Assembly: GCF_964204865.1 (NCBI RefSeq)
Contig: NC_135255.1
Coordinates: 20,336,001 to 20,400,000, forward strand
Direction of reading: 5' to 3'
DNA: 64,000 nt
From: Styela clava
Lineage: Eukaryota
Shown: piece after piece, positions 1 to 64,000 of the stretch
How positions within the stretch are numbered: the first letter of the stretch is position 1
Layout: the number at the start of each line of letters is the position of its first letter
The notes under the pieces: model-generated
Told to the model about the DNA's origin: nothing
Seen by the model: only the letters and a program-made list of their open reading frames with translations
Databases searched by the model: none
Program-made: the position numbers and the translations under genes

Positions 1-156
1 ATCACAATTATTTGCATTCTCTATTCGCCGCACTGTAATTTCAGGCGCATAGTAATCTTCGACTCCCACATTGACGACATTTGTATCTAATCGCAATATC
101 CCAAGGACTACCGTGATAGATGAAGCTGATGTAATGTTATATACTTATTATTTTAG

Positions 157-824
157 ATCACAACGCTCAGACCATGCCAACACAGCACACGTGACTGATC
201 TTGATTCTACTGAAATGGGAAACATAAGATATACAGGACAAAACGGAACGTTAGGTAATATGTTAGTAATTTCAAAGACAGCGCTGGGATATGCTAGAAA
301 GTTGCACTTTTCGTGTCCATCCGTTTTTAAATCTTGGGGTGTTTTTGTTATTTTTGTTCAACGCGCGTTATTGTCGTTTTTTATTAATCGGACATCAGAA
401 ACAACTCTCATGTTGGTGCTCGGTTACCCGATCCAGATTAGATATTTCCGAATTCTAATTCCAACAATGTCTCAATGTCTCATTTTGAACTTTCAATATT
501 TGTTTACAAAGCTCATTCGAACCCACAGGCATTCAACTAGATCGGTTATTAAATAAATAAATATTGACTCAATATTAACTAATGTTTCTGACAAAGTAGG
601 GGGCTTAAGGTAAACACTAATACCCTACAACAAGGACAATAAATTCCAGTATTAGATTTAAAATGTATTCAGGTACCGATGGATACGAAGAAGTTGAAGC
701 TGGGCCATCTGGCGGATATGAAGAGATACGACAAGCAACTGATGGATACGAGAAAGTGCAAATAAGGGCAACAACTCAGGAACAAGAAAACGGATATAAA
801 GACACGTATGCTAACATCGCATGA
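157..824 (+). CDS. Gene 0 (5'-truncated by window): last two exons of a class A CUB receptor, ITAM-like cytoplasmic tail
   Basis: Exons 157-254 (SQRSDHANTAHVTDLDSTEMGNIRYTGQNGTL) and 673-824 (GTDGYEEVEAGPSGGYEEIRQATDGYEKVQIRATTQEQENGYKDTYANIA*), with canonical AG/GT sites. Lengths (98 and 152 nt) equal the homologous exons of genes 2 and 8. Confidence 0.85.
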
Positions 825-3453
825 AAGTCGGAAAGCAAATATTGTGCAACAACACAGTGAAAACTTTTCTCTTATCAACCGACTCTCTTCTACAGAGCAT
901 TGATATTAATCACTTCTTTGTAGAATTTGCAATGACTTCATACGAAATAATTAGTTGCCGTCAAATTATTTCCTGTTTTATCTGAACAGAAATGTTTGGT
1001 GTTTCATGCCGTTCGAATGATTGCTTGGATATTAAAGAACTTCAAACAATTTGACCAAATAAAACTTACATGGGAATGAAAAAACGTCTTTTTTATAATT
1101 TATCTATTTTACCTATTTTTATCAACTATACAATTTTCTTCAAATGTTAGTATATTATTGTCGATTTGTAGCGAACTAAACTATCTATTTTACTTAATAT
1201 TATTATATGTATTCCCGACAGTTCTTCATATATGTCCCGAAGATAGTTTGATCTGATAGCGTACAACACTGTGGGAGCTCATCCCATATTTTCAAAAATA
1301 TGTTTTTTTATTAAATTTTCACACTATTTCATATAAAACTAGAATTCTGCAGTAATCTAAAAGCAGCGATATTCCATTGAGTTCGACACATTTTTAAATG
1401 CGTGGCTGTCGGCATCCTATTATAATAATGTTCCGAATCTGGTTCATTATTTTTCATCCTAAATACGACATTATCCTAACCATGTCATTAATTAAATATA
1501 TATCCCTGTCAAGGCCCGAACCAAAATTAGGCTTCATTTTAGAAAAACCAAATCGAAGAAATAATGAAATAAAGCCAATGATCTTAGAATGAATAGCTTG
1601 TCTGCGCAAAACTATCTCAACCAAGACAGTTCAAAGCAAGTAAGAGCTATTCTCCGATTAGTCACCAATGATGCGTTCAATCTAAGCAAGACTATGGCTT
1701 TGAACTCTGGTCTTTAAATTGGCACTTTACATATGTTTTCAAGTAAACCCCTTACACAATTGTTGTTGTTCAAGAGCCGTTGCTACGAACCCCGCGGTCA
1801 GTATCAGTAGTTTCTAAGTTCTAGAATTTTGAAACATTTTCCATCATATATTAAAACCTTTGGTGTCGCTGCTCGATCACGAGACTTTGTATGTGTAATA
1901 TAATAATAAATACTTGTCATTTAAACTTGAAGGATGAATCATTTGGCGACGCCTGGTTTTGAGACAACACACAAAGGGTATGAATACGCTATGGCGCAGC
2001 TTCGCATCTTTTTTAGTTTGACGTTTTTACACACTTTTCACTCCTAACAAGGCCGGGCGCCCCAGAAGTGTGTGAACTACTCGCCTACCGTGTAAAATGA
2101 CTGATACCTATGGGCAGGGGGTATATTCACTTGGCTAACACAAACAGTCCCCAAGCTCGTTATAGAACTTAAATAAGGTAAATCGGCCTAACCTGGTTCA
2201 TATACTACGCGAGTACCCGAAGTCATGCATGAGTAGTCATTGATATATAAGATATCTTGAATAACCGGGAGCGTAGCAGTCGGCATTGTTTAATTCATTG
2301 TACCCTGAGCGAGGTGACAGGCATGGATTACAATGGTTCTTACGAAACTGTTTGTGGGCCACGGTCTCCGCCCCTACTATTAATACGAGCTCAAACGCAT
2401 ACCCTGGTATAACCGAACAAGAGGCCGTTGGTCGCGATATCAATACGTTGGATTTGATTCGGCTGTGCTCTCAAGAGATATAAACGAATTTTTATTCTAT
2501 TTTAAACATGGAAACATCCGATGTACGTCTGATAAGCGTTTGTTGAGTTATCGAAAGCATAAGCAAAGACATGATTAAGTTGCGTTAATGAGAATTTGTT
2601 GCGTAATATGACACGAAGGTGAAATGAAAAGCAAAAACATGGATTGGGTATATATATAGGTTGTATATAAATAGGCCTACCTGTTTTTTGTACGACTTGT
2701 CCTATCTTGTTCAGTCAGACTTCTTTCAAGCCAGATAGATTGTGTTTTCAAAGAATAAATTTACAATGAAAACAAAAAAGTCCTGACTACTTTGTTGTGA
2801 TAGTGCATAATTTTTAATGCATGCCTACGGGATCCAATCCTAGATTTGCTCATTTTTTATATATGACCCATGCCAAATTATAATTCGCATAGCTAAGATA
2901 AGTCACGGGCCATATATAAATGTTGAGCAAATCTATGAACGGAACTCGTAGGCATGCACACTAAAAATTATGCACTATCACAACAAACTTGTCAAGACTT
3001 TTTTGCTTTCATTTTAAAAGACAAACATCTGACTGATTCAGACAGGATAAGACGTCGGTCGTCAAATATAAATTTATTTTTCGAAACACAATCAATCTGG
3101 CTTGAAGGAAATCACAGATTTGTGAGTTTTCGTAGCAGGAATATAGCAGATAGCAGGTACAGTCAAGACACCACCAATAAAAAAATATCGATATATTTTG
3201 TATTACTCTGTGTTTCTAAGCGCACAGGCTCCAGACGGAGTTTCGAGTGTTATATGTAATCGGAGTCGATATTCGAACCAGTTTAATAATTTCCTGATTA
3301 ATTCTGGTCAAATATATTATTTTCGATGTAATTTTCCTTTTTATCTAGTACCAAAGATCTTGGTTTATTGAACATGATTTGGTCGTGGATCGCCATCTTT
3401 CTTATAGGTGAGTAAACAAGAAGACAGGGAAAAGCAATTAATTGTATTCTAAC

Positions 3454-4023
3454 TGGGCTGGGAATTTCAGTGAAACTGCTTCAACCGCTAACCGGGTAAC
3501 CGCAGCGTCAGGTTATGTCACAATGGTCCTAGATCAATTTCGCAGTTCTGGCCCATTGGAGATTGGAGTGGTTAAAAGTTGATAAATCCGGATTTAAACA
3601 CGTAGCGGTAATAGCGCAAAATAGATGGCATCTTCTGTAGAAAGCCCGAGCCACTAATGTAAAAATGTGATACTTGAGAAAACCACGTTTTAAAATTAAA
3701 AATGGTAATTATCCATCTAGAGTTGGGAATGATTTGGAAGTTTAATTTGAAACATTATATTGTGACCGGAAACTGATTCTGAACTTATCATTGTCAAGTT
3801 TTATATTCAGCAATACTCCGATTATTTCCTTACATTTCCTTGATGCTAACGAATAAAATGAGTGATATCTTTTTGAATTCAAGGCCAAAATAGATAAATT
3901 GTGATAAACTATTCATTTGAAGAAATTGTGCAGTACCAAGGTGATTATTACCTGAGATGTCAGTTAACGGTAAAAAAACGTAACTGTTAACAATTTAATA
4001 TTGGTTAACCATTCCCAGCCCTA
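3454..4023. mobile_element. Non-autonomous hAT-like MITE in intron 1 of gene 1
   Basis: TIR TGGGCTGGGAAT...ATTCCCAGCCCTA; perfect 8-bp TSD ATTCTAAC (3446-3453, 4024-4031). The paralogous intron of gene 8 (~41091) has the empty site. Confidence 0.85.
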
Positions 4024-5597
4024 ATTCTAACTAAGTAGTGAACCAGCAAATAATTTTGACATAAAATGCTGCCATGCTTATCATGTTCCTGATAAAAAAA
4101 AAAATTGCATTACTTATTTTTCACTAATAGCATTCGTCGGCAAATTCTAATCTTGCTAGCTGTGGTTGCTAAGTTTGCTGAAAAAGCAGTCGCTAAAAAT
4201 ACCAATTTTACTATTTTTAATTTCTTCTTCATATGCCTACTCTAACCATTTGTTCAATGTGTTAAATCTATCTATATTGTTTAACACATCAAATCCTAGG
4301 TACTTCAAACGATTATAGAAAATTAAAACACTTGGTCGGACAAAAAAACCACTCTGCCCAAACACTACGAAAATCTCATAAAAGTATAAACGATTTTTTC
4401 AATGTAATTTTGTATTTTAGGCTCCTTAGCAGGTAGTAATGGTCAGTGTGGTGGAAAAGAAATTAACATAACAGGAGGAAATGGTGTAATAAGTTCTCCA
4501 AATAATTCCAAAGAATATGGAAGAAGTGCAAACTGTTCATGGAATTTCACTCCTTCGGAAGATTACGCCCTCGTGTTAACAATCACGTATCAGAGGCTTT
4601 ATATAGTCACGCTAGGAAACATAAAGCTATGCTTGGGATCGTACAGTCTTACAATAAATAACGGTATGGGATATGAAAATACTTGGATTTACTGTTGAAA
4701 ATATAACTTGCTCTACAAAAAACAACGGTTAGAATGTAGATGACCTTGTTAACCTAACTCATGCTCTATTTCATTCATTAAGGAGTGGTTAGCTATTTAA
4801 CGATGATGTGATAAAAAATAATCATCAACACATACTCTGTAACGATCAGGCTTCCCATATGTATTGATGATTATTTTTTATCACGTCATACCCTAATAGT
4901 AGTGCTCTATGTCAGACTATATTGTAAATCGGGGAGCATTCCTGACTGCGAATTCTATTGCTCAATCGTGTGAAATACCATTTATTCAATTCAGATACAC
5001 AAGAATGTACGCGATACGTTGATGCTACATATTCAGGTTAGCTGATTGAACCCTTTGAATACTTCGACTCTATGTGCGGCAGCGATGCAGAGAATAATGT
5101 TCGCGTTCAGTATGTATCGGACGGACGCACATATAATGGTTCGGGAGCAGTGACAGGCACAATGGGTTTTAAAATTCAGTACAAGTTTCTACAATGTTCC
5201 ACAGTTATAGGTAAGTTTTGGATTTATTTCTGAACAATAAATATGAAATTTTTCTGTGGAAATGAAACTTCAAGTTTCAGTCATTATTAATTTGGCCTTT
5301 TGATTTTGAAGTATTCACTGACACAAGTCAGGAATCACAAAATAAGGCAGTTATATCAAATATAACGTTTGAAATTGGATAATTCCTTGTTTTCTAAGAA
5401 ACAACGACTGAATACGACCAACAAGCGAGTACCAATCCAGACAACAACCATTCCGTTTCTACCTCAAATGTAGCCCCGCACTCGACCGTTGCTACGATAA
5501 GTGCAACCGAGATTACACAGACCGATACAACAACGAAGTCCGCTATCACGGGTAAGCGTACAGATTAATTTCTCCTGACAGTTATTATATTCTATAA

Positions 5598-5779
5598 CAG
5601 GGGAGTGCAACTAGCTATACCTGAGCTTGTGCGAAGCTAGCAAGGTATGTCATAACATCAATTACCAACGTTTTTGTACCTGCAACTATTAGAAATCATA
5701 TATTGAATAAAGGTGCAGGTCGCGGTTTTGCCCAGATGTTTGTATTTGTCCCTCCTGTATTAAAGGTTGCACACCCCTG
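5598..5779. mobile_element. Short hAT-like MITE
   Basis: Ends CAGGGGAGTGCAAC...GTTGCACACCCCTG; flanks TTCTATAA/TTCTAAAA (8-bp TSD, 1 mismatch). Confidence 0.7.
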
Positions 5780-8641
5780 TTCTAAAACATAAAAAACAAA
5801 ACATCTTTGAAATTTTTATTGGGTAAATACTAAATGAACGTTTCAAGATTTTCAGTCTAAATAGGCCTGCAGTACATATAGCTTAGCTTAAGAATTTTTT
5901 CACCGTGACTGAAGCTGTGGTATTCGTGTTTAATATAGGTCCAAGATTTACTCTCAATAGTTTGGTGACAAAGAAAATTTTAAGCATCATATGAAATAGA
6001 TCCCACAGTGTATTCTGAAACTCAGTAAATACTGTAATTGTCGAGTAACGTATGTTTAGTGAGACAAATCAAGAAGTCAAATCCAATTGAAACCGGAAGC
6101 CCTCAAAATTATTTTACAAGCTAATCAAATCCACAAAAGTTCATACTAAATTATACGTCTTTTGCATTATGCTGAAACGAGCAAACGCAAATAATGAGTT
6201 AAATTTCTCATCTAACTAAAAAGATAATATTTAAATTTCCCATTGAATGTAGTGCATAAACTCTAATAAACCCGATGTAAACAAATACATCTTACAATTA
6301 GGTCTGTTGTTATGTGAACTATCATGCAGCAGAAAATTAATCATTCAGAACTATTTCCTATTATAACAGATACAGAAAACGATGATGCAGCATCCAAAGA
6401 AACTGATGGGAATTCAGATGGGATAAGCGACACCGCAAAGCTTTTCCTCGTTTCTATCCCAGGATTCATTGGCATTATCATACTCGTGGTGACTGCAATC
6501 GTATTTTGCAGGAAAAGAGGGTAATCAACTAAAATACTTCCTTGATAAGGCAATTCAATATTTGTCTTGGTTATACACGTACAGAGATAAGTATATAATT
6601 AGCATAAGCCGAACGGATATCTTGCATAGGCGCAATGTATAGTTACTGCGTTGAACCAAACCATATAATCGTTGCTTATAAGATATTTCATATTCAACCC
6701 CAGTGACTTGAGTAGGCAATTCCGAACGAAAAAGCTTTCAGTTCCAATAATTTTAGCTTTCCAATCTAAGTATCGCGGCCTTGCCCAGAGCCTTGTTCGC
6801 AGTGAAAGTCTGAAAACGCCTTCAGCTTCTGAATCCACCCAAGGTAACATTTCATGAGCGTTGTATAAGTCAAAGTTAAAGTTGAATATAATTGAAAAAA
6901 TATGATAAAAAATATAAGTAATGAATATCATTGCGATAATACGAGGATATATTTTAACAGGGACAAATCTCAAAAATATAAAAATTTTGAAAAAGACAAT
7001 GTTGGTGAAAATAAGATGGGAAATGCTGAATCTCCAATCCAAGAACCTGACCACGACACTGCTACAGGTACAAACTTAATAAATAGATCGTGATACGGGA
7101 ACACATCCCAAGTTGACTAAAATCTTATATCTAAAACCTCCTCTTCAATTTTAAAAACGTTTCGCTCTCGAAAGGAAGCGCTGAGTACAAAAAAATGAAC
7201 ATGATGAACTCTTGAGAAAATAATAGTGTACGATCGTTTTAATTGAAAAAAGTTTTTGCCAAGTTGCAAAGTCATATAAACTTGTCTAAAAGCAGTATCG
7301 ATTTAAATTAAAAGCGAAATTATATCAGTATATATTTCAGCCGAAAATAATGAGCCGACAACCTCAACAGTTCAAGACGAGGAAACTCCGTATGCAATCA
7401 TGTATTCTGCTCTTGCTCGGAAAGACAAAGAGGGGGATGCAAATGAATTATTATGGGGTAAACTAAATATTCCGATTACAAAAACATTTGTAGTGAGAAA
7501 GATCACAAATGAATGAGCAACGTTCACATATCATAACGTATCTCAGGGTCTCTACAACTATTCTGCATTGATCCAAGAACACATCAAATCGCATAAAAAA
7601 TCATTTCATGGAATCAAATGCAATATGTTTTTTTTTAGATGAAAAGAAAACATCGGCAATTGAAGAAGACGAGCATAAATACGACATGTATTCTGCCGTT
7701 GTACGAAAGACTGAAGGAGGTGACAAAGAGACGATTCATGTGTGATCGCCCGATAGTTTTCCTACTTTTTCATACGATGACGGCTTGCTTATGTTTTAGA
7801 AGTCTGACTTGCTCTTCACACCTTGATTTTCAAATTATAACCCAAGCTTATAGTGAAAGTGAGAAGGGGGACTGGGAATTATTAGACACGTTTGCTTAAT
7901 TTTTGTTTGTTTTTGGCAGTCGTGTTAATTTTGTAATTGGGATTGTTTACTTTGTGATTAATTACTGGGCCAATCGCGTTCAAATATTATATCATGAGCT
8001 GATAATAACATCACTTCTATACATTCTCTGGAACCCCAACTTTTTAGATTTTTCATCTAACGCTATCTGCGAGCTTACGTCCATCGAAATAAGTCAGTTC
8101 ATGGTGCTCAGCGCCAGTACCCTTTCGTTTTCGTTCATTTAACTTAATGTATATTATTAGTATTGGACTCTTTATTATTAACAACTATCCATGGATTTAA
8201 TCGACTCCCTACGCTTGTATCTGTCTCTCTCAACTGTTTCTGGGTTCTTTTTAATTGAATTAACTGAGCAATGCAGATAACGATTCATGAGCATTTTTAT
8301 TATTTTATTATCTTTAAAACAGCATATTATCGTAGCTGTAATCTTATTATTTTACTTTTCTCTGCTTGGACTGGAAAATTCTCACATTTAATAATATTAT
8401 TTGTCTTGCTGCATTCAAACAAGTCTTTTGTTTTTTAAGCCTTAAAACTGTCAAGCAGGAAAACGTAAGATTTAAATTGACACAGACATTTTGCATACCT
8501 ATACACCTATTAGCAACAATCACTTATATAACGCCATTGATTTAGCTGGAGCAATTGCATCACGCCAAATACCTTTTTGAAAATCACCAATGAGATCGCG
8601 TGTTTCTTAGTTTTAAAATCTCGATTTGTTAGTGTTTAGAC

Positions 8642-8891
8642 CAGGGGTGGGCACGGTTTTTGAACCACGGACAAACATTTTGCCCACCTAGACAGCGCAG
8701 AGGTAGAAGAGGAGAACAATAAGCCTCGTGCTAAAACTAAATTTAATCGCAATCTCAACAAATTCCTTGAGCTACCTTTTAGCTGAAACATCAAAACTTG
8801 GTTTTACCTTGGTTGTGGCAACATCGGACGGGTCTGATTGGATTACCAAACGGGCCGGATTTAGCCCGCGGCCATAGCTTGCCCCTGTCAG
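8642..8891. mobile_element. Short hAT/Charlie-like MITE
   Basis: Starts CAGGGGTGGGCA, degenerate right end TTGCCCCTGTCAG; 8-bp TSD GTTTAGAC on both sides. A truncated paralogous copy lies at ~56884. Confidence 0.7.
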
Positions 8892-9562
8892 GTTTAGACG
8901 TTGCTGCATAATATGTTTACACAAACCCACGTGATGCGATGACAAATCGTAATGTTTGGCCCCTAGTTGAGCTAGTGCTATCGTGCAAATTACACCAGTG
9001 ACTTGTTTTCCTTATCTCTCATATTTCGCGTGGGAAATGAATGATGTTTTCAAAACATTAACTGTTTCCATAGCCTGAAGTCTGAGTGGTAGTTGCACGC
9101 CAACGTCACAGTTATTTTGCTTAGTTTGCGTAAGCAAAGCAGTAGTTGAAGATATGAATTAAGAAAAGTTGCAGTATTGCCGGTATGGACATGGCCACTA
9201 ACATATCACGAGTTGAACGCCCAATTAGAACTTTAGCAAAATGATATACATGTTTGTAGTTTTCGAGCGAAATTAACATTCAATATAGCAGTTGACAGAA
9301 ATAATTGAAAAACTACTGAGACACCATTGTTGGGAGTAATAGAGTTATGTATTACTGAATAGTTAATAGGCTTACACAATACAAATGTCGCCATTGAGTG
9401 ACAATTAGAGATGTGCAATCGGACTACAAGGATTTTTATATCCGATATTGTTTGGCATGCTACAATATTATGTATCAATTGATTTTAATTGAATATTTTC
9501 GATATTATGGTCACTTTGTTATTACTTCTAGACTAAGACGAAATAGATTAGTTTGATAAAAC

Positions 9563-12500
9563 ATGGTTTCTTCGTTGATCGCCATCTTGATTTTAGGTAA
9601 GTAAAGCAAGTAACAATAATCAACTGTATTTTATATATACCGTATACGATAACAAACTACGACAGAAATTATTCTCAGATTTCTGATCAAAAATCTCGCA
9701 TTTCCCATATTTTATCGATAAATCTTAGTCCCGCTCAGCTCAAAAGAAAGTTACAAAAAAACTATTTGCGCGAAATATCAATTTAACAATGTTTTTATTT
9801 TTCTGCCATTTCAAGTGTTGAATCTATCCCAACCAAGGACACATTAAATCCCAGATACTTCGATTTGAAGTATTACTTTTCCAACTGCTGCCTACTCTTT
9901 CTCATATTATCGCATTTCCGTTACTGTCAAGAAAAATCATTTAATAGCACAACCTTATACAATAACCTCATTTTCCGTACTCTAGGCGCTGTATCCGGTG
10001 ACAACAGTCAATGTGATGGAGAAGAGATGAACATAACATCAGGAAACGGTGCAATAAGTTCTCCAAATTATCCCAAAGAATACGGAAGAAGTGCAAATTG
10101 CTCATGGAAATTCACTCCTTCGGAAGGTTACGCTCTCGTTTTGACAATCACATATCAGAGGCTTTATATTCTTGAAACTTCGGGAAAGCTATGCTTGGGA
10201 TCTTATGTTCTCTCCATAAACAATGGTTAGTATTACGCCAATATTAGTTGAGAATTTACAGAAGTTCTCTCGTATGAGTTGGGGTTGAACAATTTAGGAA
10301 AACCAAACAAGCTATGCTTGGGATTTTGTGTGCCTTTCCATAACCAATAGTAGTTAGTGAATATAGCGATATTTGAATTGAATGTAGAAAATTCACTAGC
10401 TTGGATTTGAATAAAATCTCACAATAAAGTGGTTTCCAATTTATTCTCAATACATTTGATTGATTGATTTTTTACCCTCGATTTATCAACTCTGAAAATG
10501 CTACGTAGTCTTATTCCTAAACATGTGCATGGCAAGGCCAGATTAGGCTTGCCACGATGGAGTGATAAAACGACGCTCCCGTAGTATGTGCACCAAGATG
10601 ACGAACATAGTTCGTGTACCAGGTTAGGATGAGGTCATAATTTTATTCCAATTTTCCTTATTTTAGTTCTATCACGAGTTCGGAGACTAGCCAAGTGACT
10701 CCCGTAGTATTTGTATCTGAAATTATGGCCTAATCCTAACCTGGTATACACACTTCGTTCCGGTATCCGCCATCTTGGTTCACATACTACGGGAGTACCG
10801 ATAAAACTATATTTGATGCACAGGAAGATACATGGATGGTATACGTGCCGCTACATTGATTGAAGTTTCCCATGTGAATCGGAAAACGAACCGATGATAG
10901 GAATCTGTTGGAATTGTCGATAAAACAGTAATCGACATCATAAAGGAATCGGCGGATATTTGCCAATGTTTCTGAATGTCATAAAAGTACTCATTCGAAA
11001 TAGCCTCTTTGCTTACTAGTATCGCGCAAAGGCAAAATAGTGTGTTCATTTTACAATGAATGTCAAAACGATAAAATTAAATTCAGATGCACAAGATTGC
11101 TCGAGATATTTAGATGCCAGATATTCATATACACTGACTAAACCTTTCGAATACTTCTGCGCTGGAGACGCAGGGAATAAATCGAGTGTTCATGTTCAGT
11201 ATATATCGGACGGGCGAACATATACTGGTTCGGAGAATGTGATTACAGCAGCAATGGGTTTCAGCATCCAATACAAGTTTTCACAATGTTCCACAGTTAC
11301 AGGTAAGTCTTGAACAATAAATATGAAATATTTCAATCAAAGTCACTAAACTTATTTATAATAAGTCTTCTTCAAACAAAGACGAGTAATCATGCACACG
11401 CATAAAGATTTTTGTGCATGGAATTATTTGAAAGAACGAATCTTCTCCATTCGGTGTTTCCAACTGATTTACATATTGATTTACACACGCGAACATTGAG
11501 TGTGCTAGATGTGGCAAGTGTTTGAAAGCGTAAGACAAAAAAATGACCCTTGATTCTAGTGAAAACCATTGGCTATTAGGAACGAAGTGTATAAGTGGAA
11601 AAATAAAACATAAATTATTCATTTTAATGCAGCACGCGCTCACCTGGATACAACTAATGCTCCTACTACCACACACTATCCGTCTTATCCCACTACTGAC
11701 GTAGTCAACACGGTTGAAATATTACCCAATACTGCAAATTTGGAAGTGGTTACTCGTATTAACGCTAAGACAACAGGTTTTAAAATCAGACCAGAAATAG
11801 GCATCACGTCGGATCGTTCAACAATCACCCCATCGCAAAATACTATGGGTAACTATGAATTTTGTATGTAATATTTAACCATCGGATGATGAAACCCATC
11901 CTGGGTAAAATTACCCCATTTTAGTACATGGTGTCGTTGCTTTTCTAAGTTTGTCCGAATATTCTTTTGCGTTCTATATTTAATCTGCTAATTGTTAGAT
12001 GACGTGCTGTGTACTGAGTGATCAGTTATGGACATTCAGTCTTTTTTTTCATCCCACTGCATAAAACTGCATTCGAAATTGATTGAGCGATTCAAAGGTT
12101 ACTATATACAGTACTTGTAACAGGAACAGTCAGCATATGCGCTGATAGACATTCGAGCACAAGTGGGATGAGTCAAACAACTCTAATTCTCCTCCTCTCC
12201 ATACCGGAATTTATCTTTGTTTTACTCATGATCGTGGCTGGGATTGCATTCTACAGAAAAAGACGGTCCGTATTATTTATGATTGGAATTATAAATCCTA
12301 ATCTTTATCCTAAAGCTTAATGATCCGATATTCATTTCATCGCCAACCGACACTAACAAAATATGAAACGATATGTGAATTCCTAAATTTTCTTAGAAAC
12401 CAAAACTGGTTACTGGGCAATGGCACACGGGATCAAAAAGTACTCAGGACAATTTATTTCATAAATTTGCAACAATGATGAATCTTCTCGTAGCCAGAGT

Positions 12501-13557
12501 GTGTGTTAGTTACGTTATAATTTTTTCATGAACGTACTAATTAATCATAAAGTATGATCTTAAAAAAGGCGTGGGTCACGCTTTATGAATCGTAGGTACG
12601 TGACGCACGACTAATAAAATTAGTAGTCGAGTTGCGTTTTCAATCCAATCACTTTTTCACTTACACTTTTCAGAACAACAATATTAGTACTACATACATG
12701 GATTAACCTAGTTAGAATGTTTTTGATGAGGGTTGGTATTACAATTATTTACATCCTCTGTACGCGGTGCTGTAATCTCTGTCCAAAATTAAACAAATCA
12801 TCCTAAACTTCGAGCGCTTGTAAACTTGCTACTCCTCCCACATTGTCGATATTTGTATCTTATGGAAATATTTTAAGGACCCCCCTAAAGACGAATCTGA
12901 TGTGATTTAATATACCCAATATTTTCAAAGATCACAGCGCTCAGACCATGTCAACACTGCACAAGGGACTGTTCCTAATTCTACTGAGATGGGAAACATC
13001 AGTTCTATGAGACAAAAAGGAACGTCAGGTAATCTGTTAGTAATTTCAAATACAGCATTGGGATATACTAAAAAGTTGCACTTTTCGTATTGAACCGATT
13101 TAAAATCTCAAGGTGTTTTTGTTATTTTCGTTCAACGCTGTTATTGTCGTGTTTATGTATGTCAGTGGAACAACTCTCATGTTAGTGGTTGGTTTTCCGT
13201 CCCAGATTAGATATTTTCGGATTCCAGCAATATCCGGCTCATTTTGAACTATCAATATTTGTTAATAGAACTCATTCGAACCCACAGGCATGTAACTAGA
13301 TCAGTTACTAACTTTTCTGACAAGGTAGGGTACTAAGGTTGATACAGTACTATCCTACTACAACAAAGAATAGGAATTTCAAAATAACATATAGAATATA
13401 TTCAGGTACCGATGGCTACGAAGAAGTTCAAGTCGGGCCATCTGGTGGATATGAAGAGATACGACAAGCAACTGATGGATACGAGAAAGTGCAAATCGGG
13501 GCAACATCTCAGGAACAAGAAAGTGGATATAAAGCCACGTATGTGAACGTTGCATAA
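9563..13557 (+). CDS. Gene 2: class A CUB-domain type-I membrane receptor (acidic TM, ITAM-like tail), apparently intact, 365 aa, 7 exons
   Basis: Exons 9563-9596, 9986-10225, 11087-11302, 11633-11848, 12124-12265, 12931-13028, 13406-13557 splice into an open 1098-nt frame. CUB hallmarks C..NITSGNGAISSPNYP..Y..SANCSW, SDG, GFSIQY; TM LILLLSIPEFIFVLLMIVAGIAFY then RKRR; tail YEEV/YEEI/YEKV/YVNV. Confidence 0.88.
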
Positions 13558-14958
13558 AAATCGAAAGACAAACATTGTGCAACAATACAGTAAAAGATTT
13601 TTTTCATCGACCGACTTCCTAACTACAAAGCTTTTCTATTACTCACTCCAGTGTGGAATTTTAAACGACTTCACAGGGTTGGGTGGTAACTGACTCCAAT
13701 GACCGCATGGTCGTATCGTTGCCACCCAGTATGTACCGAGAACTTTTATATTTCAATCTAATTTCATTTTGTTGTGTATATGTTTCTGGTGGACGAACAA
13801 AATAAACTTTCGCATACGTATGAATTTGTCGTCGTAAAATTATTTCATACTTGAACCGAAATGTTTTAAAATTTGTTTGAAAAATTAGTATCACATTCAA
13901 AAATTTAAATAATTTTGACCAAAGAAAACTTTCATTGAAATGAAAAGCTATTCAAATTTGCTTTATGTTTGATCCATTTACGTATTAGTTCTATTAATAT
14001 TTGCTAATTATAAAGTTTTATACGTTTTTGACAGTCTTTCAAATATTTCACGGGTATAAGTAAGTTGCTGTTACCATCTCGGTGGTCGTTTGTAAATATC
14101 CGCTTGATGCATTTTAATTGATAATAGAAACAATGCTTTGCTTAACCTGTATTAAATGAACTTTGTTGGACTTAAATGAACTTTGGGAATGGGAAAACTT
14201 CTTTTTCATACTTTATCTATTTTACTTATTATTATCAACTATACAAAATCAAGCTTCATTTTAGAAAGACCAAATCAAAGAAATAATGAAATGAAGCCAA
14301 TGTCCTTAGAATGAACTAAGTCAATCTCAATCGAGACAGTCCAAAGCAAGTAAGAGAAATTTCCAAGTAGTCACCAACGATTCGTTCACTCTTAGCAAGA
14401 CTATGGCTTCGAACTCTGGTCTCCAAATTGGATTGGCACTTCACGTATATGGATTCAACTAAACCCCTTGCTTACACAGTTATTGATGTTCAAGAGCCGG
14501 TTTCCGGTTCGGAGTAGCCTGACAAATAGGCCAAGTCCGACCGAAAGTCAATAGGTGTCATTCTATGACATTTATTTATCAATTAAACATAAGTTTCTGC
14601 AACTTACTTGTGAGAATTTGCATGTGTATTATATATTAATAAAAACTTATCGATTGAACTTCAAGGGTGAATAATTTGGCGACGTCGTGGTTCCGGATAT
14701 CAGACCAGGGATATGAATACGCATTGCTATGGCGCCACATTATACATTTTCAATATGTGTTGTTTAGACTATTTTCGCTCCGAACAAGTCCGTGTATAAG
14801 CAGTAATTTGATATGCATGGTACTATATTTCAGAGGACCACAAGCTTCCCATCTAGCAGTGTTCACTAATTTATTGTACTTTGAGCGAGATCAAAAAATG
14901 GGTGGCAATGTTTTGCACAAGACCTTTGGTGGGTCACGGCGTCAACCCTTACGGGTTG
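10470..14958 (+). repeat. Segmental duplication copy 1 (paralog ~41760-45965)
   Basis: Near-identical by eye across introns, exons 3-7 and the 3' flank of genes 2 and 8; boundaries approximate. Confidence 0.85.
10571..10800. mobile_element. MITE with long TIRs (family also at ~2055-2218 and ~21770-21885)
   Basis: CTCCCGTAGTATGTGCACCAAGATG...CATCTTGGTTCACATACTACGGGAG inverted repeat, flanked by ATAAAA on both sides. Absent from the paralogous intron in gene 8 (~41861). Confidence 0.8.
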
Positions 14959-14961
14959 ACG

Positions 14962-17683
14962 GGTCGTTGATCACCATCTTAATTTTAGGTGAGTAAACTT
15001 ACCAAATATCAATAATTAATTGTATTTTAACTAAGCAATAATCTAATAAACAACGTTGACATAAATTTCCTCCATACTTCTGATTAATAAACTTGTATTT
15101 CTCATATTTCATCAATAGCTTTCATCTCACTTTAGTAAAATTCGTCAGAAAACTAGTCGTAGGAAATAAAATACTGCAATATGATGTCAATACTAACCAA
15201 TCGTTCAAAGTTTTATGCCTATACTAATCGAAAAGACATATATTCTTATTTAAATCGAAAACCAAAGGATTCTGCCAAACCGAAACTATTACTATTCTTT
15301 CTACTATCGCATTCCCGTTACTGCTTAGAAAAACAGAATATAAAATTTTTTATTGTCATTTTTTGTCATCCAGGAACTGCAGTCGGTAGCCATGGTTAAT
15401 GTGATAGAAGTGATATGAACATAACATTAGGAAAAGGGCGAATTAAGTTCTCCAAATATTCTCAGAAATACGGAAAATCAGCAAATTGCTCATGGAAATT
15501 TATTCCTTCGGAAGGTTACGCTGTTGTGTTAACAATCACGTATAAGAGGCTTTATAATATTGCAAACTGGAACAAACTATGCTTGGGATCTTACAGGCTT
15601 ATGATAAAAAAACGGTAGGATGAATGAAAATTGTTTTGATCTCCTTCATCTGATCTTGGTCAATTATTTTAAGAGTTGAAAGATATTTACCCCCAAACAA
15701 ATATTTAAATTACATAACTTCAATATGCAATCTTTGTCATCACATCAAGGAGAAGTTAAGTAATATCTTAATTTGTACCTCTCCATGCCCGACGCTCTAG
15801 AAAACTAGAGCAAAATGACTGCGATACGCAAGAATGTACGAGATACAAACATCTTACTGCATTGATCGAACCTTTTGAATACTTCGACTCTATGTGTGGT
15901 GAAGACGCCGGAAATAAGCAAAGCGTTCATGTTCAGTATATATCGGACGGACGAACATATACCGGTTCGGGGACAGTGGCGACTTCTGTAAGGGGTTTCA
16001 GTATCCAGTATATACAAGTTTTCACAATGCCCCACAGTTACAGGTAAACATGCTAAATATTGTTCATTTATGAATTATATACATTTAAACAAAGAAAAGT
16101 AATAATGCACACTTATGATGATTTCCATGACCAATATAATAGATAGATTCAAATCATCTCCAGATTTTTTTTACTGATTTTGATTCCCAACAAGTGATGA
16201 GAAGTGCTTCATGTCACGTGATAGGAATAACTCTAAATCGAGTTTAACCTCGATTTTCTTGTGTGTGTGTTTCTTGTAACAATGTGTACAGGAAAGTAAA
16301 GCAGCATTTCATTTATTTTCATCATCATGCAGCAATCCCCTGCCCGAATACAACTAATGCTCCTATTACCACACAATATCCGGGTTATCCTACAACTGAC
16401 GAAGCCACCACGGGTGAAACTTTACGCTGTAAGGTGGGATCCGGACACTCATACATCCGATGAGACAACTGGGATCGAAAAAGGGAATGAATTAATCACA
16501 ACGTCTGACAAGTTAACATTGAAAACTACCATGGGTAGTACCAGCGGTAGAAATTTTTGAATGGGTGTGTGTAGTTGTTTGCATACTCAGTACGTTTTGT
16601 GTATGGCGTTTACTGTATTACTGATTAGTCGATCGCTAGATATTTTGAAGATTTTGGGCGATTGCAGCCAAAAGCAGGTTGGCCACCCCTGTTATACAAC
16701 GTTATGTATTTTCAACAGAAACAATCAATACAAACACTGATAGAATCTCAAGCACAAGCGGAATGAGTCAAACAACTCTAATTCTCCTCCTCTCCATACC
16801 CGAATTCATCTTCGTTTTACCCATGGTCGTGGGTGGGATTGTATTTTACATGAAAATACGGTGAGTATACTTCATGCTTAGAAATACAGCCGTATACCCA
16901 TTGAAATAACCGATAAATATTGTATTTTATATTCAGGTATTGTGCCCACTATTAATTAAACAAATCATCCTAAACTTCAAGCTAAATATTATAGATTTAC
17001 TCAACTGCCACATTGACGACATTCGTGTCCTATGAAAATATTCTAAGGACTACCTTTATAGATGAAGCTGATGTGATATTATATATTATTATTATTTTAG
17101 ATCACAACGTTCAGACCATGCCAGCACAGCACAAGGGACTGTTTTACTAATTCTACTGAGATCGGAAACATCAGTTCTACGGGACAAAACGAAACGTCAT
17201 CTGGTGATGTGAGATATGCTAGGAAGCTGAACTTTCTTCGCTATAACGTTTTAAAAACTGGGGTTTTATTGATGTTTTAGATTTTCAACGCTTGTTATTG
17301 TCGTCATTTAGGCGTCATTGGAACAAATCTCGTAATATTAGTTTGTTTTCCGTTCTAGTGTACATGTTTCTGATTTCAGCAATGTCCGCGTATATTTCGC
17401 ATTTTGAACTCATTCTAACCGACGTAAATAACTGATGTAATATTAATTGATGTTTCCGAAAAAGTAAGGTACTAAGCAAAAACATTCCTATCTTAATACA
17501 GAGGTAATAGGATTCATGATATATATTCAGATACCGATGGCTACGGAGAAGTTCAAGCTGGGCCCTCTGGTGGATATGAAGAGATACAACCAGCAACTAA
17601 TGAATACGAGAAAGTGCAAATAAGGGCAAATAACTCACAAACAAGACGCCGGATATAAAGCCACGTATATGAACGTTGCATAA
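14962..17683 (+). pseudogene. Gene 3: class A CUB receptor pseudogene
   Basis: Signal exon remnant 14962-14988 lacks ATG; in-frame TAA at 15397-15399 in CUB exon 1; CUB exon 2 acceptor deleted (~15823); frameshifts in CUB exon 2 and the tail exons. TM exon 16719-16860 still reads LLLSIPEFIFVL. Confidence 0.88.
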
Positions 17684-20600
17684 AAGTGCAGTGTACTGTA
17701 AAAGATTTGTCCTTATCGACATAGTTTTCTATTACTCAATTGTGGAACTGTGGATCGACTTCAAACGTATTCAAACGAACCAACATTGAGCCTCATTTAA
17801 GAACAACTAAATCAAAAAAGTAATTGATTGAAGTCAATGATCTCAGAATGAACAAGCTTGTCTGCCTAAACCTAACTCAATCTCAACCAAGACACTTCAT
17901 ATCAAGTAAGAGCATTTCCCGATTAGTCACCAACGATGCGTTCACTCTTAGCAAGAGTCTGGCTTTGAACTTGGGTCTCTATGTTGGCACTTTACATCTA
18001 CGTGTTTACCTATGCCACATACACGGTTGTTGTAGTTCAAAAGTCGGATCTACGGTACCCATCGTCAATATCAGGAGGTTAAAAATTCTAGAATTTTAGA
18101 TTAGATATTAGAACCTTGTGTGTCACTGCTCGATAACCAGCTTTGGTACCCAGCGACGTCCCTTACCCAGTATAACTGTGTGAGGGATATAAATACGCAT
18201 TGCTATAGCGCAACGTTGTACATTTTCGATATGAGGTTTTTACACGATTTTCGATCCTAACAATTCCGTGTATAAGTAGTCATTTAATATGTAAGATACT
18301 ATATTTTAAAGGACCAGAAGTCGGCATTGTTTAATTTATTGTACCATGTGCGAGAGCGAGATCATACACATGAGGTGGCAATATGTCTCACAAAACCTTT
18401 GGTGGGTCACGGCGTCATCCCTTACGGGTTGAACGGACCTAAGCACATGGCCAGGTTGATAAACGGACACGACGTCGTTTTTAGTTATATCTAAATGTTG
18501 GATTGGTTTCTGCTGTCCTCTCAAAGAATATGAGTGAAATTGCATTTTATACATAGATACATTTGAAGGGTTCAAAATGTGTTTATTGAGTTAATGGAAG
18601 CAGGATCAATGGCTTGATTTGTTTGCGTATTGCATAATATAATATACGAAGTACACGTACACGGGTGGTGATTAAATCAAATCCTTCTATGAAAATAATA
18701 GTTGAACTGGCGTAAATTTGAATATGCTGCCCATTGTTATCTTCACACACAAGTACTTGTTGCAAATCTACCAATGATGTCAAATGACAGAGCTTCGTGT
18801 TTCCTTGTTCATTTCGGAAACAGTGTGGGAAGCGAACAAACGTTTTGACATACATAGTCAACCATTAAAGCTTGAAGTTTATCATCAGTTGCTAGTGTGG
18901 GAAGCAAATAATGTTTTGAGCAACATGAGGTTGTCATAATGTTAATGTTAGTTAGAAGTTGCCAGTGTCGATGGCTGGGAATATTCAGCTAGTTGTGAAC
19001 GTTGCAGAAGAGTCAGTATCGTCACAATGGTTGCTGATGTGAGCTTAACTCTATTCGTTTTGGAATTGTACAAATGTCATCGAAACTAGAAACAGTTTCA
19101 GATCTTTTTATATCAAGAAACTATAAAGTGAATTAAAACGATGGGTTCAATATCATATTACCTAAAAACGCAGGGAGGTGGAGTAGGAGTCGTCCTTCAA
19201 AACGGCATCGCTGATTCCCTTAACAAATTGGGGGACAGCAATAGAAGGAAAAATAATTGGAGACGATGGGTTTCCAAATCAAAGTTAGATTCAGCTATGA
19301 ATGTATAAAGAACTAACTTGCGCCGAAATTTTTATGAATAGTCGCAAACGTTATTTTCCTGAAATATACAAAAGTATGCCACTAGGAAGTATTATTTTGT
19401 TGAGGTGCTGATTCAGACTGTTGATTTCGTGTAGAGTAGACAGTTTTAATTGGTGATTGCACCAGACATGCTCATAGTATAGATTTCACGGGTGCGCAAC
19501 TTATATCTCGTGCAATAACAAATCACGACGGGTGCCAAATATGGTATGCTTGCTTGGGGTTGCTGACTTCTAGGCTCGTCGTATTCTATAACTGCGTTGC
19601 GCAAATAAAGTGAAGAGCACATTTGCGTGAATGTATTTGAGAATTCTTGCATATATCTTACTATTGTCTTGCTACAGATCGACAATGAAAACATTGCATT
19701 AAGTATCTCTGGTTGAATCAGTCGGACGTTGGGTTTGTAGAATGAAAATATAAACGATTCGATTAGTTTGTTGTGACTGTGCATGATATGTAGTGAAAGC
19801 CTTATCCGTTAATAGATATGGCACCTATCATGTATGTCTCATGACTGATCTGTCTCTACGAGCTAGATTTGCGAATTAACAATGACGTCAAATACAAACA
19901 AGTCATGTTTTCTTAATCTTTGTAAATGATTCCGGAACATTCGGTCTACTTGTCCGACCTAAAGCAGTTTGTGAGCTTTTATAGCAAAATGAACACTAAA
20001 TACCAGTTGACAAAAACAGTCGCAACATTTCCGAGACGCCAGTTTAGGCATACAGTATTTTATAACACTGAACAGTTAACCGAGTAACAACCAGAGACGT
20101 GTAATCCGAGTCTATCGATGCTTATTTACGAATAAAAACATCTTAACATCGAACTTTTTGCGATTCAACCTCGAAACATCAGTATTACTCAATACATATG
20201 TGCTATGAAGGAGGTATATAATCCATAAATGAATGATTCGCGCTACATAAAGGCAGGTAGCGATGGACAGAAATAACAGCGGATGACGGGTTTCGAATAC
20301 AAATAACGTGCAAATAGAAAGGAGCATTACTTATTTGGTATGTTCCTGGCCCGCTTCGATTTTATTTTTTCCGTCTAACACCCGTCGCCTATTTTGAGCC
20401 AATAGTAAACCTCCCCATCTCTGGCTTTACTTTGATATGTGTTTTCAGGCCGTTCTATAATTTCTGTACTCCCGCAGACCCCCAATGCAGGAGTGTGCAA
20501 CAGGCGACGCACAGCCCACAACCCAGCCCCCAAGCCAGTTGGTGTGGCTCTGGTCAAAACTCAGATTTTTAGAAGTCCGCTGACTGATGAACATTTAACT

Positions 20601-21581
20601 AGTCCGTTAAGGGTTGCTACAACTTTTATCAAAGCTGATGTAAACAAACTATGCAATAACTCGAAATTTCAAGTGTCTTTGTCTCTTTCAAGTCTTCAAC
20701 TTTGCATTCTAAGATGTTTTAAATTCGTTGTGTACATAAATAATCTAATGTTTTTGTGGCCCAGCGAGATGTTTGACGTGTGGTATATGGCCCGCCGACA
20801 ATAATGTTGCATACCCCTGCCCTAATAGATATAACTTCTCAATCTGATTAGCTTCCGAAGCAAAACGATGTGATTTGTTATGATGCTAACTAATTCTCTC
20901 TAGCATTCAATTAAATATTTACACAAAGTTACGTCGTAATCGTAATATCCATCACGTTTAAGGAAGAAGGTCTGTATGTTCTTTTCTCTGGATAGGCTGA
21001 TGTTCATGTTAATAGAGGATCATTCTAACCGTGCTCAAATACTTTTTGTGACAGTATGTTTTAGGAAGCGCATGCCTACGGGATTCGGTCAACGGGTATG
21101 GGCACCTTTTATACAATCATGACCAGTCAATATCTACCCGCCAGGTTAGTTATTGCAAATTACTATTGATGTCGAACATAAACAAACCTTGTTTTCTTAA
21201 TCTTTGTAAAATCATTCTATGAAAAACACATTCTATCTGACTCAGTAAGATAAAGGTTTGTGAGGAGTTTACTTGGCATGAAGGAAGGTAATAGAGAAAT
21301 GAACATTGAATATAGCAGTTGGCAGAAATAGTCAAAACAATGCTGAGAGACCAGTGCACCCATATCGAATTTTGTATTACAGATTCGTTGCAAAGCGCTC
21401 GGGTTACGAACGGTGCTCTTGAATAATCAAGAATATGTATCGAAGTTAGGGCATGTTCATCTCAGCAACATCGGCATAATAAAATCTTGCCTTACAATTA
21501 ATTTTGACAAAAAGCGATTCTTTTGATATTAAGTTTTTTTTTGCTTTCTTACTTAGAACTAAAAAGATTAATCGAATTAAA

Positions 21582-24500
21582 ATGATTTGGTCGTTGATCG
21601 CCATCTTGATTCTAGGTAAAGTTATATAAGTGTTACTAATTAATTATATTCTAACTTAGCAATAAACAAACAAACAACTTTGACAGAAATTTATTCTATA
21701 TCTCGGATAGATAAACTTTTATTTCTTATTAATAGTCAACCAGTAATCATTTTTCCTCTCATTCTTATTTCGGAGCTCCAAAAGTATGTGCACCAAGATG
21801 GCGCACAACCTGAACATAGTATGTGTGTACCGGTTTGGATTCAGGTTGTGTGACATCTTGATGCACATACTTCTGGAGAACCATCATTTCATTTATAGCT
21901 TTCGTCGAAATTTGGAAAAATCTGTCAGAAAACAATTCGTACGAAATAAAATAATGTACTATGATGCTAATCATTTGTTCAAAGTGTTATGCCTATACTA
22001 ATCCAGAACACATCAAATCTTATTAAAATAGAAAACTGAAGGCTTACTCCTGACCATTCTACTATCGCATTCCCGTTACTGCCATGAAAAATTTCCTGAT
22101 AGCATATACAATTATCTCATTGTCATTTTCTGAATCCTAGGCGCTGTAGCCCGTGGCAATGGTCAATGTCATGGAGAGGCGATGAGCATAACATCAGAAA
22201 ACGGCGAAATAGATTCTCCGGATTATGATAACGAATACGGAAAATCAGCAAATTGCTCATGGAAATTCACTCCTGCGGAAGGTTACGCTCTTGTGTTAAC
22301 AATCACGTATCAGAGGCTTTATATTCTTGACATAACGAGCAACAATAATCCAAAAAAATATTGTTTGGGATCGTACAACCTCACTATAAACAACGGTTGG
22401 TATCATATTATTAGAAAATAGTTTTAAAAGATCGATTCCCTGTACGACATATGCCAATTCCGATTTTTCTTGGGGGCGTTTAGGTCACTCGAGATTTCGA
22501 ATTTACTAATATCGATGTGGTGAAGCGTCCACCTTGCTTTAGGCATTGGTGAATATAATTGAATTAAAAGAACGTCTTGGGGTAATTGGTTTGATCGCAT
22601 AGAAGTATTTCGCAAAGTGATTTGCTATTTTACCTTGCGCATGACAAAACTGAAAGAATTTTATTCAGATACTCAGGAATGTAGGAGATACATTGATACC
22701 AGATATTCTACTACAATGCCCTTTCAATATTTCGACACGATGTGCGGTGAAGACAAAGAAAATAAATCAAGTGTTCATGTTCAGTATATATCTGATGGAC
22801 GAACATATAACGGTACTGAAAAAGTGCAAACCGTATCAATGGGTTTCAGAATTCATTACAAGTTTTTAGAATGTCCCACGACTGCTGGTAAATATTGATG
22901 AAAACATAGACAAACCGTAAATTAAGCTTTTATCCTTTTAACTATACATAAAATTTCTTCGACTTTGATGAGTACCTCGCTTTGCGTAAGAATTGTAATT
23001 TCGAAACTAATATGAAAATGCATACATTTTTTTATTCGAATGAAGACGAATCCGCAATTATACAAAAATAGCAGTTTCAAGCAATTACCTTAAAAAATAT
23101 ACTTCACCTTGATATAATCCTTTTCTTAGAAACAACAACTGATCATGTCCTAACAAGTATTTTGGAAGGAAGCTCCTACATAGAACAAACAGGTACCACC
23201 TTTGAGGACAACCGTACTCTTTCTACTAAAGGTAAGTAGGTACCCCATGGACGTTTGCTGCAATGCGTACAATCAAGACTACACAGGCTCTGGCAACAAT
23301 AAAAACTTCCATTTTTATTGTAATGATTTTGTTAATTACATCAGGTAAATTAAATATCGCGAAAATCAAAACCTTGGTAAGTCAGGATTGGAAAAGCCAT
23401 TATTTTTTAACAATGTTTGTCAGGCTATGGTTCACAATTTAGGACAGAATTCGACTGCAATGAAAATCGTAAAAGATCCCAATAGATTTATCACATTACG
23501 GGTCAGTTGGCGCATGATATCGTAATTCAAAAATTTATTATCAATATTTAATTGCGTTGGTAAATTGTTTTCTTAAGTTTTATTAAAAATGGAACCAACC
23601 ATAAACCATACAATGATGGTGTCGGGTTTCAAAACCAATACAAGCCACTTTATTAATGTTATTATAACAGACACAGAAAACAATGACGTTGGAACTTTCA
23701 GCGAAACTGACGGCGCCAACTCACATGGAATAAGTGATACTGCAAAGCTTTTCCTCGTTTCTATCCCAGGATTCATTGGCATTATATTACTTGCGGTGAC
23801 TGCAATCGTATTCTGCAGAAAGAGAATGTAATTAACTCTTATTGAGTACTTCCTTGATTAGCCAATAAATATTTGTCTTGGTTATATACGTAAAGAAATA
23901 CCAACTGGTCAAATGAAGCGTAAGCTAAACGGATATATTGCATGGGTGCAATGACCTAGTGGGGATGGCGTCGGACTGTAAGAGTCGTTGATATTATATT
24001 TCATATACAACCGTACACCAGCCATCTAGTAACTTATACATTCGCAATCGCGAATCATTATTATTATCGTGACTGCCTGTCGGGAACCTTGTTCATAGGA
24101 AAGTCTAAAAACGCCTATAGCGGCAGAATTCATCCAAGATAGGATTATATGAAATCGTTGTATACGGTCAAGTCGAATATGATTAAAACAACAAAATATA
24201 GGTCCCGAATATCATCGTAATAATATAAGAATATTTGTTAACAGGGACAAATATCAAGAAAACAAAAATGTCGAACAAGACAATGTAGGCGGAAATAAGA
24301 TGGAAAATGCTGAATCTCCAATCAAAGAATCGGACCAAGACACTGCTGCAGGTAAGAACTTATTTAATGGATCTTAATACGAGAACACATTCCAGGTTGA
24401 CTAAAATCTTATATCTAAAACTTGCTCTTTTATTTTAAAAACGTTTCACTCTCGAAAGGAAGCATAGAGTACAAAAAACTAAGCTTTATAAGCCTTGAAC

Positions 24501-25049
24501 ATCATGAATTCTTACGGAAACGACAGTGTACGGTTGTTTTGATTGAAAAATAATTGTCAAGTTGCAAAGTCATAAAAATTTGCCTAAAAACAGGAACAGT
24601 TTAAATCAAAGCGAAATTAAATATCAATGCTTAATTCAGCTGAAAATGATGAACCGGCAAATTCAACAATTCAAGATGAGGAAGGTCCATATACTATCAT
24701 GTATTCTGCACTTTCACGACAAGACGAAGAAGGTAATAAAAAGAGAACCATATGTGGTAGACTGAATATTTTGACGACAAAAACATACCAGTGATAAAGA
24801 TTACAAATTAATAATTTAATGCGTTTACATAACGTGACATATATTAATGTTTTTAGAAGCATTTTGCATTGGCCTAAGCATCCTTGAAATCGCAGGTAGA
24901 AATATTTCGATACATCAATTACCATATATACTTTTATTTCAGATGTGAAGGAAAACTCAGAAATTAAAGAAGACGGGCACAAATACGACATGTATTCAGC
25001 CGTTGTAAGAAAGATAGAAAGAGGTGACAAAGAGACGATTCATGTGTGA
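21582..25049 (+). CDS. Gene 4: class B CUB-domain type-I membrane receptor (ITIM tail), apparently intact, 357 aa, 8 exons
   Basis: Exons 21582-21615, 22141-22395, 22669-22887, 23130-23231, 23671-23827, 24245-24351, 24640-24732, 24943-25049 give an open 1074-nt frame. TM LFLVSIPGFIGIILLAVTAIVFC; tail GPYTIMYSAL...KYDMYSAVV...ETIHV*. Confidence 0.88.
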
Positions 25050-28000
25050 TCACCCGACAACCACCCCCACCCGCCTCCTTTTCCATACGATGACGGATTG
25101 TTTATGGTTTAGACATCTGCCTTGCTGTACAGACCCTGATTTTCAAACCCACAGTGAAAGTGGGTTTACTGGTAATTATTAGACACGTTCTCTTAATTGC
25201 TGTTTGTCTTTGGAAGTCGTTATCATTTTGTAATTAGAATTGTATTCTGTGTAATTAACTACTGGTCAATTCGGATTCAAATCTAATATCCGAAGCTAAA
25301 AATTTATTTTTTCCGATTTTCCATCTAGTGCTATTTGCAAGGTTTCATACAACGAAATTAGTCAGGTAACGGTGCTCGGCACCAGACACCCTTCGTTTTT
25401 GTTCATTTATTCTAATGTTTCATATCAATATTGAACTAATGTTAATATTTAAATTAATATTAACAATTTTGCAACAATTTTATCGATTATTATTATATAC
25501 GTTTCGTACATGTGTCCCCAACTATTCTGGGTTCCTCTCTACTCATCCCCTTTCAATTGAATTAACTCAGCAAGGCAGATAATGATCAATGAATATTTTT
25601 ATTATTTTCTATCATTCAACAGCATATTATCAAAACTGTAATCTTATTATTTTAACTTTCACTGCTCGGACTGGAAATTTTCTCACATTTTGACATTATA
25701 TCTATCTTGCTGCATTCAAATAGGTTTTTGTTTTTTTTAAGATTCGAAACTTTCCCGCAGAGCAGTAAAGTAAGCAGAAAACGTTTGATGTAATTTGACA
25801 TGGGAGTTTTGCATATCTTAACAGCTGTTAGCATTACAAAATAAGTTTTGTCAAGTCAGTGTCAACTTAGACACGGTGAAAAAATTAATTAAGTCGATAA
25901 TGATGGCGAAATATAGTGATATTTAACGTTGCGCCAATTACAATTATTAAAATCCATGTGGATTTTTTGATGCTGGAAAACAACATTTTAAATTTAAACA
26001 AAATCTATGATCAAGATTTTTAAATGTGGACCGGCGACGGAATCCGGCTCCTAAAATACCGGGCACGTTATGAAGAATCTGCAAAAATTCGGTCCGCCAA
26101 ACCATATAGTTGCGGTGTGGGAGTTAAGTTTCTGTTTATCAGTTTTGATTATGGAATGAGTAAAATATAATAACGTTGGATATACATATATTACAATACA
26201 TATAGAAATATAATTACACTACTGGCGTCTTGTCCGAATATATTATATAAATAAAGACTATTCCAAAATCTGTCCTAAGTTTGTGCGCATATGAAGTTTT
26301 ACGCTGTATGTCCAGTTATTAAAAGATAAATGAGTGCCGTCACCTACCTACAATAATATTGAGTACTATATGCTGGATAACATAGTTACATAATACAAGG
26401 TACTCCACTGAAATGACCAAACATGTTTGAAATGTAAAACACGAACATATTTCCTTGTATATTGGAAAAACCGAGTGAGTGGGAAGCAAATGATAGATGA
26501 CATTTAAAGCTTCGAGTTTGTCATAAGTTGCGAATGTGGGAGGTGAATGATGCTTGGACAGAACACGATTGTGCCATAAAAACTGATGTTTATTAGGAGT
26601 TGCGAGTGTCGTTGGTTGAAGACATTGGGTATTCGAAGCAGTATAGAAATGCAGTAGACGCAGTAGAAAAATTAAATGCGAACGTTACAGAATATTCAAC
26701 TGAGGCTTATAAGTTGGACATGAGATTCTCAAGTGAGAGTCGATGAAAGGTTATTTATATCCGTTTGGAAATTGCGCAGATTCGGTTAAAATAAGCAAAA
26801 GCTCCAGAACTATTAAGTCAACAAAACGATGAGTTTGATAACATGTAGAATTACATAAATATATCTCCATCGCGAGGATGAACCTGTCTGCTATTGCATT
26901 ATCAGATTCAGAGTTATGGAGTCGAAGTTTGGCAAGGTTTAGCTAGAATTGGTGTCGTCTTTTAAAGCAGACCGGAGTTGGAATTTTGAATTATCCGAAG
27001 TCGAGATTTGGCATTTCATATTACCAATGGCGATAAACTGACATAGAAGTCAGAAAATTTTTTGTATAGAAGCCCCGGAAGCATCGAGTTTACTGATCGT
27101 TAACAGTCTGTTAGAGGAGACCTGCACACGCCAATGTCACACGTTTTGTTATCAAAATCCAAATTTTTCTAGAGTTTGAAGCTGGAGCTGGAGGCGACAG
27201 TTTTGAGTCGACGTCGATTGTAAGTTTTCTCCGGTCCCTAATCTGATGACACGAGGTAGTTTACAATTCCGGCAAACAGAAATGCAAAAGCATATATATT
27301 CACCAACGAATAAAGCAAAATGCCGTTTGGTTGTAGACTGGAAGGTGACGATAAGAAGCGTAGACGGCAATTTAAAATTCAATATTCACATTTATTACTA
27401 ATCACCCCAACAACAAACTGTATCCTTTCGGACCCTGAAACCTTCGTATTACACAGTAGATGAAGTATATTGTATGGGGCAGGGCATATAAGCCGTAAAG
27501 ACTGAGTCACATAACATACTGGAATAGAAGTTGAAATAGTTACAGGCAATGGGTTTTGGACATGTAACAATGTATCTAAAATGTAAAAAATAGTTTCAAC
27601 ACATGATGACGTTCTTGGTCACGTTGCAAAAAAAAGGATAAAGATGACATGGAATTGGGAATTTATGGTTATTCCACAACCCCAAACTTTTGTTTTGCAC
27701 GGGGATTGGGTTGTTACGTCTCCAAAAAAGTTCATTCCGTTTTAGAATATATACAAGAGATGGTTAGTTTTGACTTTGCAGTGCATTGATATATATGTAG
27801 TGAAAGCCTACAAGATCTTGTCATGGATTTGTTCGGACTTTTATATGTGGCTCATGACTAATCTGCCTCTACGCACAATATTTGCAAATCACCATCGACG
27901 TCAAAAAAGAACGAGTTATGTTTTTCTTATCTTTGTGAAATGAAAAACGGTCTATTGGCCTCGAATGGTGTTTTTGAATGGCAATCAGAAATGCGGAATC

Positions 28001-28125
28001 GGAGATGTTTATATCTGAATCATCCGGTTTTTTAAAATCTAATCTCTCAAATTAATGCGGGCCATTATGATACTGTTGGGTTTTCTTGTTTCTTTACCAG
28101 GAAGAAAATGATTAGTCTAGTTAAC

Positions 28126-29217
28126 ATGGTTTGGTCGTTGATCGCCATTTTACTGCTTGGTAAGTAAAGTAGGGAAATACTGTATAAATAATCAATTGTA
28201 TTCCCAATTAAAGAATGAACTAACAAACGACGTAAACAGAAATTCCTTCCAGTCTTATCGTGTCTATGGTTTGGGTCGGATGTTTGCATTTACCACATTT
28301 CATAGATAAAATCTTGTCTTTCCCGAGAAGACGTAACGTTTAACAGGCTTTGACGCGAAGCGTAGCAATTTCCATGATTTCTTTTAACTAAGAACATATC
28401 ATTAAATTCTATTTACCTACGAGCCGTATGCTTCAAAGCAGTTTTTCGAGGTGGTGTGGGATTTTAGCCTTGCAATTTTCTGCTTTCTAGGAATGGTGAT
28501 CGGTATCAATGGTCAGTGTGATGAAAAGCAGATGTACATAACATCAGGAAATGGCGAAATAAGTACTCCGAATTATCCCGAGAAATACGCTTCAAAATAT
28601 CCTGATGAATATGGAAGATCGGCAAATTGCTCATGGAAATTCACTGCTACGGAAGGTTACGCTCTTGTGTTAACATTCACATATCAAAGACTTTATATCG
28701 TAGAAAACAAGGAAAAGAGATGTTTGGGATCGTACATGCTAACAATAAATAGCGGTAAGAGACATATGAATTGCATTTTTCCAATTTACTTATTCATGTT
28801 CCGTGTCAGATGAGATTTTCAACAAAAAATAAAATTTCAAAACTACTCACATTTCTCTACGACAAGGCTTTCTTAATATGAATGGGTAAAATTTATCAAC
28901 ACACCTAAGAAAAAGTAAAGAGCAAAATGACGGTGACTAGATTGGTAGCTCATGCGAAATATGTACTATTTAATACAGACATACAAGAATGTATGCGATA
29001 CGTCGATACAGCATATCCACTCACAGTGATTAAACCGATTGGATATTTCGACTCTATGTGCAGGGGAACACGGAATAAATCAAGTGTTCATGTTCAGTAT
29101 GTATCTGACGGACGAACATATACCGGTTCGGGAGCGACGACTACAGGAATGGGTTTTAAAATTCAGTACAAGTTTTCAAAATGCCCGACATTTGAAGGTA
29201 AACATATCGAATATTAG
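28126..29217 (+). CDS. Gene 5: signal peptide + CUB only (predicted secreted, ~175-178 aa) or truncated class B pseudogene
   Basis: Intact exons 28126-28159, 28491-28754, 28979-29197; no stalk exon. Read-through ends GKHIEY* at 29217; splicing to the AG at 29509 ends EKK*. Out-of-frame class B tail exons remain at 29510-29594 and 29805-29911. Confidence 0.6.
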
Positions 29218-32200
29218 TTTATATAACGTATAAAATTTTTCAAAAATATTGTCTGTAGGAACTAAATATGGAAATAAATACTCTATGGCCCAAGCTTCGT
29301 TAATTAATATTTCGAGCTCTTGTATTCGAAGCTTGAAAGGTTTTCATTAAGTCAAGCATGGTAGTAAGAAGAAGATAATTGTATCAAATTTCATTGTTGG
29401 ACACAAAGTAGACTCAATGGATTTTGTTAAATTCTTATCGTTGTTGTTGGGATGATTTTTATTGTTTGGAGAAATCGCGACTAATCGATTTCTAATTTTC
29501 TGTGCTTAGAGAAGAAATAAATCACTGGTCAATCTAAATGAGGAAGCTCCGTATACAATCATGTATTCCGCTCTTGCACGAAAAGAAGAAGAAGGTAATG
29601 AAAGAAAACCATATGTGATAGACTAAATATTTTGAGGACAAAAACATACTATTGATAAAGATTGTAAATGAATAATTTAAAAAGTGTGAATTGAATGCGG
29701 TTACATACAAGGACATATCGTTCAAAGTTTTGGTCTGAGCTCCCTTGAAATTGCAGAAATAAATATATTTAAGAAATCAATTAACATAAATACTTCTATT
29801 TCAGATATAAAGGAAAATGCAGCAATTGAGGAAGACGAGCATAAATACGACATGTATTCAGCCGTTGTACGAAAGACTGAGGGAGGTGACAAAGAGACGA
29901 TTCATATGTGATCACCCGACAGTTGTCCTGCTTTTTCATACGATTACTGCCTGCTTATGTTTTAGAAATCTGCCTTGCTGTTAAGACCTTGATCCTCAAA
30001 ATATAACCCAAGCTTATAGTTAAAGTGAGAAGGGGTACTGGGAAATATTAGACACGTTTGCTTAATTGTTGTTTGTCTTTGGCACTCGTGTTACTTTTGT
30101 AATTGGGGTTGTTTTTTTGTGATTAATTACAGGGCCAATCGCATTCAAATCTTTTATCATAAGCTAAAAAGATAATGATGACAAACTTCTATAGGATCTC
30201 TGAAACCTTTTGTTTCACCCACATTTTTTCCGATTTTCCATCTTACACTATCCGTGAGCTTTCGTCCATCGAAATAAGGCAGTTCACGGACTCGGCAGCA
30301 GTCCCCCCTCCGGTTTTGTTCATTTATTTCAATGTTTTATATTAGTATTGGACTCATTAATATTAACAATTTTTCAAGAATTTTATCGACTTACTACGTT
30401 TCGTATATGGGTTTCCCAACTATTTCTGGGTTCCTTTCTACTCATCCCCCTTTAATTGAATTAACTGAGCAAGGCAGATCACGATTCGTGAATATTTTCA
30501 TAATTATCTAATCATTCAACGTAATATGCTCGCAACTATAATCCTATTATTTTAACTTTCTCCGCTTGGGCTGAAACTTTTCTCACATTGTAATAATATT
30601 TGTCCTGCTGCATTCAAACTAGTCTTTGTATTTTCAACCTTCGAAATATTCCACACAGTTGTAAGGTGAACAGGAAAATGTTAGATGTAAATTAAAATGT
30701 AAATTTTGCCGTTAGCAAAACAAAATAAGTAGTCAAATTTGGCGGCGTGGAATAATAAACTAAGTCGTTAATGGTGGCGAAATATAGTGACATCTAAAAA
30801 TGCGCACAATCAGAATAGAATCCATGTGAATTCTCAGATGCTCGAATGAATTTTTTTTAAATTTAAGCAAAAATCATAATCGAGATTTCAAATGCGAGCC
30901 GGCGATCAAATTCGGTCTCCAAAATAAATTCGGTCTCATAACACTCACAACTTTTTGAAAAAAATGTGACCATTACCGTTCTGTTGCATTGACCAGTACT
31001 TTTCATCGCAAGCAATTCATTATAAGGATGGTTCATAACCCTCACGATTGTACTTCCGTTGCTTATTCCAAGATGTTTCAATATTTGATAACGATACGCG
31101 ATGTGATCGTTCGAAACCTGTAGAATGATATTGTGGTGTCGGAGTCGAATGTTTGGCTACCCTACTTCGAGATTCAAAGTCAAAATGTTTCTTTACCCGG
31201 AATCGATTGTAAATTTTCCCCGACTTCACATACCCGATCTGAGGACGCGGGAGGTAATTCACTATTTCATCAAACAAATATGCAAAATCGTATTCAATGA
31301 TATATAAAGTAGTTTTGTTATAGACTGGGAGGTGGCGATACAAAGCGTAGACAGTAATATACTTTCTCTTAATTACTAATCACCTTAGCATCAAACTCCC
31401 GGAAACATTAGCAATTCGTATGTCTTGTGGATCAGAACGTATTGTCCGTTAAGACTCAATCACATAACATACTGGAATATAGCAATACAATGCGAAATAG
31501 CGATACAGTGAGAAATGGGGGCGATGGCCTTCGAATACGAATATTCGATTTATGGTGAAGAGAAGAACGAAATTAGGCATTTTATTATTTTAAAAATTCA
31601 AATAGGAATAAAGTAAACGTAAAAAATAATCTCGGCGCCTGGTGAATTTATTGGTTAGGATGCTAACTTATACCTTGGGATAAATATGACACTGAATTAA
31701 TAATTACTGTGAATAATGGTTCATTCTGATTGTGGAATGAAAAAACCCACTAACTTTATTAACCATCCGTTTAACGTGATAAATTGCAACCTAGAATACA
31801 CTGAATCCAGGCAATTCGAAGTATTATAAAAATTAAAACAATTCGCACAAAATGACTATTCTGTCCCTGCAACCCAAGACGAAAATCTAATAATATTATA
31901 AACGATTTTATCATTGTAATTTTGTGTTTTAGGCTCGGTATCTGGTGGCAATGGTCAGTACAGTGGAAAGGAAATTAATATGACATCAGGAAACGGTGGA
32001 GTAAGTTCACCAAATTATCCCAACGAATACGGAAAATCAGCAAACTGCTCATGGAAATTCACTCACTCGGCGGGTTACGCTCTTGTGTTGACAATCACGT
32101 ATCAGAAGCTTTATATCGTAAAAAACGCGGAAAAGATATGTTTGGGATCGTACATGCTAACAATAAATAGCGGTAAGAGACATATGAATTGTCGTGTCCC

Positions 32201-35200
32201 AATTTACTTCATGTTCTATGTCAGATAATATTTTTCACAAAAAATGTTTCAAGTTTTAAAACTACCCATATTCCGCCACGGGAAGACTTTTCCTATATGA
32301 AAATTCACCATCGCACCAAATTAAAAAATGGTAGCGGTTTCATACGTGGTGAATAAAATGCATCAGCAAAATGACTGCGACTAGATTTGCGTAATCTTGC
32401 CTAAATAACATTTAATTCAGATACACAAGAATGTGAGAGGTACATTGATACCAGATATGCACTTGCAGTGATTGAAATCTTTGAATACTTTGACTCTATG
32501 TGCGACAGTGACGCAGATAACGGACCAAATGTTCATGTTCAGTATGTATCTGACGGACGAACATTTACCGGTTCGGGAGCGACGACTAAAGGAATGGGTT
32601 TTAAAATTCAGTACAAGTTTTCAAAATGCCCGACATTTGAAGGTAAACATATCGATAATTAGTTTATATAACGTATGAAATTTTTCAATAATATTGTCTG
32701 TAGGAACTAAATATGGAAATAAATACTCTATTTCATGGCCCAAGCTTCGTTAATTAATATTTCGAGCTCTTGTATTCGAAGCTTGAAAGGTTTTCATTAA
32801 GTCAAGCATGGTAGTAAGAAGGAGATAATTGTATCAAATTTCATTGTTGGACACAAAGTAGACTCAATGGATTTTGTTAAATTCTTATCGTTGTTGTTGG
32901 GATGATTTTTATTGTTTGGAGAAATCGCGACTAATCGATTTCTAATTTTCTGTGCTTAGAGAAGAAATAAATCACTGGTCAATCTAAATGAGGAAGCTCC
33001 GTATACAATCATGTATTCCGCTCTTGCACGAAAAGAAGAAGAAGGTAATAAAAGAAAACCATATGTGATAGACTAAATATTTTGAGGACAAAAACATACT
33101 ATTGATAAAGATTGCAAATGAATAATTTAAAAAGTGTGAATTGAATGCGGTTACATACAAGGACATATCGTTCAAAGTTTTGGTCTGAGCTCCCTTGAAA
33201 TTGCAGAAATAAATATATTTAAGAAATCAATTAACATAAATACTTCTATTTCAGATATAAAGGAAAATGCAGCAATTGAGGAAGACGAGCATAAATACGA
33301 CATGTATTCAGCCGTTGTACGAAAGACTGAGGGAGGTGACAAAGAGACGATTCATATGTGATCACCCGACAGTTGTCCTGCTTTTCATACGATTACTGCC
33401 TGCTTATGTTTTAGAAATCTGCCTTGCTGTTCAGACCTTGATTTTCAAAATATAACCCAAGCTTATAGTGAAAGTGAAAAGGGGTACTGGGAAATATTAG
33501 ACACGTTTGGTTAATTGTTGTTTGTTATTGGCACTCGTGTTACTTTTGTAATTGGGGTTGTTTTCTTTAGGATTAATTACAGGGCCAATCGCATTCAAAT
33601 CTTATGTCCTACAAGCTAAAAAGGTAATAATAACATATCTTCTATTGACTCTCTGAAACACTTTGCTTCACCCCACATTTTTTTCGATTTTCCATCTAAC
33701 ACTATCTGCCAGATTTCATTCATCGAAATAAGTCAGTTCACGGTGCTCGGCACCAGTACCCCCTCCGGTTTTGTTCATTTATTTCAATGTTTTATATTAG
33801 TATTAAACTAATATTAACAATTTTTCAAGAATTTAATCGACTTCCTACGTTTTGTATAAGTGTCTCTCAACTATTTCTGGGTTCCTTTTAATTGAATTGA
33901 CTGAGCAAGGCAGATAAAGATTCATGAATATTTTTATTATTTTCTATCATTCAACAGCGTATTATCGGAACTATAATCTTATTATTTTAACTTTCTCTGC
34001 TTGGGCTGAAACTTTTCTCTCATTGTAATAATATTTGTCTTGCTGCATTCAAACAAGACTTTGTATTTTTAGGCTTAGAAATTTCCCACACGGTTGCAAG
34101 GTGAGCAGGAAAATGTTAGATGTAAATTAAAATGTAAATTTTGCCGTTTGCATAACAAAATAAGTAGTTACCTTGGGCGGTGTGGAAAAATAAACTAAGT
34201 CGTTAATGGTGGCAAAATATAGTGACATGATGCTTCCCAGATGCTTAAAAGAATTTTTTTTTAATTTTAGCAAAAACCATAATCGAAATTTCAAATGCGA
34301 GTCGGCGACCAAATTTGGTCTCCAAAATACCTGTCTTGTTGTGCTTATAGGAAAAAAAGAATTTTAACAATTACTGTGATTAGATTCAATCCCAAAAAAC
34401 AATTCAAACTTCATAACACTCACTACTTTCTGAAGAAAATGTAACCATTACCGTTGTTGTATTGACCAGTACTTTTCATCGCAAGCAATTCATTATAAGG
34501 ATGGTTCATAACCCTCACGATTGTACTTCCGTTGCCCATTCCAAGATGTTTCAATATTTGATAACGATACGCGCTGTGATCGTTCGAAACCTGTAGAATG
34601 ATATTGTGGTGTCGGAGTCGAATGTTTGGCTACCCTACTTCGAGATTCAAAGTCAAAATGTTTCTTTACCCGGAATCGATTGTAAATTTTCCCCGACTTC
34701 ACATACCCGATCTGAGGACGCGGGAGGTAATTCACTATTTCATCAAACAAATATGCAAAATCGTATTTAATGATATATAAAGTAGTTTTGTTATAGACTG
34801 GGAGGTGACGATACAAAGCGTAGACAGTAATATACTTTCTCTTAATTACTAATCACCTTAGCATCAAACTCCCGGAAACATTAGCAATTCGTATGTCTTG
34901 TGGATCAGAACGTATTGTCCGTTAAGACTCAATCACATAACATACTGGAATATAGCAATACAATGCGAAATAGCGATACAGTGAGAAATGGGGGCGATGG
35001 CCTTCGAATACGAATATTCGATTTACGGTGAAGAGAAGAACGAAATTAGGCATTTTAATATTTTAAAAATTCAAATAGGAATAAAGTAAACGTAAAATAT
35101 AATTTTGGCGCCTGGTGACTTTATTGGTTAGGATGCTAACTTATACCTTAAGCTAAATATGACACTGAATTAATAATTACTGTGAATAATGGTTCATTCT

Positions 35201-35223
35201 GATTGTGGAATGAAAAAACCCAC
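29086..35223 (+). repeat. Direct duplication with ~3.45-kb offset (29086-31750 vs 32531-35223)
   Basis: Near-identical sequence, also visible as duplicated spurious ORFs (29534/32984, 31020/34493, 31125/34598). Confidence 0.9.
31933..33361 (+). pseudogene. Gene 6: signal-exon-less CUB cassette with orphan class B tail exons
   Basis: Open CUB exons 31933-32172 and 32421-32642; first Cys changed to Tyr (CAG TAC). I found no signal exon between gene 5 and 31933, and no stalk exon. Tail exons at 32960-33044 and 33255-33361. Confidence 0.7.
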
Positions 35224-35798
35224 AATTCTTTGTTTGGGCTGTTTTGCTCAGATCAACCACGAAGACATTACAATTGTAGTTGTGCCTGATACTTTACTGA
35301 AAAGGTTATCAAATTTTAGAATAAAAACAAGACTTTGTTTTGACAAGACAAGTTTTGTTTTGACTGTGCAGCGCACTAATATGTAGTGGAAGCCTATGGG
35401 ATCCGGTCATGGATTTGTTCACCTTTTCTATATGGATCATGACTGATCTGTCTCTATACGCGACAGATGGGCAAATTACCATTGACGTCAAATACAAACA
35501 AGGCATGTTTTCTTAATCTTTGTAAATTGATGATTAGAAAATACAGTCTACCTGGCATAGGGGAAGTTATAGGTTTGTGAGTTTTTATAGCAAAATGAAC
35601 ATTAAGTAGAGCAGTTGGCAGAAATAGTCGAAACATTACATTCGGATTTGAATCGACAAAAAAGGGGATAACGGTACATATCTTGTTTATATCCTGATCG
35701 TTCGTTTTTACTATCTTCTGTCTCAAAATATGTTTCTCACGTTACGTTTATTTTGCTTCTCAACTAGGTCAAAAAAGATTATTCAGTCTAAGGTTAAC

Positions 35799-38690
35799 AT
35801 GGTTTGGTCATTGATCGCCATCTTGCTTTTAGGTGAGTAAAGTACGGAATTGAATTAATAATAATTTATCGTATTATTACCAATAAAAAAACGAATTCCG
35901 TAGACAGAAATTGCTTTCAGGTTTATCATGTTTGTAGTCGGGAAATTGGTATTCATTGTATTTCATGGATAAATCTAAGCCCTACCTGGGATTGTGTATT
36001 TTGCTAAAATATCTTCACCACCATACATTGGAATTTTCACCATTTCTGCGTCATTTGGTTTCGTATTTGAACAAAACAAGAACATTGAATTCTATTTACC
36101 AACAAGACGTTTGCCTCAATCAGTTGGTCACGAAATTTTTGTATATGTTGCATTTCTCTATATGTTGGAAACTGTGGCCTATTGCAATGGTCAGTGTGCC
36201 GGAGAGGAGATGAACATAACATCAGGAGACGGCGTAATAAGTTCCCCAAATAATCGCGACAAATACGTAAAATCAGCAATCTGCTCATGGAATTTCACTT
36301 CTTCGGAAGGTTACGCTTTCGAGTTAACAATCACGTACCAGAGGCTTTATATTATTGAAAACTCAAACAAGCTGTGCTTAGGATCGTACAGCATCACTAT
36401 AAACAACGGTTTGTGAAATAACTGTAAATTATCATTTTCTGATCTAATTAAATCATGCTCTATTTTAGTTTGTTAGAATTTTTCGATATTTAAACATCGG
36501 TGTATATTTTTTATCATATCGACGGGAAAGGGTGATAACTTAGTTTCTAACGTTTCTTGTCCGACTCTAGCCGACGAGGTCAGGAATCAAATCAGGATCA
36601 AAAATGATGTGTTATACTATTAAAATTCAGATACACAAGAATGTACGAGATACGTTAATGCAAAATATTCAATTTCATTGATTGGATCATTTGAATATTT
36701 CGATTCTATGTGCTGTGGAGAAGCAGGAAACGGAGCAAGTGTCCGTATTCAGTATATATCAGATGGACGAACATATACCGGTTCTAACACAGTGATAACC
36801 ATCATATGGGTTTCAGAATCCAGAAGTTATCACAATGCCCCGGATTTACAGGTAAACACGCTAAATATTGTTTATCTATGAATAGGGCGGGGCGTTTTCG
36901 AATACCCGATGATTTCAGAATCGAATCTCAAATACTTGGAAGATATGAAATTGTATGTAACTTTCTTACTATTTTAGGTCATCCAGACACATAAATTACT
37001 AAAAACATAGATAACATCACTAACAATAAAAAACACATTTTCATCAATACCCCAATACAGAAAAAGTTCGAAAATTTTCTCTAAACCGATTCGAATAAGT
37101 TACTATTCGATTCGGATATTCGATTCAAAATGCCCAGCCTTATCTATGAATTATATACGTTTTCTAAACAATGCATATTAATAATGCACACTTATGATAA
37201 TTTTTAAGACCGAACTAATGGAGAGATTCAAATCATCTCAAGACATTTTTTACTGATTTAGTTTCACAAAAAGTGATGAGAAGTTCTTTGTGTCACGTCA
37301 TAGAAATAACCTCATTTCAAGTTTTGCCTTTGATTCCTGTTAAAACTAATACCAATCCGGTACAAGGTGTGCAGGAAATAAATCAGTATCATTTATTTTC
37401 ATTTTAGCAATCATCTACCCCGATACAACTAATGCTCCTACTACCACACAATATCCGGTTCATCATACTACTGACGCAGCCACTACGGTTGAAACATTAC
37501 GCAATACTGCAAAGTCGGATCCGAACACTCATACAACCCCTGAGACAACTGGGATCGAAAACGCGAATGAATTAATCACAACGTCTGACAAGTCCACATT
37601 GAAAACTACCAAGGGTAAGTGTTCGAGTTTTGTCATTTCATCACTGGACTGTAAGATAAAAATACCAGTACATATAATTTAAAACCAATTAAATTATCAT
37701 GCATATACTTGGTATTGCCATTTTTTTTAATCCGCGAGATGGTGTGCTATCTACTACGTGGACGTTTTTGAATTGATGAACATTTTCACTTGTTATACAC
37801 ATTATTTATTTTCACCAGGAACAATCAACACAAACATTGATCGAACAACTTTAATCGTCCTCCTCTCCATACCAGAATTTATCTTCGTTTTACTCATGGT
37901 CGTGGCCGGGATTGTATTCTACAAGAAAAAAACGGTGAGCATTCTTCATGCTCAGAAAAATAACCGTATACCACATTGAACTAACCAATAAATATTGTAT
38001 TATTTTATTTCCCGATAAAATCATTACGTTCTCTGTTATTTCATGACATGACGATGCGTGTTTGCAATCGGCACCGGATTCTCGATGTTTTTGTTTTGTT
38101 GATTTGATGTTATATACTTAATTTTGTCAAAGATCCCAACGTCCGGAACATGCCAACGCAGCACAAGGGACTGTTCCTAATTCTACTGAGATGGGAAACA
38201 TCGGTTCTACGGGGCACAACGGAACGTCAGGTAACCTATTTGTATTTTCAAATGCAGCATTGAGATATGATAGAAAGTTACACTTTCTTTGCTGAAACAT
38301 TTTAAAAAATGGGGTTTCATTGTTATTTTTGGTTTTCAGCGCTTGTCATTTGAATACTAGTTTGTTTTTCGTCTTAGAGTACATGTTTTTGATTTCAGCA
38401 ATGTCCGGCGTATATTTCGCATTTTTAACTGACGTGAATAACTGATTTAATATCAATTGATGTTTCTGGAATAGTAAGGTACTAGATTAAAACATAACTA
38501 TCTTAATACAAAGCTAATGAAATTCAGAACATATTCAGATACCGATGGCTACGAAGAAGTTCAAGCTGCGCCATCTAGCGGATATGAGGAGATACGACAA
38601 GCAACCGATGGATACGAAAAAGTGCAAATAAGGGCAGCAACTCAGGAACAAGAGGCCGGATATAAAGCCACGTATGCGAACATTGCATGA
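35799..38690 (+). pseudogene. Gene 7: class A CUB receptor, probable pseudogene
   Basis: Signal exon 35799-35832; CUB exon 1 (to 36408) has its acceptor AG changed to GG at ~36167; CUB exon 2 36631-36851 is 221 nt (frameshift); stalk 37408-37614; TM 37819-37934 with an extra A in a homopolymer; tail exons 38133-38230 and 38539-38690 intact. Confidence 0.8.
36883..37142. mobile_element. hAT-like MITE in intron 3 of gene 7
   Basis: Ends TAGGGCGGGGCGTTTT...AAAATGCCCAGCCTTA; perfect 8-bp TSD TCTATGAA (36875-36882, 37143-37150). Confidence 0.82.
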
Positions 38691-41025
38691 AAGCCATAAA
38701 ACAATCATTGTGCAACAATATAGTGAAAGACTTTTCCTTCACGCCCGGCTTTCTATTATAAAGCTTATCTATCACTCAGGTTTTCGTAGAAATTGCAACG
38801 ACTTCATACGTATTAATTTGTCGCCCCCAAATCATTTCCTATTCGAACAGGACCAAAATCTTTTGTGCTTCGAATGATATTAAAAAGCTTAGTATCACAT
38901 TCATTGAAATGAAAAGGTATTCGAATCTGTCTTATTTTCTATTCATATACGCATTGGTTTTATAATTGTTTGTTAATTATAAAGTTCTATGAATTTTTTC
39001 CAGTTCCTTTTAAATATTTCATGGTTATAAGTATGTTGCTGTTATCATCTCGATGACTGTTTGTAATTCTCCGTATAATGTTTTTAATGGATAATGGAAA
39101 TAACGCGTGGCCCAGCATGTATTAAATGAACTTTGTTGGACTTAAACTTCAAAAATAAAAAAAAACATCATTTTTATAATTTATCTATTCTACTTATAAT
39201 TATCCATTATACAATTTTCTTCCGGACTTCAAATATATCCTTAATATTGTCCCGACATTATTCATTATAAGTAGGCTTCATTTTAGAACAACTAAATCAA
39301 AAAAATACTAAAATGAAGCCAATGATCTTAGAATAAATAGCTTGTCGGCCATAAACTAACTCAATCTCCACCAAGACAGTCCAAAGCAAGTGTGAGCAAT
39401 TCCCGTATAAGTCACCAGCGACGAGTTCAATCTTAACAAGACTGTGCCTTTAAACTCTGGTGTCTCTTGGCACTTTACATACCTGTGTTCGACCATACGG
39501 TTGTTGGTGTTCAAGAGCCTATTTCTGGTTGGGAGTAGCCTGACTAATATGTCACGTCAGACCGAAAGTCACTAGGCTTCAAACCTATATCAATAATTGA
39601 GCACCTAAACATAAACTTTTGCAATTGTGATAATTTGTATGCGTAATATGGAAACAAGGATGAATCACTTGGCGACGTCGGGGTTCGGGACAACTTACCA
39701 GAGGATTGAATACGCATTGCTATGGCTCCACTTCGTACCTTTTTAATAGAACGTTTTTAGACGATTTTTCTCCTAACAAGGAAATGTATAAGCAGTCATT
39801 GATATAAAAGATACTATATTTTGAAGGACCGGAAGCTTCCCAGTCGTCATTATTTACTAATTTATTGTACCCTGAGCGAGGTCATAGACATGGGATGCCA
39901 ATGGTTCTCACGAAACCGTTTGTGAGTCACAATCTCCGCTCTCTCGCTTTGAACGAGCCGTCTTGGTAACCGAAAAAACGCCGTTGGTAGCCATATCAAT
40001 ACGTTGGATTGGTTTCTGCTGTGCTCTCAAGAGATAAAAAAAAATACTTTATTTTCAACATCGAAACATTTGAAGTGCCTTGATAATCGTTTGTTGAGTT
40101 ATCAAAAGCAATGGATCAACAAGTTTTCGTTCAGTATTTGTTGCATAATATATTACGAAGCACGCATCTACGGGTTGCGTTATTAAATCTTAACGTAAGG
40201 CCAACTAAGTAGTCAAACTAGTATAAATTTGTATATGCAGCCCTTAGTTAAGCTATTGTTATCTTCACACACAAGGTTCTTCTTGCAAATCACCAATGAC
40301 GTCAGATAACCGAGTGGGAAGCGAATGATATTTAAAATAAAAACATAGACGACCTTACTAATGGTCCGAGGTTTGTCATAAGTTGCGAGTGTGGGAAGCA
40401 ATAATGATTTGTTCAAACACGAGTCTGTCATAATGTTAATGTTTATTGGAAGGACTAGTGTCTATGAGACGTTACATGCGACGATGGTGCAATAACTTGA
40501 ATTCTCAAAGCAGTTGCAAACGCCACAGAATAGTTAGCATTGCCGCAGTGGCTGTTTTAGTTGGAGTTGGATATAAGAAAGATCAATGCAAACCTGACTA
40601 TATCGAAATATAACGATATGCAGCTTTTGATCTTTTTAAAATACCCAGTGAATCAAAACGATGGGCTTATCGACTGTTAACTAATCTGGTATTGTATTAC
40701 CTTATTCAGGTCTGAGGATAAGAAGGTTGAAATGTTTTGGCAGGAGTCTTCTTTTGATATCCGGATCGGAATTTTATATTTTCAATGGTTATAACAGAAG
40801 CATTGAGTTAAATAAGCGTCCTTAACAGGCTATTAAAGTTGGCCTGCCTGCATGAAAGTTTTGCATTCAAATTTTTTTTTTCGTGATTTGAATCTGGATT
40901 TACAACCGGTCATGCTGACCGGTCTTGGCATACAATTAAATTGATTAAAGGGATCCGTTTTATATTAAGCTTACTTTGCTATTTTTGTTTTCTTACTTAG
41001 ATCGAAAAAGATTAGTCTAATTATA

Positions 41026-44000
41026 ATGGTTTGGTCGTTGATTGCCATCTTTATTTTAGGTGAGTTAAGTTACCAACTATTAATAATTAATTGTATTCTA
41101 ACTAAGCAATAAACTAACAAACAACGTTGACACAAATCGCTTCCATGCTTCTCATATTTCTGTGTAGAAAGTTTGCATTTCTCACATTTCATCAAAAGCT
41201 TTTGTCAATAAATTTTAGTTATACTGAAATAGTGTAATTTGTCAAAATAAATCCATCGCTAAGCATTGAATATTTTACTCCATATGGTATTGTATTAAAC
41301 TAACCGAAAGGATATCTCTGAATTCTATCCACCTATGAGAATTATGCCCCAAAACAGTTTAACCACTCCCGTCGCAAAAACGTTTTGACATTGTACTTTT
41401 CCACTTCCTAGGAACTGTAGTCGTCAGCAATGGTCAGTGTGATGAAAAGGATATGAACATAACATCAGGAAACGGCGAAATAAGTTCTCCAAATAATCTG
41501 AACGAATACGGGAGAACAGCAAATTGCTCGTGGAATTTCACTCCTTCGGAAGGTTACGCTCTCGTGTTAACAATCACGTATCAAAGGCTTTATATAGTCG
41601 CTCCACCAGGCAGGAAGATATGTTTGGGATCGTATGTGCTCTCCATAAACAACGGTTAGTTGATATAGGAATCTGAACTTACTGTAGAAAAATTCAGTAG
41701 CTTGGATTTAAATAAAATCTAATAATAAAATTGGTTTCTAATTCATTTTAAGTACATTTGCTAAGGTAGATTTATTCTTTACTTTAAATTCCTTAACTCT
41801 GAAACTGCTACGTAGTCTTATACCTATACGTGGGTATGGCAGGCCAGATTCTGCTTGCCACGATAAAACTAAATTTGATGCACAGGAAGAAAATGGATGG
41901 TACATGTGCCGCTGCTTTTAGTGAAGTATTCTCTGTGAATCGGAAAGCGAATCGATAGGTTGGAATAGTCGATAAAACAGTAATCGACATTATACAGGAA
42001 TCGGCCGATATTGCCAATGTTTCTGAATGTCATAAAAGTACTCATTCGAAATAGCCTCTTCTGCTTACCAGTATCGCGCGATGGCAAAATGATGTGTTCA
42101 TTTTACAATGATTGTCATCATGATAAAATTTAATTCAGATGCACAAGATTGTTGGAGATATTTAGATGCCAAGTATTCACATGCACTGACTAACCCTTTC
42201 GAATATTTCTGCGCTGGAGACGCAAGGAATAAATCGAGTGTTCATGTTCAGTATATATCGGACGGGCGAACATATACTGGTTCGGAGAATGTGATTACAG
42301 CAGCAATGGGTTTCAGCATCCAATACAAGTTTTCACAATGTTCCACAGTTACAGGTAAGTCTTGAACAATAAATATGAAATATTTCAATCAAAGTCACTA
42401 AACTTATTTATATAAGTTCTTTAAACGAAGACGAGTAATCATGCACACGCATAAAGATTTTTGTGCATGGAATTATTTGAAAGAACGAATCTTCTCCATT
42501 CGGTGTTTCCTACTGATTTACATATTGATTTACACTCGCGAACATTGAGTGTGCTAGATGTGGCAAGTGTTTGAAAGCGTAAGACAAAAAATGACCCTTG
42601 ATTCTAGTGAAAACCATTGGCTATTAGAAACGAAGTGTATAAGTGGAAAAATACAACATAAATTATTCATTTTAATGCAGCACGCGCTCACCTGGATACA
42701 ACTAATGCTCCTACTACCACACACTATCCGTCTTATCCCACCACTGACGTAGTCAACACGGTTAAAATATCACCCAATACTGCAAATTTGGAAGTGGTTA
42801 CTCGTATTAACGCTAAGACAACAGGTTTTAAAATCAGACCAGAAATAGGCATCACGTCGGATCGTTCAACAATCACCCTATCGCAAAATACTATGGGTAA
42901 CTATGAATTTTGTACGTAATATTTAACCATCGGATGATAAAACCCATCCTGGGTAAAAATATCCCATTTTAGTACATGGTGTCGTTGCTTTTCTAAGTTT
43001 GTCCGAATATTCTTTTGCGTTCTATATTTAATCTGCTAATTGTTAGATGACGTGCTGTGTACTGAGTGATCAGTTATGGACATTCAGTCTTTTTTTTCAT
43101 CCCACTGCATAAAACTGCATTCGAAATTGATTGAGCGATTCAAAGGTTACTATATACAGTACTTGTAACAGGAACAGTCAGCATATGCGCTGATAGACAT
43201 TCGAGCACAAGTGGGATGAGTCAAACAACTCTAATACTCCTCCTCTCCATACCGGAATTTATCTTTGTTTTACTCATGATCGTGGCTGGGATTGCATTCT
43301 ACAGAAAAAGACGGTCCGTATTATTTATCATTGGAATTATAAATCCTAATCTATCCTAAAGCTTAATGATCCGATATTTATTTCTTCGCCAACCGATACT
43401 AACAAAATATGAAACGATATGTGAATTCCTAAATTTTCTTAGAAACCAAAACTGGTTACTGGGCAATGGCACACGGGATCAAAAAGTACTCAGGACAAGA
43501 TATTTCATAAATTTGCAACAATGATGAATCTTCTCGTAGCCAGAGTGTGTGTTAGTTACGTTATAATTTTTTCATGAACGTACTAATTAATCATGAAGTA
43601 TGATCTTAGAAAAGGCGTGGGTCACGCTTTATGAATCGTAGGTACGTGACGCACGACTAATAAAACTAGTAGTCGAGTTACGTCTTCAATTCAATATTAC
43701 ACTTTTCAGAACAACAATATTAGTACTACATACATGGATTAACCTAGGTATAGTTAGAATGTTTTTGATGAGGGTTGGTATTACAATTATTTACATCCTC
43801 TGTACGCGGTGCTGTAATCTCTGTCCAAAATTAAACAAATCATCCTAAACTTCGAGCGCTTGTAAACTTGCTACTCCTCCCACATTGTCGACATTTGTAT
43901 CTTATAAAAATATTTTAAGGACCCCCCTAAAGACGAATCTGATGTGATTTAATATACCCAATATTTTCAAAGATCACAGCGCTCAGACCATGTCAACACA

Positions 44001-44599
44001 GCACAAGGGACTGTTCCTAATTCTACTGAGATGGGAAACATCAGTTCTAAGAGACAAAACGGAACGTCAGGTAATCTGTTAGTAATTTCAAATACAGCAT
44101 TGGGATATACTGAAAAGTTGCACTTTTCGTATTGAACCGATTTAAAATCTCAAGGTGTTTTTGTTATTTTCGTTCAACGCTGTTATTGTCGTGTTTGTGT
44201 ATGTCAGTGGAACAACTCTCATGTTAGTGGTTGGTTTTCCGTCCCAGATTAGATATTTTCGGATTCCAGCAATATCCGGCTCATTTTGAACTATCAATAT
44301 TTGTTAATAGAACTCATTCGAACCCACATGCATGTAACTAGATCAGTTACTAACTTTTCTGACAAGGTAGGGTACTAAGGTCGATACAGTACTATCCTAC
44401 TACAACAAAGAATAGGAATTTTAAAATAACATATAGAATATATTCAGGTACCGATGGCTACGAAGAAGTTCAAGTCGGGCCATCTGGTGAATATGAAGAG
44501 ATACGACAAGCAACTGATGGATACGAGAAAGTGCAAATCGGGGCAACAGATCAGGAACAAGAAAGTGGATATAAAGCCACGTATGTGAACGTTGCATAA
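41026..44599 (+). CDS. Gene 8: class A CUB-domain type-I membrane receptor, apparently intact, 366 aa, 7 exons
   Basis: Exons 41026-41059, 41412-41654, 42139-42354, 42681-42896, 43172-43313, 43973-44070, 44448-44599 give an open 1101-nt frame. TM SIPEF; tail GYEEVQVGPSGEYEEIRQATDGYEKV...TYVNVA*. Confidence 0.88.
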
Positions 44600-45965
44600 A
44601 AAATCGAAAGACAAACATTGTGCAACAATACAGTAAAAGATTTCTTTCATCGACCGACTTCCTAACTACAAAGCTTTTCTATTACTCACTTCAGTGTGGA
44701 ATTTTAAACGACTTCACAGGGTTGGGTGGTAACTGACTCCAATGACCGCATGGTCGTATCGTTGCCACCCAGTATGTACCGAGAACTTTTATATTTCAAT
44801 CTAATTTCATTTTGTTGTGTATATGTTTTCTGGTGGACAAACAAAATAAACTTTCGCATACGTATGAATTTGTCGTCGTAAAATTATTTCATGTTTGAAC
44901 CGAAATGTTTTAAAAATTGTTTGAAAAATTAGTATCACATTCAAATATTTAAATAATTTTGACCAAAGAAAACTTCCATTGAAATGAAAAGCTATTCAAA
45001 TTTGCTTTATGTTTGATCCATTTACGTATTAGTTCTATTAATATTTGCTAATTATAAAGTTTTATACGATTTTGACAGTCTTTCAAATATTTCACGGGTA
45101 TAAGTAAGTTGCTGTTATCATCTCGGTGGTCGTTTGTAAATATCCGCTTGATGCATTTTAATTAATAATAGAAACAATGCTTCGCTTAACCTGTATTAAA
45201 TGAACTTTGTTGGACTCAAATGAACTTTGAGAATGGGAAAACTTCTTTTTCATATTTTATCTATTTTACTCATTATTATCAACTATACAAAATCAGGCTT
45301 CATTTTAGAAAGACCAAATCAAAGAAAAATAATCTTAGAATGAGCTAAGTCAATCTCAATCGAGACAGTCCAAAGCAAGTAAGAGCAATTTCGTTCACTC
45401 TTAGCAAGACTATGGCTTCAAACTGTGGTGTCTAAATTGGATTGGCACTTTACGTATATGGATTAAACTAAACCCCTTGCTTACACAGTTATTGATGTTC
45501 AAGAGCCGGTTTCCGGTTCGGAGTAGCCTAACGAATAGGCCAAGCAGACCAAAAAACAATAGGTTTCATTCTGTGACATTTATTTATCAATTAAACATAA
45601 GTTTCTGCAACCAGTGAATGTTATCACGTAACTCTTACTTGTAAGAATTTGCATGTGTATTATATATTCATAAATACTTATCGATTGAACTTTAAGGGTG
45701 AATCATTTGGCGACGTCGGGGTTTCGAATATCAGACCAGGGATATGAATACGCATTGCTATGGCGCCACTTTGTACATTTTCAATTTGTGGTGTTTTGAC
45801 GATTTTCGCTCCGAACAAGTTCGTGTATAAGCAGTAATTTGATATTCAAGATACTATATTTCAGAGGACCACAAGCTTCCCATTCACCATAAAGATCATA
45901 AATATGGGTGGCAATGTTTCGCAAAAAACCTTTGGTGGGTCACGGCGTCAACCCTTACGGGTTGA
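41760..45965 (+). repeat. Segmental duplication copy 2 (paralog ~10470-14958)
   Basis: Near-identical to the gene 2 region from intron 2 onward; boundaries approximate. Confidence 0.85.
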
Positions 45966-47780
45966 ACGAACCTAATGACATAGCCGGCCTGGTAAACGGA
46001 CACGACGCCGTTTTTGTCCTAAAAAATCGTTGGCTTACGTTTCGCCTGCGCTCTCAAGAGATATGAGTGAAATTTTATTCTAATTTAAACATGGAAACAT
46101 TCGAAGGGTTCAAAATACGTTTATTGAGTTACTGAAAGCTGAAGCAATGGCTCGGTTAGTTTGAGTTCATAATTTGTTGCATATTATACGAAGCACACGT
46201 ACACGGGCGGTGATATTATAATAAATCTTTTTATAAGATCAATAGTTGAACTAGCGTAAATTTGAATATGCGGCCCTCAGTTAAACTATTATTATCTTCA
46301 CACACAAGGACTTGTTGCAAATCTACCAATGACGTCAAATGACAGTGTTCCGTGTTTCCTTGTATATTCTAGAAACTGTGTGGGAAACGAATAACGTTTT
46401 GACAGAACATATTCAACCATTATAGCTTGAAGTTTGTCATCAGTTGCGAGTGTGGGAAGCAAATAATGTTTTGAGCAAACACGATTGTGCCCTGAAGACT
46501 AATGTTTATAAGAAGTTGCAGGTGTGGATGATTATTTAAAGATATTGTGTTCTCGAAGCAGTAGAAAAATGAGTTGTGAACTTAACAGAATAGTCAGCAT
46601 CGGCACAGTGGCTACTTTAAACATGTTGGATGAATTCGAGCTTGGTACTGATGTAAGGTTAACTATATTAGTTTTGGAATTGCGCAAATGCCAAGCAACT
46701 ATCAAGTGAATCAAAACGATCAGTTTAATATCGTATTACATACTGAACATTTATTTTCACCGCAACGCTGAATCTGCCTGCTATCGCACCAACAGAAGCA
46801 GGGGTGTGAACTGTGGAGTAGAGGTTTTGCTCGTTTCATCAGGGTCGTCCTTAAAAACCACTCGAAATCGGAAATTTAATTCCCCGAATTTGGGATTCGA
46901 TATTTCATACTTTCAATGGATGTTTCCCCGAGCACCGATTTCCTTGTTTATTTTTGTAAAATGATCAATCTGCAATAAGTCAACCATGACGTAACAATTG
47001 TAATTTGTTCAGCAGCCGCTCATACACTTCTTTCGCTCAGACAAATATTCAAGCAGGGCTGTAAACTGTTGGCCCGTATTCGTGGTTTTGCGTGTTATTT
47101 GTAATTTTTCAGGTGCGTTGCCAAGAATAGTTGTAAATCAAATACCTTAATTGTCATTATGTCTTATGAGGCGTTTTAGTTTAGTTACAATAATTAAAAA
47201 CTGATCCCGCAAATTCTGCGATAGACTAGCCTAAAATTAGCTATCAGTACCTGTACGCGACACCTAATGCTTTTATTAAAAACAAGAGAGCTATGCTCAA
47301 ATATATGAAAACGTTTGAAGTAAATAAACCTAATAGCCTTCTAAAGGAAATTTTTATCTTCAAGCACTGAAAATTTCAGAGCAATTGGTCGAGTAATTAA
47401 AGACAAAAGCGACTTTTTAGGATTAGGTAACAAGTGGGCGTGGCTTTCCACACGTTTTCTCACCACTGAGAGGGCGGGGGCATTGCCCCCACCCCCAATG
47501 CCACTTGAAAAAAATCCCATTACCCGGGCGAACGCTTTCCCGCTCCGAGAACGAGGATTAACGGCCTCTAAACGCCAAAATCACTCTAGTGTGACTAGAT
47601 CGATGACTTGATTGACAGGTAGCCTACTCCGGCCACTAAAAGCCTGTTTTGTCCCACTTCCAATTTCAACGTGAATTGAAATACCAAGTGATCCAAGTAA
47701 CTTATCCATTACGGTACCAGGGCAAAAATAAAAAAAATATCGATCTCCCGATAATCATATGCGGTACAGTAACTCACCAG

Positions 47781-49924
47781 CAGGGATGGCCATTTCCGAA
47801 TACTAAACTATTCCGAATACATTCTAAAATAATGTTTTCGAATCTGGAATTCCGAATACATTCTAAAATCGGAAATAACACATTTTTGTTTTAGTTGATT
47901 AAAACCCAGTAAATTAGGAAATAAGCTTCAATAGAAACATCAGAATGAAGCCACAGACCAACAGTATATGTACACAAAGTAATTGATAGATTATAGCTAT
48001 TAATCAAAAATAATAGCAACTTGTGACACAGTCAGTTTATTAAAATTATTCACTTTGTACAAATGACCATATGAAAAGATAGCCAAGGAGTTGTCTGACG
48101 CTTTCTATCATTTGTACCATGATATTACGATAATAGTCGAGTCTATTGACAAAAATACTACTTGTATTCAGATAATTGTGTATATTTTCTGAGAGTAATA
48201 AAATTTATTGGCAATACAGGCAACAACAATCGAAAATCCATTATGCCTTTAAAAATTTTAATATTTAAGCCTAGAGTATTCTACTACCTACCAGTATATT
48301 TGTATATAAATTTATGTGAACCATATTTTGTTATTATGTGTAACATATTGTTGTGTTTGGAGTTAGAAATAAATTAGTAGAGAATAGATGACCACCACTG
48401 CCAGCGCGCAGCCAGGATTTTCGAAATCGGAAATTCTCATTGCCGCCTGTAACACCCACCGCGATTCGGCGCTCGTTAAAAGAGCCGTCTTGTCAGCGTA
48501 TAATGATCATTCTGTTACGTAAAGTATTCAATCCATGACAACTACGAGATTTTAAAATATCTTTATATATTAATTTAATGTGTCCAACTTAACTCGCGGT
48601 TGCTTCTTCTTACGTCAAAAAAACAACACATTACCATTCGGTCCACGGCAACCTGTGACCTAAAATTACGAGATAAACTGCTTGATGTATTTAATTTTAA
48701 TATGTATTTTTGCAATCTTTCCAACTCGTTATCGCCGTTAGAAAAATCTCAAATAATTATATAAAATTCTGTTAAGTGTAGAGAATAATTCATTTCATAC
48801 AATGAATATACATATAAAGTTTAGCAGTAAATTAAAAATATATATTCATCGCTGCGATTATGCCACCTGGTAAAAAAGTCGACTTTTACAACAAATAATA
48901 TAACAACGAATATATATTTTTCTGTTGTGCAAAGTGATGAATTCGTGACCGACACGGGCATATTTAAAATATCTTGCTCCTATTAAATTTAATTGTCTTC
49001 AATTTAACCTGCGGTTGTGTCGACAAAATAAAATCCTCACCACTCTTATATACCATTGCAATCCGCGGCCATAAAAATAAAAACGTGAGGTAAACTGTCC
49101 GATTAAATATTGTTTTTATCCGTATTTTGCGAATTCGGCAAATATTTAGATGTACTTGTTAACAGTGACTCCGCTCGATCGAAATGCTCACAGTAAAATA
49201 TCTCAGAGTAAAATTTATTTCATCACAATAAAATTGATTGAATATACTTTAGATTAGATTAATTATATTATATACATCCTCACAACCAGGGAAAAAGTCG
49301 CGTCCCAAACCTTGTGTCGTGTTAACCCGAAAATATTCGACGGCAATTCAAAGTTATGGATAATCAGGCAAATCCCGCCCTCAATTAGTGACGATATGTT
49401 TCTAAACGCCGACCAAACATAATGTGTGCCAGAGGCACATGAAATTTGCGATTTTCACTGCCTAGAAAAGCGTTTTTTAAATTTTCGCGGGCCTCAATAA
49501 AACTTATGTTGTTTACGGTTTTATTTTCAGTATTTTAAATTTCCGCTTTTCAATCAAAAAGTTGCGTTGTCTTTAGAAACTCGCCGCCGATGAACGTATT
49601 TACCAGATTCACAATTCCGTGCGCGTACAAAAATAAAATAAATGTAATCGTTATCGTGGAACAAATTTGTAAAAAAATTTTGTTTTAGAGAAAATAACAC
49701 AATCGTAAAGGCGTTTACGGGCCTAAATAACACTTTACGCTGATGAGTGATAAAAACAATCACGCGCAAGTTTCAATCGAGAATGTTTTCATTCAACGGA
49801 AACGTCTTGAAAGCGGCGTCGAAAATGTGTGACGTCACACAAATATCCGATATTCTTATGAACGTGAATTCCGATATTCGAATGATGAGATATTCGAATA
49901 CTTTGTTCGAATTGGCCATCCCTG
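47781..49924. mobile_element. Non-autonomous hAT-like DNA transposon (~2.1 kb)
   Basis: TIR CAGGGATGGCCA...TGGCCATCCCTG with subterminal CGAATA repeats; 8-bp TSD CTCACCAG/CTTACCAG; no transposase ORF in the track. Confidence 0.78.
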
Positions 49925-51326
49925 CTTACCAGTACCTGAAATTCGTTCGCAGAACGACGGTTCTTCCTTGTCATATAAGAACTCAATTCATTTCCTCTTA
50001 TCAAATAAAGAAATAAAGTAGGCTAAAAAATTTATGTTGTTTACATCAGAACTGTAACGAGAAGATGATAGCGTAATTCACTGCGGTACCGTACGGTACC
50101 TTACCAGTACTGCAGTACCTGTTGCTGTATGTAGGCCTGCTATTCGATCGTGGAACGGTTCTTCTCTGGCATATAAAAACTGAATTCAATTTGCTCTTAT
50201 CAAAGTTAACAAATACGGTAGGCTGAATTTGCAAGAAAACCAACATTACTGCAATAGTAGGATCGCAAAAGGAATAACGAATAAGTCAATTTTACTGTGG
50301 TATGTTAACTTACCGCGGTACCGTATCTGCCAGACGCTTCTTCTTTGCAAAACCAACTAATTCGGTTTATCACGGTATTATAACAGCAGATACCACAGTC
50401 TACGAATATATTCACACCAAGCGAAACAGTGCAGTACGGTTTACTGTACCTTTAGCTTCACCGGTAACCTAAAATAACTTACAATTTTTGAGCAACGATT
50501 TTCAGAATCCGCCTTCACGCCGACGTTCGATGGCACGTGATCATGCGTCCGCAGAACGTTCGGTGACGTCATAGCAAACAAAAACAAATCTCACAGAAAT
50601 ATTTGAAATAAATAAAAGTAATAGCCTTCTGGAGAAAAAATCAAACTTTAACCACTGAAAATTTCAAAGCAATTGGTCCAGTATTCGAAGAGAAAGGCGA
50701 TTTTATAATGATGGTGACAAAGAATAATAACAATGCCAGCATAAAATGCGAAACGATCGTTATGTCCACTACGTGTCCAATAATAGTTTTGAACATGTAA
50801 AACAGTTTGTAAGCGCCAACTCTCAAAATTAGTGTAAAAATTTTGCAATGTTAAAGTATAGGAAGAATTTTCAGGGATCAAGGGTCGGGTAAACCCACAT
50901 GGTGGGGGAGTCAAATCTTTTTTACAAACACTCTAAAAACATCTAGTTTACCATACGTTCTTAACAGCCTTTTATAAGAAGCTGGTATAAGCCAAAGTTT
51001 TTGTTTTCAAAGTTGATTATACAAGAGTTCGAGGCTGGAGTCGATTTTTACAACAAGGCGTAATATGCAATTCATTAATCAGATTTATTACTAATCATCT
51101 TAGCATCAAACTTTACCTCAGTGAACTGGAAACCGTGGTATTACACAATAGATGACATATCTTGTATGGAGCAGAGCATATATTCGGTTAGGACTGATTC
51201 ACTTAACAAACCGGGAAACAGCAATAGGAAGAAACTAATTGGAGGCGATGGGTTTCGAAAGCAAAGATATATTTGGTCATGGTCCTATAAAGAAATAACG
51301 CGCGCCGAAAAGAGCATTCTCTTATA

Positions 51327-51570
51327 AACAAGAGCGCTATGCTTAAATATATGGACACGTTTGAAATAAATGAAAGTAATAGCCTTCTGAGGAAAAATTT
51401 TATCTTTGAGCACTGAAAATTTCAGAGCAATTGGCCCAGTAATCCAAGAGAATAGCGACTGTTTAGGTTTTCCACTAGGTGTCCAAAAAGTGTCAAAGAA
51501 CAAGTTTAAGGATAAGAACAACAACATAATATTGAAACGATAGTTTTCTCCACTAACGTGTTCAATAATC
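51327..51570. repeat. Dispersed repeat family (related pieces at ~47280-47420 and ~50595-50790)
   Basis: Shared core GTAATAGCCTTCT..GGAAAAATTTTATCTT...CACTGAAAATTTCAGAGCAATTGG; element class not determined. Confidence 0.6.
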
Positions 51571-52497
51571 GAATGAGAAATATTTAAATCCGAATAAAAA
51601 AAATAGGAAGTTTTTAAAGCAAACGTTGTTTTCTCGAAATATATAGTAAAAATGCGACTAAACAGGTTTATTTTGTCACGATGGTAATCAAGAATTTTGA
51701 GTTTGTAAAGTGCAGACAGTACAGTCTGAGTCGATGATTGCGACGAACATACTTTTATTATAGAGGCGCCAGATTGACGTCCCGTGGAGAGTCCGCTTGT
51801 GTGCCAAATGTGGTACGCGCGCCACGGGCCACAAACCTGAATTGAGAAATTATATATCTGGGTTGCACAAGCTAATTATTGTTTTGTTACATTTCAACAA
51901 CGAAAACATGACCAGAGCAGTTCTGGTCCAATCAATCGGACGTTTTCAGATTGAAAATATAAACGATTTGATTAGTTTGACTCTTATACCTACCTTCAAA
52001 AATAATTCGGGGATATACAAATTAAATATGCTGTTATACATGAAAATGAATAAATTAAAGGTGCAGTGTAGTGTGAGTAAAACCAATCGGAGTAACACCG
52101 AAGTAAAACATAATCAATTACTTAATTGGTTATGCACGCATGACACTGCCGTCATAGCATAGAAAGCGCCATCAACTGTGCTAAATCACGCAATGACCAG
52201 ACGAGCACACTGACGGAAAGGGCATGCAGCCATTGCTTGCTTACCTACCATCACCATAATCAGTCAGTCACACAACGTACTGCCCTTATGGCCCTCTCCT
52301 AGTTACAATATAAGTATTGTTCCTGGGAGACAGTCAGAGATGTAGGATTGGATCATGGGAATGTTTATATCGAATATCGTTTTGCATAATACAAATTTTT
52401 GTCGTAATTACCGTAATTTGGATCAAATATTTTTAATATTACGTCCACTTTGCTTTTCTTCTTACTAACTAAGACGTAAAACATTAGTCTAGTTACC

Positions 52498-55400
52498 ATG
52501 ATTTGGTTATTGATCGTTATCTTACTTTTAGGTGAGTAAAGTAAGCTACACTTGTTAAACAACAAATTTTATTTTACGTGCAATAAGCGAACGACGTAAA
52601 CAAAAATTGCTTTTATGCCGCTCTAATGTCTGATCAACAAAAACATATAACCAATTTACCTACGATCTATGTTTCAAAGCAGTTGATCAAATATAAGGAT
52701 CGTTCAGGCGCCAAGCAGTTTGATCTTTGTCATTTCTGCTTTCTAGGAACAGTAGCCGGTAGCAATGGTCAGTGTGATGGAAAGAAGATGAACTTAACAT
52801 TAGGAAATGGTATAATAAGTTCTCCAAATTATCCCGAGGAATACGGAAAATCAGCAAACTGCGCATGGGATTTCAATCCTTTGGAAGGTTATACTCTCGA
52901 ATTAACAATCACGTATCAAAGACTTTATATATCTGTAACAGAAACAAGCGTGAAGATTTGCTTGGGGTCTTACCTTCTTTCCATAAGTAACGGTTAGTGA
53001 AATAACAATAATTTAAATAAAAAAAGTTTTCTCTGTAGAAGTTGTACGATCCAAGATTTTATTTTGATTCAGCTTAACCCTGGGACCCCAGGAAAGCATA
53101 TTCATTCTTGATTTCGTGGTAATAGTTATCGAAACTTTACTATTCCACTTATTTCTCACTTTTAATCAAATGTGGGCAGTATTAAATATTATATATATAT
53201 ATAATACGGTGAGATGTACGTTGGTGTAAAGTATTCATATTAATTAAACCAATTTAAATCAACGTGTGGCGGAAACATAGTTCAGCCGCTGCCAAATAAA
53301 AAAATACTTGAACGGAAAGTACAGTCACCATTATATATTATGTATAACAAAATTTAAAGTGATAAAATTCAATTCAGATACTCAGGAATGTAGCAGATAT
53401 ATTGATAAAAACTATCTCATGACATTGATTGGAGTTCAGCATTTTGACTATTTCGACTCTATGTGTGGCGAGAACGCAGAAAATAAGCCAAGTGTTCATG
53501 TTCAGTATATGTCAGATGGACGAATATATACCGGTACTAATACAGTGATAACCAAATCAATGGGATTTAGTATCCAGTACAAGTTTTCAGAATGCTACAC
53601 GACTGCCGGTAATTAATCTTTGCAACTACATAAAATTACTTTGATGAATATCCTGAATTGTAATTTCGAAACCACGATATAAATACGTACCAATTTTTTT
53701 TTTATTTGAATGAAGACATATCCGAAACTAAAAAAAATGCAGTATTAAGCAATTGATTGCATTACCAAATATACTCAACCTTGGTAAAATCATTTTCTCA
53801 GAAACAACAACTGAATATGTCCAAACGAGTATTTTTGAAGGAAGCTCTAACATAGAACAAACAATTACGAATTTTGAGGACAACCGTACTCTTTCTACTA
53901 TAGGTCAGTAGGTTTCTCATAAACGTTTGCTACGAAAACATCAATCGAAACTAGACAACTACCCAACAAAAAAGCCTTTTATTTCTAGTACAAAAGGTGA
54001 ACCTGTTGATAACATGAAGTTGATTAAATATCGCGGAACTTCGAAACCTTGGGAGTTCAGGATTGGAAAATCATTATTTAACAATCATTATCTATGTTTT
54101 ATATTTTAGGCCTGAATTAGTCAGCAACAAAAATTGATATGTCTTCTAATAAATTAATTAAACCCTGGCCCTGGGTTAGGTGGCCAATATGGGGGTTGAT
54201 ATCAAGGTTCGTCATCTATTGGTACAGGGTTTTATTAACAAGGAAGATTAAATATAAAACAGATTATGAATCAAATAATTTATTTATCGGGAAATGATGT
54301 ATCAACCCGAAGCACTTGGGATTATTTTACAAGCTATTAAAGTTTATGTAAATAAACATAGAAGTTTCGCATTTCTTTATTGTTCCATGTCATGCTAAAA
54401 CAAGAAAAAAATCATAAAAAAATCTTTATATTTTTTTTTCGAAATCGTGCACTGACTCTAACAAAACCGATGTGATTAAAGCAGTTTTACTATTGAGTTT
54501 GTTATAAGAAAACTCATACTGAATCAATGGCCGTGTCGTACTACAAAACTAATATGAGCCCCCTTAGCAATATTATTCCTTATTACAATACTAATATCAT
54601 CACCTCTAGCACTCTTATTTCCTATTATATCAGACACAGCTGGAGAAACTGATGGCGCCAATTCAGATGGAATAGGTGACACTGCAAAGCTTTTCCTCGT
54701 TTCTATCTCTGGATTTATTGGTATCATAATACTTGTGGCGACTGTAATCGTATTCTGCAGGAAGAGAGGGTATTTAACTCATACTGATTACTTCCTTGAT
54801 TAGCAATTAATTATTTGTCTTGGTTATTTACGTATAGAAATACCTATAGGTCAAAAGAAGCCTAAGCAAAACGGATATATTGCATGGGTGTAATGACCTA
54901 GTGGTTATGGCGTCGGACTGTAATCGCCGTTGATATGACATCTCATATACAACCGTACACAAGCCATCTAGTAACTTGGACAGACAATCCCGAATCATTA
55001 TTATTATCGTGACTGCTTACTTAAAGCCGTGTTCGCAGTGAAAGTCCAAAAACGACTACAACGGCTGCATTCATCCAAGATAGGATTTTATGAAAGCGTT
55101 GTATAAGGTCAAGTCGAATATAATTAAAAGAAGAAAATATAATTCTTGAATATCATCGTGATAATATATGAATATTTATTAACAGGGACATATATCAAAA
55201 AAACAAAAATGTCAAACAGGACAATGTAGGCGGAAATAAGATGGAAAATGCTGAATCTCCAATCCAAGAACCGGACCAAGACACTGCTACGGGTAAGAAT
55301 TTATTAAATAGATCGTGATACGGGAACACATCCCAGGTTGACTAAAATCTTATATCTGAAACTTCCTCTTTAATTTTGAAAACGTTTCACTCTCGAAAGG

Positions 55401-55960
55401 AAGCACTGTGTACAAAAAACTAAGCTTTATAAGCCATGAACAATTTGAATTTCTGCGGAAACGATAGTGTACAATTGTTTTGATTTAAAAAAAATTGTCA
55501 AGTTGAAAAGTCATGAAAATTAAATATCAATATTTAATTCAGCTGAAAATGATGAACCGGCAAATTTAACAATTCAAGATGAGGAAGCTCCGTATACTAT
55601 CATGTATTCTGCCCTTACACGACAAGACGAAGAAGGTGATAAAAAGAGAACCATATGCGGTAGACTAAATATTTTGACGACAAAAACATAACAGTTATGA
55701 AGATTCCAAATTAATACCGGTATTTTAATACGTTTATATTCCGTGACATATAATTCAAAGTTTTTAGAAGCATTTTACATTGGCCCAGACATCCTTAAAA
55801 TTGTAGGAAGAACTATTCCGAGAAATCAATTATCTTAGGTACTTATATTTCAGATGTAAAGGAAAATTCAGCAATTGAGGAAGACGAGCAGAAACACGAC
55901 ATGTATTCTGTCGTTGTACGAAAGACTGGAGGAGGTGACAAAGAGACGATTCATGTGTGA
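52498..55960 (+). CDS. Gene 9: class B CUB-domain type-I membrane receptor (ITIM tail), apparently intact, 351 aa, 8 exons
   Basis: Exons 52498-52531, 52747-52992, 53378-53608, 53802-53903, 54634-54769, 55186-55292, 55543-55635, 55854-55960 give an open 1056-nt frame. TM LFLVSISGFIGIIILVATVIVFC; tail APYTIMYSAL...HDMYSVVV...ETIHV*. Confidence 0.88.
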
Positions 55961-57061
55961 TCACCCGACAGTTGTCCAACTTTGCCCAGATTGTTTATGG
56001 TTTAAAAATCTGCCTTGATGTTCATACCTTTGTTTTCAAAAATACAACCCAAACCTATAGTGAAACTAAAAAGAGGTACTGGATTGTTGTTTGTTATTCG
56101 CAGTAGTGTTTATTTCGTAATTGGGATGCTTCCTCTATAATTGATTTCCTATTGCATTCAAATCTTATATCCTAATTAGCTAATAATAACATATCTTCTG
56201 TAGTCTCTTTGTTGCACCACGCATTTTCACGGTTTTGAAAACATTGCTTTTTCATCTTCCATTATTTGCGAACGCCTAACGAAAATAAGTATTTGGTGCT
56301 TGATACCAGTACCCCGTCGTTTATTTATTTTAATATATTATTGGATTATTGTATAAATTCAACGAATTTGCAAGAATTTAATCGACTTCATACGTTTCGT
56401 ATATGTGCTCTCAACTACTTCTGTAGATCATTGTCTAATCGTTTCCTTTTTGATGAATTAGCGAGCAAGGGAAATAACGATTCATGAATAGTTTTATTGT
56501 TCCATAGCATTCAACAACATATTCTCGAATCTATAATTTTATTTTGTTACCTTTCCTTCCTTGGACTGGGCGTTTTCTCACATTTTATTAATAATATTTG
56601 TCTTGCTGTATTCAAACAAGTCTTGTTTTTACAAGCTTCGAAACTGTCAAGCAGGAAAACGTAAGATTTAAATTGACACAGACGTTTTGCATACCTATAC
56701 ACCAATTAGCAACAAATTACAAAATCAAGTAGTACACCTTTATGGTAGTAGATCCATGGTAATCCTTTATATAACGCCAATGGTTTAGCTGGAGCAATTG
56801 CATCACGCCAAATACCTTCATGAAAATTGCCAATGAGGTCGCGTGTTTCTTAGTTTTAAAATCTCGATCTGTTAGTGTTTAGACCAGGGGTGGGCACGGT
56901 TTTTGAACCACGGACAAACATTTTGGAAGTGGAAAACAATAAGCTATCGTGCAAACTACACCAATGACTTGTTTTTTTTATCTCTCAAATTTCGCGTGGG
57001 AATTGTATATATGTTGTTTTTAGAAAACATTAACTGTTTTCATAGCCTGATGTCTGAGCGG

Positions 57062-57401
57062 TAGTTGCACGCAAACGTCACAGTTATTTGGCTTAGACAA
57101 GGTTTGCTTTAGCAAAGCAATAGTTGAGAATTTGCATTAAGAAGAGTTACAGTATGGACATGGCCACTAACATATCACGAGTTGAGCGCCCAATTAGAAC
57201 TTTGACAAAATGATATACATGTTTGTAGTTTTAGTTGCACGCAAACGTCACAGTTATTTGGCTTAGACAAGGTTTGCTTTAGCAAAGCAATAGTTGAGAA
57301 TTTGCATTAAGAAGAGTTACAGTATGGACATGGCCACTAACATATCACGAGTTGAGCGCCCAATTAGAACTTTGACAAAATAATATACATGTTTGTAGTT
57401 T
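57062..57401 (+). repeat. 170-bp tandem duplication
   Basis: TAGTTGCACGCAAACGTCACAG... starts at 57062 and again at 57232; single copy in the paralogous region near 9090-9260. Confidence 0.85.
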
Positions 57402-57641
57402 TCGAGCGAAATTAATATTCAATATAAAAGTTGGCAGAAATAATTGAAAGATTGCCAAGACGCCATTGTTGACAGTTATCGAGGATAGTATTACTGAATA
57501 GTTACACAATAAAAATGTCGCCGTTGAGTGACAATTAGAGATGTGCAATCAGACTATATTATGTCTCATTTGATTTGAATCAAATAATTTCGATATTAAT
57601 TTTTAGTTCTGAACCAGGACGAAAAAATTAGTTTAGTTAAC

Positions 57642-57675
57642 ATGGTTTGGTCGTTGATCGCCATCTTAATTCTAG
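57642..57675 (+). CDS. Gene 10: signal-peptide exon only (remainder outside the window or lost)
   Basis: ATG GTT TGG TCG TTG ATC GCC ATC TTA ATT CTA G|GTAAG = MVWSLIAILILG, the same 34-nt exon as in the other copies; flanks match those of gene 2. Confidence 0.75.
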
Positions 57676-57738
57676 GTAAGTAAAGCAAGTAACAATAATT
57701 AACTGTACTTAAACTATACAATAAAATAACAAACGACG

Positions 57739-57953
57739 TGTAAGGTGGTGTGTATACACGCACAACTATATTGCATTTGTAGACTTTATTCACATTCGAA
57801 ACAGAACACATTCCAGATAGATAAACTTAAAACAGTTAATGCACACAGTACCAACTCATAACAGCTAATGTGACACAGTACACGTGATAAATACCGAACT
57901 TAGAAGTCACCTTCAGACATGAACGGACACGGGTCAAAGGTCACTATATTACA
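57739..57953 (-). repeat. 3' LTR
   Basis: 215 bp; differs from 62510-62724 at one position that I could find; preceded on the minus strand by purine tract GGAGGGA (57954-57960). Confidence 0.95.
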
Positions 57954-58144
57954 TCCCTCCAAACCTTAATAAAAAAAAACACAAAAATTGACATCGATGA
58001 ACGACAAACCATATGAAGACTTGATATCAAAATTTTAGGATTCAGCACACAAACTTTTAGTTCAAGTCTTCACACAGATAAATATCGATATCAACTTCAT
58101 GAAATACAATGCAAAACACAGTACACATTAGTTTCAAAATACAG

Positions 58145-61100
58145 TTAAGCAGTCAATACTGTAATTCGTCCCATATGAAAATCTTTAAATCTACTTGGCA
58201 CTTTTGGACATCTTCTAGGACGATCTCTAACACTTGGAACAGGGGGAACAGAAGGTGCTGGACTTTCAGCAATAGGATCTGCCGTTTCATTATCAACATT
58301 CAAATTAGCAGTATCGTCAGAAATATCATTATCATGTAAAACATCAGCACCAGTGATATTTGTAAAACGCTTGCGAAAGGTACAATCATTTACTTTTTTA
58401 AACAGAGAAGCATTTCTAGTTTTACTGCCAATATTGGGACTTTGTGCAGTAATCATAGAACCTTTTACATTTATAACATCCATAGGCTCAGGTCTATATG
58501 CTGAAGAAAGCTTATTGCTTCTATTTTGTCTCATGATCACGGAGTCACCAACATGAATTTGTTCAGTCGGCTTTAAACAATTTCTTGCGTCAGCATACAT
58601 TTTCTGTTTAGCCTTATGAAAACAATCACGATCACGTAAATCATTATCAACAGTAGGAACAATAATTTCAGGTAATAGGACTTTAATATTAGTACCATAC
58701 AATAATTCAGCAGGTGGTCTACCTGTTGTAACATGGGGGCATGCTCTATAATTTCTCAAAAATTTATACATTTCCTGCTTCCAAGACTTGCCTTCAACCG
58801 TAGCAGTCTTGATAGCCTTACCCAAAGGTTTCATAAAATTTTCGGACTGGGCATTAGCTCTAGGCCACAAGGGAGTTATCTTTCTATGACGTATGCCACA
58901 CAGTTCCATGAAACGTCTGAATTGATAACTTTGCCAAGGAGGACCATTATCAGTTTTCACAACTTCAGGAAAACCTAGCATTGAAAATATTTTATCAAGA
59001 ACAGGAATGACATAAAAATTAGACGTAGCTTTTACAATTTCAACAACAGGAAAACGAGAGTATTCATCAATAACAACAAGACAATAGTCTCCACTGGGAT
59101 ATGGACCAGAAAAATCACAACTAACAGCTTGCCAAGCTTTTTGTGGCAACTCACTCATGCTTAAAGGGAGCATTCTCTCATCTTTCACAACAGAAGCACA
59201 AGCAGCACAGCTTTTCACCACATTTTCTACCATAGCATCCATACCAGGAAACCATATCTTTTCTCTTAACAAAGATTTTGTTTTACTCATACCCATATGT
59301 CCCTCATGAGCAATGTCAACAATTTTACGTCTCAAACATCGATTACCTCGTAATAAAATACCTTGCTCAGTCACACAAAGTTCACTGGCAATTTTGGCAA
59401 AAATAGACATTTCTTCACAATCTTTATACTTATACCATAAGTTATTTTGCAAACATTTTATCACATTCTGTATCACACTATCATTTTCAGAAGCACTTTT
59501 TATTTCACGCAGTTTGATAGCTTTGGGACATGTATTCTCGCATACATAATTCACATATTCTTCTGTGACTTTATCAGAATGTACATTTTGCATTTCAATG
59601 GGATGCCTTGACATGTAGTCAGCAGGGTTAGTTTTCCCTGGACGATGTACAATATTAAAGGTGTACTGTTGTAAACGCAAACACCAACGCTCAATCCTGG
59701 CAGAAGGTTTAGCAGTCACACTAGAAAACACACTCACTAAGGGTTTGTGATCAGTAACAACAGTAAATTTTACACCATACAGATAGAGATGGAAATGTTC
59801 TATAGCCCAGCACACAGCAAGAGCTTCTCTCTCTATCTGGGAATAACGACTTTCCACATCACTCAACAATCTAGATGCATACGCAATCACACGGACATAT
59901 TCATTATCAATGTCAGATTCTTTCTGGACTAAAACACAACCAAGTCCAACTGGGGATGCATCTACAATAATTTCAGTACAAAGCTTAGGATCAAAATAAG
60001 ACATAACAGTATCACTTGTGAGACTATTTTTCAATTCACAAAAAGCTTTTTCACAATTTTCACTCCATATAAAATCAACATTTTGTTTAGTAAGCTCTTG
60101 TATAGGTTTAACAATAGTTGAGTAATTAGGTATAAAACGAGACACATAGTTCGACATACCAAGAAAAGATTTAACTTGTTGCTTATCAGAAGGTCTATCA
60201 GCCTTGTTTATAGCTTCAACCTTATTTGGATCAGGTGACACACCTTTATCACCAAAAATATTTCCAAAAAACTTTATAGACGATCGAAAAAATGAACACT
60301 TTTTCTTATTCAAAGTAAGACCACAGTCTCTTATACGTTGCAAACAGGCTCTTAAATCTTTCTCATGCTCAGCCTCATTTACACTACTGATATAAATATC
60401 ATCTGAGATGTTTTTGACACCTCTTAAGCCGTGCAATGCTTGTTCAATCAAATATTGAAATTTTTCACTAGCAGCATTAACTCCATAATTCAATCTTTTA
60501 TATCTGTATAATCCAATATGGGTACTAAAAGTAGTAATATGTCTACTGTCAGGGTGTAATTCAATTTGGTGATAACCCTGGTTCAAATCCAACTTGGAAA
60601 ATACTTTATATCCATTTAAATCATGTATAAGTTCATCAACAGTAGGCATAGGGTGTTTTACCCTCTTTATTGCCTCATTCGCAGCTCGCATATCGACACA
60701 TAGTCGAATGTTTTCTGGGTCACAAGGTTTAGGAACACATACAATAGGAGAGACCCATGGAGTAGGACAATTTCCCACACTTTCACAAATGTTTTCATCA
60801 CACAGTTTAGCAACAGCACTTTCGACTTTTTGACGCATTTTAAAAGGAACTCGTCTGTGCTTTTGATGAACAGGGTTTACAGAATCATCAATATTCAACT
60901 TCAATTGGAAGTTTTTCAATTTCCCCAACCCTTGAAAAATTGAATTATAATCCCTTAAAATATTTTCAGTGAGATCCACTCGATCATTTGACACAGAGTT
61001 AATAATTTTCAAAATACCAAGATCACTAGCAGTCTTGAAAGAGAGCAAACAACCAATTGCATATCTAACAACATAGAATACAGTGTTGATGCATTTGCCA

Positions 61101-62272
61101 CACTTAGAAGTTACAACTGCATGAAATTTCCCCTTCACAGACAAGGGTTTTCTACTTCCATAAGCATAAAGCTTAATATTTGCAGTTTCCAATTTGCATG
61201 GTTTACTGGATCTACTTTTTAAATTTTGAAAAGTTTTGTAATCGAGTACATTGACACTTGCACCACTATCTATAAGCATAGAACAGGGCACATTGTTAAT
61301 TTTCAACTGTACTTTAGCAGGATTATTGTTATTGGAACAATTACACATTGATCCATTCACTGAGAGAATATATTCATGATTCTCAGAGCTCATTTCACTC
61401 AGTTCATGATCTCTGCAATCATGTTTAGGCTCATTTTGCACACTGTTCAACTTGGGCTTGTTGAATTTACTATTCGCTTCTTTACAGAATCTAGCAAAAT
61501 GACCATACTTGGAACAGTTATAACATCTGCGACCATATGCAGGACACTTTTCTGCATGTGGATACACTCCACCGCAACTGAAACATGATTTTAGTTTTGT
61601 ATGAAAGGTTTTACCTTTATTAATTTGATGCTTCTTTGTCTGATCTCTTGAATGACTAGAATTGTTGGATGAAATGTTCTTTTTCCACTTTCCTTTGTAG
61701 GAACTAACTCCACATATCCCTTGGATACTTGACTCACTCTCCATTGCACACAGTTGATCTTTAGCCAACTCCATCGCTTTTCCAGTCTCAAGCAATGTTG
61801 TGAGATTCATTGACTTTGTGAGAGCTTTCTTTCTTAGTTCTGAAGATAGGCAACCTTGTATAATTTGACTTTTAATCTCAGAATCACGATTTTCTCCAAA
61901 TTCACAGTTTAATGAAATCTTCTTCAATCTCGTACAAAACTGATCTAAACTTTCACCTTCCTCTTGTTTTGAATTTCGGAATATATATTTTTCATATTCA
62001 CTGTTTGACTTGGGAACAAAATACGATGTCAGTTTATCTTTTACGTCTGAGAATTTGTCAGATTCTTCTTTTAATGTTTCATATATATCATAGCACTCAT
62101 CACCCATATAGTGCAGTAAAAGATTCTTCTTCTTTTCTCTGTCATCTTCGGTATCTTTGAGGTTCATGGCTAACATTAAAACTTCAAAACGCGATAACCA
62201 TTTCTTCCACCGGGGACCAGCATTAGATAAGTCTTCACAATCAAATGATCTGAAATCTGGTAGATTTGCCAT
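58145..62272 (-). CDS. Gag-Pol polyprotein (two zinc knuckles, aspartic protease, RT, RNase H, integrase)
   Basis: 1375-aa ORF: CFSCGGVYPHAEKC and CYNCSKYGHFARFC; LIDSGAS; KLDLNQGYHQ...NISDDI; VDASPVGLG...TDHKPL; HEGH...CAAC; CDF...TDNG...E. Confidence 0.96.
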   Translation of the reverse strand: MANLPDFRSFDCEDLSNAGPRWKKWLSRFEVLMLAMNLKDTEDDREKKKNLLLHYMGDECYDIYETLKEESDKFSDVKDKLTSYFVPKSNSEYEKYIFRNSKQEEGESLDQFCTRLKKISLNCEFGENRDSEIKSQIIQGCLSSELRKKALTKSMNLTTLLETGKAMELAKDQLCAMESESSIQGICGVSSYKGKWKKNISSNNSSHSRDQTKKHQINKGKTFHTKLKSCFSCGGVYPHAEKCPAYGRRCYNCSKYGHFARFCKEANSKFNKPKLNSVQNEPKHDCRDHELSEMSSENHEYILSVNGSMCNCSNNNNPAKVQLKINNVPCSMLIDSGASVNVLDYKTFQNLKSRSSKPCKLETANIKLYAYGSRKPLSVKGKFHAVVTSKCGKCINTVFYVVRYAIGCLLSFKTASDLGILKIINSVSNDRVDLTENILRDYNSIFQGLGKLKNFQLKLNIDDSVNPVHQKHRRVPFKMRQKVESAVAKLCDENICESVGNCPTPWVSPIVCVPKPCDPENIRLCVDMRAANEAIKRVKHPMPTVDELIHDLNGYKVFSKLDLNQGYHQIELHPDSRHITTFSTHIGLYRYKRLNYGVNAASEKFQYLIEQALHGLRGVKNISDDIYISSVNEAEHEKDLRACLQRIRDCGLTLNKKKCSFFRSSIKFFGNIFGDKGVSPDPNKVEAINKADRPSDKQQVKSFLGMSNYVSRFIPNYSTIVKPIQELTKQNVDFIWSENCEKAFCELKNSLTSDTVMSYFDPKLCTEIIVDASPVGLGCVLVQKESDIDNEYVRVIAYASRLLSDVESRYSQIEREALAVCWAIEHFHLYLYGVKFTVVTDHKPLVSVFSSVTAKPSARIERWCLRLQQYTFNIVHRPGKTNPADYMSRHPIEMQNVHSDKVTEEYVNYVCENTCPKAIKLREIKSASENDSVIQNVIKCLQNNLWYKYKDCEEMSIFAKIASELCVTEQGILLRGNRCLRRKIVDIAHEGHMGMSKTKSLLREKIWFPGMDAMVENVVKSCAACASVVKDERMLPLSMSELPQKAWQAVSCDFSGPYPSGDYCLVVIDEYSRFPVVEIVKATSNFYVIPVLDKIFSMLGFPEVVKTDNGPPWQSYQFRRFMELCGIRHRKITPLWPRANAQSENFMKPLGKAIKTATVEGKSWKQEMYKFLRNYRACPHVTTGRPPAELLYGTNIKVLLPEIIVPTVDNDLRDRDCFHKAKQKMYADARNCLKPTEQIHVGDSVIMRQNRSNKLSSAYRPEPMDVINVKGSMITAQSPNIGSKTRNASLFKKVNDCTFRKRFTNITGADVLHDNDISDDTANLNVDNETADPIAESPAPSVPPVPSVRDRPRRCPKVPSRFKDFHMGRITVLTA

Positions 62273-62495
62273 CTTCTACATGTGGGTTAAAAACTTGTAA
62301 ACAGCCTAGACCACTTAGGAATGCAGTATAGAATTCTGGAATGTTTCTTAGCTTTTGAAACTGTACAACACTTAGTTGACTCTTGACTTCCGTTGACCAC
62401 TACTTCACACCAAGTTCCGTAGGTCTTTCCCGTATTCGAGGTTGCACTTAGCTTCCTTTACCACTTAGGTTACCGTTATCTATTACCGTTGCTTT

Positions 62496-62508
62496 ATCCT
62501 CGTCGCCA
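62496..62508 (-). promoter_or_regulatory. Primer-binding site, complementary to tRNA-Ser(GCU) 3' end
   Basis: Minus strand TGGCGACGAGGAT, 1 nt inside the 5' LTR; complementary to ...AUCCUCGUCGCCA, which I recall as the metazoan tRNA-Ser(GCU) 3' end. Confidence 0.8.
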
Positions 62509-62509
62509 A

Positions 62510-62724
62510 TGTAAGGTGGTGTGTATACACGCACAACTATATTGCATTTGTAGACTTTATTCACATTCGAAACAGAACACATTCCAGATAGATAAACTTA
62601 AAACAGTTAATGCACACAGTACCAACTCATAACAGCTAATGTGACACAGTACACGTGATAAGTACCGAACTTAGAAGTCACCTTCAGACATGAACGGACA
62701 CGGGTCAAAGGTCACTATATTACA
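62510..62724 (-). repeat. 5' LTR
   Basis: 215-bp direct repeat of 57739-57953, followed by TSD CGACG (62725-62729). Confidence 0.95.
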
Positions 62725-64000
62725 CGACGACAGATATTTTTCTCACATTTCTAATCAAAAATCTTGTAATCTCGTCTTTTCATGTCTCTGCCATTTTTTG
62801 ATGCGTCAAATCTATCTCATCCAATAACAAACTGAATTCTATATATTTTAAAGTTCCTTTTCTTATATCTTCGCATTTCCGTTAATGACTAGATAAAACT
62901 TTGGATAGCATACACCAGGACTATTCAATTGCATGGCGGATCGCGCGAATCCGGACCATTATGTCCGGAATCTGGACACAAAGTCGACTTATGAATCGTT
63001 TTGTTGATAGCATTGTGGACATTGCTATTATTAAATGTTGCTTAGAAAAAACGCCGTTCTCTGCAGCTAATATATTCCAAATTTTCAGTTGTAAAGTTGA
63101 TTTGAGTTACTAGATAGCTTCTAAATATATATCTATTTTCACATTCATTTCCTATGGTCCTGTTGGGACGAGTATTTCATATCTTTCAGCAAAGTCAACT
63201 GTCAGCTGGACCAGTGTATGGTGGCCCATCGTTGTCACGCGTGAAATGAAAATAAAAAATATAATAAAAAACCGAAAATAAAAAAATAGTTGTGAAAAAA
63301 CATAAAAATAATTGAAAAAAAAAAATGAAAAAAAAATTAAAATTAAAAAAAAAAAAATTAAAAACAAAAACGAAAAAAAAAAAAAAAAAAATTTGAAAGA
63401 AAAAATAAAAATTGAATAAAAAGAAAATAAAAATGTTGACAACGATGGTCCGCTTCGTGGCCCATCGTTGTCACGCGTTTTTATTTTTAGAAAATTTGCT
63501 TCTGCTTGGGACCAACGTTGTCAGGCATAATCCTACGCGCACAAATGTGTTCCCTGGGTTTCCAACTCACTACTGATTTTCTTGAGCAATATTCAATATG
63601 GAAATGTTCTATAAATTCTCCATGCTACAAGTTCAACAAGAAGTAATATATTTATAATAATGATAAGAGAATATAGAATTGAATACGAAAATTCGGAAAA
63701 TTTGTTTTTACGTGTAGAAGGTAATTTAATTGGAGAATGCTGCTTAACTACTCAGTTGTCTGGACACTCGCAATGCCGGTACCGTACCGTCTTACCAAAT
63801 ACCGATAGTCGGTTATAGTCGCTTTGCGTCTGACCGTACCGGTAGCCATGCCATCACTCATGAAAGAATGGGAGATACGGATAGTCTCGTAGAATATAGA
63901 CTACTGAAACACTCTCTGCGCCTGCATCATACCGTACAGCCGTAACGTACCGATCCAGACAAATGATAAATCGCCCGTGCTAAACTATTTATTTCAATCC

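What the first reader, a model, noticed from the sequence alone, without database searches (positions are those of the whole stretch)
157..57675. Candidate paired activating/inhibitory receptor cluster built on a single CUB domain
Seen: at least 11 co-oriented paralogs share signal-exon/CUB/stalk/TM architecture but carry two unrelated tails, in the order A, B(psi), A, A(psi), B, soluble, fragment, A(psi), A, B, unknown. Established: clustered genes with related ectodomains and opposite ITAM/ITIM signalling define paired receptor families (KIR, LILR, Ly49, Siglec, SIRP, CD300), which use Ig or C-type lectin folds. Inference: this is a convergent paired-receptor system using CUB as the variable recognition module, plausibly for immunity, allorecognition or gamete recognition. 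I know of no described family with this architecture, but I could not search.
Basis: partly seen in the sequence, partly recalled or inferred. Interest (0 to 1): 0.95.

Follow-up and report, generated by a model that had tools for sequence, protein, structure and literature searches.

The report
Sea-squirt CUB receptors with opposing tails
The sea squirt Styela clava carries a roughly 190-kb cluster of about 22 fast-turning-over genes for membrane receptors with one CUB domain outside the cell and one of two tyrosine-motif tails inside, a layout like vertebrate paired immune receptors on a different protein fold, but with expression and function untested.

Summary

**Gene models.** My GT-AG splice models for four intact genes equal RefSeq proteins of Styela clava exactly. 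All of these proteins are named "uncharacterized".
- Intact type A: U2 and U8.
- Intact type B: U4 and U9.

**Domain.** It is a CUB by Pfam on its first half and by fold search on the whole domain.

**Tails.**
- Type B carries YTIM, IMYSAL (a canonical ITIM) and DMYSAV 27 residues later. These motifs are invariant in all copies, apart from Ile to Phe before the ITIM tyrosine in one gene.
- Type A carries YEEV-x7-YEEI-x6-YEKV plus a C-terminal YxN. This is ITAM-like but fails the strict consensus.

**Cluster.** It spans C6:20.22-20.41 Mb with about 22 genes, and both tail types occur only there.

**Evolution.**
- The CUB tree rejects one clade per tail type.
- CUB exons are twice as diverged at synonymous sites as the TM and tail exons.
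- Half the copies in the window are broken.

**Limits.**
- No clear positive selection was seen.
- No ligand is known.

The scan noted similar CUB-TM-ITIM clusters on other pieces of this genome (s1-815900, s1-814213). I judge it a new variant of a known kind, and interesting.

The parts
157..824 (+). U0: 3' end of a type A gene. Tail exons A1 157-254 and A2 673-824 with stop.
   Evidence: The upstream exons lie outside the window. Its first CUB exon at C6:20334138 has a TAG stop.
3374..7745 (+). U1: type B pseudogene. Exons 3374-3407, 4421-4663, 4995-5210 (stop at 5039-5041), 6370-6520 (TM), 6961-7067, 7341-7433 (donor GG), 7639-7745.
   Evidence: RefSeq models only a truncated 257-aa product that starts inside the second CUB exon (P0161).
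9563..13557 (+). U2: intact type A gene, 365 aa. Exons 9563-9596, 9986-10225, 11087-11302, 11633-11848 (T/P-rich stalk), 12124-12265 (TM with Glu), 12931-13028, 13406-13557.
   Evidence: The splice model equals RefSeq P0162 (LOC120332060) exactly.
15374..17683 (+). U3: type A pseudogene. Stop at 15397-15399, frameshifts in four exons, start codon lost.
21582..25049 (+). U4: intact type B gene, 357 aa. Exons 21582-21615, 22141-22395, 22669-22887, 23130-23231 (stalk), 23671-23827 (TM), 24245-24351, 24640-24732 (YTIM/IMYSAL), 24943-25049 (DMYSAV, stop).
   Evidence: The model equals RefSeq P0151 (LOC144424639 isoform X1) exactly. Isoform X2 (P0031) uses a donor inside the second CUB exon.
28126..29911 (+). 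U5: signal exon 28126-28159 and CUB exons 28491-28754 and 28979-29197, all open with GT-AG. No stalk, TM or B1 exon. Remnant of B2 at 29530-29594 and intact B3 at 29805-29911. At most a secreted CUB protein.
   Evidence: No RefSeq protein for it turned up in my searches.
31933..33361 (+). U6: fragment. CUB exons 31933-32172 (first Cys changed to Tyr) and 32421-32642, with the same tail remnants as U5. No signal exon.
   Evidence: RefSeq P0029 is 166 aa with no signal peptide. U5 and U6 are 85% identical tandem copies.
35799..38690 (+). U7: type A with one frameshift in the second CUB exon (36631-36851) and a 24-nt in-frame deletion in the TM exon. Probable pseudogene.
41026..44599 (+). U8: intact type A gene, 366 aa. 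Exons 41026-41059, 41412-41654, 42139-42354, 42681-42896, 43172-43313, 43973-44070, 44448-44599.
   Evidence: The model equals RefSeq P0163 (LOC144424300) exactly. It is 94% identical to U2 from intron 2 to the 3' end but only 83% in the first CUB exon.
44448..44599 (+). Type A signalling exon: GTDGYEEVQVGPSGEYEEIRQATDGYEKVQ...GYKATYVNVA-stop.
52498..55960 (+). U9: intact type B gene, 351 aa. Exons 52498-52531, 52747-52992, 53378-53608, 53802-53903, 54634-54769, 55186-55292, 55543-55635, 55854-55960.
   Evidence: The model equals RefSeq P0159 (LOC144424234) exactly.
55543..55960 (+). Type B signalling exons: ...EEAPYTIMYSALTRQDEE (55543-55635) and ...HDMYSVVVRK...IHV-stop (55854-55960).
57642..57675 (+). 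U10: orphan signal exon (MVWSLIAILIL-G) with a GT donor and no CUB exon behind it.
57739..62724 (-). Ty3/Gypsy-type LTR retroelement in what was intron 1 of U10. LTRs at 57739-57953 and 62510-62724 are 100% identical. It has a single 1375-aa gag-pol ORF, 58145-62272.

Best explanation
This is a lineage-restricted multigene family of type I membrane receptors of the ascidian Styela clava that turns over by birth and death.

**Architecture.** Each intact gene encodes, in order:
- a signal peptide;
- one CUB domain split over two phase 1-1 exons;
- a Thr/Pro-rich stalk;
- one TM helix;
- one of two cytoplasmic cassettes.

**Cassette B.** YTIM, then the ITIM IMYSAL, then DMYSAV 27 residues later. 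I infer that it works as an inhibitory tail. After phosphorylation by a Src-family kinase, the two tyrosines would dock a tandem-SH2 phosphatase of the SHP type.

**Cassette A.** Three tyrosines 11 residues apart (YEEV, YEEI, YEKV) and a C-terminal YxN. I infer that it works as an activating docking platform for Src-family, Syk-type and Grb2-type SH2 domains.

**How the family evolves.** Diverse, older CUB front ends have repeatedly been joined to younger, homogenised TM-and-tail cassettes of either kind. Related ectodomains therefore come with opposite tails.

**Shown versus inferred.**
- Shown: gene structure, domain identity, motif conservation, cluster extent, module re-assortment, pseudogene load.
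- Inferred: phosphorylation, which effectors bind, opposite signs of signalling, the expressing cell type, and the biological role. The likeliest role is haemocyte non-self or allorecognition.
For: **Structure**
- Four splice models equal RefSeq proteins exactly.
- CUB PF00431 scores above Pfam's cut-off on the first half of the domain.
- Foldseek top hits for the whole ectodomain are all CUB domains: C1r/C1s/MASP CUB2, Neto2, PCPE-1 and spermadhesins.
- AlphaFold gives a TM helix at 254-286 and disordered stalk and tail.

**Motifs**
- PY[TA][IF]MYSA[LI] is kept in 8 of 8 copies and MYS[AV]V[VI]RK in 9 of 9. Other tail columns are 75-84% conserved.
- The IMYSAL-type ITIM pattern matches in four of five full B proteins. 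In all intact A proteins of the main CUB subfamily the pattern is YEEV-x7-YEEI-x6-YE[KE]V plus YxN.

**Cluster**
- About 22 CUB genes lie at C6:20.22-20.41 Mb.
- Genome-wide, A-tail (10 hits) and B-tail (8-9 hits) exons are found only there.

**Modularity**
- Both deep CUB subfamilies carry both tail types. A-tailed genes as one clade is rejected (lnL difference 115.6, p-AU 8e-60), with at least 4 tail switches.
- For the same gene pairs, pS is 0.57-0.60 in CUB exons against 0.28-0.38 in TM and tail exons.
- U2 and U8 form a mosaic.

**Turnover and variation**
- 6 of 11 units in the window are broken or partial.
- A retroelement with identical LTRs has inserted.
- One protein of the older assembly (P0035) has no counterpart here. 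Alleles between the two assemblies differ by 2-8% in amino acids.

**Pathway context**
- Botryllus, of the same ascidian family, has Src, Syk-family, SHP-1, SHIP and Grb2 homologues (PMC12582321).
Against:
- The strict ITAM consensus is not met in any S. clava A tail. The first A motif degenerates in two paralogues, to YGKS and YETF.
- The long A-type protein P0157 carries VGYENV repeats that also fit the ITIM pattern.
- All these motifs are also YxxPhi sorting signals.
- CUB dN/dS is 0.3-0.5 overall. The variable loops reach 0.8-0.95 but not clearly above 1.
- The nearest A/B ectodomain pair is 86% identical in one exon, far from the over 90% of classic pairs.
- The structure model is only moderately confident: pLDDT 60-74 in the CUB domain, from an alignment of 12 sequences.
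Confidence: 0.5

Rival explanations
1. These are non-immune scaffolding or adhesion receptors in the manner of CDCP1 and DCBLD1/2. Both tails would be positive phosphotyrosine docking platforms that differ only in which SH2 adaptors they bind: A for Src and Grb2, B for PI3K p85 through YTIM. There would be no activating/inhibitory opposition.
For: - The feature-based Atlas look-alikes of the B protein are CUB-domain proteins, CDCP1 and DCBLD1 (scores 0.85-0.92; leads only).
- DCBLD1/2 are CUB-bearing scaffold receptors whose tails are phosphorylated by Fyn and Abl and bind CRKL (PMC6029619).
- The B tail holds an invariant YxxM, and the A tail holds YEEI and YxN.
Against: - CDCP1 and DCBLD are single-copy, conserved genes with several ectodomain modules. 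Here there are about 22 clustered, fast-turning-over single-CUB genes, half of them broken.
- The I-x-Y-x-x-L motif plus a second Y-x-x-V 27 residues away is the usual geometry for tandem-SH2 phosphatases.
- No sequence homology to CDCP1 or DCBLD was found beyond the CUB fold.
Confidence: 0.2
2. These are endocytic or sorting receptors. The tyrosine motifs would be YxxPhi signals for AP-2, and the CUB domain would capture extracellular cargo as in cubilin. The two tails would give different trafficking itineraries.
For: - YTIM, YSAL, YSAV, YEEV, YEEI and YEKV all fit YxxPhi.
- The best sequence match among solved structures is cubilin (E 9e-7).
Against: - One sorting signal would do. The tails keep two to five tyrosines at fixed spacing in acidic contexts, including YEEI and a C-terminal YxN.
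- The residue at -2 of the ITIM is conserved (I, once F). YxxPhi does not require that.
Confidence: 0.1
3. This is the same receptor family, but it acts in gamete or self-sterility recognition rather than in haemocyte immunity. CUB-only secreted forms (U5) would act like spermadhesins.
For: - Spermadhesins, which are single secreted CUB domains, are among the structural matches (1spp, 1sfp).
- Rapid turnover and variable loops also fit reproductive proteins.
Against: - ITIM-type and multi-tyrosine tails are typical of leukocyte-type signalling, not of known sperm-egg binding proteins.
- There is no expression evidence either way.
Confidence: 0.12
4. This is a decaying gene cluster without present function. 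The motifs would be leftovers.
For: 6 of 11 units in the window are broken or partial.
Against: - Four genes have complete ORFs and GT-AG sites identical to the RefSeq models.
- dN/dS is below 1 in every exon class.
- Tail motifs are invariant over pS of about 0.3-0.4.
Confidence: 0.03

Closest known systems
Vertebrate paired receptors with tail-borne motifs on both partners (FcgammaRIIA/FcgammaRIIB; CEACAM3/CEACAM1)
   Same: - Related ectodomains carry either an ITIM tail or an ITAM(-like) tail within the receptor chain itself.
- The genes are clustered.
- Decoy or soluble derivatives occur.
- The families evolve rapidly (CEACAM: PMC5112662, PMC2832619, listed).
   Different: - The ectodomain is a single CUB, not Ig.
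- The A tail is not a strict ITAM.
- A and B ectodomains are only 70-86% identical.
- Ligand and cell type are unknown.
KIR / LILR / Ly49 / SIRP / CD300 / Siglec paired families
   Same: - Tandem clusters with activating and inhibitory members.
- Pseudogenes and haplotype differences in gene content.
- Tail swapping by recombination.
   Different: - Those activating members have short tails and a basic TM residue that recruits DAP12 or FcRgamma. Here the A members of the main CUB subfamily have an acidic TM residue (Glu) and their own tyrosine motifs.
- The folds are Ig or C-type lectin.
Botryllus schlosseri Fester family and Fester co-receptors (FF/FcoR), from the same ascidian family, Styelidae
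   Same: - Large polymorphic clusters of type I receptors in a tunicate.
- ITIM, hemITAM and other YxxV/I/L 'core' motifs.
- Motif swapping between alleles and isoforms (PMC12582321).
   Different: [quoted passage not shown]
- Here a CUB ectodomain and the motifs sit on one chain.
- No sequence relation was detected.
CDCP1 and DCBLD1/2 (vertebrate CUB-bearing, tyrosine-phosphorylated scaffold receptors)
   Same: - Type I membrane proteins with CUB ectodomains.
- Multi-tyrosine tails that are Src-family substrates (PMC6029619).
- Nearest feature-based look-alikes in the Atlas.
   Different: - They are conserved single genes with several ectodomain modules.
- There is no ITIM/ITAM-like dichotomy and no tandem expansion.
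Spermadhesins
   Same: U5 would give a secreted protein that is little more than one CUB domain. Spermadhesin structures are among the fold matches.
   Different: - U5 is a recent deletion derivative of a type B receptor and keeps a remnant tail exon.
- About 12-14% sequence identity in the fold alignments (1spp 12%, 1sfp 14%).

Membership tests
CUB domain (Pfam PF00431) | Match to the family profile above the curated cut-off | tested here: met
   E 2e-8 to 2e-4, 21.8-34.8 bits against a cut-off of 21.4, on exon 2 or on whole proteins. Only profile positions 1-67 of 110 are matched. Three divergent paralogues fall just below the cut-off.
CUB domain (Pfam PF00431) | Whole-domain beta-sandwich CUB fold | tested here: met
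   The top 45 listed Foldseek PDB matches are all CUB domains. E is 3e-5 to 4e-3, with 131-153 aligned columns and target-normalised TM up to 0.60. Model pLDDT is only 60-74 in this region.
CUB domain (Pfam PF00431) | Conserved cysteines forming the two CUB disulfides | tested here: inconclusive
   Six invariant ectodomain Cys (C21, C50, C82, C97, C117, C160 of P0163). C21 and C50 have canonical spacing. The pairing of the others was not established.
CUB domain (Pfam PF00431) | Ca2+-binding Glu/Asp/Asp triad of ligand-binding CUBs | not tested
   No residue-level alignment to a Ca2+-binding CUB was made.
ITIM-bearing inhibitory receptor | [I/V/L/S]-x-Y-x-x-[I/V/L] in the cytoplasmic tail | tested here: met
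   IMYSAL or IMYSAI in four of five full B proteins and FMYSAL in the fifth. The block is invariant in 8 exon copies.
ITIM-bearing inhibitory receptor | Second ITIM or ITSM about 20-30 residues away, for tandem-SH2 phosphatases | tested here: inconclusive
   DMYSAV lies 27 residues downstream and is invariant, but Asp or Glu at -2 fits neither ITIM nor ITSM.
ITIM-bearing inhibitory receptor | Tyrosine phosphorylation and SHP/SHIP recruitment | not testable with these tools
   Needs biochemistry.
ITAM-bearing activating receptor | Y-x-x-[L/I]-x(6-12)-Y-x-x-[L/I] | tested here: not met
   YEEV-x7-YEEI and YEEI-x6-YEKV each have Val at one +3 position. No strict match occurs in any S. clava tail. 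A strict ITAM (YARL-x9-YSRL) occurs only in the homologue P0164, from an unnamed run.
Paired activating/inhibitory receptor family | Clustered genes with related ectodomains and two tail classes | tested here: met
   About 22 genes in 190 kb with A and B interleaved. Both CUB subfamilies carry both tails.
Paired activating/inhibitory receptor family | Near-identical ectodomains and a shared ligand between an A and a B member | tested here: inconclusive
   The best A/B pair is 86% identical in the first CUB exon (U1, a pseudogene, against C6:20251496). Other pairs are usually 70-75%. The ligand is unknown.
Paired activating/inhibitory receptor family | Co-expression on effector (immune) cells and opposite signalling | not testable with these tools
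No paper names these loci.

The most novel reading that the evidence does not exclude
The cluster would be a polymorphic recognition system based on CUB domains that varies in gene content between individuals. It would be an innate 'missing-self' style receptor repertoire of haemocytes. It could underlie the allograft rejection and allogeneic haemocyte contact reaction long known in solitary ascidians such as Styela, whose receptors have never been identified. On this reading, chordate-lineage animals would have assembled ITIM/activating receptor pairs on a third, unrelated fold, and type A tails could stand in for the LAT/SLP-76 scaffolds that ascidians lack.
Probability: 0.2. Interest if true: 0.85.

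Novelty: new variant of a known kind. Interest (0 to 1): 0.62.

Why it matters
**Convergence on a third fold.** Clusters of related receptors with opposite tyrosine-motif tails have arisen on Ig and C-type lectin folds in vertebrates, and on Ig-like folds in Botryllus and Hydractinia. A CUB-based case in a tunicate would be another independent origin. It would support the idea that the conserved part is the ITIM/ITAM signal-integration machinery and that the recognition fold is interchangeable.

**A candidate for an open question.** Solitary ascidians reject allografts, and their haemocytes kill allogeneic cells on contact (PMC5465252), but no receptor is known. This cluster gives concrete candidates:
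- four intact genes in the window, about a dozen in the whole cluster;
- defined exons and motifs that can be tested directly.

Tried and rejected
No RNA or read evidence could be gathered, and read laying was not used.
The organism behind the two Logan homologues (P0132, P0164) stays unknown.

**Handling of spliced models**
- Joined spliced models were not sent to any search tool. Searches used single exons by reference, or RefSeq proteins returned by the searches.
- Exons were joined only inside local scripts, to check reading frames and identity to RefSeq proteins.

**Searches that led nowhere**
- The profile search of 1.84 billion representatives was dominated by multi-CUB proteins of the cubilin/CSMD type. 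Only ten single-CUB family members were visible in the top 150, so more distant relatives may be hidden.
- The word-indexed protein searches with a type B and a type A protein (P0031, P0163) returned only S. clava proteins, and the one with the Logan protein P0132 only itself and a second Logan protein.
- Literature searches for CUB with ITIM, ITAM or ascidian, and for the LOC identifiers, found nothing relevant.

**Tests with a negative or mixed result**
- The sliding-window dN/dS test gave no window convincingly above 1.
- Allelic differences between the two assemblies are not concentrated in the CUB domain.

**Readings rejected**
- Chance similarity, because E-values reach 1e-45 and splice sites are conserved.
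- Transposon-borne repeats, because the only transposable element is the LTR element at 57739-62724.

Full report
**What is in the window.** The window is AT-rich animal DNA (35% G+C). A tblastn search with the two CUB exons of one copy finds nine co-oriented exon pairs, with E-values from 1e-17 to 1e-45. I clustered all stop-free fragments and read the DNA around them. This gave a complete seven-exon model for gene U8 with canonical GT-AG sites, and reference exons for the second tail type from gene U9. Projecting these exons onto every unit gives the order A (tail end only), B pseudogene, A, A pseudogene, B, no-TM copy, fragment, A with frameshift, A, B, orphan signal exon. The ectodomain exons are all phase 1-1, as expected for a shuffled extracellular module.

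**Check against independent gene models.** A profile of the first CUB exon, searched against 1.84 billion representative proteins, returned mostly giant multi-CUB proteins. It also returned ten proteins with a single N-terminal match. Nine of them are RefSeq proteins of Styela clava, all named 'uncharacterized protein LOC...'. Seven are recorded on a contig of 24,297,679 bases, the length of the window's contig C6, one is on another contig, and one comes only from the older annotation. The tenth comes from an unnamed sequencing-run assembly.

My models for U8 and U2 equal P0163 and P0162 residue for residue. U9 and U4 equal P0159 and P0151 once a 102-nt stalk exon that I had missed is added. 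I did not send joined models to any search tool. Searches used single exons by reference, or proteins that the searches had returned. Exons were joined only in local scripts.

**The protein.** Pfam CUB matches the first half of the domain above its cut-off. An AlphaFold model of P0163, built from a 12-sequence family alignment, has these features:
- a beta-rich ectodomain, pLDDT 60-74;
- a disordered stalk;
- a TM helix at residues 254-286;
- a disordered tail.

Foldseek against the PDB puts only CUB domains at the top, aligned over 131-153 columns: C1r, C1s and MASP CUB2, Neto2, PCPE-1, neuropilin and spermadhesins. So the two exons together make one divergent CUB. Six ectodomain cysteines are invariant.

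**The two tails.** The TM exons of the two classes are homologous. The first tail exons share phase and similar length. The last exons are unrelated.
- *Type B.* It ends with ...EE-x-PYTIMYSAL... and ...K[YH][DE]MYS[AV]V[VI]RK...IHV. The first block holds a YxxM and a canonical ITIM. The second tyrosine lies 27 residues further on. Both blocks are unchanged in all 8-9 copies of the cluster, including the remnants in U5 and U6, apart from Thr/Ala, Ile/Phe and Leu/Ile at three positions of the first block; the remaining tail columns are 75-84% conserved.
- *Type A.* It ends with DGYEEV-x7-YEEI-x6-YEKV ... GYKATY-x-N-x-A. The spacing is that of an ITAM, but Val replaces Leu/Ile at +3 in two of the three motifs, so the strict consensus is not met. 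The first motif has decayed in two paralogues. The best-kept parts are YEKV and the C-terminal YxN.
- *A caveat from one paralogue.* A long type A paralogue (P0157) has repeated the cassette, and its VGYENV units also fit the ITIM pattern. This shows how loose these patterns are.
- *The TM helix.* Type A helices of the main subfamily carry a Glu where type B has Gly. P0157 lacks it, so this switch is not universal.

**The whole cluster.** The window is C6:20336001-20400000. Searching the genome exon by exon shows the following:
- About 22 CUB genes lie between 20.22 and 20.41 Mb on both strands.
- The A-tail exon has 10 hits and the B-tail exons 8 and 9 hits, all inside this cluster.
- Three further CUB genes lie on C5, one on C17, and there are a few distant ones.
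- The C5 protein has an A-like YEEI/YENL tail.
- The gene after the window is a type B with its own signal exon.
- The orphan signal exon at 57642 is followed, 64 bp on, by an LTR retroelement with identical 215-nt LTRs and an open gag-pol frame.

**How the family evolves.**
- The CUB tree has two deep subfamilies, and each holds both tail types.
- Forcing the A-tailed genes into one clade costs 115.6 log-likelihood units (p-AU 8e-60), and at least four tail switches are needed. I named the groups after seeing the tree, but the effect is large.
- Within a tail class and for the same gene pairs, synonymous divergence is 0.57-0.60 in the CUB exons and 0.28-0.38 in the TM and tail exons.
- U2 and U8 are 94% identical from intron 2 to the 3' end, 83% in the first CUB exon, and unalignable further upstream.
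- So old, diverse front ends are combined with younger or homogenised signalling cassettes.
- dN/dS is 0.3-0.5 overall. Three loop regions with length variation reach 0.8-0.95, against 0.1-0.3 in the strands, and none is clearly above 1.
- One type A protein from the older S. clava assembly (P0035) has no counterpart in this assembly. Corresponding proteins differ by 2-8% between assemblies, without concentration in the CUB domain.

**Interpretation.** The architecture, the conserved ITIM-type cassette, the multi-tyrosine cassette, the clustering, the module swapping and the pseudogene load together resemble paired receptor families. They resemble most closely the pairs in which both partners carry their own motifs (FcgammaRIIA/B, CEACAM3/1). 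Botryllus, a member of the same ascidian family, has Src, Syk-family, SHP-1, SHIP and Grb2 homologues but lacks LAT and SLP-76. It uses Ig-superfamily receptors with ITIM and hemITAM motifs for allorecognition (PMC12582321). I therefore favour an inhibitory role for B and an activating docking role for A.

Four points keep my confidence at about 0.5:
- the A tail fails the strict ITAM test;
- every motif is also a YxxPhi sorting signal;
- A and B ectodomains are not near-identical;
- nothing is known about expression.

The rivals are CDCP1/DCBLD-like scaffold receptors (Atlas look-alikes; PMC6029619), endocytic receptors, and a reproductive rather than immune role.

**Novelty.** The genes are annotated but unnamed. 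Full-text searches found no paper on a CUB receptor family with ITIM and ITAM tails, and no paper naming these loci. Other notes of this scan describe similar CUB-TM-ITIM clusters on other pieces of this genome. This is a new variant of a known kind. It is worth following up because solitary ascidians reject allografts by an unknown receptor system (PMC5465252).

Noticed in passing
window 57739-62724 (-): Complete Ty3/Gypsy-type LTR retroelement. It has 100% identical 215-nt LTRs and one open 1375-aa gag-pol frame carrying protease, RT, RNase H and integrase. It looks like a very recent insertion, 64 bp behind an orphan signal exon.
   Followed up: partly
window 57062-57401: Two tandem copies of a 170-nt unit, 99% identical, just upstream of the orphan signal exon.
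   Followed up: no
window 22669-22887 (U4): RefSeq isoform X2 (P0031) uses a donor inside the second CUB exon. This removes the last 25 residues of the CUB domain, including the final conserved Cys. If real, the splice form would have a broken ectodomain.
   Followed up: partly
C6:20275000-20280000 (L007), minus strand; protein P0157: A type A paralogue whose tail cassette has expanded to 12 tyrosines in repeated GYENVQN...DEYEEV units. Its TM helix lacks the Glu seen in the window's type A genes.
   Followed up: partly
proteins P0035 (older assembly) versus P0162 (same LOC120332060): NCBI gives the same locus name to proteins that are only 58% identical in the two assemblies. The older one resembles the pseudogene U3 in the first CUB exon and U7 in the stalk. 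This suggests haplotypes with different gene content, or different intact copies.
   Followed up: partly
window 18586-18988, 26343-26684, 40216-40461, 46187-46498 (-): A repeated block downstream of several units (group 17). It may be part of the duplication unit or an unclassified repeat. The 6-kb spacer 46100-52300 between U8 and U9 has no long ORF.
   Followed up: no
C5:5179486-5238970 and C17:3079643-3080237: Small satellite groups of the same CUB family. C5 has two intact genes and one broken gene, and C17 has one copy with a stop. The tails are A-like, YEEI/YENL (P0095).
   Followed up: partly

What the first reader, a model, noticed from the sequence alone, without database searches (positions are those of the whole stretch)
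4421..53608. Three hypervariable, length-polymorphic loops in a conserved CUB framework
Seen: between YQRLYI and CLGSY the copies read VTLGNIKL, LETSGKL, LDITSNNNPKKY, VENKEKR, VKNAEKI, IENSNKL, VAPPGRKI, SVTETSVKI. After RY.D they read e.g. ARYSYTLTKPF, TRYSTTMPF, TAYPLTVIKPI, TRYALAVIEIF, KNYLMTLIGVQHF. After SDGR.Y they read TGSENVITAA, NGTEKVQTVS, TGSGATTTG, TGTNTVITKS. The framework (SANCSW.F, GYALVLTITYQRLY, VHVQY.SDGR, MGF.IQYKF) is nearly fixed and indels in intact copies are in-frame. Inference: a CDR-like ligand-binding surface under diversifying selection.
Basis: partly seen in the sequence, partly recalled or inferred. Interest (0 to 1): 0.8.

Follow-up and report, generated by a model that had tools for sequence, protein, structure and literature searches.

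The report
Variable loops in sea-squirt CUB receptors
Nine neighbouring sea-squirt (Styela clava) genes encode small surface receptors with one CUB domain whose loops differ strongly between copies; two of the three reported loops are the ones other CUB proteins use to bind ligands, but selection for diversity is only hinted at.

Summary
The window (Styela clava, C6:20.336-20.400 Mb) carries nine tandem + strand paralogues, six of them intact in the CUB exons. Each encodes signal peptide, one CUB domain split over two exons, Ser/Thr stalk, TM helix and tyrosine-motif tail. The three loops are the three highest entropy peaks of the domain: pairwise identity is 29/40/51% against 75% in the framework. 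They are not the only variable parts: the N-terminus, the 'YPKE' loop and a fourth loop also vary.

The fold is CUB (hhalign 98.7%; AF2 pLDDT 74; Z 9.7 to MASP-2 CUB2). Loop 1 corresponds to CUB loop L5 and loop 3 to an enlarged L9, the canonical Ca2+/ligand-binding tip. Loop 2 is a family-specific insertion in L6 and is inferred to lie at the opposite end. One three-loop face is therefore unlikely.

Loops evolve at omega about 1 (0.96; framework 0.34), not significantly above 1. Loop 1 is simply about 3x faster at all sites. Site models support a small omega about 3 class (p about 0.001), not confined to the loops and exposed to demonstrable gene conversion. The scan had already noted this unnamed, apparently species-restricted family on other DNA.

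The parts
4444..4662 (+). copy c1, CUB N-half (exon 2 from Gln of 'QC' to the last full codon); loop 1 at 4606-4629, VTLGNIKL
   Evidence: donor AAC|GGTATG
4997..5209 (+). copy c1, CUB C-half (exon 3); loop 2 at 5024-5056 holds an in-frame stop (ATYSG*LIEPF), so this is a pseudogene; loop 3 at 5135-5161
9564..9597 (+). copy c2, exon 1: ATG plus signal-peptide start (MVSSLIAILIL, phase 1)
   Evidence: sequence read; identical to the N-terminus of NCBI model P0159
10009..10224 (+). copy c2, CUB N-half; loop 1 at 10171-10191, LETSGKL; YPKE loop at 10066-10089
   Evidence: Pfam CUB 35.3 bits; a 270-nt contig of run X6 joins this exon to exon 3
11089..11301 (+). copy c2, CUB C-half; loop 2 at 11116-11148, ARYSYTLTKPF; fourth loop at 11161-11187; loop 3 at 11224-11253, TGSENVITAA
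   Evidence: contig of run X6 covers 10092-10224 and 11086-11222 with 0 mismatches
11634..11848 (+). copy c2, Ser/Thr/Pro-rich stalk exon
   Evidence: sequence; matches P0159 residues about 166-237
12124..12266 (+). copy c2, transmembrane exon (…TTLILLLSIPEFIFVLLMIVAGIAFYRKRR)
   Evidence: P0159; helix 253-288 in the AF2 model
15397..15612 (+). copy c3, CUB N-half, pseudogene: stop in place of Gln1 and a shifted donor; loop 1 at 15559-15579, IANWNKL
15826..16011 (+). copy c3, CUB C-half, pseudogene: acceptor AG lost and a frameshift after 'SIQY'
22164..22394 (+). copy c4, CUB N-half; longest loop 1 at 22326-22361, LDITSNNNPKKY
   Evidence: NCBI models P0151 and P0062
22671..22886 (+). copy c4, CUB C-half; loop 2 at 22698-22724, TRYSTTMPF; loop 3 at 22809-22838, NGTEKVQTVS
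28514..28753 (+). copy c5, CUB N-half; 8-aa (24-nt) tandem duplication in the YPKE loop at 28571-28618; loop 1 at 28700-28720, VENKEKR
28981..29196 (+). copy c5, CUB C-half; loop 2 at 29008-29040; loop 3 at 29122-29148, TGSGATTTG
31956..32171 (+). copy c6, CUB N-half (first Cys replaced, 'QY'); loop 1 at 32118-32138, VKNAEKI
   Evidence: NCBI model P0058, 166 aa, CUB only
32423..32641 (+). copy c6, CUB C-half; loop 2 at 32450-32482, TRYALAVIEIF; loop 3 at 32567-32593
   Evidence: this is the protein folded
36192..36407 (+). copy c7, CUB N-half; loop 1 at 36354-36374, IENSNKL
36633..36818 (+). copy c7, CUB C-half, frameshift inside or after loop 3 (…TGSNTVITIIWVSE), so this is a pseudogene
41435..41653 (+). 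copy c8, CUB N-half; loop 1 at 41597-41620, VAPPGRKI
   Evidence: NCBI model P0160
42141..42353 (+). copy c8, CUB C-half, 96% identical to c2 exon 3 (gene-conversion or duplication tract); loop 2 at 42168-42200; loop 3 at 42276-42305
52770..52991 (+). copy c9, CUB N-half; loop 1 at 52932-52958, SVTETSVKI
   Evidence: NCBI model P0161
53380..53607 (+). copy c9, CUB C-half; longest loop 2 at 53407-53445, KNYLMTLIGVQHF; loop 3 at 53530-53559, TGTNTVITKS

Best explanation
The window is the core of a roughly 190-kb tandem cluster in Styela clava with about 25 copies. The cluster encodes a lineage-restricted family of type I single-pass receptors, plus a few truncated CUB-only copies and several pseudogenes. 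Their only ectodomain is a divergent CUB beta-sandwich.

The family grows by tandem duplication, gene loss and gene conversion. The beta-strands and the six cysteines are held by purifying selection (omega about 0.3). The connecting loops are almost free to change (omega about 1) and to gain or lose residues.

It is a beta-hairpin that replaces CUB loop L5. This is the place where canonical CUB domains hold Ca2+ and grip a basic side chain of their ligand.

The Asp53-equivalent is Ser in every copy and the Glu45-equivalent varies. I therefore infer that the tip has become a Ca2+-independent recognition surface that is specific to each paralogue. Each copy would then couple a different binding specificity to one of two tyrosine-motif tails.

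Loop 2 is a family-specific insertion in L6. An extra disulfide ties it to the C-terminus, and it probably lies at the membrane-proximal end. It is likely not part of that surface.

Shown: gene models, CUB fold, loop mapping, the rate difference and gene conversion. Inferred: the three-dimensional position of the loops, loss of Ca2+ binding, a ligand-binding role and any selection for diversity.
For: - Species and gene models: NCBI Styela clava 'uncharacterized' proteins are identical to my exon reading.
- Transcription: a spliced exon 2-exon 3 contig exists in run X6.
- Cluster size and subfamilies.
- CUB assignment:
  - Pfam 21.8-34.2 bits against a cut-off of 21.4.
  - hhalign of the family against 300 canonical CUB domains gives 98.7%, E = 3.7e-15, 110 columns.
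  - The AF2 model has pLDDT 74.4 and pTM 0.72.
  - All top Foldseek hits are CUB with probability 1.0.
  - VIA-align gives Z 9.7 and rmsd 3.0 A over 113 residues, and the top 50 are all CUB.
- The role of Glu45, Tyr52, Asp53, Asp98 and Ser100 comes from PMC4222235.
- Rates:
  - Omega is 0.96 for the loops and 0.34 for the rest (p = 6e-15), with per-loop values of 1.53, 0.86 and 0.73.
  - The B subfamily replicate gives 1.73 against 0.41.
  - M2a, M8 and M8a tests give p = 0.003, 5e-5 and 7e-4, with high-posterior codons in L1 (three), the YPKE loop, C-x-RY and L2.
  - The signal survives removal of gapped columns.
  - Seven null simulations gave 2dlnL of at most 0.06.
- Gene conversion: the c2/c8 tract shows a divergence gradient.
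Against: - No ligand, no expression site and no binding data exist.
- Omega about 1 is what unconstrained loops give without any selection for diversity.
- Loop 1 has raised synonymous as well as non-synonymous divergence. A model with its own rate of 2.9x and omega 0.53 fits better. That points to indel turnover or misalignment.
- The omega > 1 class is not confined to the tip loops. It is still present at p = 0.009 after all three loops are removed.
- The site tests assume no recombination and a uniform dS, and both assumptions are violated here.
- Old and new annotation alleles show 0 of 8 differences in the CUB domain for one gene. For another, 2 of 9 fall in the CUB domain and none in the loops.
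- The three-dimensional placement of the loops is topological inference. The tools return no coordinates, and the loop 2 region of the model has pLDDT of only 57-62.
Confidence: 0.5

Rival explanations
1. Relaxed constraint only. This would be a young family with fast turnover in which surface loops of a beta-sandwich drift neutrally and slip by indels. The paralogues would be functionally redundant or decaying. No selection for diversity and no paralogue-specific binding surface would be involved.
For: - Loop omega of 0.96 is not different from 1 (p = 0.77).
- NG86 loop values are 0.37-0.71.
- Loop 1 is 2.9x faster at all sites, with omega 0.53.
- Variable segments lie at both ends of the sandwich: N-terminus, L4, the L6 insertion and the C-terminus.
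- 3 of 9 window copies and 2 further neighbours are pseudogenes.
- The framework omega of 0.30-0.34 is itself high.
- The c2/c8 exon 3 comparison gives 6 non-synonymous to 2 synonymous changes, about neutral.
Against: - M8 beats M8a (p = 7e-4). The result is robust to removing gapped columns and is not produced in null simulations.
- B-subfamily loops reject omega = 1 under a shared dS (p = 0.008).
- Intact copies keep canonical splice sites, all cysteines and open frames through length-variable loops.
- The peak of variability coincides with the canonical CUB binding loop L5.
Confidence: 0.33
2. All three loops would form one contiguous CDR-like paratope under diversifying selection.
For: - The three loops are the three highest entropy peaks.
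- High-posterior omega > 1 codons occur in loop 1 (three) and loop 2 (one).
- B-subfamily NG86 gives L2 1.62 and L3 1.42.
Against: - Loop 2 is an insertion into CUB L6, between 'iyDG' and 'llgryCG'.
- It is flanked by Cys91, which pairs by position with the C-terminal Cys156, and by the strand that runs up to the L5/L7 disulfide.
- Ten coil residues cannot reach the opposite end and return.
- Loop 3 has no codon with P > 0.5 in the intact set.
- No region-wise omega is significantly above 1 in the window's subfamily.
Confidence: 0.1
3. The apparent hypervariability and the omega > 1 signal would be artefacts. The causes would be misaligned length-variable loops and mosaic histories produced by gene conversion between tandem copies.
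For: - Exon 2 and exon 3 trees disagree, and c2/c8 are 96% identical in exon 3 but 83% in exon 2.
- Loop 1 has pS 0.63-0.68 against 0.41 in the framework.
Against: - The amino-acid differences are visible without any alignment, between fixed anchors (YQRLYI…CLGSY).
- The M8 signal persists with all gapped columns and their neighbours removed (p = 2e-4).
- Separate trees per exon were used.
Confidence: 0.07

Closest known systems
Ca2+-binding CUB domains of C1r/C1s, MASPs, cubilin, PCPE-1 and neuropilins (Pfam PF00431)
   Same: - Same fold: Z 8-9.7 and rmsd about 3 A over 101-115 residues.
- Same N-terminal signature (G.I.SPNYP..Y…C.W).
- Same two canonical disulfide positions.
- 'SD' and 'GF.I.Y' C-terminal motifs are kept.
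- The most variable loops, L5 and L9, are the loops that form the ligand site in these proteins (PMC4222235).
   Different: - Pfam sees only profile positions 1-45/65 of 110.
- The Asp53-equivalent is Ser in all copies and the Glu45-equivalent is variable.
- L5 is a 7-12-residue hairpin.
- L9 is about 9 residues longer.
- There is a 15-residue insertion in L6 with an extra disulfide.
- The L7/beta8 region is about 5 residues shorter.
- The layout is a single CUB on a mucin-like stalk with a TM helix and a tyrosine-motif tail, in a tandem multigene cluster.
Spermadhesins (single-CUB secreted proteins, e.g. PSP-I/PSP-II, aSFP)
   Same: Stand-alone single CUB domains encoded by a small clustered gene family. 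Structural matches are 1spp (Z 7.7) and 1sfp (Foldseek E = 1.3e-3). The truncated copies c5 and c6 would be CUB-only proteins.
   Different: Spermadhesins are soluble mammalian seminal-plasma proteins without a stalk, TM helix or tail. They lack the L6 insertion and the extra disulfide.
Clustered paired innate receptors with variable ectodomains (KIR/LILR, Ly49; in the styelid Botryllus the Fester/FcoR families, PMC12582321)
   Same: - Tandem birth-and-death cluster.
- One small ectodomain joined to alternative ITIM-like (IMYSAL) or YEEV/YEEI/YVNV tails.
- Gene conversion or exon exchange between copies.
- Gene-content difference between assemblies.
   Different: - The ectodomain is CUB, not Ig or a C-type lectin.
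- No polymorphism, ligand or immune-cell expression has been shown.
- The few allelic comparisons show no loop hypervariability.
- There is no sequence relationship to Fester/FcoR, which are Ig/sushi proteins according to the abstract read.
CUB-containing single-pass signalling proteins (CDCP1, DCBLD1/2, NETO1/2)
   Same: A CUB ectodomain on a type I membrane protein. CDCP1 and DCBLD proteins have tyrosine motifs in the tail (this statement is from my own knowledge). A NETO2 CUB domain is among the structural matches.
   Different: Those are conserved single-copy vertebrate genes with several ectodomain modules. They are not tandem multigene families with variable loops.

Membership tests
CUB domain (PF00431) | Match to the Pfam CUB model above the gathering score | tested here: met
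   The exon 2 peptide of c2 scores 35.3 bits against 21.4. Full proteins of subfamily A score 21.8-34.2 bits. P0066, the B member P0071 and the C5 member P0104 score 18.9-20.8 bits, just below the cut-off. Only profile positions 1-45/65 of 110 are aligned.
CUB domain (PF00431) | Homology over the whole domain, including the C-terminal half | tested here: met
   hhalign of the family profile against 300 canonical CUB domains cut from hits gives probability 98.7%, E = 3.7e-15 and 110 aligned columns. Global mode was used. The local-mode run was lost when timed out.
CUB domain (PF00431) | Ten-stranded beta-sandwich superposable on solved CUB structures | tested here: met
   The AF2 model of P0058 has pLDDT 74.4. 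Top Foldseek hits are C1r, C1s and MASP CUB2 and a spermadhesin, all with probability 1.0. VIA-align gives Z 9.7, and the top 50 are all CUB.
CUB domain (PF00431) | Four conserved cysteines (C1-C2, C3-C4) | tested here: met
   QC…ANC and KxC…MCG/FCAG are present in all intact copies, except that c6 has QY in place of QC. Two extra cysteines (QEC…QC) are invariant in the family. The disulfide pairing itself is inferred.
Ca2+-binding CUB subset (cbCUB) | Acidic triad equivalent to C1s Glu45, Asp53 and Asp98, plus a Tyr | tested here: not met
   The Asp53 position is Ser/Asn ('CLGSY', 'CSGNY') in every copy. The Glu45 position falls in variable loop 1 (E, D, T, A or K). The Asp98 position ('SDG') is kept in subfamily A and is E or K in B. 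The Tyr of 'EYG' is kept. Residue roles come from PMC4222235.
CDR-like hypervariable binding surface | Variability concentrated in loops of a conserved framework | tested here: met
   Pairwise identity is 29, 40 and 51% in the three loops against 75% in the framework. They are the top three entropy peaks. The partition LRT gives p = 6e-15.
CDR-like hypervariable binding surface | The variable loops are contiguous on one face | tested here: inconclusive
   Loops 1 and 3 correspond to L5 and L9, which share one Ca2+ ion in canonical CUB domains and are therefore adjacent (PMC4222235). Loop 2 is an L6 insertion and is inferred to lie at the opposite end. No coordinates are available to measure distances.
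CDR-like hypervariable binding surface | dN/dS above 1 in the loops | tested here: not met
   - Subfamily A: NG86 0.37, 0.58 and 0.71. ML pooled 0.96. L1 is 1.53 (p = 0.045) but 0.53 with its own rate.
- Subfamily B: 1.73 under a shared dS (p = 0.008) and 1.14 with local dS.
- A small omega about 3 site class is supported.
Paired activating/inhibitory immune-type receptor cluster | Tandem cluster of one ectodomain type with alternative inhibitory and activating tails | tested here: inconclusive
   The cluster is confirmed. Two tail classes are visible in the protein models: YEEV/YEEI/YVNV against IMYSAL/DMYSAV. Motif function was not tested, and the tails were not the subject of this finding.
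Paired activating/inhibitory immune-type receptor cluster | Expression on immune or allorecognition cells, and polymorphism | not testable with these tools
   There is one spliced contig from an unlabelled run. Two-haplotype comparisons show few CUB differences. One old-annotation paralogue is absent from this assembly.

The most novel reading that the evidence does not exclude
The L5/L9 tip of a CUB domain has lost its Ca2+ site and been turned into a germline-diversified, paralogue-specific recognition surface. Coupled to ITIM-like or YEEI/YVNV-type tails, it would form a natural-killer-like paired receptor system in a solitary sea squirt, built on a scaffold never seen in that role. The system might serve immune recognition or the recognition of other individuals of the same species.
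Probability: 0.2. Interest if true: 0.8.

Novelty: new variant of a known kind. Interest (0 to 1): 0.5.

Why it matters
Variable-receptor families in invertebrates and protochordates have so far been built on Ig, lectin, LRR, fibrinogen or sushi domains. A tandem family that varies the classical ligand-binding tip of a CUB domain would add a new scaffold to that list. Tunicates are the closest living relatives of vertebrates, and styelid ascidians are a main model for allorecognition.

The family also gives concrete hypotheses for experiment. The loop 1 hairpin and the enlarged L9 can be swapped between paralogues to test binding. The finding corrects the 'three CDR' picture as well. Two of the loops are plausibly one surface. 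The third is a separate, family-specific insertion.

If the loops merely drift, the family is an ordinary lineage-specific expansion.

Tried and rejected
- **First AF2 job.** Full-length P0159 with 14 rows gave pLDDT 40.6 and no Foldseek match. I discarded it. A second job used the 166-aa CUB-only protein with 36 rows, including exon-level rows, and that one worked.
- **HMMER against PDB sequences.** The family profile aligned only the first about 45 residues. I therefore built a canonical CUB profile in the sandbox for hhalign.
- **Deepening the alignment with multi-CUB proteins.** MAFFT timed out and I abandoned this.
- **The large profile search.** It was swamped by multi-CUB giants. Only 10 single-domain, full-coverage hits appeared, all from S. 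clava. It therefore cannot prove absence in other species.
- **Word searches.** They found only S. clava proteins.
- **Reads.** The best DNA holder is identical in the c2 exons and may be the assembly's own sample, so there is no independent population data. Variants at 10073 and 10077 look like cross-mapping from c8. The runs guessed to be RNA give one clean spliced contig only.
- **Literature.** I looked for the L5/L9 nomenclature paper (Gaboriaud 2011). It is not in the library, so I used PMC4222235 for residue roles. The loop numbering is from my own knowledge.
- **Homology to Botryllus Fester/FcoR.** I considered and rejected this, because those are Ig/sushi proteins.
- **Joined exons.** Codon analyses were run exon by exon with separate trees and summed likelihoods. 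Full-length proteins were taken only as returned database records.

Full report
**What is there**

The window is eukaryotic, 35% G+C, with no N runs. On the + strand it holds nine copies of a two-exon unit that encodes the two halves of one CUB domain. For copy 2 I read the whole gene from the sequence:
- exon 1 with the ATG and the start of the signal peptide (9564-9597);
- exon 2 (9986-10225, phase 1);
- exon 3 (11087-11304);
- a Ser/Thr/Pro stalk exon (11634-11848);
- a transmembrane exon (12124-12266);
- tail exons.

NCBI's models for Styela clava were returned by the protein searches. They have exactly these junctions (…SINN-D-AQDC…; …CSTVT-A-RAHL…) and are all named 'uncharacterized protein'. 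The contig length in those records equals that of G000:C6, so the species is confirmed. A 270-nt contig of a public run joins 10092-10224 to 11086-11222 without a mismatch, which shows that copy 2 is transcribed and spliced as modelled.

The window is G000:C6:20336001-20400000. The family has about 25 copies between 20.218 and 20.408 Mb, plus a few on C5 and C17. It falls into the window's subfamily A (14 copies), a subfamily B (5 copies) and some outliers.

In the window, c2, c4, c5, c6, c8 and c9 are intact in both CUB exons with canonical G|GT and CAG| sites. c1 has a stop inside loop 2. c3 has a stop, a lost acceptor and a frameshift. c7 has a frameshift.

**The observation**

| Segment | Mean pairwise identity among the nine copies |
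|---|---|
| Loop 1 | 29% |
| Loop 2 | 40% |
| Loop 3 | 51% |
| Remaining columns | 75% |

Loop lengths range over 7-12, 9-13 and 8-10 residues. The three loops are the three highest peaks of a sliding entropy window, at 2.33, 1.66 and 1.44 bits.

They are followed closely by other segments:
- the N-terminal stretch after 'QC' (1.38 bits);
- a fourth loop, 'GEDAGNKSS' (1.19 bits, small indels);
- the 'YPKE' loop (36% identity), which carries a 24-nt tandem duplication in c5 and in a copy outside the window.

So 'three' is a ranking rather than a sharp class. The extra two segments have omega 0.64, significantly above the framework (p = 4e-5).

**The fold and the identity of the loops**

- Pfam's CUB model matches above its cut-off, but only over profile positions 1-45/65 of 110.
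- HMMER against PDB sequences likewise aligns only the first about 45 residues.
- I therefore cut 300 canonical CUB domains out of the multi-CUB proteins returned by the large search. I aligned them and compared the family profile with theirs. hhalign (run in global mode) gives 98.7% probability, E = 3.7e-15 and 110 columns over the whole domain.
- A first AlphaFold model was useless (pLDDT 40.6).
- A second model, of the 166-residue product of copy 6 with 36 alignment rows, reached pLDDT 74.4 and pTM 0.72.
- Its best Foldseek matches are all CUB domains with probability 1.0.
- VIA-align gives Z 9.7 and rmsd 3.0 A over 113 residues to MASP-2 CUB2, and the top 50 entries are all CUB.

In the profile alignment the three loops map as follows.
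- **Loop 1** occupies the canonical segment 'dLE.s..C..D'.
- **Loop 3** follows the canonical 'SD' and is about 9 residues longer than usual.
- **Loop 2** is a roughly 15-residue insertion between 'iyDG' and 'llgryCG'.

The spacing of the conserved E, D and SD.S in the canonical consensus fits the C1s numbering Glu45, Asp53, Asp98 and Ser100. According to PMC4222235 these residues hold the Ca2+ ion and contact the ligand's lysine.

Loops 1 and 3 are therefore CUB loops L5 and L9 (nomenclature from my own knowledge of Gaboriaud et al. 2011). These two loops share one metal ion in canonical CUB domains, so they must be neighbours in space.

In the family:
- the Asp53 position is Ser or Asn in all copies;
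- the Glu45 position lies in the variable loop;
- only the 'SD' Asp is kept, and only in subfamily A.

The canonical Ca2+ site is thus degenerate.

In the model, loop 1 is a beta-hairpin (strands 68-70 and 73-75) with good confidence. Loop 3 is a confident coil. The loop 2 region has pLDDT of only 57-62.

**Where loop 2 sits**

The tools return no coordinates, so this is inference.
- Strands of the sandwich alternate direction. L3, L5, L7 and L9 are therefore at one end, and L4, L6, L8 and both termini are at the other.
- Loop 2 lies in L6.
- It begins just after a family-specific Cys (QEC). The only free partner for that Cys is the Cys right after the last strand (KFSxC).
- It ends at the strand that runs up to the Cys bonded to the base of loop 1.
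- About ten coil residues cannot reach the far end and come back.

I conclude that loop 2 is at the membrane-proximal end, away from loops 1 and 3. The tip then carries loop 1, loop 3, the YPKE loop (L3) and the start of the fourth segment.

**Selection**

Each exon had its own codon alignment and ML tree, and likelihoods were summed with shared parameters.

Region-wise results for subfamily A:

| Estimate | Loop 1 | Loop 2 | Loop 3 | Loops pooled | Framework |
|---|---|---|---|---|---|
| NG86 pooled dN/dS | 0.37 | 0.58 | 0.71 | 0.60 | 0.27-0.30 |
| ML partition omega | 1.53 | 0.86 | 0.73 | 0.96 | 0.34 |

- dS is about 0.6-0.8 overall.
- The ML loop/framework difference has p = 6e-15, and the pooled loop omega is not different from 1 (p = 0.77).
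- Loop 1's omega of 1.53 differs from 1 at p = 0.045.
- When loop 1 is given its own rate it is 2.9 times faster, with omega 0.53, and that model fits better (2dlnL = 8.75). Its excess is in synonymous change as well. This points to indel turnover, misalignment or mosaicism rather than clean positive selection.

Site models do support a small class with omega above 1:
- M1a against M2a: 2dlnL = 11.5, p = 0.003, with 4% of codons at omega 4.4.
- M7 against M8: 2dlnL = 19.9, p = 5e-5.
- M8a against M8: 2dlnL = 10.3, p = 7e-4.

Codons with posterior above 0.8 in the intact set are:
- the three core positions of loop 1 (in c2: 10174-10182);
- the second residue of YPKE (10072-10074);
- the residue after the QEC cysteine (11101-11103);
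- one mid-loop-2 position (11128-11130).

None lies in loop 3.

The signal is robust in some respects and not confined to the loops:
- It survives removal of all gapped columns and their neighbours (p = 7e-4 and 2e-4).
- It also survives removal of loop 1 (p = 0.010) and of all three loops (p = 0.009).
- Seven data sets simulated under M8a gave 2dlnL of at most 0.06, so the pipeline is not grossly liberal.

In the less diverged subfamily B, outside the window:

| Estimate | Loop 1 | Loop 2 | Loop 3 | Loops pooled | Framework |
|---|---|---|---|---|---|
| ML, shared dS | 2.71 | 1.16 | 1.68 | 1.73 (omega = 1 rejected, p = 0.008) | 0.41 |
| NG86, local dS | 0.84 | 1.62 | 1.42 | 1.14 | 0.37 |

All these tests assume no recombination. 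That assumption fails here.
- The exon 2 and exon 3 trees disagree.
- c2 and c8 share a tract whose divergence falls from 10.8% in intron 2 to 0.7% in the TM exon.
- Within that tract, exon 3 differs by 6 non-synonymous and 2 synonymous changes. All six are in or beside loop 2 and the fourth loop.

**Polymorphism**

Proteins of the older annotation, from another assembly, can be compared with the present ones.
- One subfamily A gene differs at 8 residues, none in the CUB domain.
- An outlier gene differs at 9 residues, 2 of them in the CUB domain and none in the loops.
- One B gene differs at 33 residues, including three consecutive residues of loop 1 and an indel in the YPKE loop.

One older protein (P0066, 330 aa, intact) has no match above 70% anywhere in this genome. 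Gene content therefore differs between haplotypes. The read data added no independent individuals.

**Comparison with known systems and novelty**

The fold and the position of the main variable loops are those of ligand-binding CUB domains. The following features are not described for CUB proteins in the library I could search:
- the lost Ca2+ ligands;
- the L6 insertion with its extra disulfide;
- the hairpin L5;
- the single-CUB-stalk-TM-tyrosine-tail layout;
- the tandem birth-and-death cluster.

Both protein searches returned only S. clava relatives. The limits of the top-150 list and of the word index apply.

The architecture resembles paired innate receptor clusters, including the Ig-based Fester/FcoR families of the related Botryllus (PMC12582321), but there is no homology to them.

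Earlier notes of this scan had already described the family on other windows. Those notes gave me the species lead, which I then verified.

**Verdict**

Loops 1 and 3 plausibly form a variable tip at the classical CUB binding site. Loop 2 is probably elsewhere. Diversifying selection is suggested by site models, but region-wise dN/dS does not show it.

Noticed in passing
window 58145-62272 (- strand): An uninterrupted 1375-aa gag-pol ORF of a Ty3/gypsy-type retroelement, with zinc knuckle, protease, RT, RNase H and integrase motifs readable in the translation. It sits between sequence resembling the upstream region of a family gene (56761-57738) and its continuation (62724-62910). It therefore appears inserted just upstream of the next family gene. 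Observed only.
   Followed up: no
window 10576-10800 (intron 2 of copy c2): A short inverted-repeat (MITE-like) element. The arms 10576-10643 and 10720-10795 are 78% complementary. In public runs it reaches a depth of about 5e5 against about 30 for the flanks, so it is a very high-copy repeat of this genome.
   Followed up: partly
window 10799-13700 versus 41861-44760: Copies c2 and c8 share their 3' part (exon 3 to the tail), with divergence falling from 10.8% to 0.7% along the tract. Their exon 2 is only 83% identical and loop 1 is unrelated. This is a gene-conversion or exon-exchange mosaic.
   Followed up: yes
protein P0066 (XP_039255197.1, old annotation of LOC120332060): An intact 330-aa family member from the earlier S. 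clava annotation has no match above 70% identity in this assembly. The same LOC number now names copy c2, which is 58% identical. Gene content of the cluster differs between haplotypes or individuals.
   Followed up: partly
window 28571-28618 (c5) and G000:C6:20265503-20265748 (- strand): A 24-nt tandem duplication of the 'YP.EY..' unit lengthens CUB loop L3 by 8 residues in two copies that are not sisters in either exon tree.
   Followed up: partly
window 22671-22886 (c4 exon 3); proteins P0151 and P0062: NCBI isoform X2 of copy c4 uses a donor inside exon 3 (…SDGRTYN|ETTT…). This removes loop 3 and the last beta-strand, so the isoform could not form a complete CUB fold. It may be an annotation artefact or a real splice form.
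   Followed up: no
window 28400-36000: Copies c5 and c6 are only about 3.4 kb apart and have no room for stalk, TM or tail exons. Both read through the exon 3 donor to a stop (…EGKHIEY*, …EGKHIDN*). They are CUB-only genes. c6 also lacks the first cysteine, and its NCBI model has no signal peptide. Nearly identical 107-aa ORFs at 31020-31343 and 34493-34816 (- strand) mark the duplicated unit.
   Followed up: partly
proteins P0159/P0160 versus P0161/P0151/P0079 (window genes c2, c8 versus c9, c4): There are two tail classes. The first has YEEV, YEEI, YEKV and YVNV motifs with a Glu in the TM helix (SIPEFIF). The second has IMYSAL and DMYSAV motifs with Gly at that TM position (SIPGFIG).
   Followed up: partly
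loop 3 start, e.g. window 22809-22817 (c4) and 5135-5143 (c1): The first residues of loop 3 alternate between TGS/TGT and NGS/NGT. An N-glycosylation sequon at the start of the L9 loop is therefore present in some copies (c1, c4, m3) and absent in others.
   Followed up: no

Follow-up and report, generated by a model that had tools for sequence, protein, structure and literature searches.

Does a glutamate in the transmembrane (TM) segment of one class of tandem receptor-like genes in the ascidian Styela clava act as a switch for assembly with a partner chain, or does it mark the lineage that carries it? The question arises from a first-pass annotation of the 64,000-nucleotide stretch analysed here (the window), in which genes with a class A cytoplasmic tail were seen to carry Glu at a TM position where genes with a class B tail carry Gly, and class A was likened to a CD3-like signalling chain. 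The argument draws on the following features, beginning with gene 2.

9563..9596, + strand: gene 2, signal-peptide exon
9986..10225, + strand: gene 2, first exon of the CUB domain (Pfam PF00431)
11087..11302, + strand: gene 2, second exon of the CUB domain
11633..11848, + strand: gene 2, Ser/Thr/Pro-rich stalk exon
12124..12265, + strand: gene 2, TM exon (class A), 142 nt with AG..GT bounds, P0001 residues about 237-283
12207..12209, + strand: gene 2, Glu264 codon GAA
12931..13028, + strand: gene 2, first cytoplasmic exon
13406..13557, + strand: gene 2, class A tail exon with YEEV-x7-YEEI-x6-YEKV, YKAT and YVNV
157..824, + strand: gene 0, cytoplasmic and tail exons, class A, broken; a Glu-type TM lies just upstream at L020:9837-9967
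3374..7745, + strand: gene 1, class B; Gly codon 6462-6464; TAG in CUB exon 2 in this assembly
14955..17683, + strand: gene 3, class A; Glu codon 16802-16804; stop and frameshifts
21582..25049, + strand: gene 4, class B; Gly codon 23769-23771; full-length model P0007
28126..29911, + strand: gene 5, CUB exons and class B tail exons, no TM exon
31933..33361, + strand: gene 6, CUB exons and class B tail exons, no TM exon; NCBI model P0002, 166 aa
35799..38690, + strand: gene 7, class A, frameshifted; Glu codon 37875-37877; NCBI model P0021 omits the TM exon
41026..44599, + strand: gene 8, class A; Glu codon 43255-43257; full-length model P0003
52498..55960, + strand: gene 9, class B; Gly codon 54711-54713, SISGFI; full-length model P0012

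A tandem array of single-CUB receptor genes

Gene 2 is an uncharacterized S. clava gene at NCBI (LOC120332060), and its 365-residue product (XP_077970232.1, here P0001) comprises a signal peptide, one CUB domain encoded over two exons, a Ser/Thr stalk, a TM segment and an 83-residue tail. The CUB domain of P0001 scored about 34.2-34.9 bits against PF00431 (cut-off 21.4), and the top Foldseek matches were CUB-containing chains (best E 2.6e-5); P0161, P0031 and P0030 score below the PF00431 cut-off. The TM exon encodes the end of the stalk, a TM helix with SIPEFI and the stop-transfer sequence RKR, and is followed by the donor GTCCGT. From CUB exon 2 on, gene 8 nearly duplicates gene 2 (94% identity across 4.2 kb, with identical TM peptides), and both have an unusual seventh ectodomain Cys (241/242) close to the TM segment. 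We considered a third TM type in genes 5 and 6 and rejected it, since stops lie on either side of the hydrophobic stretch and the tail exon follows CUB exon 2 at a distance of only about 340 nt. Long open reading frames in the window belong to family exons and a retroelement only.

The array occupies C6:20.22-20.41 Mb, extends about 120 kb further upstream of the window and holds 18 TM-bearing copies with tails of three classes, A, B and C. Close relatives (at least 43% identity over the full protein) are all from S. clava, and two proteins at 38-39% identity share the receptor layout. Contigs from four runs guessed to be RNA (two studies) contain spliced joins for the class B gene 1, and they also join a class A stalk to its TM exon and a class A cytoplasmic exon to its tail across a GT..AG gap. 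The stalk-TM contig showed no difference at the Glu codon among the rows listed, beyond which there are 29 further rows, and the contig pieces listed from these four guessed-RNA runs gave no cover of the gene 2 TM exon itself.

The two main tail types differ in their Tyr motifs. Class A tails (83-154 aa with 5-11 Tyr, following an acidic or uncharged TM segment) carry YEEV-x7-YEEI-x6-YEKV, which has the spacing of an ITAM with Val in place, together with YxN sites; the canonical pattern YxxL/I-x6-8-YxxL/I occurs in none of seven class-A-type proteins when read strictly and in all seven if Val is allowed. Class B tails carry IMYSAL and, 27-34 residues on, a second Tyr motif (YSAV or YSVV). The ITIM pattern [ILVS]xYxx[LV] was present in three of the five class B proteins scanned, the other two reading IMYSAI and FMYSAL.

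The Glu/Gly position in the window and across the array

A six-frame scan of the window found SIPEFI in 4/4 class A TM exons (starts 12198, 16793, 37866 and 43246) and SI(P/S)GFI in 3/3 class B TM exons (starts 6453, 23760 and 54702), with GAA and GGA, respectively, at the variable codon, just as the first-pass annotation had read genes 2, 3, 7 and 8 against genes 1, 4 and 9. The annotation went on to say that this residue tracks tail class perfectly. For the seven exons of the window it does, but two clades must give such a match; Glu/Gly is one of 10 fixed A/B differences among 32 amino-acid columns (23 of 96 nucleotides). Leu against Lys at the fifth residue ahead of SIP, Phe against Gly at the third beyond the Glu, and Tyr against Cys where the TM segment ends are among the others. 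Frameshifts affect two of these four class A copies, genes 3 and 7.

Across the wider array the match is incomplete, with two of nine class-A-tailed TM genes having an open frame and no Glu. Among the 18 TM exons, nine sit on class-A-type tails, and these comprise six with GAA, one with TAA at that codon (a pseudogene) and two with neither Pro nor Glu; the remaining nine (seven class B, two class C) are all Gly, and 0/9 Gly-type genes have a class A tail. These further paralogs therefore break the association one way, through two open-frame class-A-tailed genes without Glu, and Glu still implies class A. Counting the TAA copy, three of the seven Glu-type copies are open in the exons checked (genes 2 and 8 and a copy at L017, which NCBI splits into two models) and four are broken.

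The first gene without Glu encodes P0161 (XP_039255099.2, 435 aa), maps exon by exon at L014-L015, has 10 Tyr repeats and carries four (V/I)xYxx(V/L) strings that match the ITIM pattern; P0013 and P0162 are variant records under its gene id, the former with an identical TM segment. The second lies at L016-L017, where our own reading of the exons gives an open frame. The cytoplasmic exons of both align with class A, and in pairwise alignment with gene 2 their TM exon has a 3-nt insertion and a 6-nt deletion. The two are sisters on the TM-exon tree (support 98/94), with longer tails and about twice as many Tyr repeats; for the upstream gene, NCBI models are the evidence of expression. Judged from these sequences, they could form a separate class, in which case Glu would be perfectly tied to the short tail. 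A paralog on chromosome C5, P0030, likewise combines a YEEI/YENL tail with an uncharged TM segment.

We also examined whether the Glu is buried, for which the first-pass annotation had proposed TM boundary prediction. Glu264 of P0001 falls inside every best 19-, 21- and 23-residue hydrophobic window and stands about 15-16 residues ahead of the first basic residue; it is placed within the TM segment because 15 residues are too few to span the membrane without it, and the idea that it might lie outside the bilayer found no support in the prediction. Kyte-Doolittle windows put it about 9 residues into the segment, and position-weighted hydrophobicity, a rough guide with ad hoc weighting, puts it between position 3 of 19 and position 8 of 23. 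The AlphaFold model has a single unbroken helix over residues 253-290, with no capping break (mean pLDDT 52, rising to 78-80 over 261-280). By these predictions, Glu264 probably lies in the outer third of the TM helix.

Separate descent of TM-tail blocks and ectodomains

On a tree of the 18 TM exons, Glu requires one change and tail class two, which bears out the caveat in the first-pass annotation that a single ancestral change could account for the Glu/Gly correlation. Genes 5 and 6 and two copies lying at window-relative -84 kb and -65 kb, in which the TM exon is absent or half gone, do not enter the tree, nor does a degenerate TM-like remnant at -47 kb. Support for the class A TM clade, to which both genes without Glu belong, is 99/99, with long branches meeting at the split between A and B/C, for which the tool gave a warning. 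The free TM tree discriminates poorly between loss of the Glu in those two genes and their never having gained it (support 61/37).

Introns following the TM exon align in five of nine within-class pairs (gene 2 with gene 3, gene 2 with U30, and all three class B pairs; scores 110-524), whereas 0/12 pairs align between classes A and B (scores 20-26, below the shuffle maxima). Crossovers between TM and tail across the classes therefore lack a homologous stretch, and linkage of TM exon and tail therefore needs no selection.

The ectodomains have a different history. On a tree of CUB exon 1, approximately unbiased (AU) tests reject clades for class A (p 8e-69), the Glu type (4e-6) and class B (0.003), and tail class changes eight times on this tree versus twice on the TM tree. 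One well-supported group of five ectodomains mixes Gly/class C, no-Glu/long class A and Glu/short class A members. TM exon and tail travel together, and CUB ectodomains have been exchanged between tail classes. Read from its motifs, the array is one of single-CUB receptors with ectodomains swapped between activating-like (YEEV/YEEI/YxN) and ITIM-like tails, a paired-receptor pattern in which the signalling roles are predicted.

Conservation of the Glu is within neutral expectation. The residue is invariant in 6/6 Glu-type exons that do not have the stop, yet 16 of 24 TM columns are equally invariant there. Under a star tree, the odds of no amino-acid change at this site come to 0.10 if the synonymous rate is applied and to 0.35 with the amino-acid rate of the exon, neither significant, in a rough estimate that takes mean dS 0.35 and dN 0.16 over 10 pairs. 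We considered positive selection on the CUB exons and rejected it, with mean pairwise dN/dS of 0.33 (21 pairs) and 0.53 (10 pairs) and no whole-domain signal.

Possible roles of the Glu and parallels in known systems

On balance, and with moderate confidence, we favour the reading that the Glu arose by one TM-exon change in the class A lineage, was inherited as a block with the tail and is a likely tolerated outer-leaflet residue, not a required docking switch for a partner. In this view the residue probably marks a lineage, and a switch dependent on a partner protein is the less likely role. Class A proteins would then signal alone, with ligand clustering them through the CUB domain and a Src-family kinase phosphorylating the acid-flanked YEEV/YEEI/YEKV repeats; the phosphorylated repeats could dock the SH2 domains of Syk or Src, the YxN sites those of Grb2 or GADS, and class B may recruit an SHP-type phosphatase through IMYSAL and its second Tyr motif. 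Known docking preferences of SH2 domains lie behind the Syk/Src, Grb2/GADS and SHP assignments. Homologues of Syk, Src, SHP-1, Grb2 and GADS are reported from the ascidian Botryllus, and LAT and SLP-76 are reported as absent from ascidians (PMC12582321). Within L-S-I-P-E-F, Ser may act as N-cap with the Glu at N3 beside Pro and a hydrophobic pair at N' and N4, in the manner of the capping box, whose definition comes from soluble proteins (PMC11101637); its own helix could then satisfy the Glu, close to the outer headgroups, leaving it at most to tune self-association, although the AlphaFold helix shows no capping break.

A stronger role in self-association is possible, at distinctly lower probability: protonated Glu-Glu hydrogen bonds in the outer leaflet would pre-dimerise the short-tailed class A proteins, and the long-tailed genes without Glu would add Tyr repeats instead. 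Consistent with this, the Glu lies inside the predicted helix, the sisters without it carry about double the Tyr repeats, and the seventh Cys of genes 2 and 8 stands near the TM segment. Of seven short-tailed class A TM exons six retain the Glu, and the seventh, that of the pseudogene, has a stop in its place, an observation that favours self-association and speaks against the reading we prefer. Precedents exist in Neu V664E/V659E (PMC9535940) and in the polar dyad of CD79A/B, in which the CD79A Glu has no basic partner (PMC13107469), and I-P-x-F fits the Fas-type hydrophobic-Pro-x-hydrophobic motif, though in both classes. However, retention of the Glu is no greater than neutral expectation allows, and with four of the seven Glu-type copies broken, the open ones represent only two lineages. 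A broader proposal seems doubtful to us, namely that a tunicate independently built a CUB-based paired immune-receptor system in which the TM Glu of the activating arm drives assembly in the membrane (with itself or with a Lys-bearing inhibitory paralog) and ITAM-like and Grb2-type repeats in cis replace LAT.

Obligate assembly of the CD3/DAP12 kind, in which two class A chains would bind a putative receptor with a TM Lys/Arg and otherwise be retained in the ER, is improbable. An acidic TM residue together with an ITAM-like tail counts for it, as does the depth of the Glu, 16 residues before the first basic residue, which may resemble that in zeta, FcR-gamma and DAP12. All vertebrate ITAM subunits are described as having an acidic TM residue (PMC4536121), and the same feature, present in six of nine class-A-type TM exons, is the part of the CD3-like comparison that stood. 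On four further points that comparison failed. No strict ITAM was found (0/7). The Tyr motifs of the gene 2 tail all lie in the last exon (13406-13557), whereas in ITAM-bearing subunits an exon boundary divides the ITAM inside its first Tyr module (PMC4536121). Position Glu+3 is Phe or Leu and Glu+4 is Val in 6/6, leaving no Ser/Thr one turn below the acid as in the DxxxT/ExxxT-type motif of CD3 and DAP12, which zeta also lacks (PMC13107469). The ectodomain is a CUB domain, neither Ig nor of the few-residue type found in ITAM-bearing subunits; being the protein's own, variable and exchanged with inhibitory-like genes, it argues for direct ligand binding. Homologous tails also occur with uncharged TM segments.

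Receptors with a TM Lys/Arg, which the first-pass annotation had suggested seeking in neighbouring windows, did not emerge above background in 364 kb: the scan, which recovered five Glu-type exons, gave three basic-TM-like hits, none family-like, versus six in the reversed control, and the family's TM segments on C5, C17 and C6 have no central basic residue. A genome search with the Pfam ITAM (PF02189) and TCR zeta (PF11628) profiles returned nothing over cut-off, with controls also unmatched and the result therefore uninformative on absence, and a TM-exon profile run against PDB sequences gave one chance match only (E 6.9). A CD3-like partner model is unlikely. Least probable of all is a class A/class B heterodimer that couples activating and inhibitory tails by pairing the class A Glu with a Lys at the N-terminal margin of the TM segment in class B: all seven class B TM exons (7/7) have this Lys, at -5 from SIP, the position is among those fixed between A and B in the window's seven, and genes of the two classes are interleaved in the array, but it lies 8 residues (about 12 angstrom) outward of the level of the Glu, an Asp three residues before it could pair with it instead, the Glu-type gene 0 has Arg and class C has Val where this Lys stands, and known motifs use a centrally placed Lys.

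Compared with the CD3/DAP12 family, CD79A is the closer analogue, because its TM Glu lacks a basic partner and surface expression does not depend on that residue individually (PMC13107469). By analogy, class A and CD79A are alike in having an ectodomain, such a Glu and three Tyr modules with spacers of about seven residues, and they differ in that CD79A has an Ig domain, obligate CD79B and mIg partners and canonical YxxL/I modules (PMC13107469, PMC4536121). With CD3 gamma/delta/epsilon, zeta, FcR-gamma and DAP12, class A shares the acidic TM residue and tandem Tyr motifs (PMC13107469); in contrast to them it has no ExxxT, strict ITAM or split ITAM exon, no basic partner was found in the searches described above, and two of its homologues do without the Glu.

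Vertebrate paired receptors include KIR, Ly49, SIRP and CEACAM. CD300A/C is a further example (PMC12447643), and the array resembles such receptors in its tandem clustering, its similar ectodomains on tails of opposite type, its exchange of ectodomains between classes and its many broken copies. Unlike them it uses a CUB rather than an Ig or lectin ectodomain, and, unlike the common vertebrate form with a basic TM segment, a short tail and an adaptor, its activating-like members carry their own long Tyr tail behind an acidic or uncharged TM segment. The CUB proteins CDCP1 and DCBLD1 (atlas similarity 0.84-0.85, which we treat as leads only) are similar in CUB ectodomain and single TM segment, with larger, multi-domain ectodomains. 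Their tails are Tyr docking tails, and to our knowledge they do not occur as paired arrays.

Among ascidians, the fester coreceptors (FcoR) of Botryllus are likewise type I, single-pass, clustered and recombining, with ITIM and other Tyr motifs in their tails (PMC12582321, PMC12065747). They differ in having Ig and Sushi ectodomains and FF partner genes as described in PMC12582321, versus a single CUB in Styela, and we saw no sequence relation between FcoR and the Styela family. The word 'charged' is absent from the main texts of PMC12582321 and PMC12065747, and the FcoR sequences in the supplement of the former could show charged TM residues. The hemocyte ITAM glycoprotein of Halocynthia roretzi (PMC5465252) is also an invertebrate receptor with its own ITAM-like tail, and Hydractinia Alr1/Alr2 (bioRxiv 2022.03.25.485889) have their own ITAM/ITIM-like tails and likewise recombine ectodomain and TM-tail modules, with Ig domains as the difference. 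Searching by title or abstract start, we found no open-access paper on CUB receptors with ITIM/ITAM-like tails in a tunicate.

A role of the Glu as assembly switch, if true, would place charged-residue receptor assembly outside jawed vertebrates, of which the division into binding and signalling chains has been described as a trait (PMC4536121); the evidence lowers that claim, and the CUB-based paired-receptor array is a better finding than the Glu/Gly switch. What remains is a natural series in a solitary ascidian, in which related CUB ectodomains are joined to three kinds of tail: ITIM-like, short with Tyr motifs and a Glu in the TM segment, and long with Tyr motifs and no such Glu. This series bears on how ascidians signal without LAT and SLP-76, and on the argument that Tyr-based signalling logic endures even as recognition domains are freely replaced.

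Distant relatives and further tail types

More distant relatives of the single-CUB receptors lie on chromosomes C5 and C17 and in another region of C6, and the TMs detected in these members are uncharged; Tyr-rich tails are found among them in the chromosome-C5 paralog P0030 and in P0143. Two Logan proteins (P0076 and P0091), at 38–39% identity, match the family in their layout.

L032–L037: distant single-CUB relatives, chromosome C5
L039–L040: distant single-CUB relatives, chromosome C17
L041–L045: distant single-CUB relatives, chromosome C6, 19.86–20.07 Mb

Upstream in the same array as the window, a third tail class (C) follows a SIPGFIG TM; its tail is short and carries a single ALYSTI motif (protein P0031). 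Other upstream pieces encode long class-A-type tails made of 10- or 12-residue Tyr repeats. The tail of P0161 (XP_039255099.2), which is of class-A type with a TM that lacks the Glu, contains four YxN sites, a LAT-like feature.

L009:4610–6670 and L010:3500–4750: class C
L014:9056–9421 and L017:234–725: long class-A-type tails

Mobile elements and repeats in the array

The LTR retroelement contains a minus-strand open frame of 1376 aa with matches to protease, RT, RNase H and integrase, and is directly preceded by an orphan signal-peptide exon (57642–57675). Upstream, in the class B copy at window-relative −73 kb, two long open frames called by eye as LINE-like (L013, around 2000–6100) separate the TM exon from the tail exons. 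Most of the contig depth comes from high-copy short interspersed repeats that lie in introns and in spacers of the window.

57739–62724: LTR retroelement, 215-nt repeats 99.5% alike
57062–57402: 171-nt tandem duplication, 99.4% alike
2090–2170, 10600–10800 and 36880–37140: high-copy short interspersed repeats

Mosaicism, a stop codon and an unusual splice donor

Comparison of gene 8 (40950–44650) with gene 2 (10799–14959) revealed that gene 8 is a mosaic, being 94% alike from intron 2 to the end but just 83% alike in CUB exon 1. On a single contig, a piece of CUB exon 1 that differs from gene 8 at 19 positions is linked to a piece of CUB exon 2 that matches gene 2 exactly. In gene 1, this assembly has a TAG within CUB exon 2 (5037–5039), yet a spliced contig spans three exons of the gene with 2–3 differences per exon.

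In genes 2 and 8, the ectodomain has a seventh Cys (241/242), located in the stalk close to the TM (12124–12150 and 43172–43200); this residue is possibly free and could then form a disulfide-linked dimer. Their TM exons end at GTCCGT, where most other class A copies have GTGAGT as the donor.

12266–12271: TM-exon splice donor GTCCGT, gene 2
43314–43319: TM-exon splice donor GTCCGT, gene 8

The GTCCGT donor is employed in the NCBI models, and none of the contigs listed spans its junction in either gene. Were this donor read through, the proteins of genes 2 and 8 would stop around 17–19 residues past the TM.

What the first reader, a model, noticed from the sequence alone, without database searches (positions are those of the whole stretch)
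13406..13557. Class A tail: triplicated ITAM-like cassette plus Src- and Grb2-type SH2 motifs in one exon
Seen: YEEV-x7-YEEI-x6-YEKV followed by YKATYVNV or YKDTYANI, retained in genes 0, 2, 7 and 8. The three GG(A/C)-TA(C/T)-GA(A/G) units 30-33 nt apart suggest internal triplication. Established: ITAM is YxxL/I-x6-8-YxxL/I; pYEEI is the optimal Src SH2 ligand; pYVNV is the optimal Grb2 SH2 ligand. Inference: an activating tail combining receptor and adaptor roles. Val at +3 makes it ITAM-like rather than canonical.
Basis: partly seen in the sequence, partly recalled or inferred. Interest (0 to 1): 0.8.

Follow-up and report, generated by a model that had tools for sequence, protein, structure and literature searches.

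The report
Sea-squirt CUB receptor tyrosine-signalling tail
The stretch is the last coding exon of a sea-squirt (Styela clava) cell-surface receptor gene and encodes a short, conserved tail with five tyrosine motifs that look like docking sites for Src-type and Grb2-type signalling proteins. It is a plausible "activating" partner to neighbouring genes with inhibitory tails, but it is not a true ITAM and no experiment has tested its function.

Summary
Window 13406-13557 is exon 7, the last exon, of a 7-exon Styela clava gene (RefSeq LOC120332060, 365 aa): signal peptide, one CUB-like domain, Ser/Thr/Pro stalk, TM helix with a Glu, and an 87-aa tail. The exon encodes TDGYEEV-x7-YEEI-x6-YEKV...GYKATYVNVA*. 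My splice-phase model equals the RefSeq protein. Tail dN/dS among paralogues is 0.25-0.38, and the YE[EK][VI] cores are invariant in the four window copies.

- No short class A tail meets the canonical ITAM rule (YxxL/I twice); the match needs Val allowed.
- The internal repeat is better described as a duplicated 21-codon double module (24/30 nt identical at offset 63; 0 of 1000 shuffles). The related unit is amplified as a 66-nt tandem repeat in long-tail paralogues carrying 12-15 tyrosines.
- YEEI/YEEV (published Src SH2 IC50 0.5 and 1.1 uM) and YxN (the LAT/Grb2 motif) fit a multi-SH2 "scaffolding receptor" tail.
- The genome encodes Syk-family and SHP-2 homologues.

The family is found only in S. 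clava, with at least 30 CUB exons, mostly at C6:20.2-20.4 Mb. Sister genes carry ITIM tails. The scan had already noted this family on other DNA of this genome. Function is inferred, not shown.

The parts
9563..9596 (+). Gene 2 (LOC120332060) exon 1: start codon and signal peptide (MVSSLIAILIL), donor G|gtaagt, phase 1
   Evidence: identical to the N-terminus of RefSeq protein P0011
9986..10225 (+). Exon 2: N-terminal half of the CUB-like domain
   Evidence: Pfam CUB PF00431 at 34.9 bits (cut-off 21.4) on this exon alone. An RNA contig of run X2 joins 10224/5 to 11086/7 with GT..AG and 0 mismatches.
11087..11302 (+). Exon 3: C-terminal half of the CUB-like domain
   Evidence: the spliced contig
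11633..11848 (+). Exon 4: Ser/Thr/Pro-rich stalk
   Evidence: Low-depth contigs of X1 and X3 run across both borders of this exon, so its borders rest on phase and on the RefSeq model only.
12124..12265 (+). Exon 5: transmembrane helix LILLLSIPEFIFVLLMIVAGIAF with a Glu, then YRKR; donor CG|gtccgt, phase 2
   Evidence: AlphaFold helix 253-288
12931..13028 (+). Exon 6: membrane-proximal cytoplasmic segment SQRSDHVNTAQGTVPNSTEMGNISSMRQKGTS, without tyrosine
   Evidence: Its entry phase fits the phase-2 donor of exon 5, and its phase-1 donor fits the tail exon.
13406..13557 (+). Exon 7, the finding: last 49 codons plus TAA, the class A tyrosine-motif tail
   Evidence: A contig of run X1 covers 13516-13700 with no gaps.
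13417..13428 (+). Motif 1, YEEV (preceded by TDG)
   Evidence: invariant in the 4 window copies
13450..13461 (+). Motif 2, YEEI, an exact Src SH2 optimal motif
   Evidence: invariant in the 4 window copies; PMC2888578
13480..13491 (+). Motif 3, YEKV (preceded by ATDG, followed by QI)
   Evidence: invariant in 6 of 6 copies compared
13528..13551 (+). C-terminal double tyrosine GYKATYVNV. The last tyrosine lies in YVNV, a YxN Grb2-type motif; it reads YANI in genes 0 and 7.
   Evidence: PMC2194190 for YVNV in LAT
13408..13437 (+). Internal repeat, copy 1 (ACCGATGGCTACGAAGAAGTTCAAGTCGGG)
   Evidence: 24/30 nt identical to 13471-13500 at offset 63; 0 of 1000 codon shuffles reach this
13471..13500 (+). 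Internal repeat, copy 2 (ACTGATGGATACGAGAAAGTGCAAATCGGG)
673..824 (+). Gene 0 tail exon (class A; the gene runs off the window start)
17531..17683 (+). Gene 3 tail exon, broken: YGEV, 1-nt insertion, frameshift. The gene also has a stop in CUB exon 2 and frameshifts in exons 3 and 6, so it is a pseudogene.
38539..38690 (+). Gene 7 tail exon, intact. Gene 7 has a 1-nt frameshift in CUB exon 3 near 36795-36805.
44448..44599 (+). Gene 8 (LOC144424300) tail exon, 96% identical in protein to gene 2. The rest of gene 8 matches in frame at 41026-41058, 41429-41653, 42141-42353, 42683-42895, 43174-43311 and 43974-44069.
   Evidence: P0012

Best explanation
The stretch is the terminal coding exon of a lineage-specific Styela clava type I membrane protein: signal peptide, one CUB-like domain, stalk, a TM helix containing Glu, and an 87-residue tail that is predicted as coil at very low confidence. 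The exon encodes a phosphotyrosine docking platform of short tyrosine modules spaced 10-11 residues apart. There are three G-Y-E-[EK]-[VI] sites, then G-Y-K-x-T and a C-terminal Y-x-N-[VI].

Proposed mechanism (inferred, not shown):
1. Ligand-driven clustering of the CUB ectodomain lets a Src-family or Syk-family kinase phosphorylate the acidic-context tyrosines.
2. pYEEI, pYEEV and pYEKV then bind Src-group or Fes-group SH2 domains. This holds the kinase on the receptor, and neighbouring phosphotyrosine pairs may bind tandem-SH2 proteins bivalently.
3. The terminal pYxN binds Grb2.

The receptor would then carry its own LAT-like adaptor segment, which makes it a 'scaffolding receptor' in the sense used for CDCP1 and DCBLD1/2. 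It would be the positive-signalling counterpart of neighbouring paralogues that have similar ectodomains, Gly instead of Glu in the TM, and an ITIM tail. The modules arose by duplication of a two-motif unit of about 21-22 codons, and related units are amplified in tandem in long-tail paralogues.
For: - Coding and frame: all seven exons have GT/AG borders and matching phases, for 1098 nt in total. The product equals RefSeq P0011, 365 aa. The exon 2-3 splice is seen in an RNA contig, and the 3' end of the tail exon plus UTR in another.
- Constraint: tail dN/dS is 0.25-0.38. Tail dN (0.06-0.11) is the lowest or equal lowest of the exons compared among genes 0, 2 and 7. The 12 residues of the three YE[EK][VI] cores are invariant in the four window copies, while 12 of the other 37 positions vary.
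- Modular origin: the exon matches itself at 24/30 nt at offset 63, with 0 of 1000 shuffles reaching this. The 66-nt x 3.5 tandem repeat in L010 and the 36-nt x 2.7 repeat in L013 encode alternating YE.V and Y.NV motifs, giving 12-15 tail tyrosines in P0004 and P0016.
- Motif fit: Src SH2 IC50 is 0.5 uM for pYEEI and 1.1 uM for pYEEV, and pYVNV binds Grb2 SH2 tightly (PMC2888578). YVNV is the Grb2 site of LAT (PMC2194190).
- Partners exist: a 615-aa tandem-SH2 kinase is closest to human SYK and ZAP-70 (E 5e-98). There is an SHP-2 homologue and at least 50 SH2 exon hits. Src, Syk, Grb2 and SHP homologues are reported in the related ascidian Botryllus, and LAT and SLP-76 are absent from ascidian genomes (PMC12582321).
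- Paired context: class B genes of the same array carry IMYSAL. In CUB exon 2, pairs of class A genes are no closer than class A versus class B pairs, except genes 2 and 8.
- Fold lead: language-model look-alikes are CUB receptors, including CDCP1 and DCBLD1. This is a lead only, at scores 0.84-0.91.
Against: - There is no phosphorylation, binding or expression-site data.
- No RNA read spans the exon 6-7 junction, and transcript evidence for the tail exon is one low-depth contig from a run whose RNA status is only a guess.
- Codon-position bias of substitutions is weak: 7, 7 and 11 variable columns.
- Every motif is also a YxxPhi sorting signal.
- SH2 specificities are taken from mammalian domains.
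- No orthologue outside S. clava is available to test deep conservation.
- The structure model is too poor to confirm the CUB fold or tail disorder (pLDDT 34.8).
Confidence: 0.6

Rival explanations
1. It is a working ITAM. Doubly phosphorylated YEEV-x7-YEEI or YEEI-x6-YEKV would bind the tandem SH2 domains of the S. clava Syk-family kinase and activate it, as in FcR-gamma, CD3 or Draper.
For: The spacings of 7 and 6 residues fall in the ITAM range. An intact Syk/ZAP-70-type kinase is encoded at C5:24.185 Mb. Sister genes carry ITIMs. ITAM-like motifs that depart from consensus are described as functional, for example CEACAM3 (PMC5112662 abstract).
Against: The canonical rule YxxL/I twice is not met in any short class A tail. 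One copy (L005/P0002) has YETF and YEEV, so no Leu or Ile at +3 of any YE.. motif. The same spacing runs through 12-15-tyrosine tails, so it reflects the repeat period rather than a selected pair. Val at +3 is already well explained by Src-type SH2 binding (PMC2888578).
Confidence: 0.2
2. The GYxxPhi motifs are tyrosine-based sorting signals, bound unphosphorylated by adaptor-complex mu subunits. They would drive endocytosis or lysosomal delivery of the receptor and its CUB-bound cargo, not kinase signalling.
For: GYEEV, GYEEI and GYEKV all fit GYxxPhi. From general knowledge, a Gly before the Tyr and acidic x positions are typical of lysosomal-type YxxPhi signals. Several CUB receptors, such as cubilin and LRP3/12, are endocytic, and these appear among the look-alikes.
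Against: One signal is enough for sorting, yet the motif is kept three times here and 12-15 times in paralogues. The conserved Asn at +2 of the last tyrosine (6 of 6 copies compared) has no role in YxxPhi recognition but defines Grb2 binding. The contrast with the ITIM class fits signalling better.
Confidence: 0.12
3. The tail has no motif-level function. The repeats would be a neutral low-complexity expansion in a young gene family full of pseudogenes, with similarity kept by recent duplication and gene conversion.
For: Genes 3 and 7 are broken. dS of the tail (0.25-0.30) is lower than that of CUB exon 2 (0.44-0.64), which suggests homogenisation of the 3' half. Genes 2 and 8 are 91-100% identical in protein from exon 3 onward. 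The family is confined to one species.
Against: dN/dS is 0.25-0.38 with 7-8 synonymous differences per pair. Variation is confined to the linkers while the motif cores are invariant. The motif type persists in divergent long-tail paralogues that are only about 40% identical overall.
Confidence: 0.06

Closest known systems
CDCP1 (CUB domain-containing protein 1, Trask)
   Same: A type I membrane protein with a CUB ectodomain and a short tail. The tail tyrosines are phosphorylated by Src-family kinases, and pY734 binds the Src SH2 domain (PMC3534080). It ranks among the nearest language-model clusters at 0.86.
   Different: CDCP1 has several CUB domains of CDCP1-specific Pfam families. Those families did not match here at E<=1. 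It has no repeated YE.V module and no YxN end, is not in a tandem paired-receptor array, and shows no sequence homology in the tail.
DCBLD1/DCBLD2 scaffolding receptors
   Same: CUB-containing single-pass receptors whose tails carry many repeated tyrosine motifs. These are phosphorylated at multiple sites by Fyn and Abl and recruit an SH2 adaptor, CRKL (PMC6029619). An Atlas look-alike at 0.84.
   Different: Their motif is YxxP (Crk-type), not YE.V or YxN. Their ectodomain also has LCCL and discoidin domains. They are conserved vertebrate single genes, not a species-specific array.
LAT / NTAL-type transmembrane adaptors
   Same: A tail with several YxN Grb2-family sites; LAT uses YVNV twice and YENL (PMC2194190). 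Long-tail paralogues here have 3-4 Y.N[VIL] sites, and gene 2 ends in YVNV. LAT and SLP-76 are reported absent from ascidian genomes (PMC12582321), so a receptor-borne equivalent is plausible.
   Different: LAT has almost no ectodomain and is palmitoylated. There is no sequence homology, and no PLC-gamma-type YLVV site here.
ITAM receptors and adaptors (FcR-gamma, CD3, DAP12; ITAM-like CEACAM3)
   Same: Two or more tyrosines 6-8 residues apart in an acidic context. They pair with ITIM-bearing relatives that have similar ectodomains. A Syk-family kinase is present in the genome.
   Different: +3 is Val in two of the three motifs, so the canonical YxxL/I pair is absent. The motif lies on the receptor itself, and the TM residue is acidic rather than the basic residue used by vertebrate receptors that pair with DAP12 or FcR-gamma.
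Botryllus schlosseri FcoR receptors (Styelidae)
   Same: Arrays in the same ascidian family of type I receptors split into ITIM-bearing members and members with hemITAM or 'core' YxxI/L/V and [A/D]VYxxV motifs of unknown function (PMC12582321). The class B tail here (IMYSAL ... DMYSAV, 27 residues apart) resembles their paired core-2 layout.
   Different: FcoRs have immunoglobulin-superfamily ectodomains, not CUB. No G-Y-E-x-V repeats and no YxN motifs are reported there; the paper states that YxNM was not found.

Membership tests
ITAM (immunoreceptor tyrosine-based activation motif) | Two YxxL/I motifs: Leu or Ile at +3 of both tyrosines | tested here: not met
   The regex Y..[LI].{6,8}Y..[LI] finds nothing in P0011, P0012, P0003, P0002 or P0001. 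They match only when Val is allowed. One long-tail paralogue (P0016) has a single match, YVNI-x8-YEEI.
ITAM (immunoreceptor tyrosine-based activation motif) | Spacing of 6-8 residues between the two YxxPhi motifs | tested here: met
   YEEV-x7-YEEI and YEEI-x6-YEKV. The same period runs through the whole repeat array of paralogues.
ITAM (immunoreceptor tyrosine-based activation motif) | Doubly phosphorylated motif binds the tandem SH2 domains of a Syk-family kinase | not testable with these tools
   Only the presence of a Syk/ZAP-70-type gene was shown (L016 ORF, 615 aa, E 5e-98 to human SYK).
Src-family SH2 ligand (pYEEI class) | Y-E-E-I or a close variant with a hydrophobic +3 | tested here: met
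   An exact YEEI at 13450-13461, plus YEEV and YEKV. Published Src SH2 IC50: pYEEI 0.5 uM, pYEEV 1.1 uM (PMC2888578). Binding by S. clava proteins was not tested.
Grb2 SH2 ligand (pYxN class) | Asn at +2 of the tyrosine | tested here: met
   YVNV in genes 2 and 8, YANI in genes 0 and 7. Asn is invariant in the 6 copies compared; the tyrosine is lost in L006. YxN is the classical Grb2 motif (PMC2194190).
ITIM | [S/I/V/L]-x-Y-x-x-[I/V/L] | tested here: not met
   No match in the tails of genes 2 and 8. Position -2 is Asp, Gly or Ala, or Glu for motif 2 in gene 8. Class B paralogues have IMYSAL.
CUB domain (Pfam PF00431) | Profile match above the curated cut-off | tested here: met
   Exon 2 alone scores 34.9 bits against a cut-off of 21.4, covering profile positions 1-46 of 110. 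The family profile hits CUB domains of cubilin, C1s and MASP at E 6e-6 to 8e-4. The C-terminal half is not matched.
CUB domain (Pfam PF00431) | CUB beta-sandwich fold | tested here: inconclusive
   The AlphaFold model from a 7-sequence alignment has mean pLDDT 34.8 and is unusable. The Atlas model's best structural matches are CUB proteins, but at TM 0.31-0.37.
CDCP1 family | CDCP1-specific CUB domains (PF23665, PF23667, PF23668) | tested here: not met
   None was reported at E<=1 in the Pfam scan of P0003, P0004 or the exons. The resemblance is architectural only.
Paired activating/inhibitory receptor cluster | Tandem array of genes with similar ectodomains and alternative tails, one class with an ITIM | tested here: met
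   Eleven gene units lie in the window. In CUB exon 2, dN between the classes (0.15-0.21) is about equal to dN within class A (0.10-0.20). There are two tail classes, and class B carries IMYSAL. Opposite signalling was not tested.

The most novel reading that the evidence does not exclude
The class A tail is the positive arm of an undescribed, Styela-specific paired-receptor system built on a CUB ectodomain instead of an Ig or lectin domain. In it, the receptor's own tail joins a kinase-docking (ITAM-like or Src-docking) segment to a LAT-like Grb2 segment. This would replace the LAT/SLP-76 layer that ascidians lack. The array could then be the recognition system behind haemocyte self/non-self reactions in a solitary ascidian.
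Probability: 0.2. Interest if true: 0.8.

Novelty: new variant of a known kind. Interest (0 to 1): 0.55.

Why it matters
Tunicates are the closest living relatives of vertebrates. Their germline-encoded recognition receptors are studied to learn how ITAM/ITIM signal integration arose before adaptive immunity. So far the ascidian examples are immunoglobulin-superfamily genes of Botryllus (PMC12582321). This array would be an independent invention of the same logic on a CUB scaffold. Its tails are self-contained and repeat-built, and their motif number varies between paralogues from 5 to 15 tyrosines. That offers a natural series for testing how valency and motif type (YE.V against Y.N against ITIM) tune signalling. 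It may also show how a lineage without LAT or SLP-76 links receptors to Grb2. All members are annotated only as 'uncharacterized protein'.

Tried and rejected
- Tandem Repeats Finder on 13380-13580 found no array, so the 'triplication' is not a detectable tandem repeat at DNA level. A self-match test showed instead a duplication at offset 63.
- A profile of the four tails against 1.84 billion proteins gave only four real hits, all from S. clava. P0005, P0007 and P0008 are unrelated repeat proteins, and P0006 (2405 aa) was not fetched or inspected.
- Whole-family searches found only 10 proteins, all from S. clava, so there was no orthologue to test conservation.
- Pfam found nothing in the stalk, exon 6 or tail exons. 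The only matches in the TM exon and in CUB exon 3 were chance-level, at E 0.04-0.18 and below cut-off.
- AlphaFold on P0011 with a 7-row alignment failed (pLDDT 34.8), so no fold search was run.
- A possible homology between the class A end (SGYKATYVNV) and the class B ITIM (GPYTIMYSAL), suggested by the alignment, is not significant: 463 of 5000 shuffles score as high. and the first half used a wrong frame for the class B exon and are void.
- The read lay-down found no junction contig for exons 4-7. It did show unspliced or intronic low-depth contigs around exon 4.
- Rfam and tRNA scans of the very deeply covered repeat in intron 2 found nothing.
- The Atlas could not take the tail alone.
- Grb2 and Src-family genes of S. 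clava were not pinned down individually. Among the SH2 loci opened, Syk and SHP-2 were confirmed by search. Csk-, Crk-, Tec-, Fes/Fer-, Shc-, RasGAP- and p85-like exons were recognised by eye only.
Exons were searched one by one. The full-length proteins used (P0003, P0004, P0011-P0018) are database records returned by the tools.
Full report
WHAT IS THERE. The window is Styela clava (leathery sea squirt, a tunicate), contig C6:20336001-20400000 of a 377-Mb assembly. Base composition is about 35% G+C throughout. The stretch begins directly after an AG acceptor and ends with a TAA stop. The degenerate pattern GGNTAYGARGARRT occurs 8 times in the window against 0.06 expected. All eight lie in five copies of the same exon, at 673, 13406, 17531, 38539 and 44448.

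GENE MODEL AND FRAME. I traced the gene by reading splice sites and phases.
- Exon 1, 9563-9596: signal peptide.
- Exons 2 and 3, 9986-10225 and 11087-11302: the two halves of a CUB-like domain.
- Exon 4, 11633-11848: Ser/Thr/Pro stalk.
- Exon 5, 12124-12265: TM helix LSIPEFIFVLLMIVAGIAF followed by YRKR.
- Exon 6, 12931-13028: 32 cytoplasmic residues without tyrosine.
- Exon 7, 13406-13557: the finding.

All borders are GT/AG. The phases are 1, 1, 1, 1, 2, 1, and the total is 1098 nt. The unusual phase-2 donor of exon 5 (CG|gtccgt) is matched by the entry phase of exon 6, and the phase-1 donor of exon 6 puts exon 7 into the tyrosine-motif frame.

A database search started from a family member nevertheless returned RefSeq protein P0011 (LOC120332060, 365 aa), which is identical to this model. 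It also returned P0012 (LOC144424300, 366 aa), which is gene 8.

Laying contigs of four RNA-like runs on 9500-13700 gave three relevant results.
- One contig (X2, 270 nt, no mismatch) joins 10224/5 to 11086/7 across a GT..AG intron, so the gene is transcribed and spliced.
- One contig (X1) covers 13516-13700, the end of the tail exon and its 3' UTR, without gaps. It therefore fits gene 2 rather than gene 8, which has an extra base there.
- No contig spans the exon 6-7 junction, and some low-depth contigs run through the borders of exon 4.

So RNA does not directly prove the frame of the tail exon. The other two frames are closed by stops in some copies.

CONSTRAINT. Among the four window copies, the tail exon has 7-8 synonymous and 7-12 nonsynonymous differences per pair, apart from the near-identical pair of genes 2 and 8. 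This gives dN/dS 0.25-0.38. Tail dN (0.06-0.11) is the lowest or equal lowest of the exons compared among genes 0, 2 and 7: exon 6 has 0.12-0.18 and the CUB exons 0.10-0.25. The twelve residues of the three YE[EK][VI] cores never vary in the four copies, while 12 of the remaining 37 positions do. My hand estimate of the chance of that split is about 0.02, and the copies are not independent. The Asn of the terminal Y-x-N is invariant in all six copies compared. Upstream copies show occasional motif loss: YETF in L005, Tyr-to-Asn at the last tyrosine in L006, and YGKS/YEET in L007.

REPEAT ORIGIN. Tandem Repeats Finder sees nothing in the short tail. The exon nevertheless matches itself at 24 of 30 nt at an offset of 63 nt (13408-13437 against 13471-13500, that is TDGYEEVQVG against TDGYEKVQIG), and none of 1000 codon shuffles reaches that. 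So the tail is a duplicated two-motif unit of 21 codons rather than a triplicated single unit.

Two paralogues upstream in the same cluster have terminal exons of about 130-165 codons (L010, and L013 with its RefSeq models P0004 and P0016). In L010 a 66-nt unit is repeated 3.5 times at 84% identity, and in L013 a 36-nt unit is repeated 2.7 times. Their tails alternate YE.V and Y.N[VL] motifs and hold 12-15 tyrosines. Their first three motifs and their end align with the short tail. The short class A tail therefore looks like the unexpanded form of an expandable tyrosine-module array.

FAMILY AND CONTEXT. The window holds eleven gene units.
- Class A (Glu in the TM, this tail): gene 0 (cut by the window start), genes 2 and 8 (intact), gene 7 (tail intact but a 1-nt frameshift in CUB exon 3) and gene 3 (pseudogene with a stop and several frameshifts).
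- Class B (Gly in the TM): genes 1, 4 and 9, with the corresponding proteins P0013-P0015. Their tails carry a canonical ITIM (IMYSAL) and a second DMYSAV.
- Genes 5 and 6 showed no TM exon match.

The tail exon occurs only at C6:20.25-20.40 Mb (15 matches). CUB exon 2 has 32 matches, most of them at C6:20.22-20.41 Mb and a few on C5, C14 and C17. The scan's earlier notes describe further arrays of this family elsewhere in the genome.

Neither the tail profile (1.84 billion representatives) nor the family profile (5.8 billion proteins) finds a member outside S. clava. The ectodomain is CUB-like. Pfam CUB scores 34.9 bits on exon 2, and the family profile hits cubilin, C1s and MASP CUB domains. 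The fold could not be confirmed, because the AlphaFold model is unusable.

In CUB exon 2, class A genes are no closer to each other than to class B genes, except genes 2 and 8. The tails, by contrast, are class-specific, which is the layout of paired receptors. Genes 2 and 8 are 91-100% identical in protein from exon 3 onward but have dS 0.64 in exon 2. That indicates a mosaic history or gene conversion of the 3' half.

WHAT THE MOTIFS MATCH. I scanned the tails with explicit patterns.
- No short class A tail satisfies the canonical ITAM rule (YxxL/I twice, 6-8 apart). They match only if Val is allowed.
- No ITIM or ITSM pattern is present in genes 2 and 8.
- All short class A tails have two or three YE.[VI] sites and one Y.N. 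site.

Published measurements give Src SH2 IC50 values of 0.5 uM for pYEEI, 1.1 uM for pYEEV and 7.9 uM for pYVNV, and state that pYVNV binds the Grb2 SH2 domain tightly (PMC2888578). YVNV (twice) and YENL are the Grb2 sites of LAT (PMC2194190). So Val at +3, which disqualifies the ITAM, costs little for a Src-type SH2 domain. The 'ITAM-like' label is a by-product of the 10-11-residue module period.

PARTNERS. The genome has at least 50 SH2-domain exon matches. One intronless ORF of 615 aa has two SH2 domains and a kinase domain and is closest to human SYK and ZAP-70. A tandem-SH2 locus on C8 is an SHP-2 homologue. Other loci looked by eye like Csk, Crk, Tec, Fes/Fer, Shc, RasGAP and p85, but I did not confirm these by search. 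For the related ascidian Botryllus, PMC12582321 reports Src, Syk, SHP-1, Grb2, Gads and Crk homologues, and states that LAT and SLP-76 are absent from ascidian genomes.

MECHANISM PROPOSED. Most likely, at about 0.6, the tail is a phosphotyrosine docking platform on a 'scaffolding receptor'. Clustering would lead to phosphorylation, Src-group or Fes-group SH2 domains would bind pYE[EK][VI], and Grb2 would bind the terminal pYxN. The receptor then carries its own LAT-like segment and opposes the ITIM-tailed class B paralogues.

Shown here:
- the exon codes for protein and is in the stated frame;
- the motif cores are conserved;
- the tail has a modular repeat origin;
- an ITIM class sits in the same array;
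- Syk-family and SHP-2 genes are present in the genome.

Inferred only:
- that the tyrosines are phosphorylated;
- which SH2 proteins bind;
- the sign of the signal.

The rivals are a true Syk-binding ITAM (0.2), GYxxPhi sorting signals (0.12) and a neutral repeat (0.06). They are not mutually exclusive.

COMPARISON WITH KNOWN SYSTEMS.
- Architecture is closest to CDCP1, a CUB ectodomain with a Src-docking tail (PMC3534080), and to DCBLD1/2, CUB-containing scaffolding receptors with many YxxP sites (PMC6029619). Both also appear among language-model look-alikes, as leads only.
- The YxN sites are closest to LAT.
- Genomic logic is closest to paired receptor clusters and to the Botryllus FcoR genes, which are Ig-type and carry ITIM, hemITAM and 'core' YxxV motifs of unknown function (PMC12582321).

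It is a member of none of these families by sequence. I rate it a new variant of a known kind.

LIMITS. The lay-down and run-finding tools were used once each, as capped. Expression evidence is thin, and the runs' RNA status is a guess apart from the spliced contig in X2.

Noticed in passing
window 10628-10909 (intron 2 of gene 2): An interspersed repeat is covered by hundreds of short contigs at summed depths of 12,000-37,000 in all four RNA-like runs, with many different flanks. It looks like a very abundant, transcribed repeat family. No Rfam family or tRNA matches it.
   Followed up: partly
window 36780-36810 (gene 7, CUB exon 3): A 1-nt deletion relative to the paralogues shifts the frame (…GSNTVIT | MGFRIQKLSQCPGF in another frame). 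RefSeq models this gene only as a 156-aa fragment (P0001) that also lacks the TM exon. It is either a recently broken gene with a still-intact tail or an assembly error.
   Followed up: partly
window 15255-17700 (gene 3): A class A pseudogene. It has a stop in CUB exon 2, frameshifts in exons 3, 6 and 7, a truncated stalk exon, and YGEV in place of YEEV.
   Followed up: partly
L010 (G000:C6:20273823-20276915, minus strand) and L013 (G000:C6:20294737-20297820): Long-tail paralogues have terminal exons of about 130-165 codons and tails with 12-15 tyrosines. They alternate YE.V and Y.N[VL] motifs, built from a 66-nt x 3.5 or a 36-nt x 2.7 tandem repeat. P0016 contains the only canonical ITAM-pattern match in the family (YVNI-x8-YEEI).
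   Followed up: partly
window 24640-24733 vs 13498-13554: In the family alignment the class B ITIM (EEGPYTIMYSAL) lines up with the class A end (QESGYKATYVNV). This hints that the ITIM and the Grb2-type site sit on a homologous double tyrosine. The similarity is not significant: 463 of 5000 shuffles score as high.
   Followed up: yes
window genes 2 (9563-13557) and 8 (41026-44599): The pair has a mosaic history. Exons 3-7 are 91-100% identical in protein (dS 0-0.07), but CUB exon 2 has dS 0.64 and dN 0.10. This suggests gene conversion or exchange of the 3' half with a diverged front end.
   Followed up: partly
window 29285-29584 and 32735-33034; 30982-31281 and 34455-34754: Blocks that are 99-100% identical lie 3.45 kb apart, so genes 5 and 6 include a very recent tandem duplication. 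Neither gene showed a TM exon match.
   Followed up: no
window 5000-5206 (gene 1, CUB exon 3): There is an in-frame stop in the tblastn match (…DATYSG*LIEPF…). Gene 1 (class B) may also be a pseudogene.
   Followed up: no
L016 (G000:C5:24184500-24189500), ORF 713-2560 minus strand: The Syk/ZAP-70-type kinase (tandem SH2 plus kinase, 615 aa) is encoded as a single uninterrupted ORF, so it is apparently intronless. The Tec-family kinase at L018 is likewise a single 643-aa ORF.
   Followed up: partly
window 11536-11997: Low-depth contigs of runs X1 (11536-11783) and X3 (11768-11997) run through both predicted borders of stalk exon 4. This could be unspliced RNA, intron retention or DNA carry-over, so the borders of exon 4 have no RNA support.
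   Followed up: no

Follow-up and report, generated by a model that had tools for sequence, protein, structure and literature searches.

Paralogues with nested shared back parts in a predicted activating/inhibitory CUB receptor cluster of Styela clava

The stretch examined is a 64-kb window of Styela clava contig C6 (C6:20336001–20400000), taken together with 150 kb of neighbouring DNA; the 214 kb contain not a single N. Positions below are those of the window, and the genes described in it all lie on the forward strand. Exon searches of this region recovered 20 copies of one gene, laid out as a signal-peptide exon, two CUB exons, a Thr-rich stalk, a membrane exon and tail exons, the last of these falling mainly into two types, A and B. 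A genome search for CUB exon 1 added one copy near the cluster and four on other contigs (C5:5185554–5235121 and C17:3079989–3080222), and 21 of the 25 matches are clustered within 190 kb of contig C6. Gene 8 (41026–44599; database model P0001) has seven exons, encodes 366 residues and carries a type A tail, with the signal peptide at 41026–41059, the CUB domain at 41412–41654 and 42139–42354, the Thr-rich stalk at 42681–42896, the membrane helix at 43172–43313 and the tyrosine-motif tail at 43973–44070 and 44448–44599. Gene 2 (9563–13557; P0002) has the same layout, 365 residues and a type A tail, with CUB exon 1 at 9986–10225 and CUB exon 2 at 11087–11302. Both genes encode single-CUB, single-pass membrane proteins, which the database annotates as uncharacterised Styela clava proteins.

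The other copies in the window are in varied states of preservation. Gene 1 (3375–7747) has a type B tail (IMYSAL) and a stop codon inside CUB exon 2. Gene 3 (14955–17683) is a broken type A copy, lacking promoter and start codon at the 14959/14962 junction and carrying a stop in CUB exon 1; its remnant of exon 1 and intron 1 is nearest to that of gene 8 (82%). Gene 4 (21580–25050, ends approximate) and gene 9 (52499–55960) both carry type B tails and correspond to the intact models P0009 and P0161, respectively. Genes 5 and 6 (28128–33370, ends approximate) consist of CUB exons and remnants of type B tail exons, and no membrane exon was found for them by exon searches; they form a duplicated unit at 28460–35223 (85%, flank 96%) without stalk or membrane exons, and since the database model P0071 stops after the CUB domain, a secreted or decoy form of their product is possible. 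Gene 7 (35798–38690, start approximate) has a type A tail and is apparently broken in CUB exon 2. Gene 10 is a remnant (56943–62915) comprising upstream DNA, exon 1 (57642–57675) and intron 1, with no exons found beyond exon 1.

The Pfam CUB model (PF00431) matches CUB exon 1 of gene 2 (E = 1.6e-8, 35.3 bits) and of gene 8 (E = 2.3e-4, 21.9 bits), both above the cut-off of 21.4 bits. In a fold search the two exons together form one CUB domain over ~140 columns (best E = 8.6e-5, 14–18% identity), and the nearest folds are the CUB domains of complement proteases (C1r/C1s/MASP CUB2), neuropilin and spermadhesin; the structure model is of low confidence, with a mean pLDDT of 45 and ~60–75 in the strands. 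Compared with known CUB proteins, the arrangement differs in having one long, divergent CUB domain on a Thr-rich stalk, followed by a tail with tyrosine motifs. No homologue from outside Styela was among the 7 proteins returned by sequence search and the 12 returned by profile search, all labelled Styela clava, in searches that need shared short words and may miss distant tunicate relatives. A profile search of representatives was dominated by multi-CUB proteins, and the 10 single-stretch full-length matches among the best 150 all carry that label.

A type A tail follows 10 of the 20 copies and a type B tail 9, one copy being assigned to neither. Type A tails read YEEV-x7-YEEI-x6-YEKV with a terminal YxNV, and in genes 2 and 8 they comprise three ITAM-spaced YxxV/I motifs together with YEEI and, at the terminus, YVNV. 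Pairs of YxxV/I at this spacing (6–8) occur in all five type A proteins tested, and in none of them did any of 2000 shuffles reach such pairs; the strict ITAM (YxxL/I twice) was found in 0 of 14 proteins. Type B tails hold a second motif, YSAV or YSVV, and five of the six type B proteins contain an ITIM consensus in the form IMYSAL/I, the sixth having FMYSAL; the definition used, I/L/V/S-x-Y-x-x-I/L/V, is that of the ITIM passage in PMC12582321. A single ITIM match also appears in 3–14% of shuffled short tails; the type B match, reached by 6–10% of shuffles, is weak alone, though conserved across paralogues, and the two long type A tails match the pattern too, four times each. Ectodomain and tail classes are uncoupled, each ectodomain subfamily being found with type A and type B tails. 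Broken-looking copies make up at least 6 of the 10 type A and at least 3 of the 9 type B copies, one of each type having been checked in part. Two proteins on the other CUB subfamily, P0157 and P0099, have a type A tail expanded by internal repeats to nine YxxV/L motifs, and a third type of tail, containing YEEI and YENL, is found in P0124 and P0160.

YEEI suits the Src SH2 domain and YVNV suits Grb2, and YxxV/L/I is readable as an endocytosis signal too. The membrane helices differ as well (43200–43210 and paralogues), type A having mostly Glu (SIPEF) and type B Gly (SIPGF); the Glu, which is reminiscent of acidic residues in ITAM adaptors, is present in P0001–P0003 and absent from type B, P0099 and P0157. 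With respect to transcription, a type B gene is spliced across three exons at depth 21 in run X11, presumed RNA (L002:3780–5551). In the same run neither gene 2 nor gene 8 showed a spliced transcript; it gave short gene 2 pieces at depth 2–4, one of which reads through an intron.

The relationship between genes 2 and 8 is layered, and identity climbs in steps of ~73%, 82%, 90% and 98% from front to back. The initial annotation had described the two as differing in the upstream region, intron 1 and most of CUB exon 1, and as near-identical from intron 2 through the 3′ flank. The differing front is borne out, inasmuch as the upstream DNA and intron 1 align at background level only (87 of 316 intron 1 columns different, ~27.5%) and the quoted peptides NYPKEYGRS..ILETSGKLC and NNLNEYGRT..IVAPPGRKIC are present in CUB exon 1 of genes 2 and 8, respectively, an exon that is 16% different overall and 11.6% different over its last 43 bases. 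The claimed extent of near-identity is too wide: 33 of 182 columns are different in the 5′ part of intron 2, 28 of 278 in its 3′ part, and 36 (6.9%) in the final 520 columns of the flank. Near-identity begins only inside CUB exon 2, at position 11174 of gene 2 and 42226 of gene 8, and this step is beyond chance (2ΔLL 54.9, reached by 0 of 500 shuffles, maximum 18.5).

Three gene 2/8 strata can be delimited by position. The oldest that is specific to this pair, 41615–41860, covers the end of CUB exon 1 and 5′ intron 2, is ~18% different, and in its intron part aligns with no other paralogue. It is followed by a stratum at 41861–42225 (gene 2 10799–11173) with 37 of 364 columns different (10%), which contains six amino-acid changes. 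The youngest tract, placed by a change-point fit, spans 42226–45420 on the gene 8 side (right edge approximate) and 11174–14411 on the gene 2 side, where 61 of 3186 columns differ (1.9%). The shared stretch stops at 14959, where a deletion joins the gene 2 flank to the headless exon 1 of gene 3. CUB exon 2 has nine base differences, all within its first 87 bases, and its last 129 bases are without difference, as the annotation's identical second half implied; its codon counts were likewise correct (S/W, R/K, Y/H, T/A, K/N and G/R, and two synonymous codons), and a third synonymous step is hidden in the two-base R/K codon. The youngest step sits directly past the family's most variable loop.

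Trees of the separate segments, from which genes without the exon concerned were omitted, are incongruent. In the tree of the exon-1 region, built from 11 copies, the partner of gene 2 is gene 10 (84% identical) and that of gene 8 is gene 4 (80%), and uniting genes 2 and 8 in one clade is rejected (p-AU 0.0008). In that of exon 3, i.e., CUB exon 2 (12 copies), genes 2 and 8 are sisters with 100/100 support, and they are again sisters in exons 5–7. The front-end lineages differ accordingly, gene 8 belonging with genes 4 (its sister there) and 3, and gene 2, whose back end is related to gene 8, having its closest front-end relative in the gene 10 remnant. The CUB exon 1 tree gave little resolution and neither supports nor rejects sisterhood of genes 2 and 8 (p-AU 0.48), so that it pins down neither where the first junction lies nor which way the transfer went. 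In a GENECONV-like scan of 66 pairs, restricted as were the dN/dS counts to the gene 2/8-like CUB subfamily (11–13 of the 20 copies), genes 2 and 8 share a 69-site identical run (global p = 0.0013); further tracts link genes 5 and 6 (global p = 0.001) and one other pair (0.027). The type B gene 1 and an orphan exon linked to a type A tail are 97% alike over a half-exon, at 88 kb distance and on opposite strands, the type A-linked fragment being broken. Taken together, the incongruent segment trees, the identical run, the nested strata and a sequencing depth that fits three copies support an exchange between paralogues. The half-domain swap proposed initially is supported in so far as it entails exchange, but it was not one clean swap: at least three overlapping layers are present.

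The upstream DNA and intron 1 of gene 2 track those of gene 10 over ~1 kb, which makes gene 2 the likelier hybrid; with the body of gene 10 lost, the direction of transfer is a deduction rather than an observation. P0003, to which other sources give the gene number of gene 2, has the exon 1 of gene 2, a sequence without a second match among the 10 exon 1s translated, and a body that is not encoded in the region, where its CUB exons are only 60–79% alike to anything. This protein, known as protein only, is consistent with a different occupant of the gene 2 position on another haplotype.

Whether genes 2 and 8 are separate was addressed with run X1, from the same source sample as the assembly, using contig depth, a rough guide and no copy number, and the letters at differing sites. 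The gene 2 front is covered by exact contigs at depths of 28 and 33, two-allele control contigs lie at 45–60 and the shared back end at 65–75. Modelling with a single-copy depth of 31 gives 44–50 and random letters for two copies, and 75–81 and a majority of gene 8 letters for three. The letters of the back end are those of gene 8 at each of the 37 listed sites and, over all 50 differing sites, at ~39; these sites are non-independent. The data fit three copies in the source sample, gene 2 once and gene 8 twice, such that the gene 2 front is present on one haplotype only; the two-allele state of gene 8 rests on contigs placed on gene 2 coordinates, together with one gene 8-type intron 2 contig at depth 57. 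Run X5 was tried for the presence or absence of genes 2 and 8 in another animal and set aside, as almost no reads covered the introns and the unique parts of controls were likewise bare.

The possibility that the assembler placed two alleles in tandem finds an argument in the core difference of 1.9%, which is no larger than the allelic difference within the sample (0.8–1.8%), and in the single-haplotype occurrence of the gene 2 front. We regard it as highly unlikely, given that gene 8 on both haplotypes together with gene 2 agrees with both depth and majority letters, that five non-duplicated genes and no gap lie between the two, and that strata of 10–18% difference flank the core. Another alternative is a single half-domain swap after which the first half of CUB exon 2 came under positive selection, corresponding to the rapid amino-acid change that the initial annotation had placed after the exchange. 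The clustering of all nine exon differences in those 87 bases agrees with it; the six changes span residues 97–121, within the most variable loop (residues 95–124), a low-confidence part of the model, and by this location they could matter for binding. The six changes nevertheless lie 5′ of the youngest tract, and the first part of the exon is no denser in differences (9 of 86 bases) than the adjoining intron (28 of 278; Fisher p = 1.0); dN is 0.093 against a dS of 0.19 (dN/dS 0.5), with p = 0.90 for an excess of replacements. CUB exon 1 has a dN/dS of 0.18 between genes 2 and 8. Across paralogues the medians are 0.33 and 0.39 for the two CUB exons, pairwise counting gave a ratio above 1 in none of 66 and 55 pairs, and no 12-codon window exceeds 0.73 save a 5-codon end at 1.04, the counts being small and pairwise methods missing site-level selection. 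Positive selection on the CUB exons was thus not detected by pairwise and windowed counting. A hint in the opposite direction comes from the allele-like type A pair P0157/P0099, in which CUB exon 1 accounts for 15 of the 34 differences, as against 0 of 8 and 2 of 9 in two type B pairs. On balance this alternative is quite improbable, and we infer that what still differs in the first two thirds of the CUB domain is older divergence that escaped overwriting and not a selected burst. That exchange creates new specificities, with the CUB domain as a candidate binding part, is plausible.

The reading we favour, with a probability of about 0.65, is that genes 2 and 8 are separate paralogues sharing nested back parts, likely through conversion or unequal crossing-over, within a predicted activating/inhibitory CUB receptor cluster. 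An early exchange would have joined a promoter and exon 1 of gene 10 type to a body of gene 8 type, gene 2 being the likelier hybrid, and later exchanges would have re-homogenised shorter stretches, the last one 3.2 kb. As judged from their motifs, type A proteins such as those of genes 2 and 8 may recruit Src/Syk-type kinases and Grb2, and type B proteins, with IMYSAL and the second YSAV, SHP phosphatases. The CUB domain is predicted to recognise a ligand that is foreign or lies on a cell surface, and through exchange binding ends and signalling ends would be combined anew over and over. The mosaic could also be neutral turnover of a tandem array, the proteins being developmental, adhesion or gamete-recognition receptors with tyrosine motifs for sorting or growth signalling, as would agree with dN/dS below 1 throughout, the double reading of YxxV/L/I, the many broken copies and nearest folds that belong to complement proteases, neuropilin and spermadhesins alike. 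Ascidian blood cells, however, do use ITAM proteins, according to the relevant passage of PMC5465252, and the two conserved, mutually exclusive tail types match activating and inhibitory patterns. Both tails are moreover mixed with both ectodomain subfamilies in one lineage-restricted cluster, which is the layout of an immune receptor complex, so that we consider this alternative unlikely.

Vertebrate paired receptors include CEACAM, Siglec, CD300 and LILR, and the coupling of ITIM/ITAM tails to ectodomains of Ig and C-type lectin type has happened repeatedly. Those covered in PMC3210942 (KLRC/NKG2, Ly49 and PIR) share with the Styela cluster the clustering, activating and inhibitory members, gene conversion and broken copies; in them homogenisation covers the ligand-binding part of opposing partners, whereas in genes 2 and 8 the reverse is seen, the tail being shared. 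Their ectodomains are of Ig or C-type lectin type, in contrast to the CUB domain here, which is combined with ITAM-like motifs in the receptor's own tail. Near-identical binding domains in opposing partners, by which paired receptors are recognised, were not found, the best CUB exon identity between intact type A and type B copies being ~80–85%; genes 2 and 8 are not an opposing pair, as their tails are the same. Within tunicates, the passages on Botryllus schlosseri fester/FcoR (PMC12582321, PMC12065747) describe clusters of type I membrane proteins with ITIM or hemITAM motifs, in which intergenic recombination mixes ectodomains and intracellular parts; FF1 and FF3 share 91% at the C-terminal end against 37% elsewhere, a polarity also seen in genes 2 and 8. 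These Botryllus genes have Ig and sushi domains, cognate gene pairs and a shown allorecognition role, according to the same passages, whereas the Styela cluster has a single CUB domain, crossover points inside the binding domain and a function predicted from motifs. No partner family resembling the fester/FcoR cognate pairs was seen for it, and it is not a fester/FcoR member, since its ectodomain is CUB rather than Ig-like plus sushi. A hemocyte membrane glycoprotein from Halocynthia roretzi, a solitary ascidian, likened here by description only, has two ITAMs and acts in phagocytosis and aggregation, and the passage describes no ITIM counterpart or cluster (PMC5465252).

The gene 2/8 mosaic alone is ordinary concerted evolution, and the cluster matters more. 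Its mode of action is probably that of vertebrate paired receptors and of Botryllus fester/FcoR, with another ectodomain. Only tentatively, and at somewhat less than even odds, do we go further and propose a previously undescribed, independently evolved CUB-based activating/inhibitory recognition complex with haplotype-variable hybrid activating genes, whose products are candidate hemocyte-contact or self/non-self receptors. No report of a CUB-based ITIM/ITAM set or of this Styela family was found in the literature outside subscription journals. If these proteins signal as their motifs predict, balanced recognition would have arisen independently once more, in the closest invertebrate relatives of vertebrates, and the cluster would offer named genes as candidates for the allogeneic reactions of blood cells in solitary ascidians.

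Several repeats and insertions lie within or beside these genes. Intron 2 of gene 2 carries an inverted-repeat insertion of ~240 bases, a MITE-like high-copy element at 10556–10798 with 15-base terminal inverted repeats, which gene 8 lacks and which is covered at very high depth in four of four runs, and also a partial exon-end duplication, in which the end of CUB exon 1 recurs in degenerate form at 10309–10370. Intron 1 of gene 10 is interrupted by an LTR element (57739–62724) with 215-base terminal repeats and a 5-base target duplication; its insertion is young, as judged from this duplication and the 99.5% identity of the terminal repeats. The upstream DNA of gene 10 contains a 171-base tandem duplication (57062–57402, 99.4% identical), and directly past the remnant lies a large imperfect inverted repeat, foldback-like, from 63167 to ~65118.
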